Assembly (NCBI RefSeq): GCF_003918875.1
Contig: NW_025766974.1
Location: 496,001 to 560,000, forward strand
Length of the DNA: 64,000 nt
Direction of reading: 5' to 3'
Origin: Haliotis rubra
Taxonomy: Eukaryota
Shown: positions 1-64,000 of the stretch, piece by piece
Position numbering within the stretch: position 1 is the first letter of the stretch
Layout of the letters: each line of letters opens with the position of its first letter
Notes under the pieces: generated by a model
What the model saw: only the letters and a program-made list of their open reading frames with translations
Databases searched by the model: none
What the model was told of the DNA's origin: nothing
Made by a program: the position numbers and the translations under genes

Positions 1-1362
1 TCCTGTTTGTGGAGGTGAGTTAGTTATAGATTGCCTGACAGAGGTTCCTGTTTGTGGAGGTGAATTAGTTATAGATTGCCTGACAGAGGTTCCTGTTTGT
101 GGAGGTGAGTTAGTTATAGATTGCCTGACAGAGGTTCCTGTTTGTGGAGGTGAATTAGTTATAGATTGCCTGACAGAGGTTCCTGTTTGTGGAGGTGAAT
201 TAGTTATAGATTGCCTGACAGAGGTTCCTGTTTGTGGAGGTGAGTTAGTTATAGATTGCCTGACAGAGGTTCCTGTTGTGGAGGTGGAGATTGTGACAGA
301 GGTTAGTTATAGATTGCCCTGACAGAGGTTCCTGTTTGTGGAGGTGAGTTAGTTATAGATTGCCTGACAGAGGTTCCTGTTTGTGGAGGTGAATTAGTTA
401 TAGATTGCCTGACAGAGGTTCCTGTTTGTGGAGGTGAGTTAGTTATAGATTGCCTGACAGAGGTTCCTGTTTGTGGAGGTAGAATTAGTTATAGATTGCC
501 TGACAGAGGTTTTGTGGAGGTAGAATTAGTTATAGATTGCCTGTTTGTGGAGGTGAGTTAGTTATAGATTGCCTGACAGAGGTTCCTGTTTGTGGAGGTG
601 AGTTAGTTATAGATTGCCTGACAGAGGTTCCTGTTTGTGGAGGTGAGGTTATAGATTGCCTGACAGAGGTTCCTGTTTGTGGAGGTGAGTTAGTTATAGA
701 TTGCCTGACAGAGGTTCCTGTTTGTGGAGGTGAATTAGTTATAGATTGCCTGACAGAGGTTCCTGTTTGTGGAGGTGAGTTAGTTATAGATTGCCTGACA
801 GAGGTTCCTGTTTGTGGAGGTGAGTTAGTTATAGATTGCCTGACAGAGGTTCCTGTTTGTGGAGGTGAGTTAGTTATAGATTGCCTGACAGAGGTTCCTG
901 TTTGTGGAGGTTAGTTAGTTATAGATTGCCTGACAGAGGTTCCTGTTTGTGCCTGACAGAGGTGAGGTTAGTTAGTTATAGATTGCCTGACAGAGGTTCC
1001 TGTTTGTGGAGGTTAGTTAGTTATAGATTGCCTGACAGAGGTGGAGGTTCCTGACAGAGGTTCCTGTTTGTGGAGGTTAGTTAGTTATAGATTGCCTGAC
1101 AGAGGTTCCTGTTTGTGGAGGTGAGTTAGTTATAGATTGCCTGACAGAGGTTCCTGTTTGTGGAGGTTAGTTAGTTACAGATTGCCTGACAGAGGTTCCT
1201 GTTTGTGGAGGTGAGTTAGCTATAGATTGCCTGACAGAGGTTCCTGTTTGTGGAGGTTAGTTAGTTATAGATTGCCAGACAGAGGTTCCTGTTTGTGGAG
1301 GTGAGTTAGCTATAGATTGCCTGACAGAGGTTCCTGTTTGTGGAGGTGAGTTAGTTATAGAT
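1..1362 (+). repeat. 45-bp minisatellite carrying an exon end plus donor (CCTGTTTGTGGAG|GTGAGT), about 30 copies
   Basis: Unit gaggttcctgtttgtggaggtgagttagttatagattgcctgaca. PVCG + G|gtgagt mirrors the sushi exon end at 32754, and phase 1 matches the exon at 1597. Confidence 0.9.
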
Positions 1363-1596
1363 TGTTTGTTTTAGTTTGACCGGTCCAGGGAATTGACCAC
1401 TGACCTTCCAAATCTCCTACTTGATCTTTTACAAAATACAGGCAGTTAGTAGAATAGAGTAGGGGCATCTAATCAGTCCTATAAAACGTATCCATTCTGT
1501 GTACTAGGCACTGTGTGATTGCTATCTTCATCAAAAGTTGGGGTTTGTCTTATTAAATGATAGTTTTTGAAAGCAGTATTTTTACCTCTGTTTCAG

Positions 1597-1820
1597 CTCC
1601 GGGCCTAATAGACTGGGAGCTGAGACTGAAGATCGTGTTCCAGGAAAGTCCCCCGGCGCCCATGTCTCTAGATTGTCAGACAACTTATGTTAAAGATTCC
1701 ACCATTAAACTGCAGGAACTATTTCTTGTGTTATCAGATCTATGTAATAAATCTGGCTTGAGTCCTGACTATATCAATCATACATACACTGGACATAACT
1801 ATATGGCTGACACTCAACAG
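1597..1820 (+). CDS. Exon: post-sushi linker (APGLIDWEL...ADTQQ)
   Basis: tttcag| acceptor, |gtaagg donor, phase 1-0. Confidence 0.8.
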
Positions 1821-4800
1821 GTAAGGTTCAGTTTCCTAATTAAATACTGATAATCAGTGTCTCATACCTTTAACTTGTGATGATTCCAGTCTTATGTTAT
1901 ATCACCACAATGATAAACAAATGACTTCAATATATTTTGCATGCACAGAGGTAGACACATAATACCTGTTGTACATTCTGTGTAAATATGACTTATGTAA
2001 TTTTGTTTAACACCAAAATGCTTCATTTGGCATTCAAATGCAATGGTGTCCTAGCCTAGAATAGAATCAGTGCATATCTGTTGGTAAAGGTGAGAGTTAA
2101 CCTTGAAGCTGTTAACATCCTGGGTTGCTCTGCCACTGTAGCTAAATACATTTACTACACGTCTCGATAGTGTGTGTTGGATTTCATGACAGGTATTTCC
2201 TTGGTAGGAAGTGTATTCTTGCATCATATTCTTGCAGCTGACATATGATATTGCACTGGAACTTCTCCCAAATCGTCCCCTCAAGTCTGACTACAACACC
2301 TGTGTTGAAGTTATCATTGACCAGTTTCCTCTCCTGGCAGCAGAGTTGTTTAAAGCGCCAGCAAATACATCATCTCCTTGTCCTGTGATAAGACCAAGCG
2401 CAGAACCCAGCGTCAGCCTCGTAACTTGTGATGGGCGGGGTGAGCTGCGGGAGATCAGTGGGGAAACGATCTGCAGTAAGTATTAATCTATGTTGGTTAT
2501 GTAATGCCACACTCAGCAATATTGCAGTTATATAATTTAAATATACAAATTTATTACCTATGAGGGCGAAAATATTGGGGTTCATATTTTTCATATGATG
2601 CTCTAGGGCAAAATATCACTTTGTCATGGTGATTAGACGTCATGAACAATTCTATGACGTGACTTGCGTTCTACATACGGAGACAGCGGGTAGCTGAAAG
2701 TAGATTGGGATCTATTTTCCTCAATTTGACGACTTCGGTAATAAACAGAATATTATATAGTGCCCATATCATACTATGTTTACGACACTTGTGCCTAAAT
2801 ATCGGTATATCCCTCACTCTCGCTCGTGAAATACCAACATTTAGGCACTTGTGTTGTAAACATAGTATGACATGGGCAGTCATATAATATCCTCTATATA
2901 TTATAATGCCACGCCCAGCAATATTGCAGCTGTGTAAATAATCACTAAACAAGATAATCCAGTGATTGATATTGTGATCAACAATCCTTTGTGTATGATA
3001 GGGTCAGACAAATTTTGTATGTCCATGAAATTCAAGAAAGATTGCAGATCAAGGCTCCATTTGACAAAAGTTACTTAACAATGATATATTGTAGCTCTAA
3101 AATCAGTACCTGTAAAGATCTGGGTTAGAATTAGTTGTCAGCAGCCAATGCGTGTTGCTTGACGCAACCAACCAGATCGGGTGATAAGGCTCACTGACTT
3201 GGTTGATACATGTCATGGTATCCTTACTGCGTAGATCGATGCTCGCGATATCAATCACTGGATTGTCTGATCCAGACTCAATTATTTACATTTGGAAATA
3301 TTGCTGAGTATGACGTAAACAGAAAACAAACAAAGATCAATTTGTGGAAATGGGCCTGAGAGAATATATAATAACACATGGATCTGTAATGTTTGTATAC
3401 ATTGTCAAAATTGATCTTTTCAGGAATATTTGTTGTAGGTGAATGAAACAATATACTTTATGTGCTATTTTCATAGAGACCTTAGTTCAGTGACCAAAAC
3501 ACAGTCTATGTTAACCAGTAGCCGGTAACATTTCTGTCAGGATAGGAGAAATTACTCCTGCCTGCCCGAGAGTCTTGTATTAATTTAAGTTGCTGTGCCA
3601 AAATTTACAATTTTGAAACAGATGTTGATATCTGACTCACATACAGGAGAGCTAGAGGTACGTTTGTGATGACAATGATGAAACTTTTAAAGGCATTGAG
3701 TTAAAGTTATCTACTCTACATTAATATGTAGTTACAAATGTGGCCACTTGCAAGACTGGTTCCATATATGAAACACCAGCCAACCTTGAGTGGAGTTGAA
3801 CATATTTCAGGAAGTGCCTCAGAATTAGGTCAAGGTCACTGAATCCTTATTTGTAATTTTAGCTTTAACTGAAGAATGACTTCTGGTGACATGGGGTCAG
3901 CTTGACCTACTTTTAATGAATAACATATCATACTTTGATTGAGACTTTAAACACACCTGATGCATTTGAAGTTTGGTATGATCTCAGTCCAGGAGAAAGT
4001 TTGGACATAATGGTGTGTATCCATGAAACACTCTTATAAATGTGTTACTGATGCTGCAGACGTGTGTCCCCCCGGAACCTCCTACAACTCCACTGGTCAT
4101 TGCCAGCTGTGTCAACCTGGGTCCTATCAGAATGTGTCTGGACAAAGCATGTGTACACCTTGCCCACTAGAAACCTGGACTGATGGTACTGGCAAAACAT
4201 CAGAACTGGACTGTATCAGTAAGTTTGTACAACTTGTATGTTTTATTGGTGGTGACAATAAAATTTCCATTAAAGCACAGACCTTCTGGTATGAGATCAG
4301 ATGTTTTGTCAGTATGACCGAACAGGTGAATCCCGTCAGCAGACTCACAAGGCAAGGCTGCCATCTGTTGAATGGTTCCCTGCCCTGATACACTTACTGT
4401 AGATAGTACTCGACTTGCTTGCCATGTACCAATAAGATTATACTGGACATTCACAATTCCATGCTTCCTCCAAAACAGCTGAGTGAGTTACTTGAAAACT
4501 AACCCACTCGGACACCAATTACTTACACTGTGTGGTTAGGTTCAAGTTCCAAATGGGGCTCCTTCAAAAATGTACTAGAATTTGTGCTTTACTGAAGTGT
4601 GATCCCAAATATAACATATCTTACATACAGTCATTTTCTGAAGGGCATTTTGAGATAAACAACTAGCAGGATTTGTATCTATTATAAGCGTGTTAAGACA
4701 AATCACTTTCACATTTTGTAGATTACAGCTACACAATGTGAAGGTAATTTATCATTACAAGCTTATTACAGCTACAGAATGAGAAAGTAATTTATCTTAA

Positions 4801-7800
4801 CAAGTTTATTACAGCTACAAAATGTGAAAGTAATTATCTTAACAATTTTATTACAGCTACAAAATGTGAAACTAATTTATCTTAACAAGCTTATTACAGC
4901 TTCAAAATGTGAAACTAATTTATCTTAACAAGCTTATTACAGCAACACAGTGTGAAAGTAATTTATCTTAACAAGCTTATTACAGCTACAAAATGTGAAA
5001 GTAATTTATCTTAACAAGCTTATTACAGCTACAAAATGTGAAACTAATTTATCTTATCAAGCTTATTACAGCTACAAAATGTGAAAGTAATTTATCTTAA
5101 CAAGCTTATTACAGCTACAAAATGTGAAAGCAATTTATCTTAACAAGCTTATTACAGGTACGAAATGTGAAAGTAATTTATCTGAACAAGCTTATTACAG
5201 CTACAAAATGTGAAAGTAATTTATCTTAACAAGCTTATTACAGCTACAAAATGTGAAAGTAATTTATCTTAACAAGCTTATTACAGCTACAAAATGTGAA
5301 AGTAATTTATCTTAACAAGCTTATTACAGCTACAAAATGTGAAAGTAATTATCTTAACAAGCTTATTACAGCTTCAAAATGTGAAACTAATTTATCTTAA
5401 CAAGCTTATTACAGCAACACAGTGTGAAAGTAATTTATCTTAACAAGCTTATTACAGCTACAAAATGTGAAAGTAATTTATCTTAACAAGCTTATTACAG
5501 CTACAAAATGTGAAACTAATTTATCTTATCAAGCTTATTACAGCTACAAAATGTGAAAGTAATTTATCTTAACAAGCTTATTACAGCTACAAAATGTGAA
5601 AGCAATTTATCTTAACAAGCTTATTACAGGTACGAAATGTGAAAGTAATTTATCTGAACAAGCTTATTACAGCTACAAAATGTGAAAGTAATTTATCTTA
5701 AGCTTATTACAGCTACAAAATGTGAAAGTAATTTATCTTAACAAGCTTATTACAGCTACAAAATGTGAAAGTAATTTATCTTAACAAGCTTATTACAGCT
5801 ACAAAATGTGAAAGTAATTATCTTAACAAGCTTAAACCTGTTGATTTATTGTGCTACCAAATTTTGTAACAACAAGAATCGTTTTGATATAATCATAAAC
5901 ACTTATAATGTTATAGCATGCATTACAATTTAATTAGCATGAATTCTTCTTGTTTCTGATTTCAGGATAGATGTTTAACATACCATTGTTTCAACTGAAT
6001 CCTATACATTACAGGTGTATGTCCTGGGGAAATTGTATCGGACACTGGACTCCCCCCTGGCTGAGAGTGTCTACCCAACATATCCATTGTTTCAACTGAA
6101 TCCTATACATTACAGGTGTATGTCCTGGGGAAATTGTATCGGACACTGGACTCCCCCCTGGCTGAGAGTGTCCCCCCAACATATCCATTGTTTCAACTGA
6201 ATCCTATACATTACAGGTGTATGTCCTGGGGAACTTGCATCGGACACTGGACTCTCCCCTGGCTGAGAGTGTCTACCCAACATATCCATTGTTTCAACTG
6301 AATCCTATACATTACAGGTGTATGTCCTGGGGAACTTGTATCGGACACTGGACTTCCCCCTTGCTGAGAGTGTCCCCCCAACAGATCCATTGTTTCAACT
6401 GAATCCTATACATTACAGGTGTATGTCCTGGGGAACTTGTATCGGACACTGGACTTCCCCCTTGCTGAGAGTGTCCCCCCAACAGATCCATTGTTTCAAC
6501 TGAATCCTATACATTACAGGTGTATGTCCTGGGGAACTTGTATCGAACACTGGACTTCCTCCTTGCCGAGAGTGTCCCCCCAACACCTACAAGAACAGCA
6601 GCACCCACTGTACATCATGTGCTGAGGACACAATCTTTGTTGGGCTGGATAATCCATTGCTGGCTGACTGTAAAGGTGAGTCAGACACTATCTCACCGAA
6701 ATCAGATCTGTTACTCAATGCAATACAGCTTTCCAAGGAAATCTTACAAAACTTTGACAGGAAGTTGCATCAGGTGAAATTTCTAATGTGTAATTGGATG
6801 CTTCACTACATATAGTGTCGCCTTCACAGCAGTAGACTGGCTTCCTGTATCTTGGAAACTAATCATAATCAGGCAGTTCTGAATGGAACAAAGTAAAATC
6901 TGCTTCAGGGATAAAGAAGAAAGGTGAATTCTCACTTTGTGGCTGTGTTTGTGGCTGTGTTTATGACGGTGTTTGTGGCTGTGTTTATGACTGTTTAGCG
7001 GTCTGATGTAGACATTTGCACCATCAGCAACATAATGAATAATTGTATCAAACGAAATTTGAAATAATATGTCTAACAGCAAACATCTACATTCTTATGA
7101 CAAATCTATGCCCGACATTATTTCTTTTACCAATACAGCAAGCATTTATGCATGTGATACTGTTGAAATCAGATGATCATTTTTTTGTGTTCAGTTGAGT
7201 CATTTCTACATGTTTTACTGTCACAAATGTCTGTCCTTTTTGTGCATTATTCTTATGCTCATGGTGTTTAATGTTAGTGTTAGTGAATGTTTGTAACTTG
7301 AGTTTGAGTTTGTCATTTACAATGTATCATTTGGTTGTTGTTATGTGTTATTTAACTTATGTCATGTAAAATCAGGTCATTTGTGCTTGTGAGTTGTGTC
7401 TGTCCATCAGACTCTATGTGGTCATTCCTTCACCTTGACCTAAAGCAGTTCAGTGCCAGGTGCTTGTGTGTCATAATGTTATCTTATTCCTCAGTGTTGG
7501 ATCTGTTTCTCTGTCTGCATGACAATCTAGCTTCAGGATTTGTACACGTCCTTGTGTATGCCTTTGGGCTCTCTCCCACTCCCTTGAGATGTTAGAATAC
7601 TGTGGTGTTGGGTCTGGTTGTCTGTCTGCTTCTCTATGTGATGGTGTACTGGTAGATGTACTCTCCCGCTACCATGGGACCAGGCAGTGTGTGATGTTAT
7701 AATACTGTGGTGTTGGGTCTGGTTGTCTGTCTGCTTCTCTATGTGATGGTGTACTGGTAGATGTACTCTCCCGCTACCATGGGACCAGGCAGTGTGTGAT

Positions 7801-10800
7801 GTTATAATACTGTGGTGTTGGGTCTGGTTGTCTGTCTGCTTCTCCATGTGATGGTGTACTGGTAGATGTACTCTCCCGCTACCGTGGGACCAGGCAGTGT
7901 GTGATGTTATAATACTGTGGTGTTGGGTCTGGTTGTCTGTCTGCTTCTCCATGTGATGGTGTACTGGTAGATGTACTCTCCCGCTACCGTGGGACCAGGC
8001 AGTGTGTGATGTTATAATACTGTGGTGTTGGGTCTGGTTGTCTGTCTGCTTCTCCATGTGATGGTGTACTGGTAGATGTACTCTCCGCTACCGTGGGACC
8101 AGGCAGTGTGTGATGTTATAATACTGTGGTGTTGGGTCTGGTTGTCTGTCTGCTTCTCTATGTGATGGTGTACTGGTAGATGTACTCTCCCGCTACCATG
8201 GGACCTGGCAGTGTGTGATGTTATAATACTGTGGTGTTGGGTCTGGTTGTCTGTCTGCTTCTCTATGTGATGGTGTACTGGTAGATGTACTCTCCCGCTA
8301 CCATGGGACCAGGCAGTGTGTGATGTTATAATACTGTGGTGTTGGGTCTGGTTGTCTGTCTGCTTCTCTATGTGATGGTGTACTGGTAGATGTACTCTCC
8401 CGCTACCATGGGACCAGGCAGTGTGTGATGTTATGAACCTGGTGTTGGGTTCCACATTAACCTGGCGACTGGTACATCTCCTTGTGTAATCTCTCCCACA
8501 CCCATGGGATGAGGCAATGGTTTGATGATGAAGGACTTCCATCTCTGCTACAGAGTCAGCTTGTACTTTTGTTCGTCGGATAAACCAACAAATGATTGGC
8601 GGCAAAGACATCATGACTGCCGCTGTCGGAACAACAGAGTGTGAAAATTCTTGCAACGTGTTCCGGAGACGCTTTGAGCAGCGTCAATGTGTTGGCTTTA
8701 ACTTCTTCAAGAGTCTTGGCATGTGCTTTCTATATGACACTATTTACTTCTATCAGGGGACCAGAATGTATGATTTCTATGAAAGAGTCTGTCCTCAAGT
8801 GACTAAATCGGGTAGGTAATCATGGCGTCACTTGTCATTGTATGCCTGTACTCACCATAGAATAAATCTCATTGGTCATTTGCCTGTTATTGATAGAATA
8901 TTTTCATGAATTGAAATTGTTGAAATGTTAAATAGATTTCCACTTTGCATTCAGTGCTGAAAGATTCCCTTTTCTGCTGTAATTGACATATATCCATGTT
9001 AAACTTAAATTTACTTTCAAGAGGAGTTTGAATGCATTGTACTGTTTTCAACTCTTTGAGTTTTGTGTTGTTCCCTCCATCCCTCCTTCAGTCACCCACA
9101 AACCCACTCACTTGATGACTCTTGCCTAGTTCCCTCCATCCCTCCTTCAGTCACCCACAAACCCACTCACTTGATGACTCTTGCCTAGTTCCCTCCATCC
9201 CTCCTTCAATCACCCACAAACCCACTCACTTGATGACTCTTGCCTAGTTCCCTCCATCCCTCCTTCAATCACCCACAAACCCACTCACTTGATGACTCTT
9301 GCCTAGTTCCCTCCATCCCTCCTTCAATCACCCACAAACCCACTCACTTGATGACTCTTGCCTAGTTCCCTCCATCCCTCCTTCAATCACCCACAAACCC
9401 ACTCACTTGATGACTCTTGCCTAGTTCCCTCCATCCCTCCTTCAATCACCCACAAACCCACTCACTTGATGACTCTTGCCTAGTTCCCTCCATCCCTCCT
9501 TCAATCACCCACAAACCCACTCACTTGATGACTCTTGCCTTGTTCCCTCCATCCCTCCTTCAATCACCCACAAACCCACTCACTTGATGACTCTTGCCTT
9601 GTTCCCTCCATCCCTCCTTCAATCACCCACAAACCCACTCACTTGATGACTCTTGCCTTGTTCCCTCCATCCCTCCTTCAATCACCCACAAACCCACTCA
9701 CTTGATGACTCTTGCCTAGTTACCTCCATTCCTCCTTCAATCACCCACAAACCCACTCACTTGATGACTCTTGCCTAGTTCCCTCCATCCCTCCTTCAAT
9801 CACCCACAAACCCACTCTCACTCGATGACTCTTGCCTAGTTCCCTCCATCCCTCCTTCAATCACCCACAAACCCACTCACTTGATGACTCTTGCCTAGTT
9901 CCCTCCATCCCTCCTTCAATCACCCACAAACCCACTCACTTGATGACTCTTGCCTTGTTCCCTCCATCCCTCCTTCAATCACCCACAAACCCACTCACTT
10001 GATGACCCTTGCCTTGTTCCCTCCATCCCTCCTTCAATCACCCACAAACCCACTCACTTGATGACTCTTGCCTAGTTTCCTCAATTCCTCCCTCTGGGTT
10101 GACACATGTCATCTTGCATAGATCAATGCTCATGCTGTTGATCACTGGATTGTCTGGTCCAGACTTGATTATTTACAGACAGCCGCAATATAGCGTATTG
10201 AGTGCAGTGTTAAACAACATACCCACAAAAGCATTTCCCTTTCTCTCCCTCCCTCAACCTCATGCCTTGATCCCCCCGCTTCTTCCGCCCAGTATCTCAC
10301 GCACACTCTGTCATGCTCATATATGACTAAATCAATTATATCCTCATTGTATCAGCATATATGATGCAGCATAAAGCCTCACTCACTCATTTCTTCTCTC
10401 CCTCAACCATTCACACTCATTCTCTCACAAACTCATTCGCTCATTCACTCACTCACTCACTCACTCACTCACATATATGTTACATCTTCCAGAGTGCTAC
10501 TGTGCAGAGAAGTGTGACCAGGGGACATTTTCCTACAGTGGTCATAAACCCAACTGCCGACCATGTCCAGTTGGCTACTTCACCAACACCACTGGCGCCA
10601 CTGTGTGCCAGGAATGTCCTGCAGACGAGACAACGGTAGCCAATGGGTCTACATCATGTGTTCCAAGTGAGTTGCCATGAGAGGTAACAACAGATCTGAT
10701 TAGAGTTTTCTTATTGTCCTCCATCATGTTGTTGAGACGAAACTACCGTGTGATGTCTGTATGTTTCAGTGGCCGATGTGTTGTGTCCGACTACCATGTG

Positions 10801-13800
10801 ATATCTGTATGTTTCAGTGGCCGATGTGTTGTGTAACCCAGGACCATGTACTAATTCAGGATCATGTGTTATTGTTGGACACTCAGAAGAATGCAACTGT
10901 TCTGCAGGTAGGACTGATTGTTTGTTTAATACTGCACTCAGCAAAAGCACAACTACATGGCAATGGTCTATAAATAATAGAGTCTTAACCAGACAATCCA
11001 GTGACTGACAGCTACACAGCTAGGATACGATGACATGCATCGTCCAAGTCAGTGAGTCTAACTGACTGAATCAAAGTGGCCTTGTTTGACCAACATGGGT
11101 GGCTGATGACTAGTCTCACACATCCCCCGCCCACCCATATCATTTACGACCAGTTCCTAACCTATATATTTCAAGCTAGTGTCATCATATTTCATCACTG
11201 TCCATATTAAAGTTAGATGGTCCTGACCTACCATGTGTTCATGGAGACATGCTATAATTACAGAAAGTGAGCAGTAGAAAAGTCATGCTTGTTTCTTCAT
11301 AACGATACCTTCAATATGTTTATCTCAGAATTCACTGGCCGATATTGTGAGTCCCCACTGGACACATGTGCTTCCGGCCCCTGCTACAATGGCGGCAGCT
11401 GCCAGACTGTCGGTACCAGTTTCAACTGCTCCTGTGCCGTGGGTAAGACATCATCTTCGTGTGGCACTGTTGGATGTGTAGCATATGACAAGTGTACAGT
11501 GTTTAGCATGTCAAGGGGTGAATGTCATAACTCTACTGTCCAATGTTAGAGAGTGGCAGGGTCCCTAGATTCAATTCATATAATTCAATTTGTTATGGAA
11601 AAGTAGATCATCCATACAATGACATTAAGTGGGTAAAAACAGTTATCGTGATGTGGTAATATTTGTAAGTTCAATAGAAAATGGACTTTAAAAAACTTTT
11701 TGTAAAATGATACATGTATGCACCAAACTGTATAGTATTGAAACACTCAGTAGTTCCCAGTGTGAGACTTGTTGTACAACCTATTTTGTCCAGGGTTGAA
11801 GGATCCCAGTGTGAGACTTGTATAACTTATGTTTGCAGGTTTTGAAGGATCCCAGTGTGAGACTTGTATAACTTATGTTTGCAGGTTTTGAAGGATCCCA
11901 GTGTGAGACTTGTATAACTTATGTTTGCAGGTTTTGAAGGATCCCAGTTTGAGACTTGTATAACTTATGTTTGCAGGTTTTGAAGGATCCCAGTTTGAGA
12001 CTTGTATAACTTATGTTTGCAGGTTTTGAAGGATCCCAGTTTGAGACTTGTATAACTTATGTTTGCAGGTTTTGAAGGATCCCAGTGTGAGACTTGTATA
12101 ACTTATGTTTGCAGGTTTTGAAGGATCCCAGTGTGAGACTAATGTAGATGACTGTTTGCCTCAAACATGTGGTGAAGCTGGAGTTTGTATTGATGGTGTC
12201 AACTCCACGATGTGTCAGTGCTTGGAGGGATACAGCGGAACAAAGTCAGTATAAGTTGGTGACTGTATTAGGCCACAGTATAATATCCAAGCTATAAGTC
12301 ATTTCATGCCTTCACCAGGGAAACAAAACACTGACAATAACTGATACAGCCTGTTTTAAGTCTCAGCACCAGTAAACACTTTTCTCATATCCTTATAGGT
12401 TGTAGTGAGTCGAACCGTGAAGATCTGGGTTAAAATTGGTCTTCAGCAACCCATTCTTGTCGTAAGAGGCGACTAATGGAATAGGGTGGTCAGACTCGCT
12501 AACTTGGTTGATACATGTCATCATATCTCATTTGCGTAGATCGATGCTCATGATCTCAATCACTGGATTGTCTGGTGCAGACTCGAATATTTTCAGACCA
12601 CTATAATATATAGCAGTAGGATTGCTGAGTTCAGCATTGACCAACAAACAAACAAACAAAATTGTAGCTTGCCCAGCTTGAAATGAGACAAAAATATTCT
12701 GTTTATGTGTATATTTTTTATGAACAAACCGATTCATGTTAGTCATTTGTTAGATGAGTTGGCTGTACTGGCTCAGCAACTCAGTCTATTGTACAGAAAT
12801 CACATATTCAATAACTTACATTATCTTTACATTGTTTTCAATAACATTAACTAAGAATGCTGATGGGCATGAAGCAATATTAACTCTCTTATTCTTATTT
12901 CAAATAAGATTACCCCCCATTCCACTTTCGTTCATTGTCACAGAGACCATATATGGTCTCTGATTATCAGCTCTAGCGGCCTGCTGTATTTTACCACTTT
13001 CTTAAGGGCATTGTATATTCATTGTCTTCAGCTGCCTGACTGTGGATGTGAAGGCGTGTGAGAGGAACCCCTGTCAGAACGGGGGCACCTGTCAGCCACT
13101 CAACGACTACTGGAGAACATGCATGTGCCTACCCACCTTCACAGGGGACAGTTGTGGGATGCCCATTGGTGAGAATATATCATAGTGAAGAGCCTGTAAT
13201 CTAACATAGAAGGTCCACTTTAAAAGAAGCAATTTACAAATCTGCAGTGAGGAGCAAAATGAAGAGTGGAGAAAAAATCATATGAAAAACTCAGTGATTA
13301 TTTTGCACCAAATAAAAATAAAAGAAAGATGTTTGTACTTCCAATATGTTCAGCTTAAAGCCTGGCAGGAACAGCTGATGTGTCATTGCACATGCTAACC
13401 AGTCAAAAACCTTTTTGAACAAAAATTGAATTTTCTTTCAACAATTCAGAAACATATTTTCCTTAATTGTATTCCATACTTCAGATGAGGATTTTTAATT
13501 CACAAACTATTCCAAGAAATACAGCAAATATCAGTTAACTGTACCTTGATTTATTCTTTCAGTGGCATGTTAGAAGTTGGGAAGTACAATATTGAACACA
13601 TTTTATGGATAACAACTTATTTTATTTCGTGAGTGCGATGTTTCGATACAGAATCTTGTACCATTGTCAAGCAGGAATGGTACAAGAATCTGTATCGAAA
13701 CGTTGCACTCATGAAATAAAAGAAGTTGTTATCCATAAAGTTTGTTCAATATTGTAACTTGATTTGTCCAACTGACTAAACTGTAAATCTTTTATGCAGT

Positions 13801-16800
13801 CCTGTTGAAATAACAAGTGTTATGAACCTTGAATGTCCAAATTTTACAATTCAGCCATTATATAGGTTCTGAGTTTTCTGGGCATTTGTGTCCAGGCACA
13901 CATAGTGAGTACTGTGAGTTATATGTTGATATCCTCAGTTCCAGCCTTCTGCGACTCCTCACCTTGCCTGAATGGCGGAACCTGTAGCAACAACCAGCTC
14001 AACTTCACATGTGACTGTCGTAGTGGCTTTACTGGGGACATGTGCGAGATCCGCAACCAGACATGTGCAATGAAGGATTGTGGGATGTCTGTGGGCTGTA
14101 TCGATGACCCAGTGACTGGCTTGTCTGACTGTCTGTGTGGCACCGGCTATGTCAAGGTGGAAGGTCAGTCAAGGAAGAGTCCTGATGTCAGTAATGGATG
14201 CTATTTTTTGGCTTTCTTGTGGGTTCTACCTTGACATTGACGAAATGATTGATTCTCATGTGAAAGAGGTTTCCATTTAACTACTGAAACCTGTTTTTAA
14301 ATTTAGCCATATCACATAACATCTGTGCATATGAATATGTAGATTGCCTACAAATTGATATATGATAAAAGGCCAATCAGAACTGTATATGTATCACCTA
14401 TATCAGAAAACAGTGTGCATTCTATAATATAGATCTCATCCAAAAGAAGCAACATTGTATATCAATCTGATACTGCAGAATACAGTGACTTTCTTCATCA
14501 ATCTGATACTGCAGAATACAGTGACTTTCTTTATCAATCTGATATTGCAGAATACAGTGACTTTCCTTATCAGTCTGATACTACAGAATACACTGATTTT
14601 CTTTATCAGGCTGTCATACTACAGAATACAGTGACTTTCTGACTTTCTTTATCAATCTGATACTGCAGAATACAGTGACTTTCTTTATCAATCTGATACT
14701 ACAAAATACGGTGACTTTTTTATCAGTCTGTTACTACAGAGTACAATGACTTCCTTTATCAAGCTGATACTGCAGAATACAGTATGTACCGTATTTCCTT
14801 TAATAAGCGCCCGCGGTGTTCTTTTTCAACAGACCTCCAGACCTGGCGCTTATTAGAGGCCCAGCACTTATTAAAATACCCTGTGTTTTTAAAAGCGGGG
14901 ATGAGTACATGAAGTTATGATTTAAGGGACCATTCCTTAATATATTTATTTATAGACCAAGGGAGAATACATTTGCGAAAAAATGCAATTATTAAAGACC
15001 CGGTGCTTATTAGAGGCCCGGTGCTTATTTCTTAAAGCACTGCTTTATCCCCGGCGTTTATTAGAGGCCCTGCACTTAATAGAGACCCAGCGCTTAATAG
15101 AGGAAATACGGTATTCTATATCAATATGTTGCAAAGGAATACAGCAACATTGTTTTTGTATTTGTTACCATACAGAAGGCTGTACTGCCATCGACTACTG
15201 TCAGAATGGGTTGTGTATGAACGGTGGTACATGTGTGAACACTGAGGGGGGCTACACCTGCAACTGTCCCCATGTAGCCGTGTGATATTTCATTCTGCTA
15301 AAACAGAAAGTGTGGTATTTCGTACATAGTTTGGGCATATGTCAGTTCATATTTTATTTTATTAAAAAAAATATATAAAAAATAAAATAAATAAACCAAA
15401 AACAAACTACCTTTTTATAAAATATAGAAAATTACCTGAAGTGCCATGTGGGTGCTGTAATAGCAGTCATGTCATGTCATGTCATTGTCTGGTCTTGATT
15501 GTTTACTAACACTGGTCACTATCTTGGTTCCTCGGTTCTTCCAATTTTCACCCTCTTCTTTTTCTGAATTGGGAATCATCCCAATTCACTTCAATTCTTC
15601 TTTTCTATAAGTAGACTCACCTTATTGCCACTTACCTGCCACTGATTGGTTTCTTATGGGGCGGTGGGGTAGCCTAGTGGTTAAAGCGTTGGCTCGTCAC
15701 GCCGAAGACCCGGGTTCGATTCCCCACATGGGCACAATGTGTGAAGTCCATTTCTGGTGTCCCCCCGCCGTGATGTTGCTGGAATATTGCTAAAAGCGGC
15801 GTAAAACTAAACTCAGTCAGTCAGTGGTTTCTTATGCCAAACAATTCTCTTCTTGGCTGTGATTGGCCCTATTGGTTTGCCATAGTTTTCTTGTTGCTCA
15901 CCTGTAGATTGTTCTTTAGTGTGTGTACCTGTCCCTCACTGAGAGACATTCTCCTTCTATATGCAGGTGAGTCAACCTTTCACAGTTTCATTGGAGATAA
16001 GTTAGGCATAGGTTTACTAAATTTATTAAACATGTTAAACAGTTATTACAATTATCAACTATTAACTATCAACTAGAACATACTTTAATTAAAATTAACA
16101 TTTATATATCTGGTCAATTTATAAACTTAACAATGGCCATGTGCTTGTTAGCGTCGGCCATGACAGTTTTCCATTATAATATGTAAAGTCATAGTTGGCA
16201 CATGTGTTTGGTACAGTCACATACTGTGCATTGATGTAGTGTTTGTAATATTCATGTAATGTTGCTATGGTTGGCCAAACTGTACTGTTATTGTTGTTAA
16301 ATGTGACAGTGTGTGTACCTGTCCCTCACTGAGAGACATTCTCCTTCTATATGCAGGCAGGTGCACACAGTCATTTCACCATCCACAATAAAGACATTCA
16401 TAGTTGGCCCTGGTTGACTCTTGTATGTGCAGCGTCGTTCAGAGACACGAGTATTATACCCCTGGACCACGGTCTCAACATTAATGAATGTGTGCTCTGC
16501 GACCCGACTGGTGTGAACAGTTGTATAGATGAAATCAACAGCTACACCTGTCTCTGTAAGCCAGGATACACAGATGCAAACTGCTCAGTAAGAACCACAG
16601 ACTACTACTAATGGGTCTGTTTGCAAACATTCAGTTTGATGGTCAGGAACAATTTAAGTTGTTTATTGGATGTACTTTTCTTGAAAATTTGAATGTAATT
16701 CATGCACATTTTTTGTACAGTAAATGACATTGATATTGTTGCAAATAATTAAGAACATAATATCTATTGATACAATATGTGATATTTTTTATGGGCAACA

Positions 16801-19800
16801 CCCATCTTCATCAGAACTTCCACAAATTCACGTACATGAGTGTAAATACATCAAACCCAGGACAATGTGATATTTCTAACTCCAGCATTACAGCATTACC
16901 ATGACATAATCTCATGTCTCACCTCTGTGCTTGGCACTCTTTGAAACAGACAAACATTGATGAATGTATCAGCGCCCCCTGTCAACAAGCTGGGATGTGC
17001 GTAGATGGCATCGATGACTATTCCTGTATCTGCCCAAACGGATGGACTGGCAAGGACTGTGATTCGCTTGTTGACCAGTGTGCAGTAAACAACACATGTG
17101 ATAATACAGCACCTTGCCACAGCCTCTTCAATGACATCTACTGCAGGTACCTGTCATAGCGACTAATGCAGGACAGCCATCGTCCAAATATTTAAAAAGT
17201 CCAAAAACTATGTAGCCAAGAAATGTGAGAGTTAATTGTAATTATTTAATCTGCATTTTTAATCCTTATCACTACCGCAGCGTACATTATCTTGTCAGTC
17301 ACCCTGTATCACTCTGTCACTTTCATTATTGACTATATGTGACATTAATAGCCTTATTGTTCATGCCCCTTGGCAGTGTCTGCCATCACATCATCTGGTC
17401 AAGGAAGTGCTATTGTTTCTCTATCTTTCTGCCGCCATATAGCTGGAATATTGCTGAGTGCGGCATAAAACTAAACTCACTCACTCTCTATCTGTCCATT
17501 GTTGAGTCATCACCTGTCCATTGTTGTCAAAAACTGTATATATATGCTCACATCTGTATTGTCAAGGAGTCCGATATTCCGACTGTCTGTGTAGGGACGA
17601 CCGCAAGCTGGATAATGCCGCTCGTGGGAAACGCCCTGGGGTTGAGCTGGAACTCCACTCACCTCATTTATGTATACTTGTTTATGTCATGTACTGTAGA
17701 ACCAACTAAAGAAGTTTGAACTCAACTATGCCTTTGTCTTCGTCAACCTATTGCTTCGTCTTACTTCCAAGCTAATTCCCCTGTTGACCATAGGTAAGCG
17801 TTGACATACCACCCGCACCCCGTTACATATAAATACCCTGTAACTTCCATTTGTTGCACTGGATGGAGAAGAGTCTGTTGACCCGGTGTGGTTGAGTGTC
17901 TCTTCAGTGTAATAGGTATATGTCTTGTTGGAACTGAAATGTCTTGTCCAAATACTGTGTATCGCTGTGTATAAAGCCACCCCATATATAAGATGTATGC
18001 TCCATCTATAAAATGACCTGGATCTATCACCAGCACAGGCAGGATCCCTATAAATCACAATAAAACTTATTTGTCTTGTGTTGTTTAAATGGTGCATATC
18101 AGTGATAAACTGCAGCACGTACCATCATGTGTGTAGACATGGTGTGATGGGAATACTAAGAACATTCTCATTTTCAAACATTTCAATGGGCAATCGTGAT
18201 CAGGGTGAGGCTCATGTAAATTTTTTGGATACATTGGAAGTTTATATTCCAAAATATGTCTTGGAATAGATATTTGGGGGGAATTGCAAAATTTTACTAT
18301 AAAAAATCAGTGGCTATTGGACACCGGTTGACATCGCTAGTGAATCCTTGAAGTGATAAAAAACTGTGAGACTTTCTACCACATGCATACTGCAACCCTG
18401 TTCAAACCCCTCTAATTACAGTTAGGAACAATGCACAGCCAGTCAGTGTAACCCCTGTAACCTCCTGTACATCCTGATGTGTGACCTCACTATAGCTGAA
18501 CCAAAACTTATCCAGTAGAAACACAACTTTTTCTTGTTCCGCATCACCCAGTCTAGCAGTCCTACATGTGGTCACACCAGTATCACGCTGTTGGGTTATA
18601 TATTTCTATAGCTTGTCTTTTCTCCACAACAGGTGTTCAGATTTTACTCATGGTGACCGATGTGAAAATGTCCTTGACCTATGTGAGGATGCCAACCCTT
18701 GCCTTGACCGTGCACTCTGTGTTGACAACGGCACAGCAGCTTCGTGTCAATGTCCTCCCGGTGAGCTAATAGCTACAAGTCTCTAACATAGCTACTGTGT
18801 CTTTATAACCAGTTTCTTGACCAACTACGTCCTCAGCTGAACCTCAGATGAGATCCTGTCAATCCAGGGCATCTCAGAATGATTGGAAAACCCAGTCACA
18901 TAGGTGTAACATGTCTCCTCAGACAAGTGACTTCGTTAGAATTCTGTCTGTTCACTAACCATGGGTACCTGATGACATGGCAGTTTGTCTGTTAATAGTC
19001 TACTGCCTCACAGACAAAATATCACTTGGGTGAGAGCTCTATATTCAAAGAAATATCGAGGAAAAATTGAATCTCAATGCTTTGCATTAATTAAAGTGAT
19101 GTTGTGGCAAATTTCTCAGCCACTCTACACTCACTCACTCACTCACTCACCCACTCTTGTGCTAATTTCAGAGCTCTACAAGATGGTCAAGGCCAAGGAT
19201 TGTTCTCTGTAATGTGATCTCTAATGTGATCTGCTTCATTTGTCTGTTGTTCTTCCAGCCCTAACAAGTCATGGTCTTACCTAATCTCAACATTCCCAGT
19301 GTCAGTAATTGAATTATATCTGTATCCTACCTGTCTCCACAGAGACCTCTGGCACATCGTGTAACGAGCTGATCATCCCCCAGTGTGATGCAAGTCTCTG
19401 TCAGAATGGGGGGCACCTGTTCCCGGACAGATGCAGGTGCCATCTCGTGTTCCTGTGTTCAAGGTCTGTGTTCATGTTCACACCCTTCATATTTTCATTA
19501 TTTCTGATTGAAACAGAAATAGAAAAATACCATACTGTCAGGGGGTTTCAAGATAAGTCTTAAGGGGTTACTGACAGTTGTAAATCAAATTTAGCAATCA
19601 CAAATATCAAATGAGTGTAAAGTTGAATTATTTTAGAAGTTATGATTATTTTGGTCAAAACTGTCAACTGGACATTTCAAAGGGCTTTCCATATGTCTAG
19701 AGCCAATGGTGTAGTTTACGAAGGGGATGGTGGGGCACGTAGAATGCTTAATGGTCAGAAGCTTTTGAACTGAGGAAGATGTTTCCAGCAGTAGTCCATG

Positions 19801-22800
19801 ATAGTGTTGCTTGTAGGATACACGGGCAGCCTGTGTGAGACCAACGAGGATGACTGTGCCACTAGTCCATGTGTATCCCCAGCCACCTGCCTGGATGGTG
19901 TGAACAAATACTTCTGTCGCTGTCCGGTGGGGAAACAGCCGCCCACATGTAATACAGGTAAGATGGTGAAGGTAACCCATGTGTATCCCCAGCAATCTGC
20001 CGGGATGATGTGAACAAATACTTTTGTCGCTGTCCGGTGGGGAAACAGCCGCCCACATGTAATACAGGTAAGATGGTGAAGGTAACCCATGTGTATCCCC
20101 AGCAATCTGCCGGGATGGTGTGAACAAATACTTTTGTCGCTGTCCGGTGGGGAAACAGCCGCCCACATGTAATACAGGTAAGATGGTGAGGGTAACCCAT
20201 GTGTATCCCCAGCCACCTGCCGGGATGGTGTGAACAAATACTTCTGTCGCTGTCTGGTGGGGAAACAGCCGCTCACATGTAATACAGGTAAGATGGTGAA
20301 GGTAACCCATGTGTATCCCCAGCAACCTGCCTGGATGGTGTGAACAAATACTTCTGTCGCTGTCCAGTGGGGAAACAGCCGCCCACATGTAATACAGGTA
20401 AGATGGTGAAGGTAACCCATGTGTATCCCCAGCAACCTGCCTGGATGGTGTGAACAAATACTTCTGTCGCTGTCCGGTGGGGAAACAGCAGCCCACATGT
20501 AATACAGGTAAGATGGTGAAGGTAACCCATGTGTATCCCCAGCCACCTGCCTGGATGGTGTGAACAAATACTTCTGTCGCTGTCCGGTGGGGAAACAGCC
20601 GCCCACATGTAATACAGGTAAGATGGTGAGGGTAACCCATGTGTATCCCCAGCAACCTGCCTTGATAGTGTGAACAAATACTTCTGTCGCTGTCCGGTGG
20701 GGAAACAGCCACCCACATGTAATACAGGTAAGATGGTGAGGGTAACCCATGTGTATCCCCAGCAACCTGCCTGGATGGTGTGAACAAATACTTCTGTCGC
20801 TGTCCAGTGGGGAAACAGCTGCCCACATGTAATACAGGTAAGATGGTGAAGGTAACCCATGTGTATCCCCAGCCACCTGCCAGGATGGTGTGAACAAATA
20901 CTTCTGTCGCTGTCCGGTGGGGAAACAGCCGCCCACATGTAATACAGGTAAGATGGTGAGGGTAACCCATGTGTATCCCCAGCAACCTGCCTTGATGGTG
21001 TGAACAAATACTTCTGTGGCTGTCCGGTGGGGAAACAGCCGCCCACATGTAATACAGGTAAGATGGTGAGGGTAACCCATGTGTATCCCCAGCAACCTGT
21101 CAGGATGGTGTGAACAAATACTTCTGTCGCTGTTCGGTGGGGAAACAGCCGCCCACATGTAATACAGGTAAGATGGTGAAGGTAACCCATGTGTATACCC
21201 AGCAACCTGCCTGGATGGTGTGAACAAATACTTCTGTCGCTGTCCAGTGGGGAAACAGCAGCCCACATGTAATACAGGTAAGATGGTGAAGGTAACCCAT
21301 GTGTATCCCCAGCAACCTGCCTGGATGGTGTGAACAAATACTTCTGTCGCTGTCCGGTGGGGAAACAGCAGCCCACATGTAATACAGGTAAGATGGTGAA
21401 GGTAACCCATGTGTATCCCCAGCCACCTGCCTGGATGGTGTGAACAAATACTTCTGTCGCTGTCCGGTGGGGAAACAGCCACCCACATGTAATACAGGTA
21501 AGATGGTGAGGGTAACCCATGTGTATCCCCAGCAACCTGCCTTGATGGTGTGAACAAATACTTCTGTCGCTGTCCAGTGGGGAAACAGCCGCCCACATGT
21601 AATACAGGTAAGATGGTGAGGGTAACCCATGTGTATCCCCAGCAACCTGCCTGGATGGTGTGAACAAATACTTCTGTCGCTGTCCGGTGGGGAAACAGCC
21701 GCCCACATGTAATACAGGTAAGATGGTGAAGGTAACCCATGTGTATCCCCAGCAACCTGCCTTGATGGTGTGAACAAATACTTCTGTCGCTGTCCAGTGG
21801 GGAAACAGCCACCCACATGTAATACAGGTAAGATGGTGAGGGTAACCCATGTGTATCCCCAGCAACCTGTCAGGATGGTGTGAACAAATACTTCTGTCGC
21901 TGTTCGGTGGGGAAACAGCCGCCCACATGTAATACAGGTAAGATGGTGAAGGTAACCCATGTGTATACCCAGCAACCTGCCTGGATGGTGTGAACAAATA
22001 CTTCTGTCAAACAGCCGCCACATGTAATACATGTGTATCCCCAGCAACCTGTCTAAAATCATCCTTGTTCTAGTGTGATGAAAGGTTCTCACATTCCCTG
22101 GGTTCAAACATATGTATTGTATAGCTAAGATTATTCTAGATTATGGTGAGTTACAGATCAAACACGCTGACTGGCTCACTGTGACATACCAGACTGAGTG
22201 GCCAGGTGGTCTTGGGTGCCATGAGTTGGTCTGAAGAGTTATGTCCCTTTGTTGCCAGGCTTCACTGATCATGGCTCAGAAATCCCAAGGTTATGACACT
22301 TGGACCCTTGTATGGTCAGTTAGCGCTATATGCATGCTTGTGGACTATGAAATATTTATACAAGTATTAATAATCTAAGTATGTTAACCCAGTCTCCTGC
22401 CTGTTCCTCCAGACGCAGATGTAGACTACGACATGTGTTTCCATCCATCCTTGACACACGGGAGTGCTGCTCTTCCATACTCCATCCCCATCACCTATGA
22501 CAACAATGGCGGCTACAGCATCACGATGTGGGTCAAGTATTCCAATGTTGATGGTCTTGGGACATTTTTCAGTCTCTATGAAGACATGTAAGTAAACAGC
22601 AAAATATTTACTAATAATCAAACAGATGAATGTCACCAGGGTGAGATCAGTAAAACTTAACTCAAAGATCTCACTGAAACTGGAGCTTGGTAGATGTATA
22701 ATAGTCTGTTGCCCAGTCCCTGAACCGCATTAAATTTACCCTCCGTCCAGCCCTTTCTGTAATGCTAAAACCCCAAATAAAATGTAATGCTAAAACCCAA

Positions 22801-25800
22801 AATGAAGCAGGTTTAGATTTCATTGGGTTCAGTATCTGAATCTCCCATCTCACTTAGTCTCCTTTTCAATTTAAAAAGAATTATTTAATTCTATCAAAAT
22901 TATATATACTCATGCCAATAATGGTTGTCACCCCACTCCCCACCCCAACCCCACACACACCTCACACCCCCACCCCGGTGTCCTCCCATTACGCAGACAG
23001 CCAGTTCGCAGACACCTTAAAACAACATTATTTACGGTTCAGTGAACAGATTATCTACTACCTGTTACCTACACATTATTACGGACTAGTCCAATAAAAA
23101 ACACAGGAACAATGGAAGCTAAATTCTTCAAAGGCATTTAGAAGTTGGTGTAGTAATACAAGACATGGATAACATAAATCAAGATTTGTCTTGTATTAAA
23201 ACTGAAGCTATATTATTTATTTTGAAAGACGGACGAAAAGACAGTAATTTGAATTTTTATTGCTGCAATATGAAAACAGTTTTTCACAAACATTTCGGTT
23301 TAACCTTCTAGTCTAACAGGTGTCGGCATCATTATATTGAAAACATTAGCTTATCTATTAGAAATTGCGACACTGATGTATCATATAAATCAAATAAAGA
23401 CAAATGTGAACCTAAATATTATTCATATGGAATAAAGAAGTTATATGTTTTGCACACAGTATTAAGATATATGACGAGTGCACTTAATTACGATTTATTT
23501 AGAATAAATATTTAAAATATGACGCATCATGTCAATGTGGCCATGGATGTGAGAATGTTTTTCATTACGTCCTTGAATGGCCATTGTATACTACTCAAAG
23601 ACATAAACTGTTACAATCTTTAGAAAGTATTGTTAAAATTAGAACACTGATTTGTATTAATCGTATCTTACATGGCAATGCAGGTGTCTCATTTACTGCA
23701 AATCAGAATGTTTTCAAATATGTACATATCTATATCTCTCCCACAAAACGTTTTCTCAGTTAACTTCTGTTGTACATATGCTATTATTTCAATAAACACA
23801 ATCAAACCTCTCAGTGACAAACCTGTTTTTATATTCTATAGTAATTGATAGTAAAACAAAATTTGGGAAGAGAAATCATTTATCATTTAAACACAACAAA
23901 GTTCTATTTACCTACAATCAAACTTCTCAGTAACGAACCTGTCTCAGGCTCACCCTGCTCTACTCACTAGACAGTGGATTGTTCCATTATACCCGTAGGT
24001 GTTACCCTAATTAACCTTCTAGTTCAGTGTCTGTCAATTGGGTGTCTGTCAAATGGGAGATAACCCCCACCCCCCACCCCCTCTCCAATTAAAAATATTG
24101 AAGGTGGTGACAACCATTATTGGCATGAGTATATATTCAGAGACTAAGCATTCGTCGGTAAACTGTTCACAAGTATACTGAATAACAGACTTTTCTTGAA
24201 ATAAATAATGTATTAACCCTGCCCAGGCGGGTTTTATGAATGACCACTCAACAAATGATAACATCTTTGTAATGAATATGCTCAACCAATTACTAAAAAT
24301 AGTAAAAGAAAACTGTGTTGTGCCTTTATTGACTTCTCGAAAACGTCCGATAATGTATGGAGGGTTGGGCTCTGGCATAAACTACTTAACAATGGAATTA
24401 AGGGTAGATTTTTAACTCTTGTTCAAGATATGTATGCTAACATCAAATTGTGTGTACTATCAAACAATTATATGTCGGATTACTTCCCATGCTACGCTGG
24501 CGTGCACCAAGGTGAAAACCTTTCCCCACTTATGTTCTGTTTATTCATAAATGACCTGGACAGATTCCTTACTAATGATGGATGTACATCTGTGAGTCTT
24601 CATAACTTCCCAGATATTGATATGAACCTATGTATTTCATTTATGATACTACTTTATGCAGATGACACAGTCTTTTTCGCTGATTCAGCCCCTGAACTTC
24701 AACGTACTCTTAACTCATTCCATAGATATTGCAACATGTGGCATCTAGAAGTAAATCTAGATAAAACAAAAGTACTTATATCTGGGAGCGGTCCAGCAAA
24801 ATACTCTAAGCTAAAGTTCTATGATGGAAATACTTTTGATTGACATTGCAGATGATTACATTTATCTTGGAGTGACTTTCAATAGAAACCGAAAATTCAA
24901 TAAAGAAATAAAACAACTTTCAGACAGCGCATCTAAAGCTATGTTTTGCCTTTTGAAAAAATCAAGAAACTTTAATACACCTATAGATTGTTTACTGAAA
25001 GCATTTGATGTTATGATTTCCCCGATCTTGCTTTATGGTTGTGAGACATGGGCATATGAAAATTTACAAGTTATAGAGAAGATTCATTTGAGATTTTTTA
25101 AATTAACTATTGGTTTACGTTACTCTACCCCGAATTATATGGTATATGGAGAACTAGGGAGAGTCTCCCTTTACATATTAGCTGTTAAAAGGGTAATTTG
25201 TTACTGGTATAAGCTACATTCTGTTGGAACTACTCCAAAACTATCAAAATTGAATTATAATTATGCACTTATCCAAGGCTCTAGAGAACACGAATATGAT
25301 ATTTAGACCAAATATGTAAAAGGTGTAAATGTGGCCTATCTTATATATTTCATAACCCCGTAAATGTTTCATGCCAATGGTTAACTTCTCAGGTGGAATC
25401 AATCCTAAAAGATCAATTTTACCAAAGTTGGAAAGTTGAGATAGAAAATATCCCTAAAGGTTTCTATTACAAATACATTAAAAATCTCCCGATTTTAGAA
25501 AACTATCTCCTCCTGCCGGCTAAGGTATATTTACCAATTTTAAAATACAGAACCTGTAACCACAACCTACCTGTTGAAGTTGGCCGTTGGCATGGCATTG
25601 ATCATGAAAACAGAACCTGTAACCACAACCTACCTGTTGAAGTTGGCCGTTGGCATGGCATTGATCGTGAAAACAGAACCTGTAACCACAACCTACCTGT
25701 TGAAGTTGGCCGTTGGCATGGCATTGATCGTGAAAACAGAACCCGTAACCATAACCTACCTGTTGAACTTGGCATGGCATTGATCGTAAAAACAGAACCT

Positions 25801-28800
25801 GTAACCATAACCTACCTGTTGAAGTTGGCCGTTGGCATGGCATTGATCGTGAAAACAGAACCTGTAACCATAACCTACCTGTTGAAGTTGGCCGTTGGCA
25901 TGGCATTGATCGTGAAAACAGAACCTGTAACCACAACCTACCTGTTGAAGTTGGCCGTTGGCATGGCATTTATCGTAAAAACAGAACCTGTAACCACAAC
26001 CTACCTGTTGAAGTTGCCGTTGGCATGGCATTGATCGTGAAAACAGAACCTGTAACCACAACCTACCTGTTGAAGTTGGCCGTTGGCATGGCATTGATCA
26101 TAAAACAGAACCTGTAACCACAACCTACCTGTTGAAGTTGGCCGTTGGCATGGCATTGATCGTGAAAACAGAACCTGTAACCATAACCTACCTGTTGAAG
26201 TTGGCCGTTGGCATGGCATTGGTCATGAAAACAGAACCTGTAACCACAACCTACCTGTTGAAGTTGGCCGTTGGCATGGCATTTATCGTAAAAACAGCAC
26301 CTGTAACCACAACCTACCTGTTGAAGTTGGCCGTTGGCATGGCATTGATCATGAAAACAGAACCTGTAACCACAACCTACCTGTTGAAGTTAGCCGTTGG
26401 CATGACATTGATCGTGAAAATAGAACCTGTAACCACAACCTACCTGTTGAAGTTGGCCGTTGGCATGGCATTGATCGTGAAAACAGAACCTGTAACCACA
26501 ACCTACCTGTTGAAGTTGGCCGTTGGCATGGCATTGATCATGAAAACAGAACCTGTAACCACAACCTACCTGTTGAAGTTGGCCGCATGGCATGGTTGGC
26601 ATGGCATTGATCATGAAAACAGAACCTGTAACCACAACCTACCTGTTGAAGTTGGCGCTGGCATGGCATTGATCGTGAAAACAGAACCTGTAACCACAAC
26701 CTACCTGTTGAAGTTGGCCGTTGGCATGGCATTGATCGTGAAAACAGAACCTGTAACCACAACCTACCTGTTGAAGTTGGCGTGGCATGGCATGGCATTG
26801 ATCGTGAAAACAGAACCTGTAACCACAACCTACCTGTTGAAGTTGGCCGTTGGCATGGCATTGATCGTGAAAACAGAACCTGTAACCACAACCTACCTGT
26901 TGAAGTTGGCCGTTGGCATGGCATTGATCGTGAAAACAGAACCTGTAACCACAACCTACCTGTTGAAGTTGGCCGTTGGCATGGCATTGATCGTGAAAAC
27001 AGAACCTGTAACCACAACCTACCTGTTGAAGTTGGCCGTTGGCATGGCATTGATCGTGAAAACAGAACCTGTAACCACAACCTACCTGTTGAAGTTGGCG
27101 TTGGCATGGCATTGATCGTGAAAACAGAACCTGTGGCAAACAGATTGATCCAGAACCTGTAACCACAACCTACCTGTTGAAGTTGGCCGTTGGCATGGCA
27201 TTGATCGTGAAAACAGAACCTGTAACCATAACCTACCTGTTGAAGTTGGCCGTTGGCATGGCATTGATCGTGAAAACAGAACCTGTAACCATAACCTACC
27301 TGTTGAAGTTGGCCGTTGGCATGGCATTGATCGTGGAAACAGAGCCTGTCACCACAACCTACCTGTTGAAGTCGGCCGTTGGCATGGCATTGATCGTGAA
27401 AACAGAACCTGTAACCATAACCTACCTGTTGAAGTTGGCCGTTGGCATGGCATTGATCGTGAAAACAGAACCTGTAACCATAACCTACCTGTTGAAGTTG
27501 GCCGTTGGCATGGCATTGATCATGAAAACAGAACCTGTAACCACAACCTACCTGTTGAAGTTGGCCGTTGGCATGGCATTGATCATGAAAACAGAACCAG
27601 CAATCTCTGTAAATCACCTGCTGTAGCAGATGAATTTCATTATTTATTTAAATGTGAAGCTTTTACTGAACAAAGAAAGAAATGCATTCCCATTACATAC
27701 TTATCTTTCCCTAATCTAATAACTTATGAAAACATATTCCTTGCACAATCAAAAATTTAGCAAAATACCTAAACCTAGTTGATACAAGTGTGAAAAAGAC
27801 TAAATGATTATATTGTAAACTGTAGCTATGCTGTATTAAATTGTAAAACTATAATTGTACTTTCTGCCATCTTGCCTGTATGTATATGTATTGTAAATGT
27901 TTATAATGTCTCTCTTGTACCACCAAGAGTGGTTCTTTGGAGAATAAGAGAGTTTGAGTTTTGAATTCCATTAAGAACCTTGTTCTGTATGACGTAATAT
28001 TGTGGCACAAAATGTCACACAAGTCGAAGGCCTTACTACAGACATTGCTTTCATTAGCTGGACCAGTTAATGATCCTCAATAACCAACAATGATTCTCAT
28101 ATTTGTTCGATAATTCCAGTTAGAGAAGTCATATCATTTTTTGTGTAGATCTGGAGGGGGAATGACGTCCACAAAACCTCTGTTCTACATAAATGAAGTT
28201 GGCGTCTACAGTTACCTCGGCAACACACAGATGCTTTTGCCCTTCTTAGACGTCATCTCAGTAAACGATGGTATCTGGCACATGGTCATCGTTACCTGGG
28301 ACAACACTCGGGGTGAGCTCAGCCTCATCATGGACAGCATCAGACACCATCTTCAGGCTGACTACGCAACAGGTCAACCCCTTCCAGCAAGGTATGCTGC
28401 AGATGTTGGATGTCTCTGTTTTTCTGTATACGTTAGCACCCTCCTCAAGGGTGATATGGATTTCAACGCTCGAGCCGTCAGGCGAGAGCGTTGAATCCAT
28501 ATCACCCGCAGAGTGGGGGTGCTTCCCTACTTATACCACGTACCGAATGGACTCGTACATTGCTTGTTGCACGTGCGTTTCCTGCACCGCCAAGGTTATT
28601 ATCCACATATCAACCTCTGCACATGCAGATAGAAGGTTGATACACAGAAAATCAACCTGCCAGAACAATGGACATAACATACCCTAGTGGTATAATTTCA
28701 AATATTAACCAAGTATATTTTTTGGTTTTGACTATTTCCTTTGACAGATCTACAGGTATATGTATACTTGACATATCTTACAGACATATGTTATTGTCAG

Positions 28801-31800
28801 ACTTTCTATGACACTTGGTTGTTAACTCTGACAATTTTGTAGGATGGGTATTCATGTTAGTTAATGAGGTCAGGTGTGAAGTAACAAAAATACAGCTGGT
28901 AAAGAATTGTTAAAAATATTGGTAAGTTGTTCTGTATGTTGTGTGTATGTTGGACAATGTTTCTCCAGACTTTGGATCTCCATGGGAGCACACCCAGCCC
29001 CACCCTCTGCCGACACCCCTGTCAACTCCTCTGTGCCTTTCCATGGCTGTGTGTCACAAGTCAGCCTCTACAGTAGACATCTGGACTTTGGATCTGAAGC
29101 AGCAGGATTGGACCGTCGTCCCATGGCAACACTGTCACCAGGGTTAGTGATGAGATGGACAGAGCTGGACACCCATGGATCTGCCCTCATTGTCCGACCC
29201 TCCACGGCAAAGCTGTGTCCCAGCGGGGATGCATCATGTCTCACCCCCATTAGAGGTCAGTGACCATACTGTGTGCGAGTTCTCTACAGCTGAAGGCTTG
29301 TTTCATCATGTGACAATATCATCCCCTCATGTTAAATTTGTTTCAGATACAACAACTCAGTTGTTGGTTTATTCTGTTATTTTCTTTCAAAATTAATGTT
29401 GTTTTTCTGGCAATTTCAAACTTGAGACAAGTGTCAAATGAAATTCCCTTAGGACATCAAGTGTTTCTTGAGACTGAATGAGACACAAAGTCCTTTTTAA
29501 TGATTTTATTTAATTTTAACAGTCATTTGTTTTGATTTCTATAGATTCTTCTCCTGTGAAAGTGGTCTTTTGTCCTGAGAATCAGTTTGTGGCTGCACCC
29601 TCTGGAACAGTTCAGGTTTACTGGGAGGATCCTCGCTTCAGTGGAGCTGTATCATACACGTCCAACTACAGACCAGGTAGTTTAGGGCTGTAGTAGGTCA
29701 TACAAGTGCCAGTGGTTCACCTGCTTAAAGTAGTGATGCATTACGACTATACAAGTACTGATGCATCACCTCAATACAATTATTAATGCATCACCTCTAT
29801 ACAAGTACTGATGCATCACCTCAATACAATTATTAATGCATCACCTCTATACAAGTACTGATGCATCACCTCAATACAATTATTAATGCATTACCTCTAT
29901 ACAAGTACTGATGCATCACCTCAATACAATTATTAATGCATCACCACTATACAAGTACTGATGCATCACCTCAATACAATTATTAATGCATCACCTCAAT
30001 ACAAGTACTGATGCATCACCTCAATACAATTATTAATGCATCACCTCTATACAAGTACTGATGCATCACCTCAATACAATTATTAGTGCATCACCTCAAT
30101 ACAATTATTAATGCATCACCTCTATACAAGTACTGATGCATCACCTCAATACAATTATTAATGCATCACCTCAATACAAGTACTGATGCATCACCTCAAT
30201 ACAATTATTAATGCATCACCTCTATACAAGTACTGATTCATCACCACAATACAATTATTAATGCATCACCTCTATACAAGTACTGATGCATCACCTCAAT
30301 ACAATTATTAATGCATCACCTCTATACAAGTACTGATGCATCACCTCAATACAATTATTAATGCATCACCTCAATACAATTATTAATGCATTACCTCTAT
30401 ACAAGTACTGATGCATCACCATCATACAATTATTTATGCATTTTCTACTTCATATTAAGTAGCTGTCCTTTGATTATATTACAATTGTGGAACAGCTAAC
30501 CAAGGCTAGATTGTATGGCATCTAATCTAGAAAGTCTAAACTGAATTTGTATTGCATTAATGAGATTGTTCTAAGACTGTTTTCATGAATGTTACAAAGG
30601 TGTTGCACTTTCAACTGGGTCGCACATGGTGGTGTGTGAAGCTCGAGACGCTGCAGGGAATGTGGCCCTTTGTTCCTTTATGGTGTATGTCAACAGTGAG
30701 TATAAGCTAGAGTATGTTACATCAATAGAAACATCCAACTTCGTACCTCAAGCACATGTCTCACAGATCGTAAAGGACTTGTCAAGAGTGAGTATAAGCT
30801 AGAGTATGTTACATCAATAGAAACATCCAACTTCGTACCTCAAGGACATGTCTCACAGACCGTACAGGACTTGTCAACAGTGACTATAAGCTAGAGTATG
30901 TTACATCTATAGAAACATCCAACTTCATACCTCAAGGACATGTCTCACAGACTGTAAAGGACTTGATCCTTCATGGTGTATGTCAACAGTGAGTATAAGC
31001 TAGAGTATGTTGCATCTATAGAAACATCCAACTCCTTACCTCAAGGACATGTCTCACAGACTGTAAAGGACTTGTCAACAGTGAGTATAAGCTAGAGTAT
31101 GTTACATCTATAGAAACATCCAACTCCCTTACCTCAAGGACATGTCAACAGTGAGACTGTTACATCTATAGAAACATCCAACTCTCCTTACCTCAGGGAC
31201 ATGTCTCACAGACTGATGGACTTGTCAACAGTGAGTATAAGCTAGAGTATGTTACATCTATAGAAACATCCAACTCCTTACCTCAAGGACATGTCTCACA
31301 GACTGTAAAGGACTTGTCAACAGTGAGTATAAGCTAGAGTATGTTACATCTATAGAAACATCCAACTCCTTACCTCAAGGACATGTCTCACAGACTGTAA
31401 AGGACTTGTCAACAGTGAGTATAAGCTAGAGTATGTTACATCTATAGAAACATCCAACTCCTTACCTCAAGGACATGTCTCACAGACTGTAAAGGACTTG
31501 TCAACAGTGAGTATAAGCTAGAGTATGTTACATCTATAGAAACATCCAACTCCTTACCTCAAGGACATGTCTCACAGACTGTAAAGGACTTGTCAACAGT
31601 GAGTATAAGCTAGAGTATGTTACATCTATAGAAACATCCAACTCCTTACCTCAAGGACATGTCTCACAGACTGTAAAGGACTTTTCTTCTTATGAGATGG
31701 ACTTTTGGGTATGTAGACAGTATACTGAGTGGGGTATCTAACACTACAGTACTACATGGCGTCTTGCTGAGGTAGTGTCATTAGTATGAACGTGTACAAA

Positions 31801-34800
31801 CTCCTGCATGCACTCACACTCACATGCATACACTCAAATGTGCATGAACATTGCTATGCAAGTGCTGTAATCTTGAACACAACGTTAAACACGTTTCCAC
31901 TTCTCTTTTAGTCTGAAGGATGTCTGGTTAAATTATTATAAATTTGAAACCCCACTGTCGTTATTTAAATTCTGTTTCCCAACCCCCCCAGTGCCAGCAT
32001 AATTGTTTCTGTCAACAGCTGCAAAATTGCTGGCATTGCATAAAACAATATTCATTCACAGGTATAAGTTCAGCAGCCCTGTAACATTGACTTAGAAATC
32101 ACTTCAAACAACAAAGCACATTCTTTCCTGTTTCATTAAGTCCCAGTTTAAAGTGGGGCGGTGGGGTAGCCTAGTGGTTAAAGTGTTCGCTCGTCACGCC
32201 AAAGACCCAGGTTTGATTCCCCACATGGGTACAATGTCTGAAGCCCATCATTTCTGGTGTCCCCACCGTGATATTGCTGGAATAGTGCTAAAAGTGGCGT
32301 ATAACCATACTCACTCACTCACAATTTAAGGACGAAACATTACATGGAACACAGGACAGATATATCTGTATTTGATTATTTCTTTCTTAGAAATTGTTAA
32401 ATACTTTGGTTATTGGTGAGCAGGTGTCTGTATGTGGCCAGTATGCCGTTCTTCTTTCGTAGGAATGTGCCTACAATAAGACTAGAAGAGGAACCTCCCA
32501 GATTGGATATGTACTTATTTCTTCTTGTTTTTAATTTCTAGGTGAGTCATGTCCAGTTCAGGCCATCCCACGGGAAGGGGGTGACAATGTCTGTGAAGCC
32601 AGTAATGGAACGTGGCCATTCACAGCATGTACCCCTTCCTGCCCCTCCCCTACCCATGGGCTGGTGCAGACAGTACCAAACTACTACACCTGTGGCCCTG
32701 GCGGTAGCTGGATCTCGCTAGCTGAGACAGATGGGCTCTATCCCCCATGTGGAGGTGAGGAAATACACCCTGGATCTAACCACAGACAGGTGTATGTAGC
32801 CTTTAATAGTGAATCTAACCCCTACTGGGGGTGTTCTTCCTGGATCTAACCACAGACAGGTGTATGTAGCCTTTAATAGTGAATCTAACCCCTACTGGGG
32901 TGTTCTTCCTGGATCTAACCACACACAGGTGTATGTAGCCTTTAATAGTGAATCTAACCCCTACTGGGGGTGTTCTTCCTGGATCTAACCACAGACAGGT
33001 GTATGTAGCCTTTAATAGTGAATCTAACCCTTACTGGGGGTGTTCTTCCTGGATCTAACCACAGACAGGTGTATGTAGCCTTTAATAGTGAATCTAACCC
33101 CTACTGGGGGTGTTCTTCCTGGATCTAACCACAGACAGGTGTATGTAGCCTTTAATAGTGAATCTAACCCCTACTGGGGGTGTTCTTCCTGGATCTAACC
33201 ACAGACAGGTGTATGTAGTGTTTAATAGTGAATCTATCCACTACTGGGGGGATTTTTCTATTGTTTGAGTTGGTCTCTGGGTCCTCAGTAACACTGTTCT
33301 GGTTGCCACATTTATACAAACTTGGTTTACAGATTTGAGCCCATCAAGAAAGATTCTTTTGTTCTGTTAAACGTTTCTTATAAATATTCAGCCATCAAAA
33401 TTAATTTTTAGGAAACCAAGCATTTATTTCTTGGTTTTCAGATTTTTGTTGAATATCATATTTAGTAGGTTGGGGAAAATAATTAGAACAAACAATGGAT
33501 TGTTATTATTTGTTCTTAAAAAATGTTGTCATCAATTTTCCGTGTGTCTGAAGTAATAGATTGACTTGTCATTTAACTCATGGTAACATGATACTTTTCA
33601 TTTGTCGTGAAGAAATAGAGGTCTTTTCAGATTAGATTATTGAATCAATCAAACATCATAACAATGTTCAAAGGCCTCTAACTAGCTAACCAGGAATGCA
33701 AAACAATGAGGTCTTGACAGGTTGATTAAATCTTTTATAGTCAGAAGCCAATCATCTTCAGGAAAGTGATAAGCCATTTTGGAGTATAACACAAACAAAT
33801 ATCAATTGTTTGTACCCATTGTTTAACAATAAACAATTAATCACACTCATAAAATCCACAAACAGATTAATGCTTGTTCAAGGTCATTGTCTTGTGAAAC
33901 ATTTGACAGTAAAATATTCTCTGTTGCTCCAGAACTGACTGGCCCTGCCCAGCAGGTGTTGACGATGAATCTCCAGTACCGTATTACGGTCAACTCGTGT
34001 CGTGATGTTAGTCGGCTTCTGGAGACGGAGGTAGTGGACAGTGTGAAGATACTGGACACCACTTGGAACGCCTTCTGTGAGGACTCAGGATGCACCTCCA
34101 TCACCAACAACATCACATGCGCACTCCCATATTACAATGTTCAGGTCACATTTCCCAATGTCAGGTGAGCCATGAGATATGTTTTAGCCCTCCAACTAAA
34201 CTTTGGCCCATGAGTAGAAAAGTATATAAACATGAAAAGTTCACTTCATTTCATAGAATCCTTGGATCTTGTGCAGACATTTTGATTCAGATGATAATTA
34301 TTACTCACTTGAGGGATTCCAGGCTAGAGTTTCGTTTTACACTGTTTTTAGCAACATTCCAGCAATATCACAGTGGGAGACACCAGAATTGGGCTTCACA
34401 CATTGTACCCATGTGGGCAATCGAACTTTGGCATAAACCCAGCAATAAGTGGGTACCTGATAGGATCAGATGCAATGTTAATGTCACTCAAGGAGCTGAG
34501 AATGAAAACTGAGTCTGCACTGATTCAATGGCCAGGTTTGTAATTGAGTGTAATGACCATTCTCTTGGGTGAATGTTTGGTGTATGAGCTGACATTATTA
34601 TTTACAGCACAATAGCCATATTGATGTAACATATACAAGCAGATGCTCAAAGTGGATTAGATGGGTATTTACAACAGTGAGTAAGTTGGAGGATAACTGA
34701 ATATTAAACAGTATTTTTTTAATTTCATATCAATTGTACGTTGCTCCATAAGGAACATATAGGTTTTACTGCCCTGTGCTACAACCAGTTGCTTACTGTT

Positions 34801-37800
34801 GTATCTTGTCTTCAGTGCTGTGCTCAACACTTCGGCTGAATCTCGGACCCCAACAGAGATCCTTACTAGAGCAGTTCTGGACAAACACATGTTTAACTAC
34901 AATGTAAGTGTTGCCTTTAACAGAATGGTTTCATAAGCTAGTCTAAGTGTCTGTAGGTGCCCTTGCTTGCTCAATTAAGACAGAGTGCTTCCATCTAAAC
35001 TTGTCTGTAAGTGTTGACCCAACAGAAGACAACACTTGTTCCCTAACAACAGAGTGCTTCCATCTAAACTTGTCTGTAAGTGTTGACCCAACAGAAGACA
35101 ACAATTGTTCCCTAACAACAGAGTGCTTCCATCTAAACTTGTCTGTAAGTGTTGACCCAACAGAAGACAACAATTGTTCCCTAACAACAGAGTGCTTCCA
35201 TCTAAACTTGTCTGTAAGTGTTGACCCAACAGAAGACAACACTTGTTCCCTAACAACAGAGTGCTTCCATCTAAACTTGTCTGTAAGTGTTGACCCAACA
35301 GAAGACAACACTTGTTCCCTAACAACAGAGTGCTTCCATCTAAACTTGTCTGTAAGTGTTGACCCAACAGAAGACAACACTTGTTCCCAACAACAGTGCT
35401 TCCATCTAAACTTGTCTGTAAGTGTTGACCCAACAGAAGACAACAATTGTTCCCAACAACAGAGTGCTTCCATCTAAACTTGTCTGTAAGTGTTGACCCA
35501 ACAGAAGACAACACTTGTTCCCTAACAACAGAGTGCTTCCATCTAAACTTGTCTGTAAGTGTTGACCCAACAGAAGACAACACTTGTTCCCTAACAACAG
35601 AGTGCTTCCATCTAAACTTGTCTGTAAGTGTTGACCCAACAGAAGACAACACTTGTTCCCTAACAACAGAGTGCTTCCATCTAACATGTCTTTTAGAGTT
35701 GACCCAGCAGAAGACAAAAATTGTTCCCAACAACAAAGTTTTTTCATTTGTACTAGTCCGTAAGTGTTGACACTGTGGGTGACCTTACTTACTCAAATAA
35801 AACAGAATGGCTTCAGCTAAACTTGTCTAAAAGAGTTGACCTTCAAGTGACCTAATTGTTCCCCTACAAGAGTTTTGGTTTCCCTGTCTGGAGTCATTGC
35901 CTTCAGTGTTGTTCTGCTGTTAGGAGAGTGTGTGTTTTGTAGTTTGTAATAACATTGGTTAGGTGATAATAATTATGAGTCACAATGTGTAACATTTTGA
36001 GTGTTGGTTGTGGGTCACATTTCACCTCATATATGTTCAATGGCAATAGTATTTTAGAGGTACGCCTTTTGAGAAAGCGCTCTAGAGTTACCTCCCTTGA
36101 CCGGATGTTTATGTTTTGACTCCCGCTCGTATGTGCAACATGTTTCGAGAAAGATCTAAGTGTTTAATGATACAGCCATGCTTTGCTGGAAAGTTCGAGA
36201 ATCTTTGTCAGTGTATATAAAGGCTGGCTGTTGTGTTGTGCGACACAAGGACTGACACACGGACTAACACAGAATTACACGGGACTTTCGATATCACAGG
36301 AGTTGCCCATCGTTGTTTGCCTTCTTCAACATAATCTGACCCTGACACTTCGTGCCTGACTGCTCTCTTTGTAGCCAAGCTCCATTTGGAATATCTGATC
36401 TCCCTATAATTATCAAGACTCTGGTGAGTCATATATTTCATATATGTGACCAATAACTTTGTGACTCAATTGCATTGTATTAGAAATCTGTATTGTGATT
36501 CATTGTAGCTTGCTCATTGTTTGCTCAATATATTATTGAATATTTTAGACTTGTCTGTGTTATATTTTGCTAGTTCAAAGGGATTCTTAAACCTTTTGTC
36601 ATGGCAATTATTTAACCGTAACACTAACACTGTTGTTTTTCTCAGCTTGTAGATCTCCCTGCCACTGACCAGTGCCTTCAGTGTTGTTCTGACTAGAGGA
36701 TGTTGTTTCTCTCTGCTTGTAGATCTCCCTGCCTCTGACCAGTGCCTTCTCTTCTGCCTTCAGTGTTGTTCTGACTAGAGGATGTTGTTTTCTCTGCTTG
36801 TAGATCTCCCTGCCACTGACCACTGCCTTCAGTGTTGTTCTGACTAGAGGATGTTGTTTCTCTCTGCTTGTAAATCTCCCTGCCACTGACCACTGCCTTC
36901 CACTGACCAGTGTTCAGTGTTGTTCTGACTAGAGGATGTTGTTTCTGCTTGTAGATCTCCTGCCACTGACCAGGCCTGTCAGTGTTGTTCTGACTCTGTT
37001 GTTTCTCTCTGCTTGTAGATCTCCCTGCCACTGACCCGTGCCTTCAGTGTTGTTCTGACTAGAGGATGTTGTTTCTCTCTGCTTGTAGATCTCCCTGCCT
37101 CTGACCAGTGCCTTCAGTGTTGTTCTGACTAGAGGATGTTGTTTCTCTCTGCTTGTAGATCTCCCTGCCACTGACCAGTGCCTTCAGTGTTGTTCTGACT
37201 AGAGGATGTTGTTTTCTCTGCTTGTAGATCTCCCTGCCACTGACCACTGCCTTCAGTGTTGTTCTGACTAGAGGATGTTGTTTCTCTCTTGTAGATCTCC
37301 CTGCCTCTGACCAGTGCTTGTAGATCTCCCTGGATGTTGTTTTTCTTTGCTTGTAGATCTCCCTGCCACTGACCAGTGCCTTCAGTGTTGTTCTGACTAG
37401 AGGATGTTGTTTCTCTCTGCTTGTAGATCGCCCTGCCACTGGCCAGTGCGTGTTGTTCTGACTAGAGGATGTTGTTTCTCTCTGTTTATAGGTCTTACTA
37501 CCAGGGGCAATGCCAGAAGCCAGTACCTTTAGTGTTGATGTAGCTCTACTCTGTGCGTTAGGTGAAGTTGAAGTTGAGGGAGATTGCTGTGAGTTATTGT
37601 GCCAATGTAAACTCAGAATAATTCTGTTTTTGTTGTTATTGGTGCTCTTTTGCAAAGCATTTGATCTAACTTATTCATAAATACTTTAACCTAGCATGTT
37701 TGGAGCTACAATCTCTCTTCTATATTATTTATTGATGAATCTTGATACAATTGATATCAAAAGACATAAGTTAAAAAATAACCTCCAAATGCTTTCTTCT

Positions 37801-40800
37801 TTATTATTGTGAAGGTTTAAGTAAAGGCTCATCTGTTGAAGCTAAGTTTAATTGGAATTGCTATACAGGTAATTGAAATACTGACAGTTGCCTAATGAAG
37901 AATGATGTATAGAATACAGAACTGTTCAGATGGATGACATACACATGTTGGTTTAGATTCCTATACCATAGTCAAGGTAAATTTTATAACAAGAGACAAA
38001 TTTAAGAGTCCATTCTTAAAATGTCATTTGTTTACTGCTGCTCAGTCAGTTGAAAAGCTGGAATGTAAAATATGGTTTAAGCATTGGCAGCTGTACAGCT
38101 GTAACCCATTCACTGACTCACATTTGGTATTGTACAGATACCTGTGGACCAGGTACATATCACAGTGCACCAGTCAACAAGTGCCTCAACTGTCCTATGG
38201 GGCAGTATCAGCCACAGTTTGGTCAGGTCACATGTGAGTCATGTGATCCAGGGAAGACAACTCCATCTGTTGGCTCCACAAATCCAGCAGATTGCATCAG
38301 TAAGTCATTGTGGTTATTAAAGCAGCTCTCTGGTCTGCATGTTAGTTAATTCTTTCATCATACAGATGTAGTTTGGATATGAACTTTCCTTTTAGATAGT
38401 GAAAGACAGACTTGTACACAGATATGTATTCAGTCAGTATAGTCAGTGGGTTTTTGGTTGTATTTCTTTGTTGTTTTACACTGCATGTGCACTCAGTAAC
38501 GCTGAAGGGGTCGTTGTCAGCACAGGTACTACAGATATGTACCCCAGGTACATTTCTGTATACAGATATGTACCCTAAACAAAGTCAAACTACAGAAACG
38601 TACCCGGTACCCTAACCGACGGACGAGTCCATATTCCGCGACCCAATACCGAAACCATATGTTGTTATTCCCGTTCAGCTGATTGCAAGTGGTGTATGTT
38701 GTGCACCGTGAAATATTCGTTATACTGTGTATGCTCTTATATAACGCAATCAAATGCATCTAATACAACAGTATGGCAGTTCCGATCAAGAAAACTCCAC
38801 AATGCAGAATGGAATCGTCCTAGGGTACATTTCTGTATTCTGATTATGGCCAGGGTACATTTCTGTATACAGAAACGTACCTGGGGTACACATCTGTAGT
38901 ACCCATGCCGACAACGACCCCTTCAGCCTCAGTAACATTCCTGCTATATGGCAGTCGTCAGTAAATAATCAAGTCTGAACCAGACAATCCAGTGATCAAC
39001 AGCATGAACATCGATCTATGCAATAAGAATACGATGATATGACCACCAACTCCTATCACTTAACCCTTCTGACAAGTAGTGGTTGCTGTAGATCTATTCT
39101 AAAGCTGATCTTCACCGGTAGTATTCAGTTGCAAAGGTCCTAGCACTGTACAACTGAAATTACAGGACTTACGCTGTTTATCACAAAACAGGAACAGAAG
39201 CACATTTAACCACGTGTTTTGGTGGCTATGTGATTGTTGTAAAGGTTTGTGTTGACTGTGATCTGAAAGAAATAATTGAAGCACTAGTAAAATCTTGAGA
39301 TACATCTGATAATAGGATGAGCATAGACTTGCACTGGAAGACACAATGTAACAAAACACTAATACAAGTATGAATTTGTTCTTAGTTTAGACATAGTGAT
39401 ATAGTAAAATTGATAAACAGATGTTTCTGTGAATTTTATTTACATATTGGTCCTACCTACTCAAGTTCAAGGCTTGATATTTTCACTAAAGTACACAGCA
39501 ATTTCTCATAACCTAATTTGACATCCTCGGTGTATGGAGTGCTCAACCTGAGACCATATATCAGTATGTATAGTTATTTATTCCACATATGGTAGTGAAA
39601 GATGACAGAGTGAATGACTATAAAGCATGCATATTCAGGGTGTAAATTCAGTGGATGTACTCGCAGTGTTGGATAACTGCCTAATGAAGCAGAGACCATA
39701 TATATGTATATGGTCTCTGAATGAAGTAACAATGTCTCCATGGATTACTGTACTGAATGCTCACTGTAGTGTTACAGCTCCAATCGCCTCGGCTGTATTT
39801 GCCTGGAATTATGGGATAGTCATTGATTTACAATGACCACCAGCTGCTGTGTTCTATAAGTACAGAAGTGATAACAAAGTTACCACAACACCACCATTGA
39901 GCACATTCCAAACTAAGTGTGTTAGAGTTATCTCCCCTAGACCATGTTCTTTCAGTCATTGCATTGTGGAAAGTGAATGTGTGGCGGCTGTAACTTGTAA
40001 ATTCACATTATGAGTAGAAGGTTTAATAAATGTAGAGTGGAGCAGAGTTAGGCTGTGTACGATAGAAGTCGACTGCACAGCCTACCAAATTCACATGTCT
40101 GCTTGACGAAGACTAGTCGATTGTGCTAAGGAAAAATAACATTCCACTGATGTCGTCCTCAGTGACTAGTTTCAATGGGGCTCTAATCCATCATAATCAT
40201 TTTTAAATTTTTTTCAGTTTTGTTGTAATGATAAGGCCACTTATACAGAACTGAACTCCATGGTGCAAGGTCATGTTCTAGGTGCATACAACACAATGGA
40301 CATTATTACCCCGGATAACCCTAGCTGCCTGTATGGTGCTAAAACGTTCATAGTCATATGACTTATCCCACGAGGTACCCATTTTTGCTGGGTGAACAGA
40401 GGCAATATTGATCAAACTCAATTGCCTATGTGCGTTTTGTTTAGGGGAAGGACAAAATCCTAGAAACTGTCAGGACACAAGCTACCAAACACAGGCACCC
40501 ATCCTAGGACTCTCCGTGACCAACGCTGCTTAACATCAACTGATTGTAGAACAGGGCTCTATGCACAAGACCTATGTACTGAACTGACAGAAAATGTAAA
40601 CAGAAGTAATCATTAATGTGTCATTAAAACAGGAACAGCAACAAACTCTCAAGACAAGTAAAATAAGGTTTACATTATTAGACTAGTCTTGTGGAGTAGT
40701 GTTAAGAAACTGATTTCCAAAGCTTCTGCATGACACGTATGTGCTTCTGTATGATGATTCCATGTACCTGTTGTCTACAGCTAACTGTACCATTGGGCAA

Positions 40801-43800
40801 TACTACAACATCACCACTGGGACCTGTGAGCCGTGCCCAATTGGAACTTACCAGAACATCACGGGCGCCTTGTCCTGCAGACTCTGCCCTCTTGGTCAAG
40901 TTACGTTTAACACAAGTGCCACATCGCATTTAGAGTGTGTAGGTGAGTGTGATTATACATCAGTGTTGCTGTGTGATATAATGTGAGCGGACCCGTGTTA
41001 TGGGGTAGCATTCTTAGAGCTGTATGTCTTACTTAATTAGCATCCCAGAAGTGGACGAGAAACACCAGAATCACGATGATCATGATGATGATGATGATGA
41101 AGATGACATTGTGTGTATTGTAGATGGATGCAATACTGTTGGTGGCTGTCAAGGTCTGTGTATTGTGGTGACTGTTCAGCTCTCCTGTGGCAGGTGATTG
41201 GAGGACTGTTGGTGGCTGTCAAGGTCTGTGTATAGTGGTGTCTGTTCAGCTCTCCTGTTGGTGGCTGTCAAGGTCAGTGTGTTCAGCTTCCTAGAGGAGG
41301 TGACTGTGTTGGTGGCTGTCAAGGTCTGTGTATTGTGGTGACTGTTCAGCTCTCCTGGCAGGTGATTGGAGGACTGTTGGGTCTGGCTGTCAAGGCTCTG
41401 TGTTTAGGAGGAGTGGTGTCTGTGGTGTCTGTTCAGCTCTCCTGATGCAGGTGTTTAGAGGACTGTTGGTGGCTGTCAAGGTCTGTGTATTGTGGTGACT
41501 GTTCAGCTCTCCTATGGCAGGTGATTGGAGGACTGTTGGTGGCTGTCAAGGTCTGTGTATTGTGGTGACTGTTCAGCTCTCCTGTGGCAGGTTTTTGAGG
41601 ACTGTTGGTGGCTGTCAAGGTCTGTGTATAGTGGTGACAGTTCAGCTCTCTCCTGATTTTTGATGGCAGGTGATAGGAGGACTGTTGGTGGCTGTCAAGG
41701 TCTGTGTATTGTGGTGACTGTTCAGCTCTCCTATGGCAGGTGACTGGAGGACTGTTGGTGGCTGTCAAGGTCTGTGTATTGTGGTGACAGTTCAGCTCTC
41801 CTGTGGCAGGTTTTTTGAGGACTGTTGGTGGCTGTCAAGGTCTGTGTATTGTGGTGACTGTTCAGCTCTCCTATGGCAGGTGATAGGAGGACTGTTGGTG
41901 GCTGTCCAGCTCTCTGTATTGTGGTGATGGTTCAGCTCTCCTGTGGCAGGTTTTTTGAGGACTGTTGGTGGCTGTCAAGGTCTGTGTATTGTGGTGACTG
42001 TTCAGCTCTCCTATGGCAGGTGATTGGAGGACTGTTGGTGGCTGTCAAGGTCTGTGTATTGTGGTGACTGTTCAGCTCTCCTATGGCAGGTGACTGGAGG
42101 ACTGTTGGTGGCTGTCAAGGTCTGTGTATTGTGGTGACTGTTCAGCTCTCCTATGGCAGGTGACTGGAGGACTGTTGGTGGCTGTCAAGGTCTGTGTATT
42201 GTGGTGACTGTTCAGCTCTCCTATGGCAGGTGATTGGAGGACTGTTGGTGGCTGTCAAGGTCTGTGTATAGTGGTGACTGTTCAGCTCTCCTATGGCAGG
42301 TGATTGGAGGACTGTTGGTGGCTGTCAAGGTCTGTGTATAGTGGTGACAGTTCAGCTCTCCTATGGCAGGTGTTTGGAGGACTGTTGGTGGCTGTCAAGG
42401 TCTGTGTATAGTGGTGACAGTTCAGCTCTCCTATGGCAGGTGTTTCGAGGACTGTTGGTGGCTGTCAAGGTCTGTGTATTGTGGTGACTGTTCAGCTCTC
42501 CTATGGCAGGTGATAGGAGGACTGTTGGTGGCTGTCCAGCTCTCTGTATTGTGGTTGTTGTCAGTTTCTCTCTTTCTTGCAGACGGATGTGAGTCGGGGG
42601 AGCAGCTGTCGATGGCAGTTGGTGGGGTATGTGTTGAGTGCCCTGTGGGAACCTACAGGGAGAACTCAGTCAACCAGGTGTGTCTCAACTGTGACCCAGG
42701 GTTCATTACACCCACCACAGCATCCAACTCATCTGCCCAGTGTACTATAGGTAAATATGGCTTCAATCTCTTCATAGATACATGTACATACAGACAGGCA
42801 CAAGCACACACAAACTTTTAGGCATAGCATTTTACTTACATTGACTATGCATAATACTATTAAAGAAAACAACCTTTTCAGATTAATATTTATCTAAACT
42901 AAATATATTAATATATATTATATATACTTCAATATTTGTTCATTTATGGCAGTATAAACAATAAAACTTTGTGTACACTGTTAGGAGACTTGGCACACAT
43001 TGTTTACAACAACAATGCAAGCCCTCACGCAAATCAGGAGTGAGTGAGTATGATTTTACGCCTCGTTTAGCAATATTCCAGCAATATCACGGTGGGGATC
43101 TTTGGCGTGATGAGCCAATGCTTTAACACTTTAACACTCCCACAAGTCAGGAGACAGAAGTTCAGATGTTGGTGTGGTCTGTTTATATATATGTATATGT
43201 CGTCTGTATGTGTCATCAGTATGTGTCTGTATGTGTCATCTGTATGTGTTTGTTGTCAGTGGCCTGTCCAGTTGGTGAGTTCCGGAATGCCAGTGAGAAC
43301 ATGTGTCAACCATGTCCACAAAATACTTACCAAGATCAGAAGTGGCAGGACAACTGTACCGCCTGTAACGACCAACACCGCACCGATGGTATCCGCTCCA
43401 CCGCTGCCACAGACTGTAAATGTGAGTGTAGCACTCGGGAACAGACTTCATAGGCCAAATCCTACACAAGTCATTGAAATTTAGAATGGAGTAATATGAA
43501 AGAATCAGACGTTGCATTACTTCTTTGTAGTTGTACATTGAAAACCCAGGATTTGTCTGATAAGCTTTAATCATTTGTCTTAGAGCAGATTTCAGTGGAC
43601 CACTTGTTGGGGTTTGATGTTCATGCATCAGGACATCATGTACTTCCATCTGTATGGTTTGACTGCCTCCACATAGCTGGAACATTGCTGAGCGTGGCAT
43701 TAAACAATACACCAACCAACCAACATGGTGTGATGAGTGTTGGTATTAAACAATACACCAACCAACCAACATGGTGTGATGAGTGTTGGCATTAAACAAT

Positions 43801-46800
43801 ACACCAACCAACCAACATGGTGTGATGAGTGTTGGTGGTATGAGTGTTGGTAAAACAATACAACCAACCAACCAACATGGTGTGATGAGTGTTGGGTATA
43901 TGGTAAAGTGTTGGTATTAAACAATACACCAACCAACCAACATGGTGTGATGAGTGTTGGTATTACCAACAATGGTGTGATGAGTGTTGGTATTAAACAA
44001 TACACCAACCAACCAACATGGTGTGATGAGTGTTGGTATTAAACAATACACCAACCAACCAACATGGTGTGATGAGTGTTGGCATTAAACAATACACCAA
44101 CCAACCAACATGGTGTGATGAGTGTTGGTATTAAACAATACACCAACCAACCAACATGGTGTGATGGTGTGATGAGTGTTTGTATTAAACAATACACCAA
44201 CCAATGGTGTGATGAGTGTTGGTATTAAACAATACCAACATGGTGTGATGAGTGTTGGTATTAAACAATACACCAACCAACCAACATGGTGTGATGAGTG
44301 TTGGTATTAAACAATACACCAACCAACCAACATGGTGTGATGAGTGTTGGTATTAAACAATACACCAACCAACCAACATGGTGTGATGAGTGTTGGTATT
44401 AAACAATACACCAACCAACCAACATGGTGTGAGTGTGATGAGTGTTGGTGGTGTGATGAGTGTTGGTATTAAACAATACACCAACCAACCAACATGGTGT
44501 GATGAGTGTTGGTATTAAACAATACACAACCAATACACCAACCAACCATGGTGTGATGAGTGTGATGAGTATTAAACAATACACCAACCAACCAACATGG
44601 TGTGATGAGTGTTGGTAGTACACCAACCAACCAACATGGTGTGATGAGTGTAAACAATACACCCAACCAACATGGTGTGATGAGTGGTGGTATTAACAAC
44701 CAACCAACATGGTGTGATGAGTGTTGGTATTAAACAATACACCAACCAACCAACATGGTGTGATGAGTGTTGGTATTAAACAATACACCAACCAACCAAC
44801 ATGGTGTGATGAGTGTTGGTATTAAACAATACACCAACCAACCAACATGGTGTGATGAGTGTTGGTATTAAACAATACACCAACCAACCAACATGGTGTG
44901 ATGAGTGTTTGTATTAAACAATACACCAACCAACCAACATGGTGTGATGAGGGTTGGTATTAAACAATACACCAACCAACCAACATGGTGTGATGAGTGT
45001 TGGTATTAAACAATACACCAACCAACCAACCAACATGGTGTGATGAGTGTTGGTATTTAACAATACACCAACCAACCAACATGTTGATCAGTCTTTGGTG
45101 TGATGAGTGTTGGTATTTAACAATACACCAACCAACCAACATGTGTTCAGTCTTTTGTGAGTCTGGGTTTGAGCCTGTGGACAACACAAGATGCAGAGAG
45201 TGCCCCATCGGCACATACAAGGACTTCACCGTGGACCCCTATGGCAGCTGTCTACCCTGTAGTGGCAACTTTATCACTGCCTCAAATGGCACAACATCGG
45301 TGGCTGGGTGCTCAGTTGGTACGTTTCCATCTCAGAATGGGGGTTACAGTGGTTTCTACACTTCTGGGTCACATTGGCACTTCTTAGACATCACCTGTGC
45401 AGAGTTATACCCCTTACCCGTTACAGGATTCATGATTTGAATCATAGATTTGCTTTGTTCAGGGTCTGTACCATGCCCAGTGTTACAGGATTCATGGTTT
45501 AAATCATATATCATAGATTTGCGTTGTTCAGGGTCTGTACCATGCCCAGTGCTAACTTGAGCCTATTCCCTAGTCCCCATGCAACCATGAGGTAATTGGG
45601 CGCCCATAATGGCTGCCGGGTATTCCATACATGAGAGGAAACTAAATTCATAGCTGATTTACTTTTTTGTAAATTGAATATGTGTGTGTGTTCTTGATGG
45701 GATGGTGGTTATATAGTGCATACTAGTGTTGGGAATTGGTTATAATCTCATATTCGATGATTGGTCCGTTACAACTGATCAATCATCAAAAATAATTGGT
45801 TAGCGTCATTTATCAAATGTTCCTGTTATCTTTGTTAATGCACACAAAAAATAAAGAAAAAACATGTAGTAATTTGGGGTTTTGCAAATTGCACAAAATC
45901 CAATGGCAAATTTTGCATATTTAAAGGATGATTAGTATGTTAGGAACACAGATTTCCTGGATTCTTTAAGATAAATTCAATCATGGCTTGGAATGAGCAT
46001 GTAGTGTTTATAAAATGTCAATTTAATGACACAGACAAAACCAACCTTGTGCAAAATATTGTTGATGCAAACAAGTGTTCCAAAATTGGTTGTGTTCGAT
46101 TATGAGAAAACACAATCGATTGTTTGGTCGTTTAGGCACTGCGACCAATCTCGATTATTTCAATTAATCAGACCACCACGAGTGCATACCACAGTTTAAC
46201 ATGGATACACAACTCAGACACTGTGTGTTGGCTCCCAGCCATGGGATACTGGTTATATAGTGCATACCACAGTTTAACACGGATATGCAACGCAGACACT
46301 GTAAATTGACTCCCAGCCATGGGATGTGGGTTATATAGTGCATACCACAGTTTAACATAGATACACAACTCAGTCACTGTGTTGACTCCCAGCCATGGGA
46401 TGTTGGTTATATAGTGCATACCACAGTTTAACACGGATACGCAACTCAGACACTGTGTGTTGACTCCCAGCCATGGGATGCAGGTTATATAGTGCATACC
46501 ACAGTTTAACACGGATACACAACTCAGACACTGTGTGTTGACTCCCAGCCATGGGATGCAGGTTATATAGTGCATACCACAGTTTAACACGGATACACAA
46601 CTCAGACACTGTGTGTTGACTCCCAGCCATGGGATGCAGGTTTTATAGTGCATACCACAGTTTAACACGGATACACAACTCAGACACTGTGTGTTGACTC
46701 CCAGCCATGGGATGCAGGTTATATAGTGCATACCACAGTTTAACACGGATACACAACTCAGACACTGTGTGTTGACTCCCAGCCATGGGATGTGGGTTAT

Positions 46801-49800
46801 ATAGTGCATACCACAGTTTAACACGGATATGCAACGCAGACACTGTGTGTTGACTCCCAGCCATGGGATACTGGTTATATAGTGCATACCACAGTTTAAC
46901 ACGGATACACAACTCAGACACTGTGTGTTGACTCCCAGCCATGGGATGCGGGTTATATAGTGCATACCACAGTTTAACACGGATACACAACTCAGACACT
47001 GTGTGTTGACTCCCAGCCATGGGATGCGGGTTATAAAGTGCATACCACAGTTTTATATGGATTTCTAAGATGCCTAGCGGTTAGAACAATCGAAAAAAAA
47101 TTACATTATCAGACAATAAAGGTATAGTTTTTTGATGACGTAACAATGGAATGACATTATCCCGCCACTGCGCCATTCTTGTGTGCCCCTCGTGATCGAA
47201 CCATTTTACATTACGTTCACAATGTAGCGGCGGGGACACGATGCATGTCAGTTGTCATCGCCGCCGTGCGACGCCTCCTACAGTAAACTACACCGTTGCA
47301 TCCAGTTTCTTGGTTTGCTGTTGCTTCACGCAGCTAACATCACTGGTGGAAACATTACGTTTATGTTTTACGACGGTTAAAATGTCTCATTTCGACTTTC
47401 AGCGACACGGTAACGTTCGTAATGTTTCCATTCCCACAATGCAATTGTGGAATGTCGCTTGACTACTCAACTTCCTCTGGATGTACTGATCTAAACTTAC
47501 GCTGGTAGTAGAAATGCAACGTTCATATTGCCCCATATGGTTTACGTTAATGACAGTTGTAATTAAAATAATTCAGAGAAGATATTTAATCCGAACATAA
47601 CCGTCATCAAACTGTTATCATTTGTTTTTTCTGGTAACGTTCGCCTTAACGTAGGGGGGCAGACACATCAATAGAACAGCGCACCAGTTAGCCCTGTGCG
47701 AGGATTCTTAATTTAGGTCACCGACACCGTCGTTTGTTTTCTGCCTTAAATTAATCGTAATTATCTTTAGAAAGTATTAAATTTGGCATCTTAGAAAAAG
47801 AAATACACTTCGCCCTACCACCATGTATAGTGTAATAAAACACACTTTAAGCCTGAACTATTATAACGTTAAAGCACTCGGACGGAAGCAGCTTCGTGCT
47901 TTAACTATAATAGTTCAGGGCAAAAGTGTGTTTTATTACACTATACATGGTGGTAGAGCGAAGTGTATTTCTTAAACGCAACTCAGACACTGTGTGTTGA
48001 CTCCCAGCCATGGGATGCAGGTTATATAGTGCATACCACAGTTTAACACGGATACACAACTCAGACACTGTGTATTGATGCCCAGCCAACCAGTCCTTGT
48101 TTCATCTACTTAATGCTATACACCAGGCAGGGTAACATCAAATACCATCTTGTAGCATGTTTTGCTGTGATACAGCCAGGTTTTTACCATCAACCATTTG
48201 CATCCTAGGCCGATTTATACAGTGAGTAAAGCTATACAAAGTGATGGTTAAAAATGTAGACAATGTGTTGTATTTTCAGTGAACTGTCCTCCTGGGCTGT
48301 TCCAGTCCAATGCTTCATCCACACAGTGTGACCTCTGTCCCAGGGGTCCTACCAGCCACAGGCCGCCCAGCAGGACTGTCTGCCATGTGGTGACAACGAG
48401 ACAACAGTGCTGATGGGTAGCAAGCTGCAGACTGACTGCACAGGTGAGCTGTCATCCTCTCAGTCATCAAATGTGCAACAAACAAGACTGAGATGGGCCA
48501 ATAAGAGATAGTTCCCCCCTTTAATGCAAGTCAGTGCTAAAGGGCACAAATGATATTGGTAAAAGTAGAGAGTGTCTTTTTATGTCGGCTATATTAACAT
48601 AAGTCAATAGCCATCAGAATTTTACACTTTTATCATTTGGGTGAGATTCTATTTGTTATCTAACTATGTTCTTAATTCCTCACTTGTTAGGGTTATAAAC
48701 AGTAATATACAGTGTCTTGAATGTAGAAAGAACAGCCAACCAGCAACAGCTGCCAGCCACAGGCCATCATGGTAACTGATGATGTCACAAGTCTGAAGTC
48801 ATTGTGATTCAATTTCATTGCATTGATCTGCCAGGAGAGATCATCTGAATTGTTCCGAGCCTCATCACCTGTCGAAGCCAGTTTTTTATAATAAAAGAAC
48901 TGAGACAAGCAATATACTATATGATGCAGTGTTAGTAAGTGTGCCAAGGCTGCCCTGGAGTTGGGTGCTATAGTATTGAATCAATGGACCTCAAAACTTA
49001 AAGGGGCGGTGGGGGTAGCCTAGTGGTTAAAGCGTTGGCTCGTCACGCCGAAAACCCGGGTTCGAATCCCCACATGGGTACAATGTGTGAAGCCTATTTC
49101 TGGTATCCCCTGCCGTGATGTTGCTTGAATATTGCTAAAAGCAGCGTAAAACCAAACTCAGTCAGTCAAAACTTAAAACATTATTTGTCTATGACAAGGA
49201 CTCGCCACAGGCTGTTTGTACAACACTATGGTGTATAACTGTTTCCGTATTGCAGTGTTCTGCCCATCTGGCCAGGAGGTTGTGGGTGGCGAGTGTCGGC
49301 CCTGTGACCAAGGCTTCTACAAGAACAACTCCCAGGGCCTGCTGTCCATGTGTGTGCAGTGTCCAGAAGGATACATCACTCCTGGTACTGGAGCAGAGTC
49401 TGTTGGGGAATGCACTGTAGGTGAGTGAGACATCTGTTCGTTCCTCTGCCAGGCCTGATTTGTTCTTTGGATCCTACCCTTATAGTCCCTGAAGAAAGAC
49501 ATCAGGTGTTATGTAAAATCAATGACTGTTGTTGTAATAATTTCTTTACAGGCTCTTTGTAATTTGAATACATGTGAGGCAATTGTTTAATTGTGTGTTT
49601 TTTGCAACCAGGGAATTGTTCAGCAGGCACACGGTTTGTGGCAGGACCTACTCCCACATGTGAGATGTGTCCTGAAGGGGAGTACCAGCCTCAGCCATAC
49701 CAGAACTCCTGTCTGATATGTGACGCTAACACAACCACTACCAGCACCGGATCAACATCAGACACACAGTGTCTCAGTACGTTGTAGTACTCTCACAAGT

Positions 49801-52800
49801 ATTAACACTAAATCTACACGAGACACACAGTGTTTCAGAGAGTAGTGGTTCTCAGAGTGTCTCCTCAGCTATTAACATCTACATCAGACACATTGTCTCA
49901 GTGTGTAGTACTACTCTGTCTCCTGAACTATTAACACTGGATCTACATCAGACACACAGTGTCTCAGTGTGTAGTACTACTCTGTCTCCTGAACTATTAA
50001 CACTGGATCTACAAGTGACTCAGTATGTAGTACTACTCCGTCTTCTCAACTATTAACACTGGATCTACGTCTGACACACAGTGTCTCAGTATGTACTACT
50101 ACTCTGTCTCCCTAACTATTAACACTGGATCTACGTCAGACACACAGTGTCTCCGTGTGTACTACTACTCTGTCTCCCTAACTATTAACACTGGATCTAT
50201 GTCAGACTCACAGTGTCTCAGTATGTAGTACTACTGAACTATTAACTCTGGATCTACATCAGACACACAGTGTCTCAGTATGTAGTACTACTCTGTCTCC
50301 TGAACTATTAACACTGGATCTACAAGTGTCTCAGTATGTAGTACTACTCTGTCTCCTCAACTATTAACACTGGATCTACGTCAGACACATATTGTGTCAG
50401 ATTGTAGTACTAATCTGTCTCCTGAAATATTAACACTGAATCTTCAAGTGTCTCAGTATGTACTACTACTCTCTCTCTTCAACTATTAACACTGGATCTA
50501 CGTCAGACACACAGTGTCTCAGTATGTAGTACTACTCTGACTCCTGAACTATTAACACTGGATCTACATCAGACACACAGTGTCTCAGTATGTAGTACTA
50601 CTCTGTCTCCTGAACTATTAACACTGGATCTACAAGTGTCTCAGTTTGTAGTACTACTCTGTCTCCTCAACTATTAGCACTGGATCTACATCAGACACAT
50701 TGTCTCAGATTGTAGTACTACTCTGTCTCCTGAACTATTAACACTGGATCTACATCAGACACATTGTCTCAGATTGTAGTACTACTCTGTCTCCTGAACT
50801 ATTAACACTGGATCTACAAGTGTCTCAGTATGTAGTACTACTCTGTCTCCTGAACTATTAACACTGGATCTACATCAGACACATTGTCTCAGATTGTAGT
50901 ACTACTCTGTCTCCTGAACTATTAACACTGGATCTACAAGTGTCTCAGTATGTAGTACTACTCTGTCTCCTGAACTATTAACACTGGATCTACATCAGAC
51001 ACACAGTGTCTCAGTATGTAGTACTACTCTGTCTCTTCCTCTATTAACACTGGATCTACGTCAGACACACAGTGTCTCAGTATGTAGTACTACTCTGTCT
51101 CCTGAACTATTAACACTGGATCTACAAGTGTCTCAGTATGAAGTACTACTCTGTCTCCTGAACTATTAACACTGGATCTACATCAGACACACGCGTCTCA
51201 GTATGTAGTACTACTCTGTCTCTTCAACTATTAACACTGGATCTGCAATAGACAGACAGACAGTGTCTCAGTATGTAGTACTACTCTGTCTCCTGAACTA
51301 TTAACACTGGATCTACATCAGACACACAGTGTCTCAGTATGTAGTACTACTCTGTCTCATCAACTATTAACACTGGATCTACAATAGACAGACAGTGTCT
51401 CAATATGTAGTACTACTCTGTGTCCTCAACTATTTACACTGGCTACACATTAGACAGTCAGTGTCTCAGTATGTAGTAGTACCCCAAACACTGGTTCTTC
51501 TTCAGAGACACAGTATCAGATATATATTCCAGTCTCCTCCACTAGCAGCTCTGGATTAACCACAGATATTGTGTTTCAGTTTGTAGTCCACTGTCCACTT
51601 CTAACTAACATGGATCTACTCCAGCACACAGTGCCTTAGTACATAGTTTTGTCTTCTCAACTAAAAGCTCAGGAGTAACATCGACAGTGCCTGAGGTTTT
51701 AGTCCCCAGTTGATTCTAAGAGAACTTGATCTGCACCAGACACACAGTGCCTTTGTATATATTCCAGTCTCCTTGACTAACAGTTCTGGATTAACCTCAG
51801 ATACAGTTTCTCCATATATACTCAACAAGAAAGTTAAGGACCGCCCCAATTTTCAGTATCAAAGTATTAAATAGTTCATATCATGATCCATACAATACTG
51901 AAATATTGAATATTGGGGTGGTCCTTAACTTTTTGTGTTGAGTATATATTGCTCCTGCTCTCCTGCAATGGGACACCGATCCGAGTCTGTGAAGGGCAGT
52001 AGACAAGTAGCATGAGGAGTCTGTTGTGCCTCCTGACACTGTAGTGTTATTCTTTGTACTTTGTGTTTCCAGAGTTTTGTCCATCAGGACAGGAGCTTGC
52101 TGACTCTTTCAACTGCTCCTTGTGCAGCCTGGGGACATACAAGGACAACAGTGCCGGGGTGTTTCTACCATGCCAGACCTGCCCCGCAGAGTTCACCACA
52201 TCCACGATGGGAGCCACCTCTGCAGCTGATTGTAGTCTCAGTGAGTGGAAGTCATCATACCAATTCATTGTGGACTCTGGACACAAATATCTTAACATTT
52301 TCTAGAAACTTTAGAAAATTGAATAAGAACATAAGTGTATGTCATCTTCATTGCCATGACATACAAATACCATATTTGCCATATTGAGCACCCCACCTTC
52401 AGAATCTTGCACTATACATGGTGAATACGTGTTCAGAAAACTGCAGTGCTGGTTTCTATGTGGACACTGGAACCAATATGTGCATGGAGTGCCGTGTGGG
52501 TGAATACCAGCCTCTCCCTGCCCAGGTGGAGTGTCTGCAGTGTCCTGACAACACGTCAACTACTGGCCTAGCAACTACCTCCATGGCTGAATGTCGCTGT
52601 AAGTCTTGCAGAATGTTTTATACATCTTATTCATTCTATGAACATCTTCACCCAGGTAATGAACAATTATCTATATTCCAGAAGGCCTTCATGTTAATTT
52701 GTTTAAGTTTGTTTTGGGTATTATTGACTGTTTTGACTATTGACTGTAAATACCCGCGGTAATATCATTTTAGTCTCCAGTCTATTTCTGCCTCCCTGAT

Positions 52801-55800
52801 TAAGTGCCATCATCACTTGTGTATGTATATATGAAGTGCTATGATCAACCAGTTATTGACTTGCTAGTAGATGCATCATGTATTGACTTATTATAAACTA
52901 TACTGAACAAAATAAGTAAGGGATATTGGTATTTTTATGATTGATATTTTATCAGTGTGTCAATTAGGAGATAAACATCATGTGTTGGCCAATTTCCGGG
53001 TGTAATTGAGTACTGTATTTGAAGCACGGGAATTCATATGGAACCGACGACGTCAGCCAGAGGTTTCAAATGGAATATTCCCGTGCTTCATATACTCAAT
53101 AACACCCGAAATTGGCCAACGATGATGTTTATCGACATTGTAAACACAAAAGTAAACCAAAAGGTCCACACGTTTTTGTGTCTGCACTCATTGACATCGT
53201 GGTAATGCGAATTTACAGCAGTGAAATGTCATCAACCGCTATTTCGGGCTGTCTCTCATGGTAGCATCTGAACTGCTCATTTGTGACGCCTTCGACTTTA
53301 CATCACAATATGATTTGAATAACGCCATCACAGCTGACGAAGTAACAATACAATGGTGTGAGCCGATGTTTTATGTATTAATACGCTGTGAATTTCGGGG
53401 AATCGAATACCATTCGTGACAGTTTTTTACAATGAATAAATAGATCATTATTCATAATTTCAAAATTCACATATATCCCTATATTTGTCCAGTATATTAT
53501 TTTCATATATTTCTAATATATAGGAACATAATAATGGTTCACAACATAAACACTTATTGAATCATTTTTACATGATATTAGTTTCTTGATTCATGCAACA
53601 TTTCCTGTTGGAATGTAGTGAGCTGCAGTGAGGGTCTGGAAGATCGCAGCGACGTATGTGTGCCGTGTTTGATTGGCTTCTACAAGAACGTCACCAGCGT
53701 GGGGCAGTGTGAGGCGTGTCCGCCGGGATTCAGGACTGCCACTGAAGGAGCCACATCTGAGTCGGACTGTAATGTGGGTATGTACACTCTACACACAGTG
53801 CTTCATTTAGTTCCAGTCATGTAAGGCTGTGTTATCACTGTGCACGTTAGAGGAAGCAAGTGTCATTCAAGACACCACACTTTGTTGTGTAGAGTTGCTG
53901 GAACAATGGTGGGTTCAGATCCCAATATTTGTCCTGATTAATATTCTTGGTTTGTCATCACAATACCCCGGGTTTTGTCGGTTTCACCAAAGTTGTAACA
54001 TCTGTATCGCTGACATGTGAGGAATACAGTTGGGTGCTGCGTGAGGTTAACCCAGCTAACTTGATCACTAGGGCGGGGCAGGGTAACCCAGATACCCAGG
54101 ATGGGTGGGTAATGAGTTGGTCCCGGGTACCCGTCTCAATACCCGGAACTGTTATGAACATGTGACTAATAGATTAAACAATGTAATATGTTATTCTTTC
54201 ATGATTAAAAGGTTGTATCGTCTTTGAAGATTTAGACATTATTTACAGTCCCTTCTTTATGATGGTTAAGATAATGAAAAACTTGAAATTTTAGCTTCCG
54301 AGCTGAAGAATATATTGCCATTTCTTGCAAATTTGATGTCAGGAATTAACATAAGGAGTACCCGCGTAGAAACTTTGGACCTGTCCCAGCACTATTGATC
54401 ACTCATTCTGAAGGATGGACATGTCATTATGTACAAGCACAGCAGTGTCAAATACTTTCTCAGTTGTAGAATTCATTCTGAACTGCACCATTGGCACATT
54501 TTATTTTCAAATGGCAGACGTTGAAATTTCAGAAAGGTCATAATGGTGCACCATGCTTAAATCAATTCCAGTCTAATAAAATACAGTACATGTCTACCGA
54601 AACTATGACAATGTGAATATTGACTGTAACCTTGTTAACTTTAAGAAATCATTTACTCTCAAAACTGCATCACATGGTTAGCCACTGCCTCTGTGGCTTC
54701 GAATTGCGCTGTAACACCTTTTTAATTATACACATGAAATGCTGATAGGTAGGGCACTAAAACAATTCTATATTCAGATTGAAGTTTGGTTCATGTCACC
54801 AGTAGCTAATCACAGAAAGAAAGAAATTATATGACTTTATGACTCAGATTTTCTGACTGGCCTACATTTAGGTGGTTGGTTATATGGTCCCCACCTTGTA
54901 TCTAGTTCAGAATCACCTCTGCATTTGTGTAGAATAAGAAGCTACACTGTGATGTGTCTGTTCAGATCTGGTGGCCCAGATTGTGGTGTTTCAAGTAAGA
55001 TCGAACTTTCTTGATATTTCAGCGGGATGTGAGCCTGGGTCATATTTGGACACTGGGAATGGTCAGTGTACACTCTGTGTGGAAGGAAGTTATCAGCCCC
55101 AGAAGTGGCAGGACTCCTGTTTGCCCTGCACCCAAGGGCTTATCACCCTCACCCCCGGGGCTGTCACTGAGGACCAGTGTGTGTGTGAGTGAGATCCTTG
55201 TACAAACATGAAAACACATTGACTGTGTAATATGGTAACACCAGACTGTCATTAACACAGACTAGGAAGTCGTGGTCAGCATAGCTACTACATATATGTA
55301 CCCCAGGTGTGTTTCGCTATACAGAAATGCCTAGTATCAGAATACAAAACAGTACCATCTACTGTAAGTCGTCCTTCCTGTCCATGTTGTACTTACGGTT
55401 TCCTGATTATGAATGCATGCTGTGCATTAGGTATGTAATCAGGGGTGGAAGTAACTTTAAAATTGCTAGTGTAGTCCGGTACAGTGGCACATGTAAAATC
55501 ACTTGCCCTGATCATTTTGCCTCTATTACCGTCCGTTTTCTTGGATTTTAAAATAAACAACATAATTAACAGTGGAAAGTCAACTGGACAACGGTGTGTG
55601 TGTACAAATTTTCGATGTCAAATGGGTTATTTCCACCCCTGTACATATGCCCCCTGAGTAGCAGGCTGGAATAATTACCTCATGGTTTTACAGTTCTGAT
55701 CCTGTCATGTTTGATGTCAAGGAATTGTACAATGGAGATGGTCTCATCTAATTCTGTATACAGGAACATATCTGGTTGACATATACGTATACCTGTGCCA

Positions 55801-58800
55801 ACAACCCCTACAGCAACGCTACCTGTGTCACACAGTAACAGTGTCTCAGGGGCCATGTGAAGGTCTTCAGAAACCATGTTTGTTGTAAAAAACCCACTTT
55901 TCATTGTGTACACAAAAATCAATTTTAATTTATAAACCTGATTCTTGAATATTAAAGCAACTCATGCTCTTCTGTGTGTTTCAATGTTGCCAGTGGACTG
56001 TGTGTCGGGGAAGGCGTATGATGCAGTCTCCACCCAGTGTGAGGACTGTCCCCGGGGGTACTACCGCAACCAGACCGAGAGGAAGCCCCAGTGCCAGCTG
56101 TGTCCCCCAGACTACATCACAGAGAGGATAGGGTCGATCTCAGCTGACAACTGTTCTATGGGTAGGCTGATGATATGTGATCATAACAGAAAATGGGGAT
56201 CGAACACTAGAATACATTGCTCATTACTTTAGTCACTGGTGTCGTAAATGTTCAGGATGAAGCCATCCAATCATTACATCATACTTATTGTCTCTGTTAC
56301 AACTATCTGCACCATCCAGCCATTACATCAAACCCCCTGACAGATTGTCTTTGTTACAACTATCTGCACCATCCAGCCGTTACATTAAACCCCCTGACAT
56401 ACTATCTCTGTGACAGCCAACTACACCACCAAGCCATTACATTATACTCCCCTGACATACTATCTCTGTGACAGCCAACAATACCACCAAGCCATTACAT
56501 TATACTATACCAGCCCATGACATACTATCTCTGTGACAGCCAACTTTACATTATACCCCTGACATATTATCTCTGTGACAGCCAACTACACCACCAAGCA
56601 ATTACATTAAACCCCCTGACATACTATCTCTGTGACAGCCAACTACACCACCAAGCCATTACATAATACTCCCCTGACATACTATCTCTGTGACAGCCAA
56701 CTACACCACCATGCCATTACATCATACTCCCCTGACATACTATCTCTGTGACAGCCAACTATACCACACAAGCCATTACATTATACCCCCTGACATATTA
56801 TCTCTGTGACAGCTAACTGCACCACCCCTGGTCAGTATGTGGACACCTCCAGGAATACCTGTGCTGACTGCCCGGCAGGGACATACCAGGACCAAAAGTG
56901 GCAGGTCGCATGTAAGACCTGCGCCCCAGGATTCACAACCAGAACAACGGGGACAGGCTCTGTCCTCCAGTGCTATCGTACGTACAAGCCATTATCTTAT
57001 GACAAAGAACGGCCTTGTGTTATATGTCAGATGTATTAGTGGAAATATGCACATGCTACCCTGATTTGGAAATCCTAAATGTATTGTTGGATTTGTCAGA
57101 GACCATATACCGATATATGGTCTCTGGATTTGTATATGCAAGGGTTTCTATGGGCAAAAACAGATATAAAAACAGCCAGTACTTTCTTGGCTGTCCAGTA
57201 CAGTGACTATGGAGATGATGTCAGTGCTTTGACAACCATATTACCAACCTAGTTGTAGAAGTTGTGGAATGTAGAAGAAAACCAACTGAAGTCAAGTAAA
57301 CTGAGTTTGTATTAAGGATATATATGCAATGACATTTTCCCATTTCTCATGGAGAAGCAAATATTTAAGAGCATTTCGTGCCCCTGCATCACCTCAGAAC
57401 ATTTAAAAGTTTCAAATCAAGAGGCTAAAGGAACAATAGTACAGTTCCTCCTTGAAAGGTCTGACATAATCTGAGTGACATACTGTTGAGACATGATGAC
57501 TGACTGTTGTCAGGTGACTGCCCCTCAGGATGGCAGGTCGATGAGTCAACCAATGCCTGTCAGGTGTGTGCCAAGGGTCAGTACCGAGCCAAAGGACAGA
57601 GCTGGACTTGTCAGTTCTGTGACATCAGCTTCACCACTGCAAGCAGTGGGTCCATGTCCATCGTTGACTGCAATATCCGTGAGTACGAGGCAATCATCCC
57701 CTTGCAAGATTTGAGAGAGTGCCCAATTATTAGTAATCAAAATAACCACTTTCAAGTATAAATCTAAACCATTATTATGACAGAACACTCGTGTTCTTGC
57801 AGTTGATTAATAGCAGGAATTAACTGACATTTCTAAACATGTAAATCTGACTGAACCATAGTCATTCTGAAAAGTGTTAAAGATATTCTTTATTGACAAT
57901 GACACAATTTAAATCAAAGAAATCACTCAAATCTGTTGGTTCTGGAATATATTGTATAACGGGCGGATACAGCTTTTGGGGAAGGGGGGGAGGCGCACAC
58001 TCTTGCGAAAGGGAGGGTGTAATAAACATTTAGGACAAAAGGGCGGGTGCGCACCCCTGCAACCCCCAACCCCCTCTGAATCCGCCTATGTATTACTTGT
58101 GTGTAATGTCATGTTGTCGGATGCGCAGCTCTGTGCAGTGCGGGCACCTCCCACAATGCAGACCTGAAGACGTGTGTGCCATGTGCCAAGGGAAGCTACC
58201 AGTCTATGATAAACCAGCAGAGTTGTGTCCCTTGTCCCAACCAACAAACCACTCGAAACACTGGCTCTCTTACGAGCACTGACTGTTTATGTGAGTATAT
58301 CTTGTTTCTATTTGTTGTGTAACACCACATTCAGCATATTTCAGCTGTATAAACCTGGTCAGAAGATAGTCATCATGACAACAGATCCCCACAATCTGTG
58401 TATGATGACATGCAATCAACCAAGTTACTGAGCTTGACAACCAATCCACTTTACCACCTCTAATGACAAGCAGACATTGCTGGCTACCTGTTCTTACTGA
58501 AATCCCCATGGAATTATTTGTTCAGAATGAATAAGTGCAATATAACCTCTGCATGTGTGACATGCTTGCATGCACTGTGCCCAAAAAGCAAATGTCTGGT
58601 CAACGTCAGTGAGATTTTGTAGTCTTAACAAACTGGTAAACATGGCCTCACACATTGATGTGCTGTTATATTAATAAATACTGCCCAATTTGATGGTTAA
58701 TGAAAATAACTAAACTGGTGGTCAAAGCGTTTACTCGTCACACCTATGAGCTGGGTTTGATTCCCCCTCTGGGTACAGTGTCTGCAGCCCCATTCTGTTG

Positions 58801-61800
58801 TCATCCACTGTGATGTTGAACACTTATTGTGGCATAACATCATTCTTCAACACTCACTCATTATTCATATGTCCTGTATATGATGACATTTTCCTGGTCT
58901 GTTATGGGAATTACAAAGCAGCAAAGTTCCAATATTTTTCAGAAGAAGGGGCTAGCATGAATATTTGTTGGCCAAATACGCTTACAGCAGATAATCTGTA
59001 AAGATCAACTGTACACAAATGCTCTCAATACTCCATTGGCAACCTATGGACCATCGCTGGACAGATGGTACGCTGAAGGTAGCAGCTACAACTGTGATGT
59101 GTAACTATATCCAGGGCAGGAGTCATCCTACAGATAACATCCTTACCTTGTCATCTTTGGTCATGTGGACAAGGCACCCGACTTCGGATCAGAAGGTCCT
59201 TGGTTTGAATCCCAGCACGAGACTCAGATCCTTTATGGCCGCTACACATGCAGTCCACTTCAGCGCACATGCTGAGACTCCAGAACATGATGAACTAGGC
59301 TGACTGACTTTGTACCATGTTTCAGCACTGTGTATCCTGAACGAACACAACTGTACAGCCCCAACTGAGTGCCACGACGTCCCGGAAGGTTTCACCTGTA
59401 GATGTTCTCGAGGCTACAGTGGTGTACCCGGCAACTGTACACGTATGTGCACATATTGTATACTTTACTGTAATACACATATACTCAGACATATATACAA
59501 GACTACAATATTGAACAAACTATTTGGATAACAACTTCTTTTATTTTGTCATATCAATACAGTTTATTGTAGTGTTATCAAGCAGGAAGGAACCATGAAG
59601 AGAAGGGGAATCTAACAAAGAAAACAACATAATTAACATCATTGGCTAGGCAGTAATCTGATAAAGCCAGCCCTGTAGAGTTGACAAGGGAAAGTGCGTT
59701 GATGTGTGTATCCCCTGTAGATGTGTGTGTAGACAGTTATCCTTGATGTGTGTATCCCTGTAGATGTGTGTAGACAGACAGTTATCCTTGATGTGTGTAT
59801 CCCCCTGATATCAGTTATCCTTGATGTGTGTATCCCCCTTTATCCTTGATGTGTGTATCCCCTGTAGATGTGTGTAGACAGTTATCCTTGATGTGTGTAT
59901 TCCCTGTAGATGTGTGTAGACAGTTATCCTTGATGTGTGTATCCCCTGTAGATGTGTGTAGACAGTTATCCTTGATGTGTGTATCCCCTGTAGATGTGTG
60001 TAGACAGTTATCCTTGATGTGTGTATCCCCTGTAGATGGCAGGCATGTAATCAACCAGATGAGATTCCAGAGATAAGTGAAATCAGAATAGGTGAAGTCT
60101 ACAGAGATGAGTGAAATCAGTCTAGGTGAGTCTATAGGGATGGTGAAATCAGACTAGGTGAGTCTTGGCAGGCATGTAATCAACCAGATGAGATTCCAGA
60201 GATAAGTGAAATCAGAATAGGTGAAGTCTACAGAGATGAGTGAAATCAGTCTAGGTGAGTCTATAGGGATGGTGAAATCAGACTAGGTGAGTCTTTGCAG
60301 GCATGTAATCAACCAGATGAGATTCCAGAGATAAGTGAAATCAGAATAGGTGAAGTCTACAGAGATGAGTGAAATCAGTCTAGGTGAGTCTATAGGGATG
60401 GTGAAATCAGACTAGGTGAGTCTTGGCAGGCATGTAATCAACCAGATGAGATTCCAGAGATAAGTGAAATCAGAATAGGTGAAGTCTACAGAGATGAGTG
60501 AAATCTGTCTAGGTGAGTCTATAGGGATGGTGAAATCAGACTTGGTGTGTCTACAGAATCTCATCTTTATTCAGCAACATATCTCAGTTTCCACTTTCCT
60601 TGTTTATCATCCAAGATGGTTTCATCAGCTCTGTTCCGTATAAATCATTATTAAGTTATACTGTGAATAATTCAATTTTACTGGAGAATGTCTAGCTTGC
60701 ACAATTTTGGAACATTTTGATAGTCTATATACACTTCAGTGGAGTTCTTCAGTTACAATCCTATGGCCTGCAGGAGGCAAATGTGTCTCTAATAGGGTCC
60801 TTTAAGCATGCCAGATGATATTATTATTGGTTCATTTGCCAGATTCACTTTGCAACACTTTCCTCCTACATCAGTCTGTGATATTACTTAAATCCAGTTC
60901 CAAATTGTGTTAAACCAAACTCACTCAGTCACTAAGTATTTATTTGTTTCAACGCCTACATCTGACAACAAAGATGTAATCATCGGTGCAGTCATTGGTG
61001 CTTGCATGCTTCTACTGTGTGCTGGGCTGGTTCTTGTGGGTGTTTATGCCTGTCGTAGGTAAGTATGACTTACATAGTGTTGCTGGGGCTGGTTCTTGTG
61101 GGTGTTTATGCCTGACTTAGGTAAGTATGACTTACATAGTGTTGCTGGGCTGGTTCTTGTGGGTGTTTATGCCTGTCGTAGGTAAGTATGACTTACATAG
61201 TGTTGGCTTGGCTGGTTCTTGTGGGTGTTTATGCCTGTCGTAGGTAAGTATGACTTACATAGTGTTGGCTGGGCTGGTTCTTGTGGGTGTGTTAAGTATG
61301 ACTGCTGGGCTGGTTCTTGTGGGCGTTTATGGTTCTTACATAGTGTTTGCTTGGCTGGTTCTTGTTTATGCCTGTAGAGGTAAGTATGACTTACATAGTG
61401 TTGCTGGGCTGGTTCTTGTGGGCGTTTATGCCTGTGCCTGGGGCTGTCGCCTGTAAGTATGACCTGTCGAGGTACATAGTGTTGCTGGGCTGGTTCTTCA
61501 GTAAGTGGACTTACATAGTGTTGGCTTGTGGTTATGCCTGTCGTAGGTAAGTATGACTTACATAGTGTTGCTGGGCTGGTTCTGTGGGCGTTCTTGTGGG
61601 TAAGTATGACCTACATAGTGTTGGCTTGGCTGGTTCTTGTGGGCTGCCTGTCGTTAAGTATGACTGAGTGTTGCTGGGCTGGTTCTTGTGGGCGTGCCTG
61701 TAAGTAGTATGTATGACTTACATAGTGTTGCTGGGCTGGTTCTTGTGGGCGTTTATGCCTGTCTTGGCTGGTTCTTGTGGGCGTTTATGCCTGTTGTAGG

Positions 61801-62755
61801 TAAGTATGACTTACATAGTGTTGCTGGGCTGGTTCTTGTGGGCGTTTATGCCTGTCGTAGGTAAGTATGACTTACATAGTGTTGGCTTGGCTGGTTCTTG
61901 TGGGCGTTTATGCCTGTCGTAGGTAAGTATGACTTAGATAGTGTTGCTGGGCTGGTTTGTAAAATTCATCAATAAATGTAACAGGTCCTGGCTGGTAGAC
62001 CTGTGAAACTCACTCACTCACCTGACTGGTAATATGACGGTCCTGTAAAGTATTAAAATGGTGTAGTGTACTGTACGTTCAGATAATTACTTCAGAGTCT
62101 GGAATGAATGAGTGACAGACACAGATAACTACTCTGATTCGCTGTAGGCATGCTTTCAGTGTTTTTGTGCATCTCTCCGGATGTTTCCATGTCCATTCTC
62201 TACATTTGTGCATACTGGACACACATTTGTGTGTGGCGGAAAGCCCATTTTAATTGTTTTTAATCTTGTGAGAGCAGTGTTAAAACACAAAAACAATTAT
62301 TTTAGTGACTTGGAATTTTGCATTAAGTGTTTGCTTAACACTAGGACATCAATGAAATGAGTAATCAATTTTTCATTAGCATGCACTGAGAGACAAAGGA
62401 AAGTTTACCCTCCCTTTAAGTATTGGGTACTGATGAAATGCTTTACAGAGACAAACATGTCACTATAAGGTCTCTGCCCTTTGGTTACAATGTTCAGTGT
62501 GTGACACAGATCAATTTCTGTTACAGAAGACCCCTAGCATCGGAGTCTAATGAACGACTGGATGAAGATAATGCGAGTATGACCCCGTCTACCTTTGTCG
62601 CCACCCGTGCTCACACTGCCAGCTATGGCCCCTACATGGTAGCATTCGCTCCCCCAGATCAGGGTGGGGCATATGACCCCTCCTTCTACCGCAAGCAGAG
62701 TGATGTGGACAGGGGCTATATTCATTACGAGAATGCCAGTATTAAACTTGCATAG
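1597..62755 (+). CDS. Multi-exon gene (5' end outside window) for a giant type-I membrane protein, Uninflatable/SVEP1-like (sushi, Ephrin_rec_like, PAN, EGF, LamG/pentraxin, HYR, TM)
   Basis: About 45 exons chained by eye with GT-AG sites and matching phases. Cys patterns of EGF and GCC2/GCC3 repeats; LamG start DYDMCF...YSITMWVKY...GTFFSLY resembles the Uninflatable LamG start; HYR, sushi and TM segments; stop TAG at 62753-62755. Confidence 0.9.
2238..2475 (+). CDS. Exon: linker (LTYDIALE...SGETIC)
   Basis: ttgcag|, |gtaagt, phase 0-1. Confidence 0.8.
2750..2890. mobile_element. Foldback element, about 60-bp imperfect inverted arms
   Basis: atattatatagtgcccatatcatactatgtttacgacac... versus ...gtgttgtaaacatagtatgacatgggcagtcatataatat. 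Confidence 0.65.
3108..3335 (+). mobile_element. SINE-like interspersed repeat family B (other copies about 10097-10225, 12415-12660; reverse about 10915-11115, 38455-39120, 58300-58505)
   Basis: Shared gatctgggttagaatt...gtagatcgatgctc...atcactggattgtctggtccagactc...ggaatattgctgag core with (AAAC)n-type tail. Confidence 0.7.
4060..4218 (+). CDS. Exon: Ephrin_rec_like (GCC2/GCC3) repeat
   Basis: VCPPGTSYNSTGHCQLCQPGSYQ...DCI; ctgcag|, |gtaagt; 159 nt, phase 1-1. Confidence 0.9.
4720..5835. repeat. 43-bp AT-rich minisatellite, about 26 copies
   Basis: Unit aagcttattacagctacaaaatgtgaaagtaatttatcttaac. Confidence 0.95.
5978..6590 (+). repeat. 101-bp repeat of acceptor plus exon 5' half (6 copies; the last is the real exon)
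   Basis: Unit ...aatcctatacattacag|gtgtatgtcctgggg...; copies start at 6015, 6116, 6217, 6318, 6419, 6520. Confidence 0.95.
6520..6675 (+). CDS. Exon: Ephrin_rec_like repeat
   Basis: VCPGELVSNTGLPPCRECPPNTYKNSSTHCTSCAED...DCK; 156 nt, phase 1-1, |gtgagt. Confidence 0.85.
7572..8433. repeat. 105-bp minisatellite, about 8 copies, with degenerate flanking copies
   Basis: Unit gtgtgtgatgttataatactgtggtgttgggtctggttgtc...gggaccaggca. Confidence 0.95.
8554..8811 (+). CDS. Exon: PAN/apple domain
   Basis: SACTF...TECENSC...CVGFNF...MCFLY...YDFYERVC; ctacag|, |gtaggt; 258 nt, phase 1-1. Confidence 0.8.
9070..10090. repeat. 59-bp pyrimidine-rich minisatellite, about 17 copies
   Basis: Unit ttccctccatccctccttcaatcacccacaaacccactcacttgatgactcttgcctag. 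Confidence 0.95.
10493..10666 (+). CDS. Exon: Ephrin_rec_like repeat (alternative in-frame start at 10508 possible)
   Basis: KCDQGTFSYSGHKPNCRPCPVGYF...CQECP...SCVP; |gtgagt. Confidence 0.85.
10818..10907 (+). CDS. Exon: EGF
   Basis: ADVLCNPGPCTNSGSC...CNCSA; tttcag|, |gtagga; acceptor duplicated 48 bp upstream. Confidence 0.85.
11329..11442 (+). CDS. Exon: EGF
   Basis: FTGRYCE..DTCASGPCYNGGSC...FNCSCAV; 114 nt, phase 1-1. Confidence 0.9.
11755..12140 (+). repeat. 46-bp repeat of acceptor plus exon start (about 8 copies)
   Basis: Unit gagacttgtataacttatgtttgcag|gttttgaaggatcccagtgt. Confidence 0.95.
12115..12244 (+). CDS. Exon: calcium-binding EGF
   Basis: GFEGSQCETNVDDCLPQTCGEAGVCIDGVNSTMCQCLEGYSGT; |gtcagt, phase 2 end. 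Confidence 0.85.
13032..13168 (+). CDS. Exon: EGF
   Basis: CLTVDVKACERNPCQNGGTC...CMCLPTFTGDSC; phase 2-1. Confidence 0.9.
13585..13756. mobile_element. Long hairpin (about 80-bp arms, 10-nt loop); MITE or Penelope-like terminal remnant
   Basis: tacaatattgaac...cttgtaccatt / aatggtacaag...gttcaatattgta; partial second copy near 59504-59590. Confidence 0.65.
13939..14163 (+). CDS. Exon: two EGF modules
   Basis: FCDSSPCLNGGTC...FTCDCRSGFTGDMCE...CLCGTGY; 225 nt, phase 1-1. Confidence 0.9.
14461..14784. repeat. 36-bp minisatellite, about 9 copies
   Basis: Unit atcaatctgatactgcagaatacagtgactttcttt. Confidence 0.9.
14787..15113. mobile_element. Tc1/mariner-pogo-type MITE
   Basis: Termini TACCGTATTTCCT...AGGAAATACGGTA with internal GCGCTTATTAGAGG subrepeats. 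Confidence 0.75.
15176..15274 (+). CDS. Exon: EGF (3' donor unclear)
   Basis: GCTAIDYCQNGLCMNGGTCVNTEGGYTCNCPH; atacag| acceptor; expected phase-1 donor not found. Confidence 0.75.
15658..15824 (+). mobile_element. tRNA-derived SINE family A with target-site duplication
   Basis: A box TAGCCTAGTGG, B box GGTTCGATTCC, (AGTC)n tail, TSD TGGTTTCTTAT on both sides. Confidence 0.9.
16433..16587 (+). CDS. Exon: calcium-binding EGF (5' boundary uncertain, 16433 or about 16471)
   Basis: NINECVLCDPTGVNSCIDEINSYTCLCKPGYTDANCS; |gtaaga, phase 0. Confidence 0.7.
16950..17146 (+). CDS. Exon: calcium-binding EGF plus EGF
   Basis: TNIDECISAPCQQAGMCVDGIDDYSCICPNGWTGKDC...IYC; phase 0-2. Confidence 0.9.
18633..18760 (+). 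CDS. Exon: EGF
   Basis: CSDFTHGDRCENVLDLCEDANPCLDRALC...CQCPP; phase 2-1. Confidence 0.9.
19343..19463 (+). CDS. Exon: EGF (apparent +1 G in homopolymer at about 19408-19413)
   Basis: TSGTSCNE...CDASLCQNGG then, one base shifted, TCSRTDAGAISCSCVQ; 121 nt instead of 120. Confidence 0.8.
19817..19957 (+). CDS. Exon: calcium-binding EGF
   Basis: GYTGSLCETNEDDCATSPCVSPATCLDGVNKYFCRCPVGKQPPTCNT; |gtaaga. Confidence 0.9.
19867..22052 (+). repeat. 110-bp repeat of EGF exon 3' half plus donor (19 full donors and a partial copy)
   Basis: ACAG|GTAAGA every 110 bp from 19957 to 21937. Confidence 0.95.
22413..22587 (+). CDS. Exon: LamG/pentraxin part 1
   Basis: DADVDYDMCF...GYSITMWVKYSNVDGLGTFFSLYED; ctccag|, |gtaagt. 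Confidence 0.85.
22907..24131. mobile_element. Non-autonomous DNA element with 26-bp perfect TIRs and TA flanks (Tc1/mariner type) containing a LINE 3' fragment
   Basis: TACTCATGCCAATAATGGTTGTCACC at 22907 and its reverse complement ending at 24131, TA on both sides. Confidence 0.75.
23230..23765 (+). pseudogene. Degenerate 3' end of a CR1-like LINE ORF2
   Basis: Broken frames read RLRYMTSALNYDLFR, CQCGHGCENVFHYVLE.PLY..QR, LHGN, NVFKYVHIYI..TKRF. Confidence 0.6.
24188..27965 (+). mobile_element. 5'-truncated, frameshifted non-LTR retrotransposon (RT plus C-terminal CCHC; RTE-X/CR1-group-like)
   Basis: QAGF, AFIDFSK, GVHQGENLSPLMFCLFINDL, LLYADD, YLG, NHNLPVEVGRW...NLC..DEFHYLFKC; ends aataagagagtttgagttttga. 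Confidence 0.9.
25547..27598 (+). repeat. 63-bp minisatellite inside the LINE ORF2 (NHNLPVEVGRWHGIDRENRTC), about 32 copies
   Basis: Unit acagaacctgtaaccacaacctacctgttgaagttggccgttggcatggcattgatcgtgaaa. Confidence 0.95.
28149..28391 (+). CDS. Exon: LamG/pentraxin part 2
   Basis: SVNDGIWHMVIVTWDNTRGELSLIMD; phase 2-2. Confidence 0.9.
28969..29255 (+). CDS. Exon: LamG/pentraxin part 3
   Basis: LWISMGA...PFHGCVSQVSLYSRHLD...VMRW; phase 2-1. Confidence 0.85.
29545..29676 (+). CDS. Exon: HYR part 1
   Basis: DSSPVKVVFCPENQFV...VYWEDPRFS...SNYRP; ctatag|, |gtagtt. Confidence 0.85.
29737..30440. repeat. 25-bp minisatellite with mostly alternating A/B variants (50-bp higher-order unit)
   Basis: atgcatcacctcaatacaattatta / atgcatcacctctatacaagtactg. 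Confidence 0.9.
30600..30695 (+). CDS. Exon: HYR part 2
   Basis: GVALSTGSHMVVCEARDAAGNVALCSFMVYVN; |gtgagt. Confidence 0.85.
30689..31683 (+). repeat. 92-bp repeat carrying the HYR donor (GTCAACA|GTGAGT), about 11 copies
   Basis: Unit gtcaacagtgagtataagctagagtatgttacatc...gtaaaggactt. Confidence 0.9.
32155..32320 (+). mobile_element. tRNA-derived SINE family A
   Basis: Homologous to the 15658 copy; (ACTC)n tail. Confidence 0.85.
32542..32754 (+). CDS. Exon: sushi/CCP-like domain
   Basis: ESCPVQAIP...ACTPSCP...PNYYTCGPGGSW...YPPCG; 213 nt, phase 1-1. Confidence 0.85.
32769..33250. repeat. 70-bp minisatellite, about 7 copies, starting about 15 bp after a donor
   Basis: Unit tggatctaaccacagacaggtgtatgtagcctttaatagtgaatctaacccctactgggggtgttcttcc. 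Confidence 0.9.
33933..34164 (+). CDS. Exon: post-sushi linker
   Basis: ELTGPAQQVLTMNLQY...WNAFCEDSGC...VTFPNV; phase 1-2. Confidence 0.85.
34816..34903 (+). CDS. Exon: linker
   Basis: AVLNTSAESRTPTEILTRAVLDKHMFNYN; cttcag|, |gtaagt; phase 2-0. Confidence 0.8.
34980..35740. repeat. 69-bp minisatellite containing GTAAGTGTTG like the upstream donor, about 11 copies
   Basis: Unit acagagtgcttccatctaaacttgtctgtaagtgttgacccaacagaagacaacacttgttccctaaca. Confidence 0.9.
36630..37491 (+). repeat. 70-bp repeat of acceptor plus diverged exon start, about 12 copies
   Basis: gatgttgtttctctctgcttgtag|atctccctgcca...ccagtgccttcagtgttg versus real gtttatag|gtcttactacca...ccagtacctttagtgttg. Confidence 0.85.
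37492..37588 (+). CDS. Exon: linker end
   Basis: VLLPGAMPEASTFSVDVALLCALGEVEVEGDC; phase 0-1, |gtgagt. Confidence 0.8.
38138..38299 (+). CDS. Exon: Ephrin_rec_like 1 of 16
   Basis: TCGPGTY...CLNCPMGQYQPQFGQVTCESC...DCI; 162 nt. Confidence 0.9.
38501..38927. mobile_element. Mutator-like MITE with about 75-bp TIRs and 9-bp TSD
   Basis: GCTGAAGGGGTCGTTGTC... / ...GACAACGACCCCTTCAGC; TSD CTCAGTAAC at 38492-38500 and 38928-38936. Confidence 0.85.
40781..40942 (+). CDS. Exon: Ephrin_rec_like 2 of 16
   Basis: NCTIGQYYN...CEPCPIGTYQ...ECV; 162 nt. Confidence 0.9.
41133..42582 (+). repeat. 70-bp minisatellite ending at an acceptor; units contain CTCTCCTATGGCAG|GTGA, about 20 copies
   Basis: Unit gaggactgttggtggctgtcaaggtctgtgtattgtggtgactgttcagctctcctatggcaggtgattg. 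Confidence 0.9.
42583..42750 (+). CDS. Exon: Ephrin_rec_like 3 of 16
   Basis: GCESGEQ...CVECPVGTYRE...CLNCDPGFIT...CTI; 168 nt. Confidence 0.9.
   Translation, partial: TDVSRGSSCRWQLVGYVLSALWEPTGRTQSTRCVSTVTQGSLHPPQHPTHLPSVL
43260..43421 (+). CDS. Exon: Ephrin_rec_like 4 of 16
   Basis: ACPVGEFRN...CQPCPQNTYQDQKWQDNC...DCK; 162 nt. Confidence 0.9.
43690..45145 (+). repeat. 46-bp minisatellite running from a SINE tail to the next acceptor, about 30 copies
   Basis: Unit attaaacaatacaccaaccaaccaacatggtgtgatgagtgttggt. Confidence 0.9.
45151..45318 (+). CDS. Exon: Ephrin_rec_like 5 of 16
   Basis: FCESGFE...CRECPIGTYKD...CLPCSGNFIT...CSV; 168 nt. Confidence 0.9.
46181..48088. repeat. 78-bp minisatellite interrupted by a 0.9-kb insertion (47062-47973)
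   Basis: Unit agtgcataccacagtttaacacggatacacaactcagacactgtgtgttgactcccagccatgggatgcaggttatat; resumes at about 47976. Confidence 0.9.
47062..47973. mobile_element. Unclassified insertion: 13-bp-IR-bounded segment plus abutting 176-bp hairpin
   Basis: TTTCTAAGATGCC (47062) / GGCATCTTAGAAA (to 47797); hairpin 47798-47973. Confidence 0.7.
48280..48443 (+). CDS. Exon: Ephrin_rec_like 6 of 16 (apparent -1 base at G run 48343-48346)
   Basis: NCPPGLFQ...CDLCPRG then, shifted, SYQPQAAQQDCLPC...DCT; 164 nt instead of 165. Confidence 0.8.
49003..49165 (+). mobile_element. tRNA-derived SINE family A with TSD
   Basis: A/B boxes; TSD TCAAAACTTAAA on both sides. Confidence 0.9.
49256..49420 (+). CDS. 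Exon: Ephrin_rec_like 7 of 16
   Basis: FCPSGQE...CRPCDQGFYKN...CVQCPEGYIT...CTV; 165 nt. Confidence 0.9.
   Translation, partial: CSAHLARRLWVASVGPVTKASTRTTPRACCPCVCSVQKDTSLLVLEQSLLGNAL
49612..49776 (+). CDS. Exon: Ephrin_rec_like 8 of 16
   Basis: NCSAGTRF...CEMCPEGEYQPQPYQNSC...QCL; |gtacgt; 165 nt. Confidence 0.9.
49749..51810 (+). repeat. 66/56-bp repeat of exon end plus donor (GTGTCTCA|GTATGT), about 30 copies degrading at the ends
   Basis: Unit ggatctacatcagacacacagtgtctcagtatgtagtactactctgtctcctgaactattaacact. Confidence 0.9.
51819..51944. mobile_element. Tc1/mariner-type MITE
   Basis: TA-TACTCAACA...AAGTTAAGGACC / GGTCCTTAACTT...TGTTGAGTA-TA. Confidence 0.75.
52073..52240 (+). CDS. 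Exon: Ephrin_rec_like 9 of 16
   Basis: FCPSGQE...CSLCSLGTYKD...CQTCPAEFTT...CSL; 168 nt. Confidence 0.9.
52437..52598 (+). CDS. Exon: Ephrin_rec_like 10 of 16
   Basis: NCSAGFY...CMECRVGEYQPLPAQVECLQC...ECR; 162 nt. Confidence 0.9.
52901..53494. mobile_element. Tc1-like MITE shell containing a foldback element (hairpin 52970-53133, short IRs at 53136 and 53434)
   Basis: TA-TACTGAACAAA..AGGGATAT / ATATCCCT..TTTGTCCAGTA-TA; inner gataaacatcat..gttggccaattt / aaattggccaac..atgatgtttatc. Confidence 0.6.
53619..53777 (+). CDS. Exon: Ephrin_rec_like 11 of 16
   Basis: SCSEGLE...CVPCLIGFYKN...CEACPPGFRT...CNV; 159 nt. Confidence 0.9.
55023..55184 (+). CDS. Exon: Ephrin_rec_like 12 of 16
   Basis: GCEPGSY...CTLCVEGSYQPQKWQDSCLPC...QCV; 162 nt. 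Confidence 0.9.
55440..55641. mobile_element. hAT-like MITE
   Basis: CAGGGGTGGAAGTAAC / GTTATTTCCACCCCTG termini; no clear TSD. Confidence 0.5.
55994..56161 (+). CDS. Exon: Ephrin_rec_like 13 of 16
   Basis: DCVSGKAY...CEDCPRGYYRN...CQLCPPDYIT...CSM; 168 nt. Confidence 0.9.
56268..56828 (+). repeat. 58-bp repeat of acceptor plus exon start, about 10 copies
   Basis: ctctgtgacag|ccaactacaccacc versus real ctctgtgacag|ctaactgcaccacc. Confidence 0.9.
56813..56977 (+). CDS. Exon: Ephrin_rec_like 14 of 16
   Basis: NCTTPGQY...CADCPAGTYQDQKWQVACKTC...QCY; 165 nt. Confidence 0.9.
57514..57678 (+). CDS. Exon: Ephrin_rec_like 15 of 16
   Basis: DCPSGWQ...CQVCAKGQYR...CQFCDISFTT...CNI; 165 nt. Confidence 0.9.
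57961..58087. mobile_element. Short Harbinger-like MITE
   Basis: GGCGGATACAG / CTGAATCCGCC termini, GC-rich body. Confidence 0.55.
58129..58290 (+). CDS. Exon: Ephrin_rec_like 16 of 16
   Basis: LCSAGTSHNADLKTCVPCAKGSYQSMINQQSCVPCPNQQTT...DCL; 162 nt. Confidence 0.9.
59150..59224 (+). pseudogene. Degenerate tRNA-Arg(TCG)-like sequence (pseudogene or SINE head)
   Basis: TGGACAAGGCACCCGACTTCGGATCAGAAGG...GGTTTGAATCCC resembles tRNA-Arg TCG D, anticodon and T arms; stems mispaired. Confidence 0.5.
59326..59442 (+). CDS. Exon: membrane-proximal EGF
   Basis: LCILNEHNCTAPTECHDVPEGFTCRCSRGYSGVPGNCT; 117 nt, phase 1-1. Confidence 0.9.
59699..60037 (+). repeat. 42-bp minisatellite with acceptor-like CCCCTGTAG|ATGTGTGT
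   Basis: Unit tccttgatgtgtgtatcccctgtagatgtgtgtagacagtta. Confidence 0.9.
60038..60557 (+). repeat. 129-bp higher-order repeat (4 copies) of about 32-bp subunits with donor-like GAAATCAGACTAG|GTGAGT
   Basis: Copies start at about 60038, 60167, 60296, 60425. Confidence 0.9.
60953..61058 (+). CDS. Exon: transmembrane helix (acceptor atypical; alternative start 60929)
   Basis: PTSDNKDVIIGAVIGACMLLLCAGLVLVGVYACRR; |gtaagt, phase 2. Confidence 0.8.
61021..61957 (+). repeat. 61-bp repeat of TM exon 3' end plus donor, about 15 copies, partly garbled
   Basis: Unit gctgggctggttcttgtgggtgtttatgcctgtcgtag|gtaagtatgacttacatagtgtt. Confidence 0.9.
62527..62755 (+). CDS. Terminal coding exon: cytoplasmic tail
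   Basis: ttacag|A AGA CCC... phase 2 matches TM exon; RPLASESNERLDED...YDPSFY...YIHYENASIKLA then TAG. Confidence 0.8.
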
Positions 62756-63140
62756 GCAGACTGTGTTTCTCCAGACTTTGCAGTTTCATGACTGACTTTG
62801 TGGAACAATGCAAGACTTTAGTTGACTGTGCCATCATCAGACATGACGAGGCCGCCATGAGGCTGAGAGACTGTGTAAGATCACCTAGATTATACTAGTG
62901 TCTTACCTGCTGCACCAAAGCATCACTGTGATTGTTCTATATAGACCTTCATACATACAGTGACAGCCAGAAAACAACATAATCGCTGTCACAAATCCAT
63001 CATGTCTGTTCTATACGAGCTCAGTTTGGAATGTACGCCATGTTCTTGAGTCTTTGAGTCAGTATGCCTTAAACATTGTGTGATGTAACAGAATATATGA
63101 CCAAGAGATGATGTAGTAAGGTGTTACCATGAGAAACTGT

Positions 63141-64000
63141 ATAGTGGGATATGATATTGATGGGTCAAATAGTGGGATATGATATTGATGGGTCAAATAG
63201 TGGGATATGATATTGATGGGTCAAATAGTGGGATATGATATTGATGGGTCAAATAGTGGGATATGATATTGATGGGTCAAATAGTGGGATATGATATTGA
63301 TGGGTCAAATAGTGGGATATGATATTGATGGGTCAAATAGTGGGATATGATATTGATGGGTCAAATAGTGGGATATGATATTGATGGGTCAAATAGTGGG
63401 ATATGATATTGATGGGTCAAATAGTGGGATATGATATTGATGGGTCAAATAGTGGGATATGATATTGATGGGTCAAATAGTGGGATATGATATTGATGGG
63501 TCAAATAGTGGGATATGATATTGATGGGTCAAATAGTGGGATATGATATTGATGGGTCAAATAGTGGGATATGATATTGATGGGTCAAATAGTGGGATAT
63601 GATATTGATGGGTCAAATAGTGGGATATGGATGGGTCAAATATGGGATATGATATTGATGGGTCAAATAGTGGGATATGATATTGATGGGTCAAATAGTG
63701 GGATATGATATTGATGGGTCAAATAGTGGGATATGATATTGATGGGTCAAATAGTGGGATATGATATTGATGGGTCAAATAGTGGGATATGATATTGATG
63801 GGTCAAATAGTGGGATATGGGATATGATATTGATAGGTCAAATAGTGGGATATGATATTGATGGGTCAAATAGTGGGATATGATATTGATGGGTCAAATA
63901 GTGGGATATGATATTGATGGGTCAAATAGTGGGATATGATATTGATGGGTCAAATAGTGGGATATGATATTGATGGGTCAAATAGTGGGATATGATATTG
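63141..64000. repeat. 28-bp minisatellite downstream of the stop, about 30 copies, runs off the window
   Basis: Unit atagtgggatatgatattgatgggtcaa. Confidence 0.95.

Follow-up and report, generated by a model that had tools for sequence, protein, structure and literature searches.

The window, as we call the whole stretch of 64,000 nucleotides of Haliotis rubra that was analysed (contig NW_025766974.1, positions 496,001 to 560,000, forward strand), is free of N and has a GC content of ~40%. Its host gene extends on the + strand from 1597 to 62752, with 45 mapped exons, most of them of phase 1-1, and introns that are all of the GT-AG type. A Pfam scan assigned mostly one EGF (PF00008) or one ephrin-receptor-like (PF07699) domain to each exon, and Laminin-G, HYR and sushi parts are also present. 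By its sequence, this is an EGF / ephrin-receptor-like / sushi transmembrane gene of Haliotis, with a predicted place at the cell surface. The best orthologues were Haliotis proteins, and an origin from amphioxus was rejected on this basis. The orthologue in H. rufescens is LOC124137287 (XP_048248840.1, 3946 aa; P0151), that in H. cracherodii is XP_071105159.1, which falls into the same protein cluster as P0005, the match of a HMMER search with one RNA-confirmed exon. Compared exon by exon, the orthologous proteins are 65-97% identical to the window.

The exon model was built by tblastn with the H. rufescens (P0151) and H. cracherodii (P0005) orthologues, and for each pair of neighbouring exons the borders were set at the GT/AG combination that best rebuilt the orthologous peptide. 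RNA contigs of a related abalone (~96% identical) contain the joints 56977>57514, 57678>58129 and 58290>59326 as well as an exon end at 61058, and contig joints confirmed four introns of the model. In two exons of the window the frame is shifted, one further exon is truncated and one is degenerate. As both frameshifts are caused by 1-nt homopolymer indels, they are probably assembly errors, and a reading of the window as a pseudogene was set aside, although the truncated and the degenerate exon might still fit it. A second EGF half-exon of H. cracherodii (10867-11088 of its orthologous locus, L001) had no counterpart in the window in a tblastn search.

With Tandem Repeats Finder (TRF), ~30 distinct minisatellite arrays were detected in the window, among them every array cited in the earlier note on this DNA. 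The 24 sizeable arrays cover 22.2 kb, corresponding to 35% of the window. Their units of 42-129 bp are arranged head-to-tail in 1.9-30 copies with 80-98% matches. Ten of the 23 sizeable arrays inside the gene physically contain a mapped splice junction, namely the acceptors 6520, 10818, 12115, 37492, 45151 and 56813 and the donors 19957, 30695, 49776 and 61058, and three or four further arrays derive from a junction without containing a mapped one (Table 1). The junction-spanning units comprise 4-91 nt of exon and 19-82 nt of intron, varying from array to array.

Table 1. Arrays and gene features of the window, with orthologous arrays at the H. cracherodii locus (L001). Copy numbers follow the unit length; a slash between positions marks an exon-intron border.
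Feature	Position	Strand	Remarks	Orthologous array in L001
Array, 45 bp, ~30 copies	1-1364	+	probably donor-type, from an upstream sushi exon off the window	
Acceptor array, 101 bp x 6	5977-6585	+	unit 35 nt intron + 66 nt exon; real acceptor 6519/6520	
Acceptor duplication, 48 bp x 1.9	10742-10834	+	real acceptor 10817/10818; decoy 10770	
Acceptor array, 46 bp x 8.3	11755-12140	+	real acceptor 12114/12115; six intact decoys	
Donor array, 110 bp x 19.5	19867-22008	+	unit 91 nt exon + 19 nt intron; real donor 19957/19958	
Donor array, 92 bp, ~10 copies	30686-31683	+	real donor 30695/30696; nine intact decoys	
Array, 69 bp x 11.6	34980-35771	+	derived from donor 34903, 77 bp away	
Acceptor array, 70 bp x 12.4	36631-37495	+	real acceptor 37491/37492; AG in 7/8 decoys	31565-32311; 70 bp; top pair of 576
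Intronic array, 70 bp x 16	41421-42555	+	ends 27 bp before acceptor 42583; junction origin not demonstrable	
Array, 46/60 bp, ~30 copies	43695-45159	+	runs into acceptor 45150/45151	
Donor array, 66 bp x 27.7	49745-51482	+	real donor 49776/49777; GT in 21/26 decoys	43880-45559; 63 bp x 26.7
Acceptor array, 57 bp, ~9 copies	56291-56826	+	real acceptor 56812/56813; AG in 7/9 decoys	50522-50657; 58 bp (57 bp in window), 2.3 copies
Acceptor array, 42-45 bp, ~8 copies	59699-60038	+	small EGF exon; 28 nt intron + ~12-14 nt exon	
Donor-type array, 34/129 bp	60037-60557	+	small EGF exon; homology to the H. cracherodii donor-spanning array	33 bp x 27.8, spanning donor 59239
Transmembrane exon of host gene	60929-61058	+		
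Donor array, 61 bp, ~15 copies	61020-61957	+	transmembrane exon; real donor 61058/61059; GT in 11/11 decoys	
Stop of host gene	62752	+		

The earlier note had counted about 15 arrays as anchored to junctions, and 13-14 of the 15 hold, ten of them by containing a mapped junction. The exception is the array that it had placed at 41133 and that we delimit as 41421-42555, which shows no similarity to either of its flanking junctions, including the acceptor to which it had been assigned. For the arrays lacking a mapped junction, the assignment relied on similarity. The array at 34980-35771 found its best match, among all 89 junctions, in its own flanking donor 34903 (z = 3.7). The unit of the array at 1-1364 encodes ..TEVPVCGG/GTGAGT, to be compared with ..TYVPACG directly before exon 1597 in the orthologue; this match is weak, the real exon lying off the window. 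The array at 59699-60038 was assigned to an acceptor by alignment to the H. cracherodii exon 59126-59239. Between this array and the adjoining one at 60037-60557 the body of the EGF exon is degenerate, with 56 nt as compared to 114 nt in H. cracherodii. A further candidate, the array at 32769-33250 as a derivative of donor 32754, was rejected and left uncounted, as its match was confined to the 16 nt that it physically shares with the test window.

In agreement with the earlier description of the arrays as mutually unrelated, no unit similarity was found between arrays, and the junctions share no common motif. Hence, the arrays represent independent events and not one satellite family. It had also been pointed out that, of the copies, the one next to the exon is intact. 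This is true but uninformative, because whenever a tandem duplication spans a junction, this arrangement follows from geometry.

To locate the decoy splice sites, a probe around each real junction was used. It detected ~93 decoys, among them all those listed earlier at 6015-6419, 10770, 11839-12069, 37427 and 56755. About 85 of the 93 keep their AG or GT, most with the position weight matrix (PWM) score of the real site. In the array at 5977-6585, five decoys have the PWM score of the real site and are identical to it over the 24 nt of the probe, and the decoy copies match the orthologous protein at 86-95% identity. In three donor arrays the authentic donor lies in the first repeat, i.e. those at 19957, with 18 intact decoys of the same score, at 61058 (11 decoys) and at 30695 (9 decoys). 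Other arrays are less regular; the exon-derived part of the array at 36631-37495 has diverged from the present exon, and in that at 43695-45159 the acceptor motif is found only in the last copies, with no decoy reaching 70% identity to the junction probe. The decoys traced earlier had been said to give a near-immediate stop; use of any decoy would add sequence that either brings a stop after 1-42 codons or shifts the frame.

The RNA contigs of the related abalone, which are assembled contigs covering two of the arrays, contain only authentic junctions. In these contigs the transmembrane exon ends at 61058, which is the first donor copy of its array. One contig extends from exon 56813 back into the array by ~100 nt and continues upstream with over 500 nt of dissimilar sequence, so that in this contig the intron with the array is retained in part or was not spliced. 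Short-read contigs of the same relative skip 60001>60401 and 61081>61947, which hints at array length variation. Products cleared by nonsense-mediated decay (NMD) are invisible in steady-state contigs, which are compatible with decoy products removed in this way.

To evaluate whether junctions are hit more often than expected, a seed of one unit length was placed uniformly in the gene, and seeds falling wholly into exons were discarded. Random placement of whole arrays is unsuitable as a null model, because arrays swallowing exons would be lethal. With uniform seeds, 2.19 of the 23 arrays were expected to span a junction, as compared to 10 observed (P = 1.9e-5) or 13 when the arrays derived from a junction were counted as well (P = 1.8e-8). 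When each array was reduced to a single unit (collapsed arrays), the expectation rose to 3.3, giving P = 6.5e-4 for 10 and P = 2.5e-6 for 13 arrays, and with five small arrays added as non-junction arrays (28 in total) it was 3.5 as compared to 10 (P = 1.2e-3). The enrichment proposed in the earlier note is therefore found for this gene, with 10-13 junction arrays against 2.2-3.3 expected, a ~3-5-fold excess over a uniform origin. In the null model, the propensity for duplication is taken as uniform and the intron lengths as those of today (collapsed); had the ancestral introns been much shorter, the excess would be smaller. Of the non-spanning arrays of the window, two lie no more than 40 bp from a junction, as compared to 1.14 expected, which is not significant.

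Survivorship, the proposal that junction duplications are simply those exon-touching ones that pass selection, is built into this null model. The model nevertheless predicts only 2.2-3.3 spanning arrays, so survivorship alone is insufficient. The excess points to a bias in the birth, expansion or retention of arrays at exon edges and is compatible with a mutational or expansion bias there.

For comparison, the exons of the orthologous locus in H. cracherodii were rebuilt, and nearly all junction peptides equalled the annotated protein exactly. Here TRF found 22 arrays inside the gene. Of these, 5-6 span a junction or end exactly at one, as compared to 1.7 expected (P = 0.023 and 0.005, respectively), and for 7 non-spanning arrays the distance to a junction is 40 bp or less, with 1.66 expected (P = 4e-4). 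When all 576 pairs of window and L001 arrays were compared, the six best were all positional orthologues, and four of the six were junction arrays (Table 1, last column). Their unit lengths are nearly equal in both species, so the four orthologous junction arrays predate the split, which is a deep one, with alignable unique intron sequence being only ~70% identical between the window and H. cracherodii. The units are nevertheless more alike within a species (identity 0.85-0.96) than between the species (0.77-0.80), as is characteristic of concerted evolution.

At acceptor 12115, a 48-bp array of H. cracherodii (7707-7943) spans the same acceptor, with weak similarity of the units. L001 lacks the 110-bp x 19.5 donor array as well as the acceptor array of 101 bp and the donor array of 61 bp. 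Of the window arrays without a counterpart there, about half are of the junction type, which speaks for biased birth or expansion and not for retention alone. Of the arrays seen only in H. cracherodii, most do not span a junction; one L001-specific array, a 48-bp acceptor array, stops precisely at the AG of the exon whose start in the window is 4060. In the H. rufescens protein, a stretch of 28 aa is duplicated without change at the exon end that bears the 110-bp array of the window (19957). The same exon end thus appears to have been duplicated differently in H. rufescens, where a repeat copy may have been included in the coding part of the gene model. When the decoy consensus of the 66-bp donor array was compared between the window and H. 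cracherodii, its exon-derived half agreed at 29 of 30 positions and its intron-derived half at 21 of 37, a contrast that hints at constraint and is not predicted by pure neutrality.

Taken together, the arrays are probably splice-junction minisatellites of the "mirage" type known from amphioxus, which are tolerated as a by-product and show an unexplained bias to junctions. Short tandem duplications (42-129 bp) that take in an exon edge together with its splice signal would be harmless: the copy adjoining the rest of the exon would retain the full exon context, and the remaining copies would become intron. Unequal exchange or slippage would then expand and homogenise the array, resulting in concerted evolution, and such arrays could persist through deep species splits. 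The spliceosome, as the precedents suggest, would pick the exon-proximal site. For the donor arrays, such a choice would fit the 5'-to-3' scanning rule of human factor VII (F7) intron 7, by analogy, and for the acceptor arrays it would fit exon definition. Where a decoy were used, the premature stop would lead to removal of the transcript by NMD. No function of the arrays would be required. The neutrality of the arrays, the mechanism of site choice and the cause of the bias are what we infer here.

A function is nevertheless conceivable, in that copy number might tune splicing efficiency, intron retention or NMD and hence protein dosage, as the earlier note had considered, or that arrayed binding sites for U1 or U2AF might aid exon definition or protect the long pre-mRNA. 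Most decoys are intact and match the real sites in strength, which speaks for regulation, but intactness is also predicted by recent homogenisation. Four junction arrays have been kept at the same junctions despite ~70% identity of the alignable unique introns, the exon half of the 66-bp donor array is the conserved one, and one contig retains the intron upstream of acceptor 56813; all three observations are in line with regulation. On the other hand, the copy number was free to differ between the species (2.3 versus ~9), the 110-bp array is missing altogether in H. cracherodii, the arrays lie at unrelated junctions with no common motif, only authentic joints were found in the RNA contigs, which cover two of the arrays, and the decoys of the amphioxus and F7 precedents are silent. 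Dosage tuning through decoy splicing or NMD hence found no positive support, and we regard both regulatory variants, taken together, as quite improbable.

The excess itself might also arise without any real bias, if duplication were uniform and the null model misleading owing to short ancestral introns, a composition-dependent rate or the large number of junctions. The fall of the enrichment from 4.6-fold to 3-fold upon collapsing the arrays is in agreement with this, as are the lack of significant clustering of the non-spanning arrays of the window near junctions and the predominance of non-spanning arrays among those specific to H. cracherodii. However, P remains at or below 1.2e-3 even with collapsed introns and five small non-junction arrays, the H. 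cracherodii locus is enriched as well, and average introns of ~200-250 bp at the birth of the arrays would be needed to erase the excess; this explanation is therefore an unlikely one. That the arrays or their copy numbers were created by mis-assembly of repetitive long reads is far less credible still. The homopolymer indels in two exons, copy numbers taken from a single assembly, the degenerate exon squeezed between the arrays at 59699-60038 and 60037-60557, and the skips in the short-read contigs of the relative would agree with such an artefact. Yet homologous arrays occupy the same junctions in the independent assembly of H. cracherodii, and the k-mer depth over array bins is raised 10-20-fold (107.7 and 57.1 versus ~4.5) in a second, independent DNA sample from the organism of the window. 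In amphioxus, moreover, PCR and resequencing have confirmed repeats of this class (PMC3902484).

Beyond the mirage-type reading, it is conceivable, though we put it forward tentatively and with some doubt, that minisatellites in abalone, as in amphioxus, truly arise or expand preferentially at exon edges and that some decoy arrays are under constraint. This would imply a mutational process linked to splice junctions or exon nucleosomes and common to distant, highly polymorphic marine invertebrates, and the arrays would feed exon or intron gain or influence splicing instead of being pure junk. If the bias is mutational, gene structure would be linked to the origin of tandem repeats. Hundreds of identical decoy splice sites provide a natural test set for the choice of the spliceosome among equal sites and for the seeding of exons and introns, and junction arrays can be a source of error in gene prediction.

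Up to now, junction minisatellites have been described one gene at a time, from amphioxus and human F7; our literature search found no report for molluscs, the one abalone match being an ordinary intronic 27-bp minisatellite. The arrays belong to a described class, which the earlier note had overlooked. According to PMC3087553 and PMC3902484, both of which cite Canestro et al. 2002, amphioxus mirages are known in Adh3, troponin C, the globins BflGb6/9 and PGBD5. They keep their AG or GT, vary in copy number and evolve in concert, and splicing is undisturbed (PMC3087553, PMC3902484). The abalone arrays resemble them in that a unit of tens to ~160 bp spans the exon-intron boundary on its 5' or 3' side, in the many copies with AG or GT and in the concerted evolution within arrays. 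In amphioxus the authentic site is the one spliced; for abalone this may hold as well, since the RNA contigs of the relative, which cover two arrays, use the authentic donor 61058 and the authentic junctions of the 3' exons. Copy number differs between haplotypes or species in amphioxus and between species in abalone. In contrast to the mirages of Cephalochordata, the abalone arrays belong to Mollusca and occur as 10-13 arrays in one gene, their excess over chance has been quantified, and four of them are orthologous across deeply diverged species.

In intron 7 of human F7, the first element of a 37-bp variable-number tandem repeat (VNTR) with 5-8 copies spans the exon-intron boundary; the pseudo-donors that follow are identical and functional but silent, since 5'-to-3' scanning picks the site lying furthest upstream (PMC1557585). 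The abalone donor arrays at 19957, 30695, 49776 and 61058 are similar to this repeat, whereas the F7 VNTR is a single mammalian locus with no counterpart of the acceptor type. The model of Rogers, in the form discussed in PMC3087553, explains intron gain and exon creation by tandem duplication across AG/GT proto-splice sites. The duplicated junction units of the abalone arrays likewise constitute ready-made splice sites, and the 28-aa duplication of H. rufescens fits a Rogers-type repeat copy turned coding, while in the window itself, unlike in the model, no new intron or exon was demonstrated. The number of such arrays in one abalone gene, their 3-5-fold excess and the orthology of four of them to arrays of another species suggest a systematic phenomenon that extends beyond a single phylum. 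Relative to these systems, the elements of the abalone gene are of a known kind but come from a phylum new for them, the added value being the quantified enrichment and the orthology across species.

One array-bearing exon of the host gene, the small EGF exon (region 59442-60955), is degraded in the window. This exon is intact in the orthologous locus of H. cracherodii (L001) and is also carried by RNA of a related abalone, in which 109 unaligned letters lie between positions 59449 and 60955. In the window, only a 56-nt remnant is left, wedged between the exon's own acceptor array and its own donor array, with the cysteines lost and a problem in the reading frame. Furthermore, the window has CG, not AG, at ~60955, where the related-abalone RNA begins the transmembrane exon; an AG upstream, at 60927-60928, preserves the frame of that exon. 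The remnant and the missing AG reflect either decay of the exon by array recombination or a mis-assembly of this region. Within the 42-bp acceptor array, a separate 72-nt RNA contig (59945-60016) is observed, with a depth ~2.4 times that of the mRNA contig.

Short-read DNA contigs of the related abalone (X4) skip most of both the 129-bp and the 61-bp donor arrays at single-copy depth. A 92-nt unit contig at these skips reaches ~8 times the depth of the skipping contigs. The skips suggest copy-number differences or array-less haplotypes, or else a collapse of the assembly graph. The spliced RNA contigs X7 and X9 of the related abalone lack the join from the exon ending at 56161 to the real acceptor at 56813. 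They run ~100 nt into the 57-bp acceptor array (56711-56813) and then continue for >300-500 nt unlike the window, indicating either intron retention or unspliced precursor at this array-bearing intron, or a path choice of the assembler.

The exon end bearing the 110-bp donor array differs between species at the protein level. Residues 2309-2364 of the H. rufescens orthologue model (P0151) are an exact tandem duplication of 28 amino acids, VSPATCLDGVNQYFCRCPVGKLPPTCNT twice, that stops exactly at this exon end, and the segment is present once in H. cracherodii. Judged from the sequences, H. rufescens may therefore either have duplicated the same exon end independently, with a different unit, or have a repeat copy that was annotated or exonised as coding. 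Every 110-bp unit in the window contains a 75-nt open segment bounded by AG.

In the 66-bp donor array, the exon-derived 30 nt of the decoy consensus, the extra splice-site copies, are identical between the window and L001 at 29 positions, while the real exon ends are less alike (26/30) and the remainder of these units, which derives from intron, matches at 21/37. The conserved part contains a hairpin with a 6-bp stem (AGACAC ACA GTGTCT). Its high identity could reflect constraint, selection for amplifiability, or chance.

Other exons also differ from their orthologues. Two carry 1-nt frameshifts, both in homopolymer runs (GGGGGG versus GGGGG; CCC-AGGGG versus CCTGAGGGG), which in this sequence context probably stem from faulty assembly rather than pointing to a pseudogene. 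A further H. cracherodii exon encodes two EGF halves, and no second half was found for its shorter window counterpart up to 16443.

Coordinates of arrays, exons and other repeats
Feature	Window	L001	Remarks
EGF exon	15176-15281	10867-11088	106 nt; 222 nt in L001
Frameshifted exon	19343-19463
110-bp donor array	19817-22008 (array itself 19867-22008)
Frameshifted exon	48280-48443
66-bp donor array	49745-51482	43880-45559
Small EGF exon		59126-59239
129-bp array, skipped part	60001-60401
61-bp array, skipped part	61081-61947
Intronic minisatellite	14460-14783	10478-10829	purely intronic
Intronic minisatellite	29749-30441	26597-26731	purely intronic
28-bp minisatellite	63141-64000		30.7 copies, 96% matches; begins ~390 bp past the stop codon of the gene, continues off the window end
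High-depth bins	59055-59251, 59449-59645		k-mer depth thousands to tens of thousands

Both organisms show the high-depth bins in their DNA runs; the most likely source of this depth is dispersed repeats of high copy number (transposable elements) within the intron. The two purely intronic minisatellites are positional orthologues in both abalones. Hence, long persistence with concerted evolution is a general trait of abalone minisatellites and is not confined to the junction arrays.
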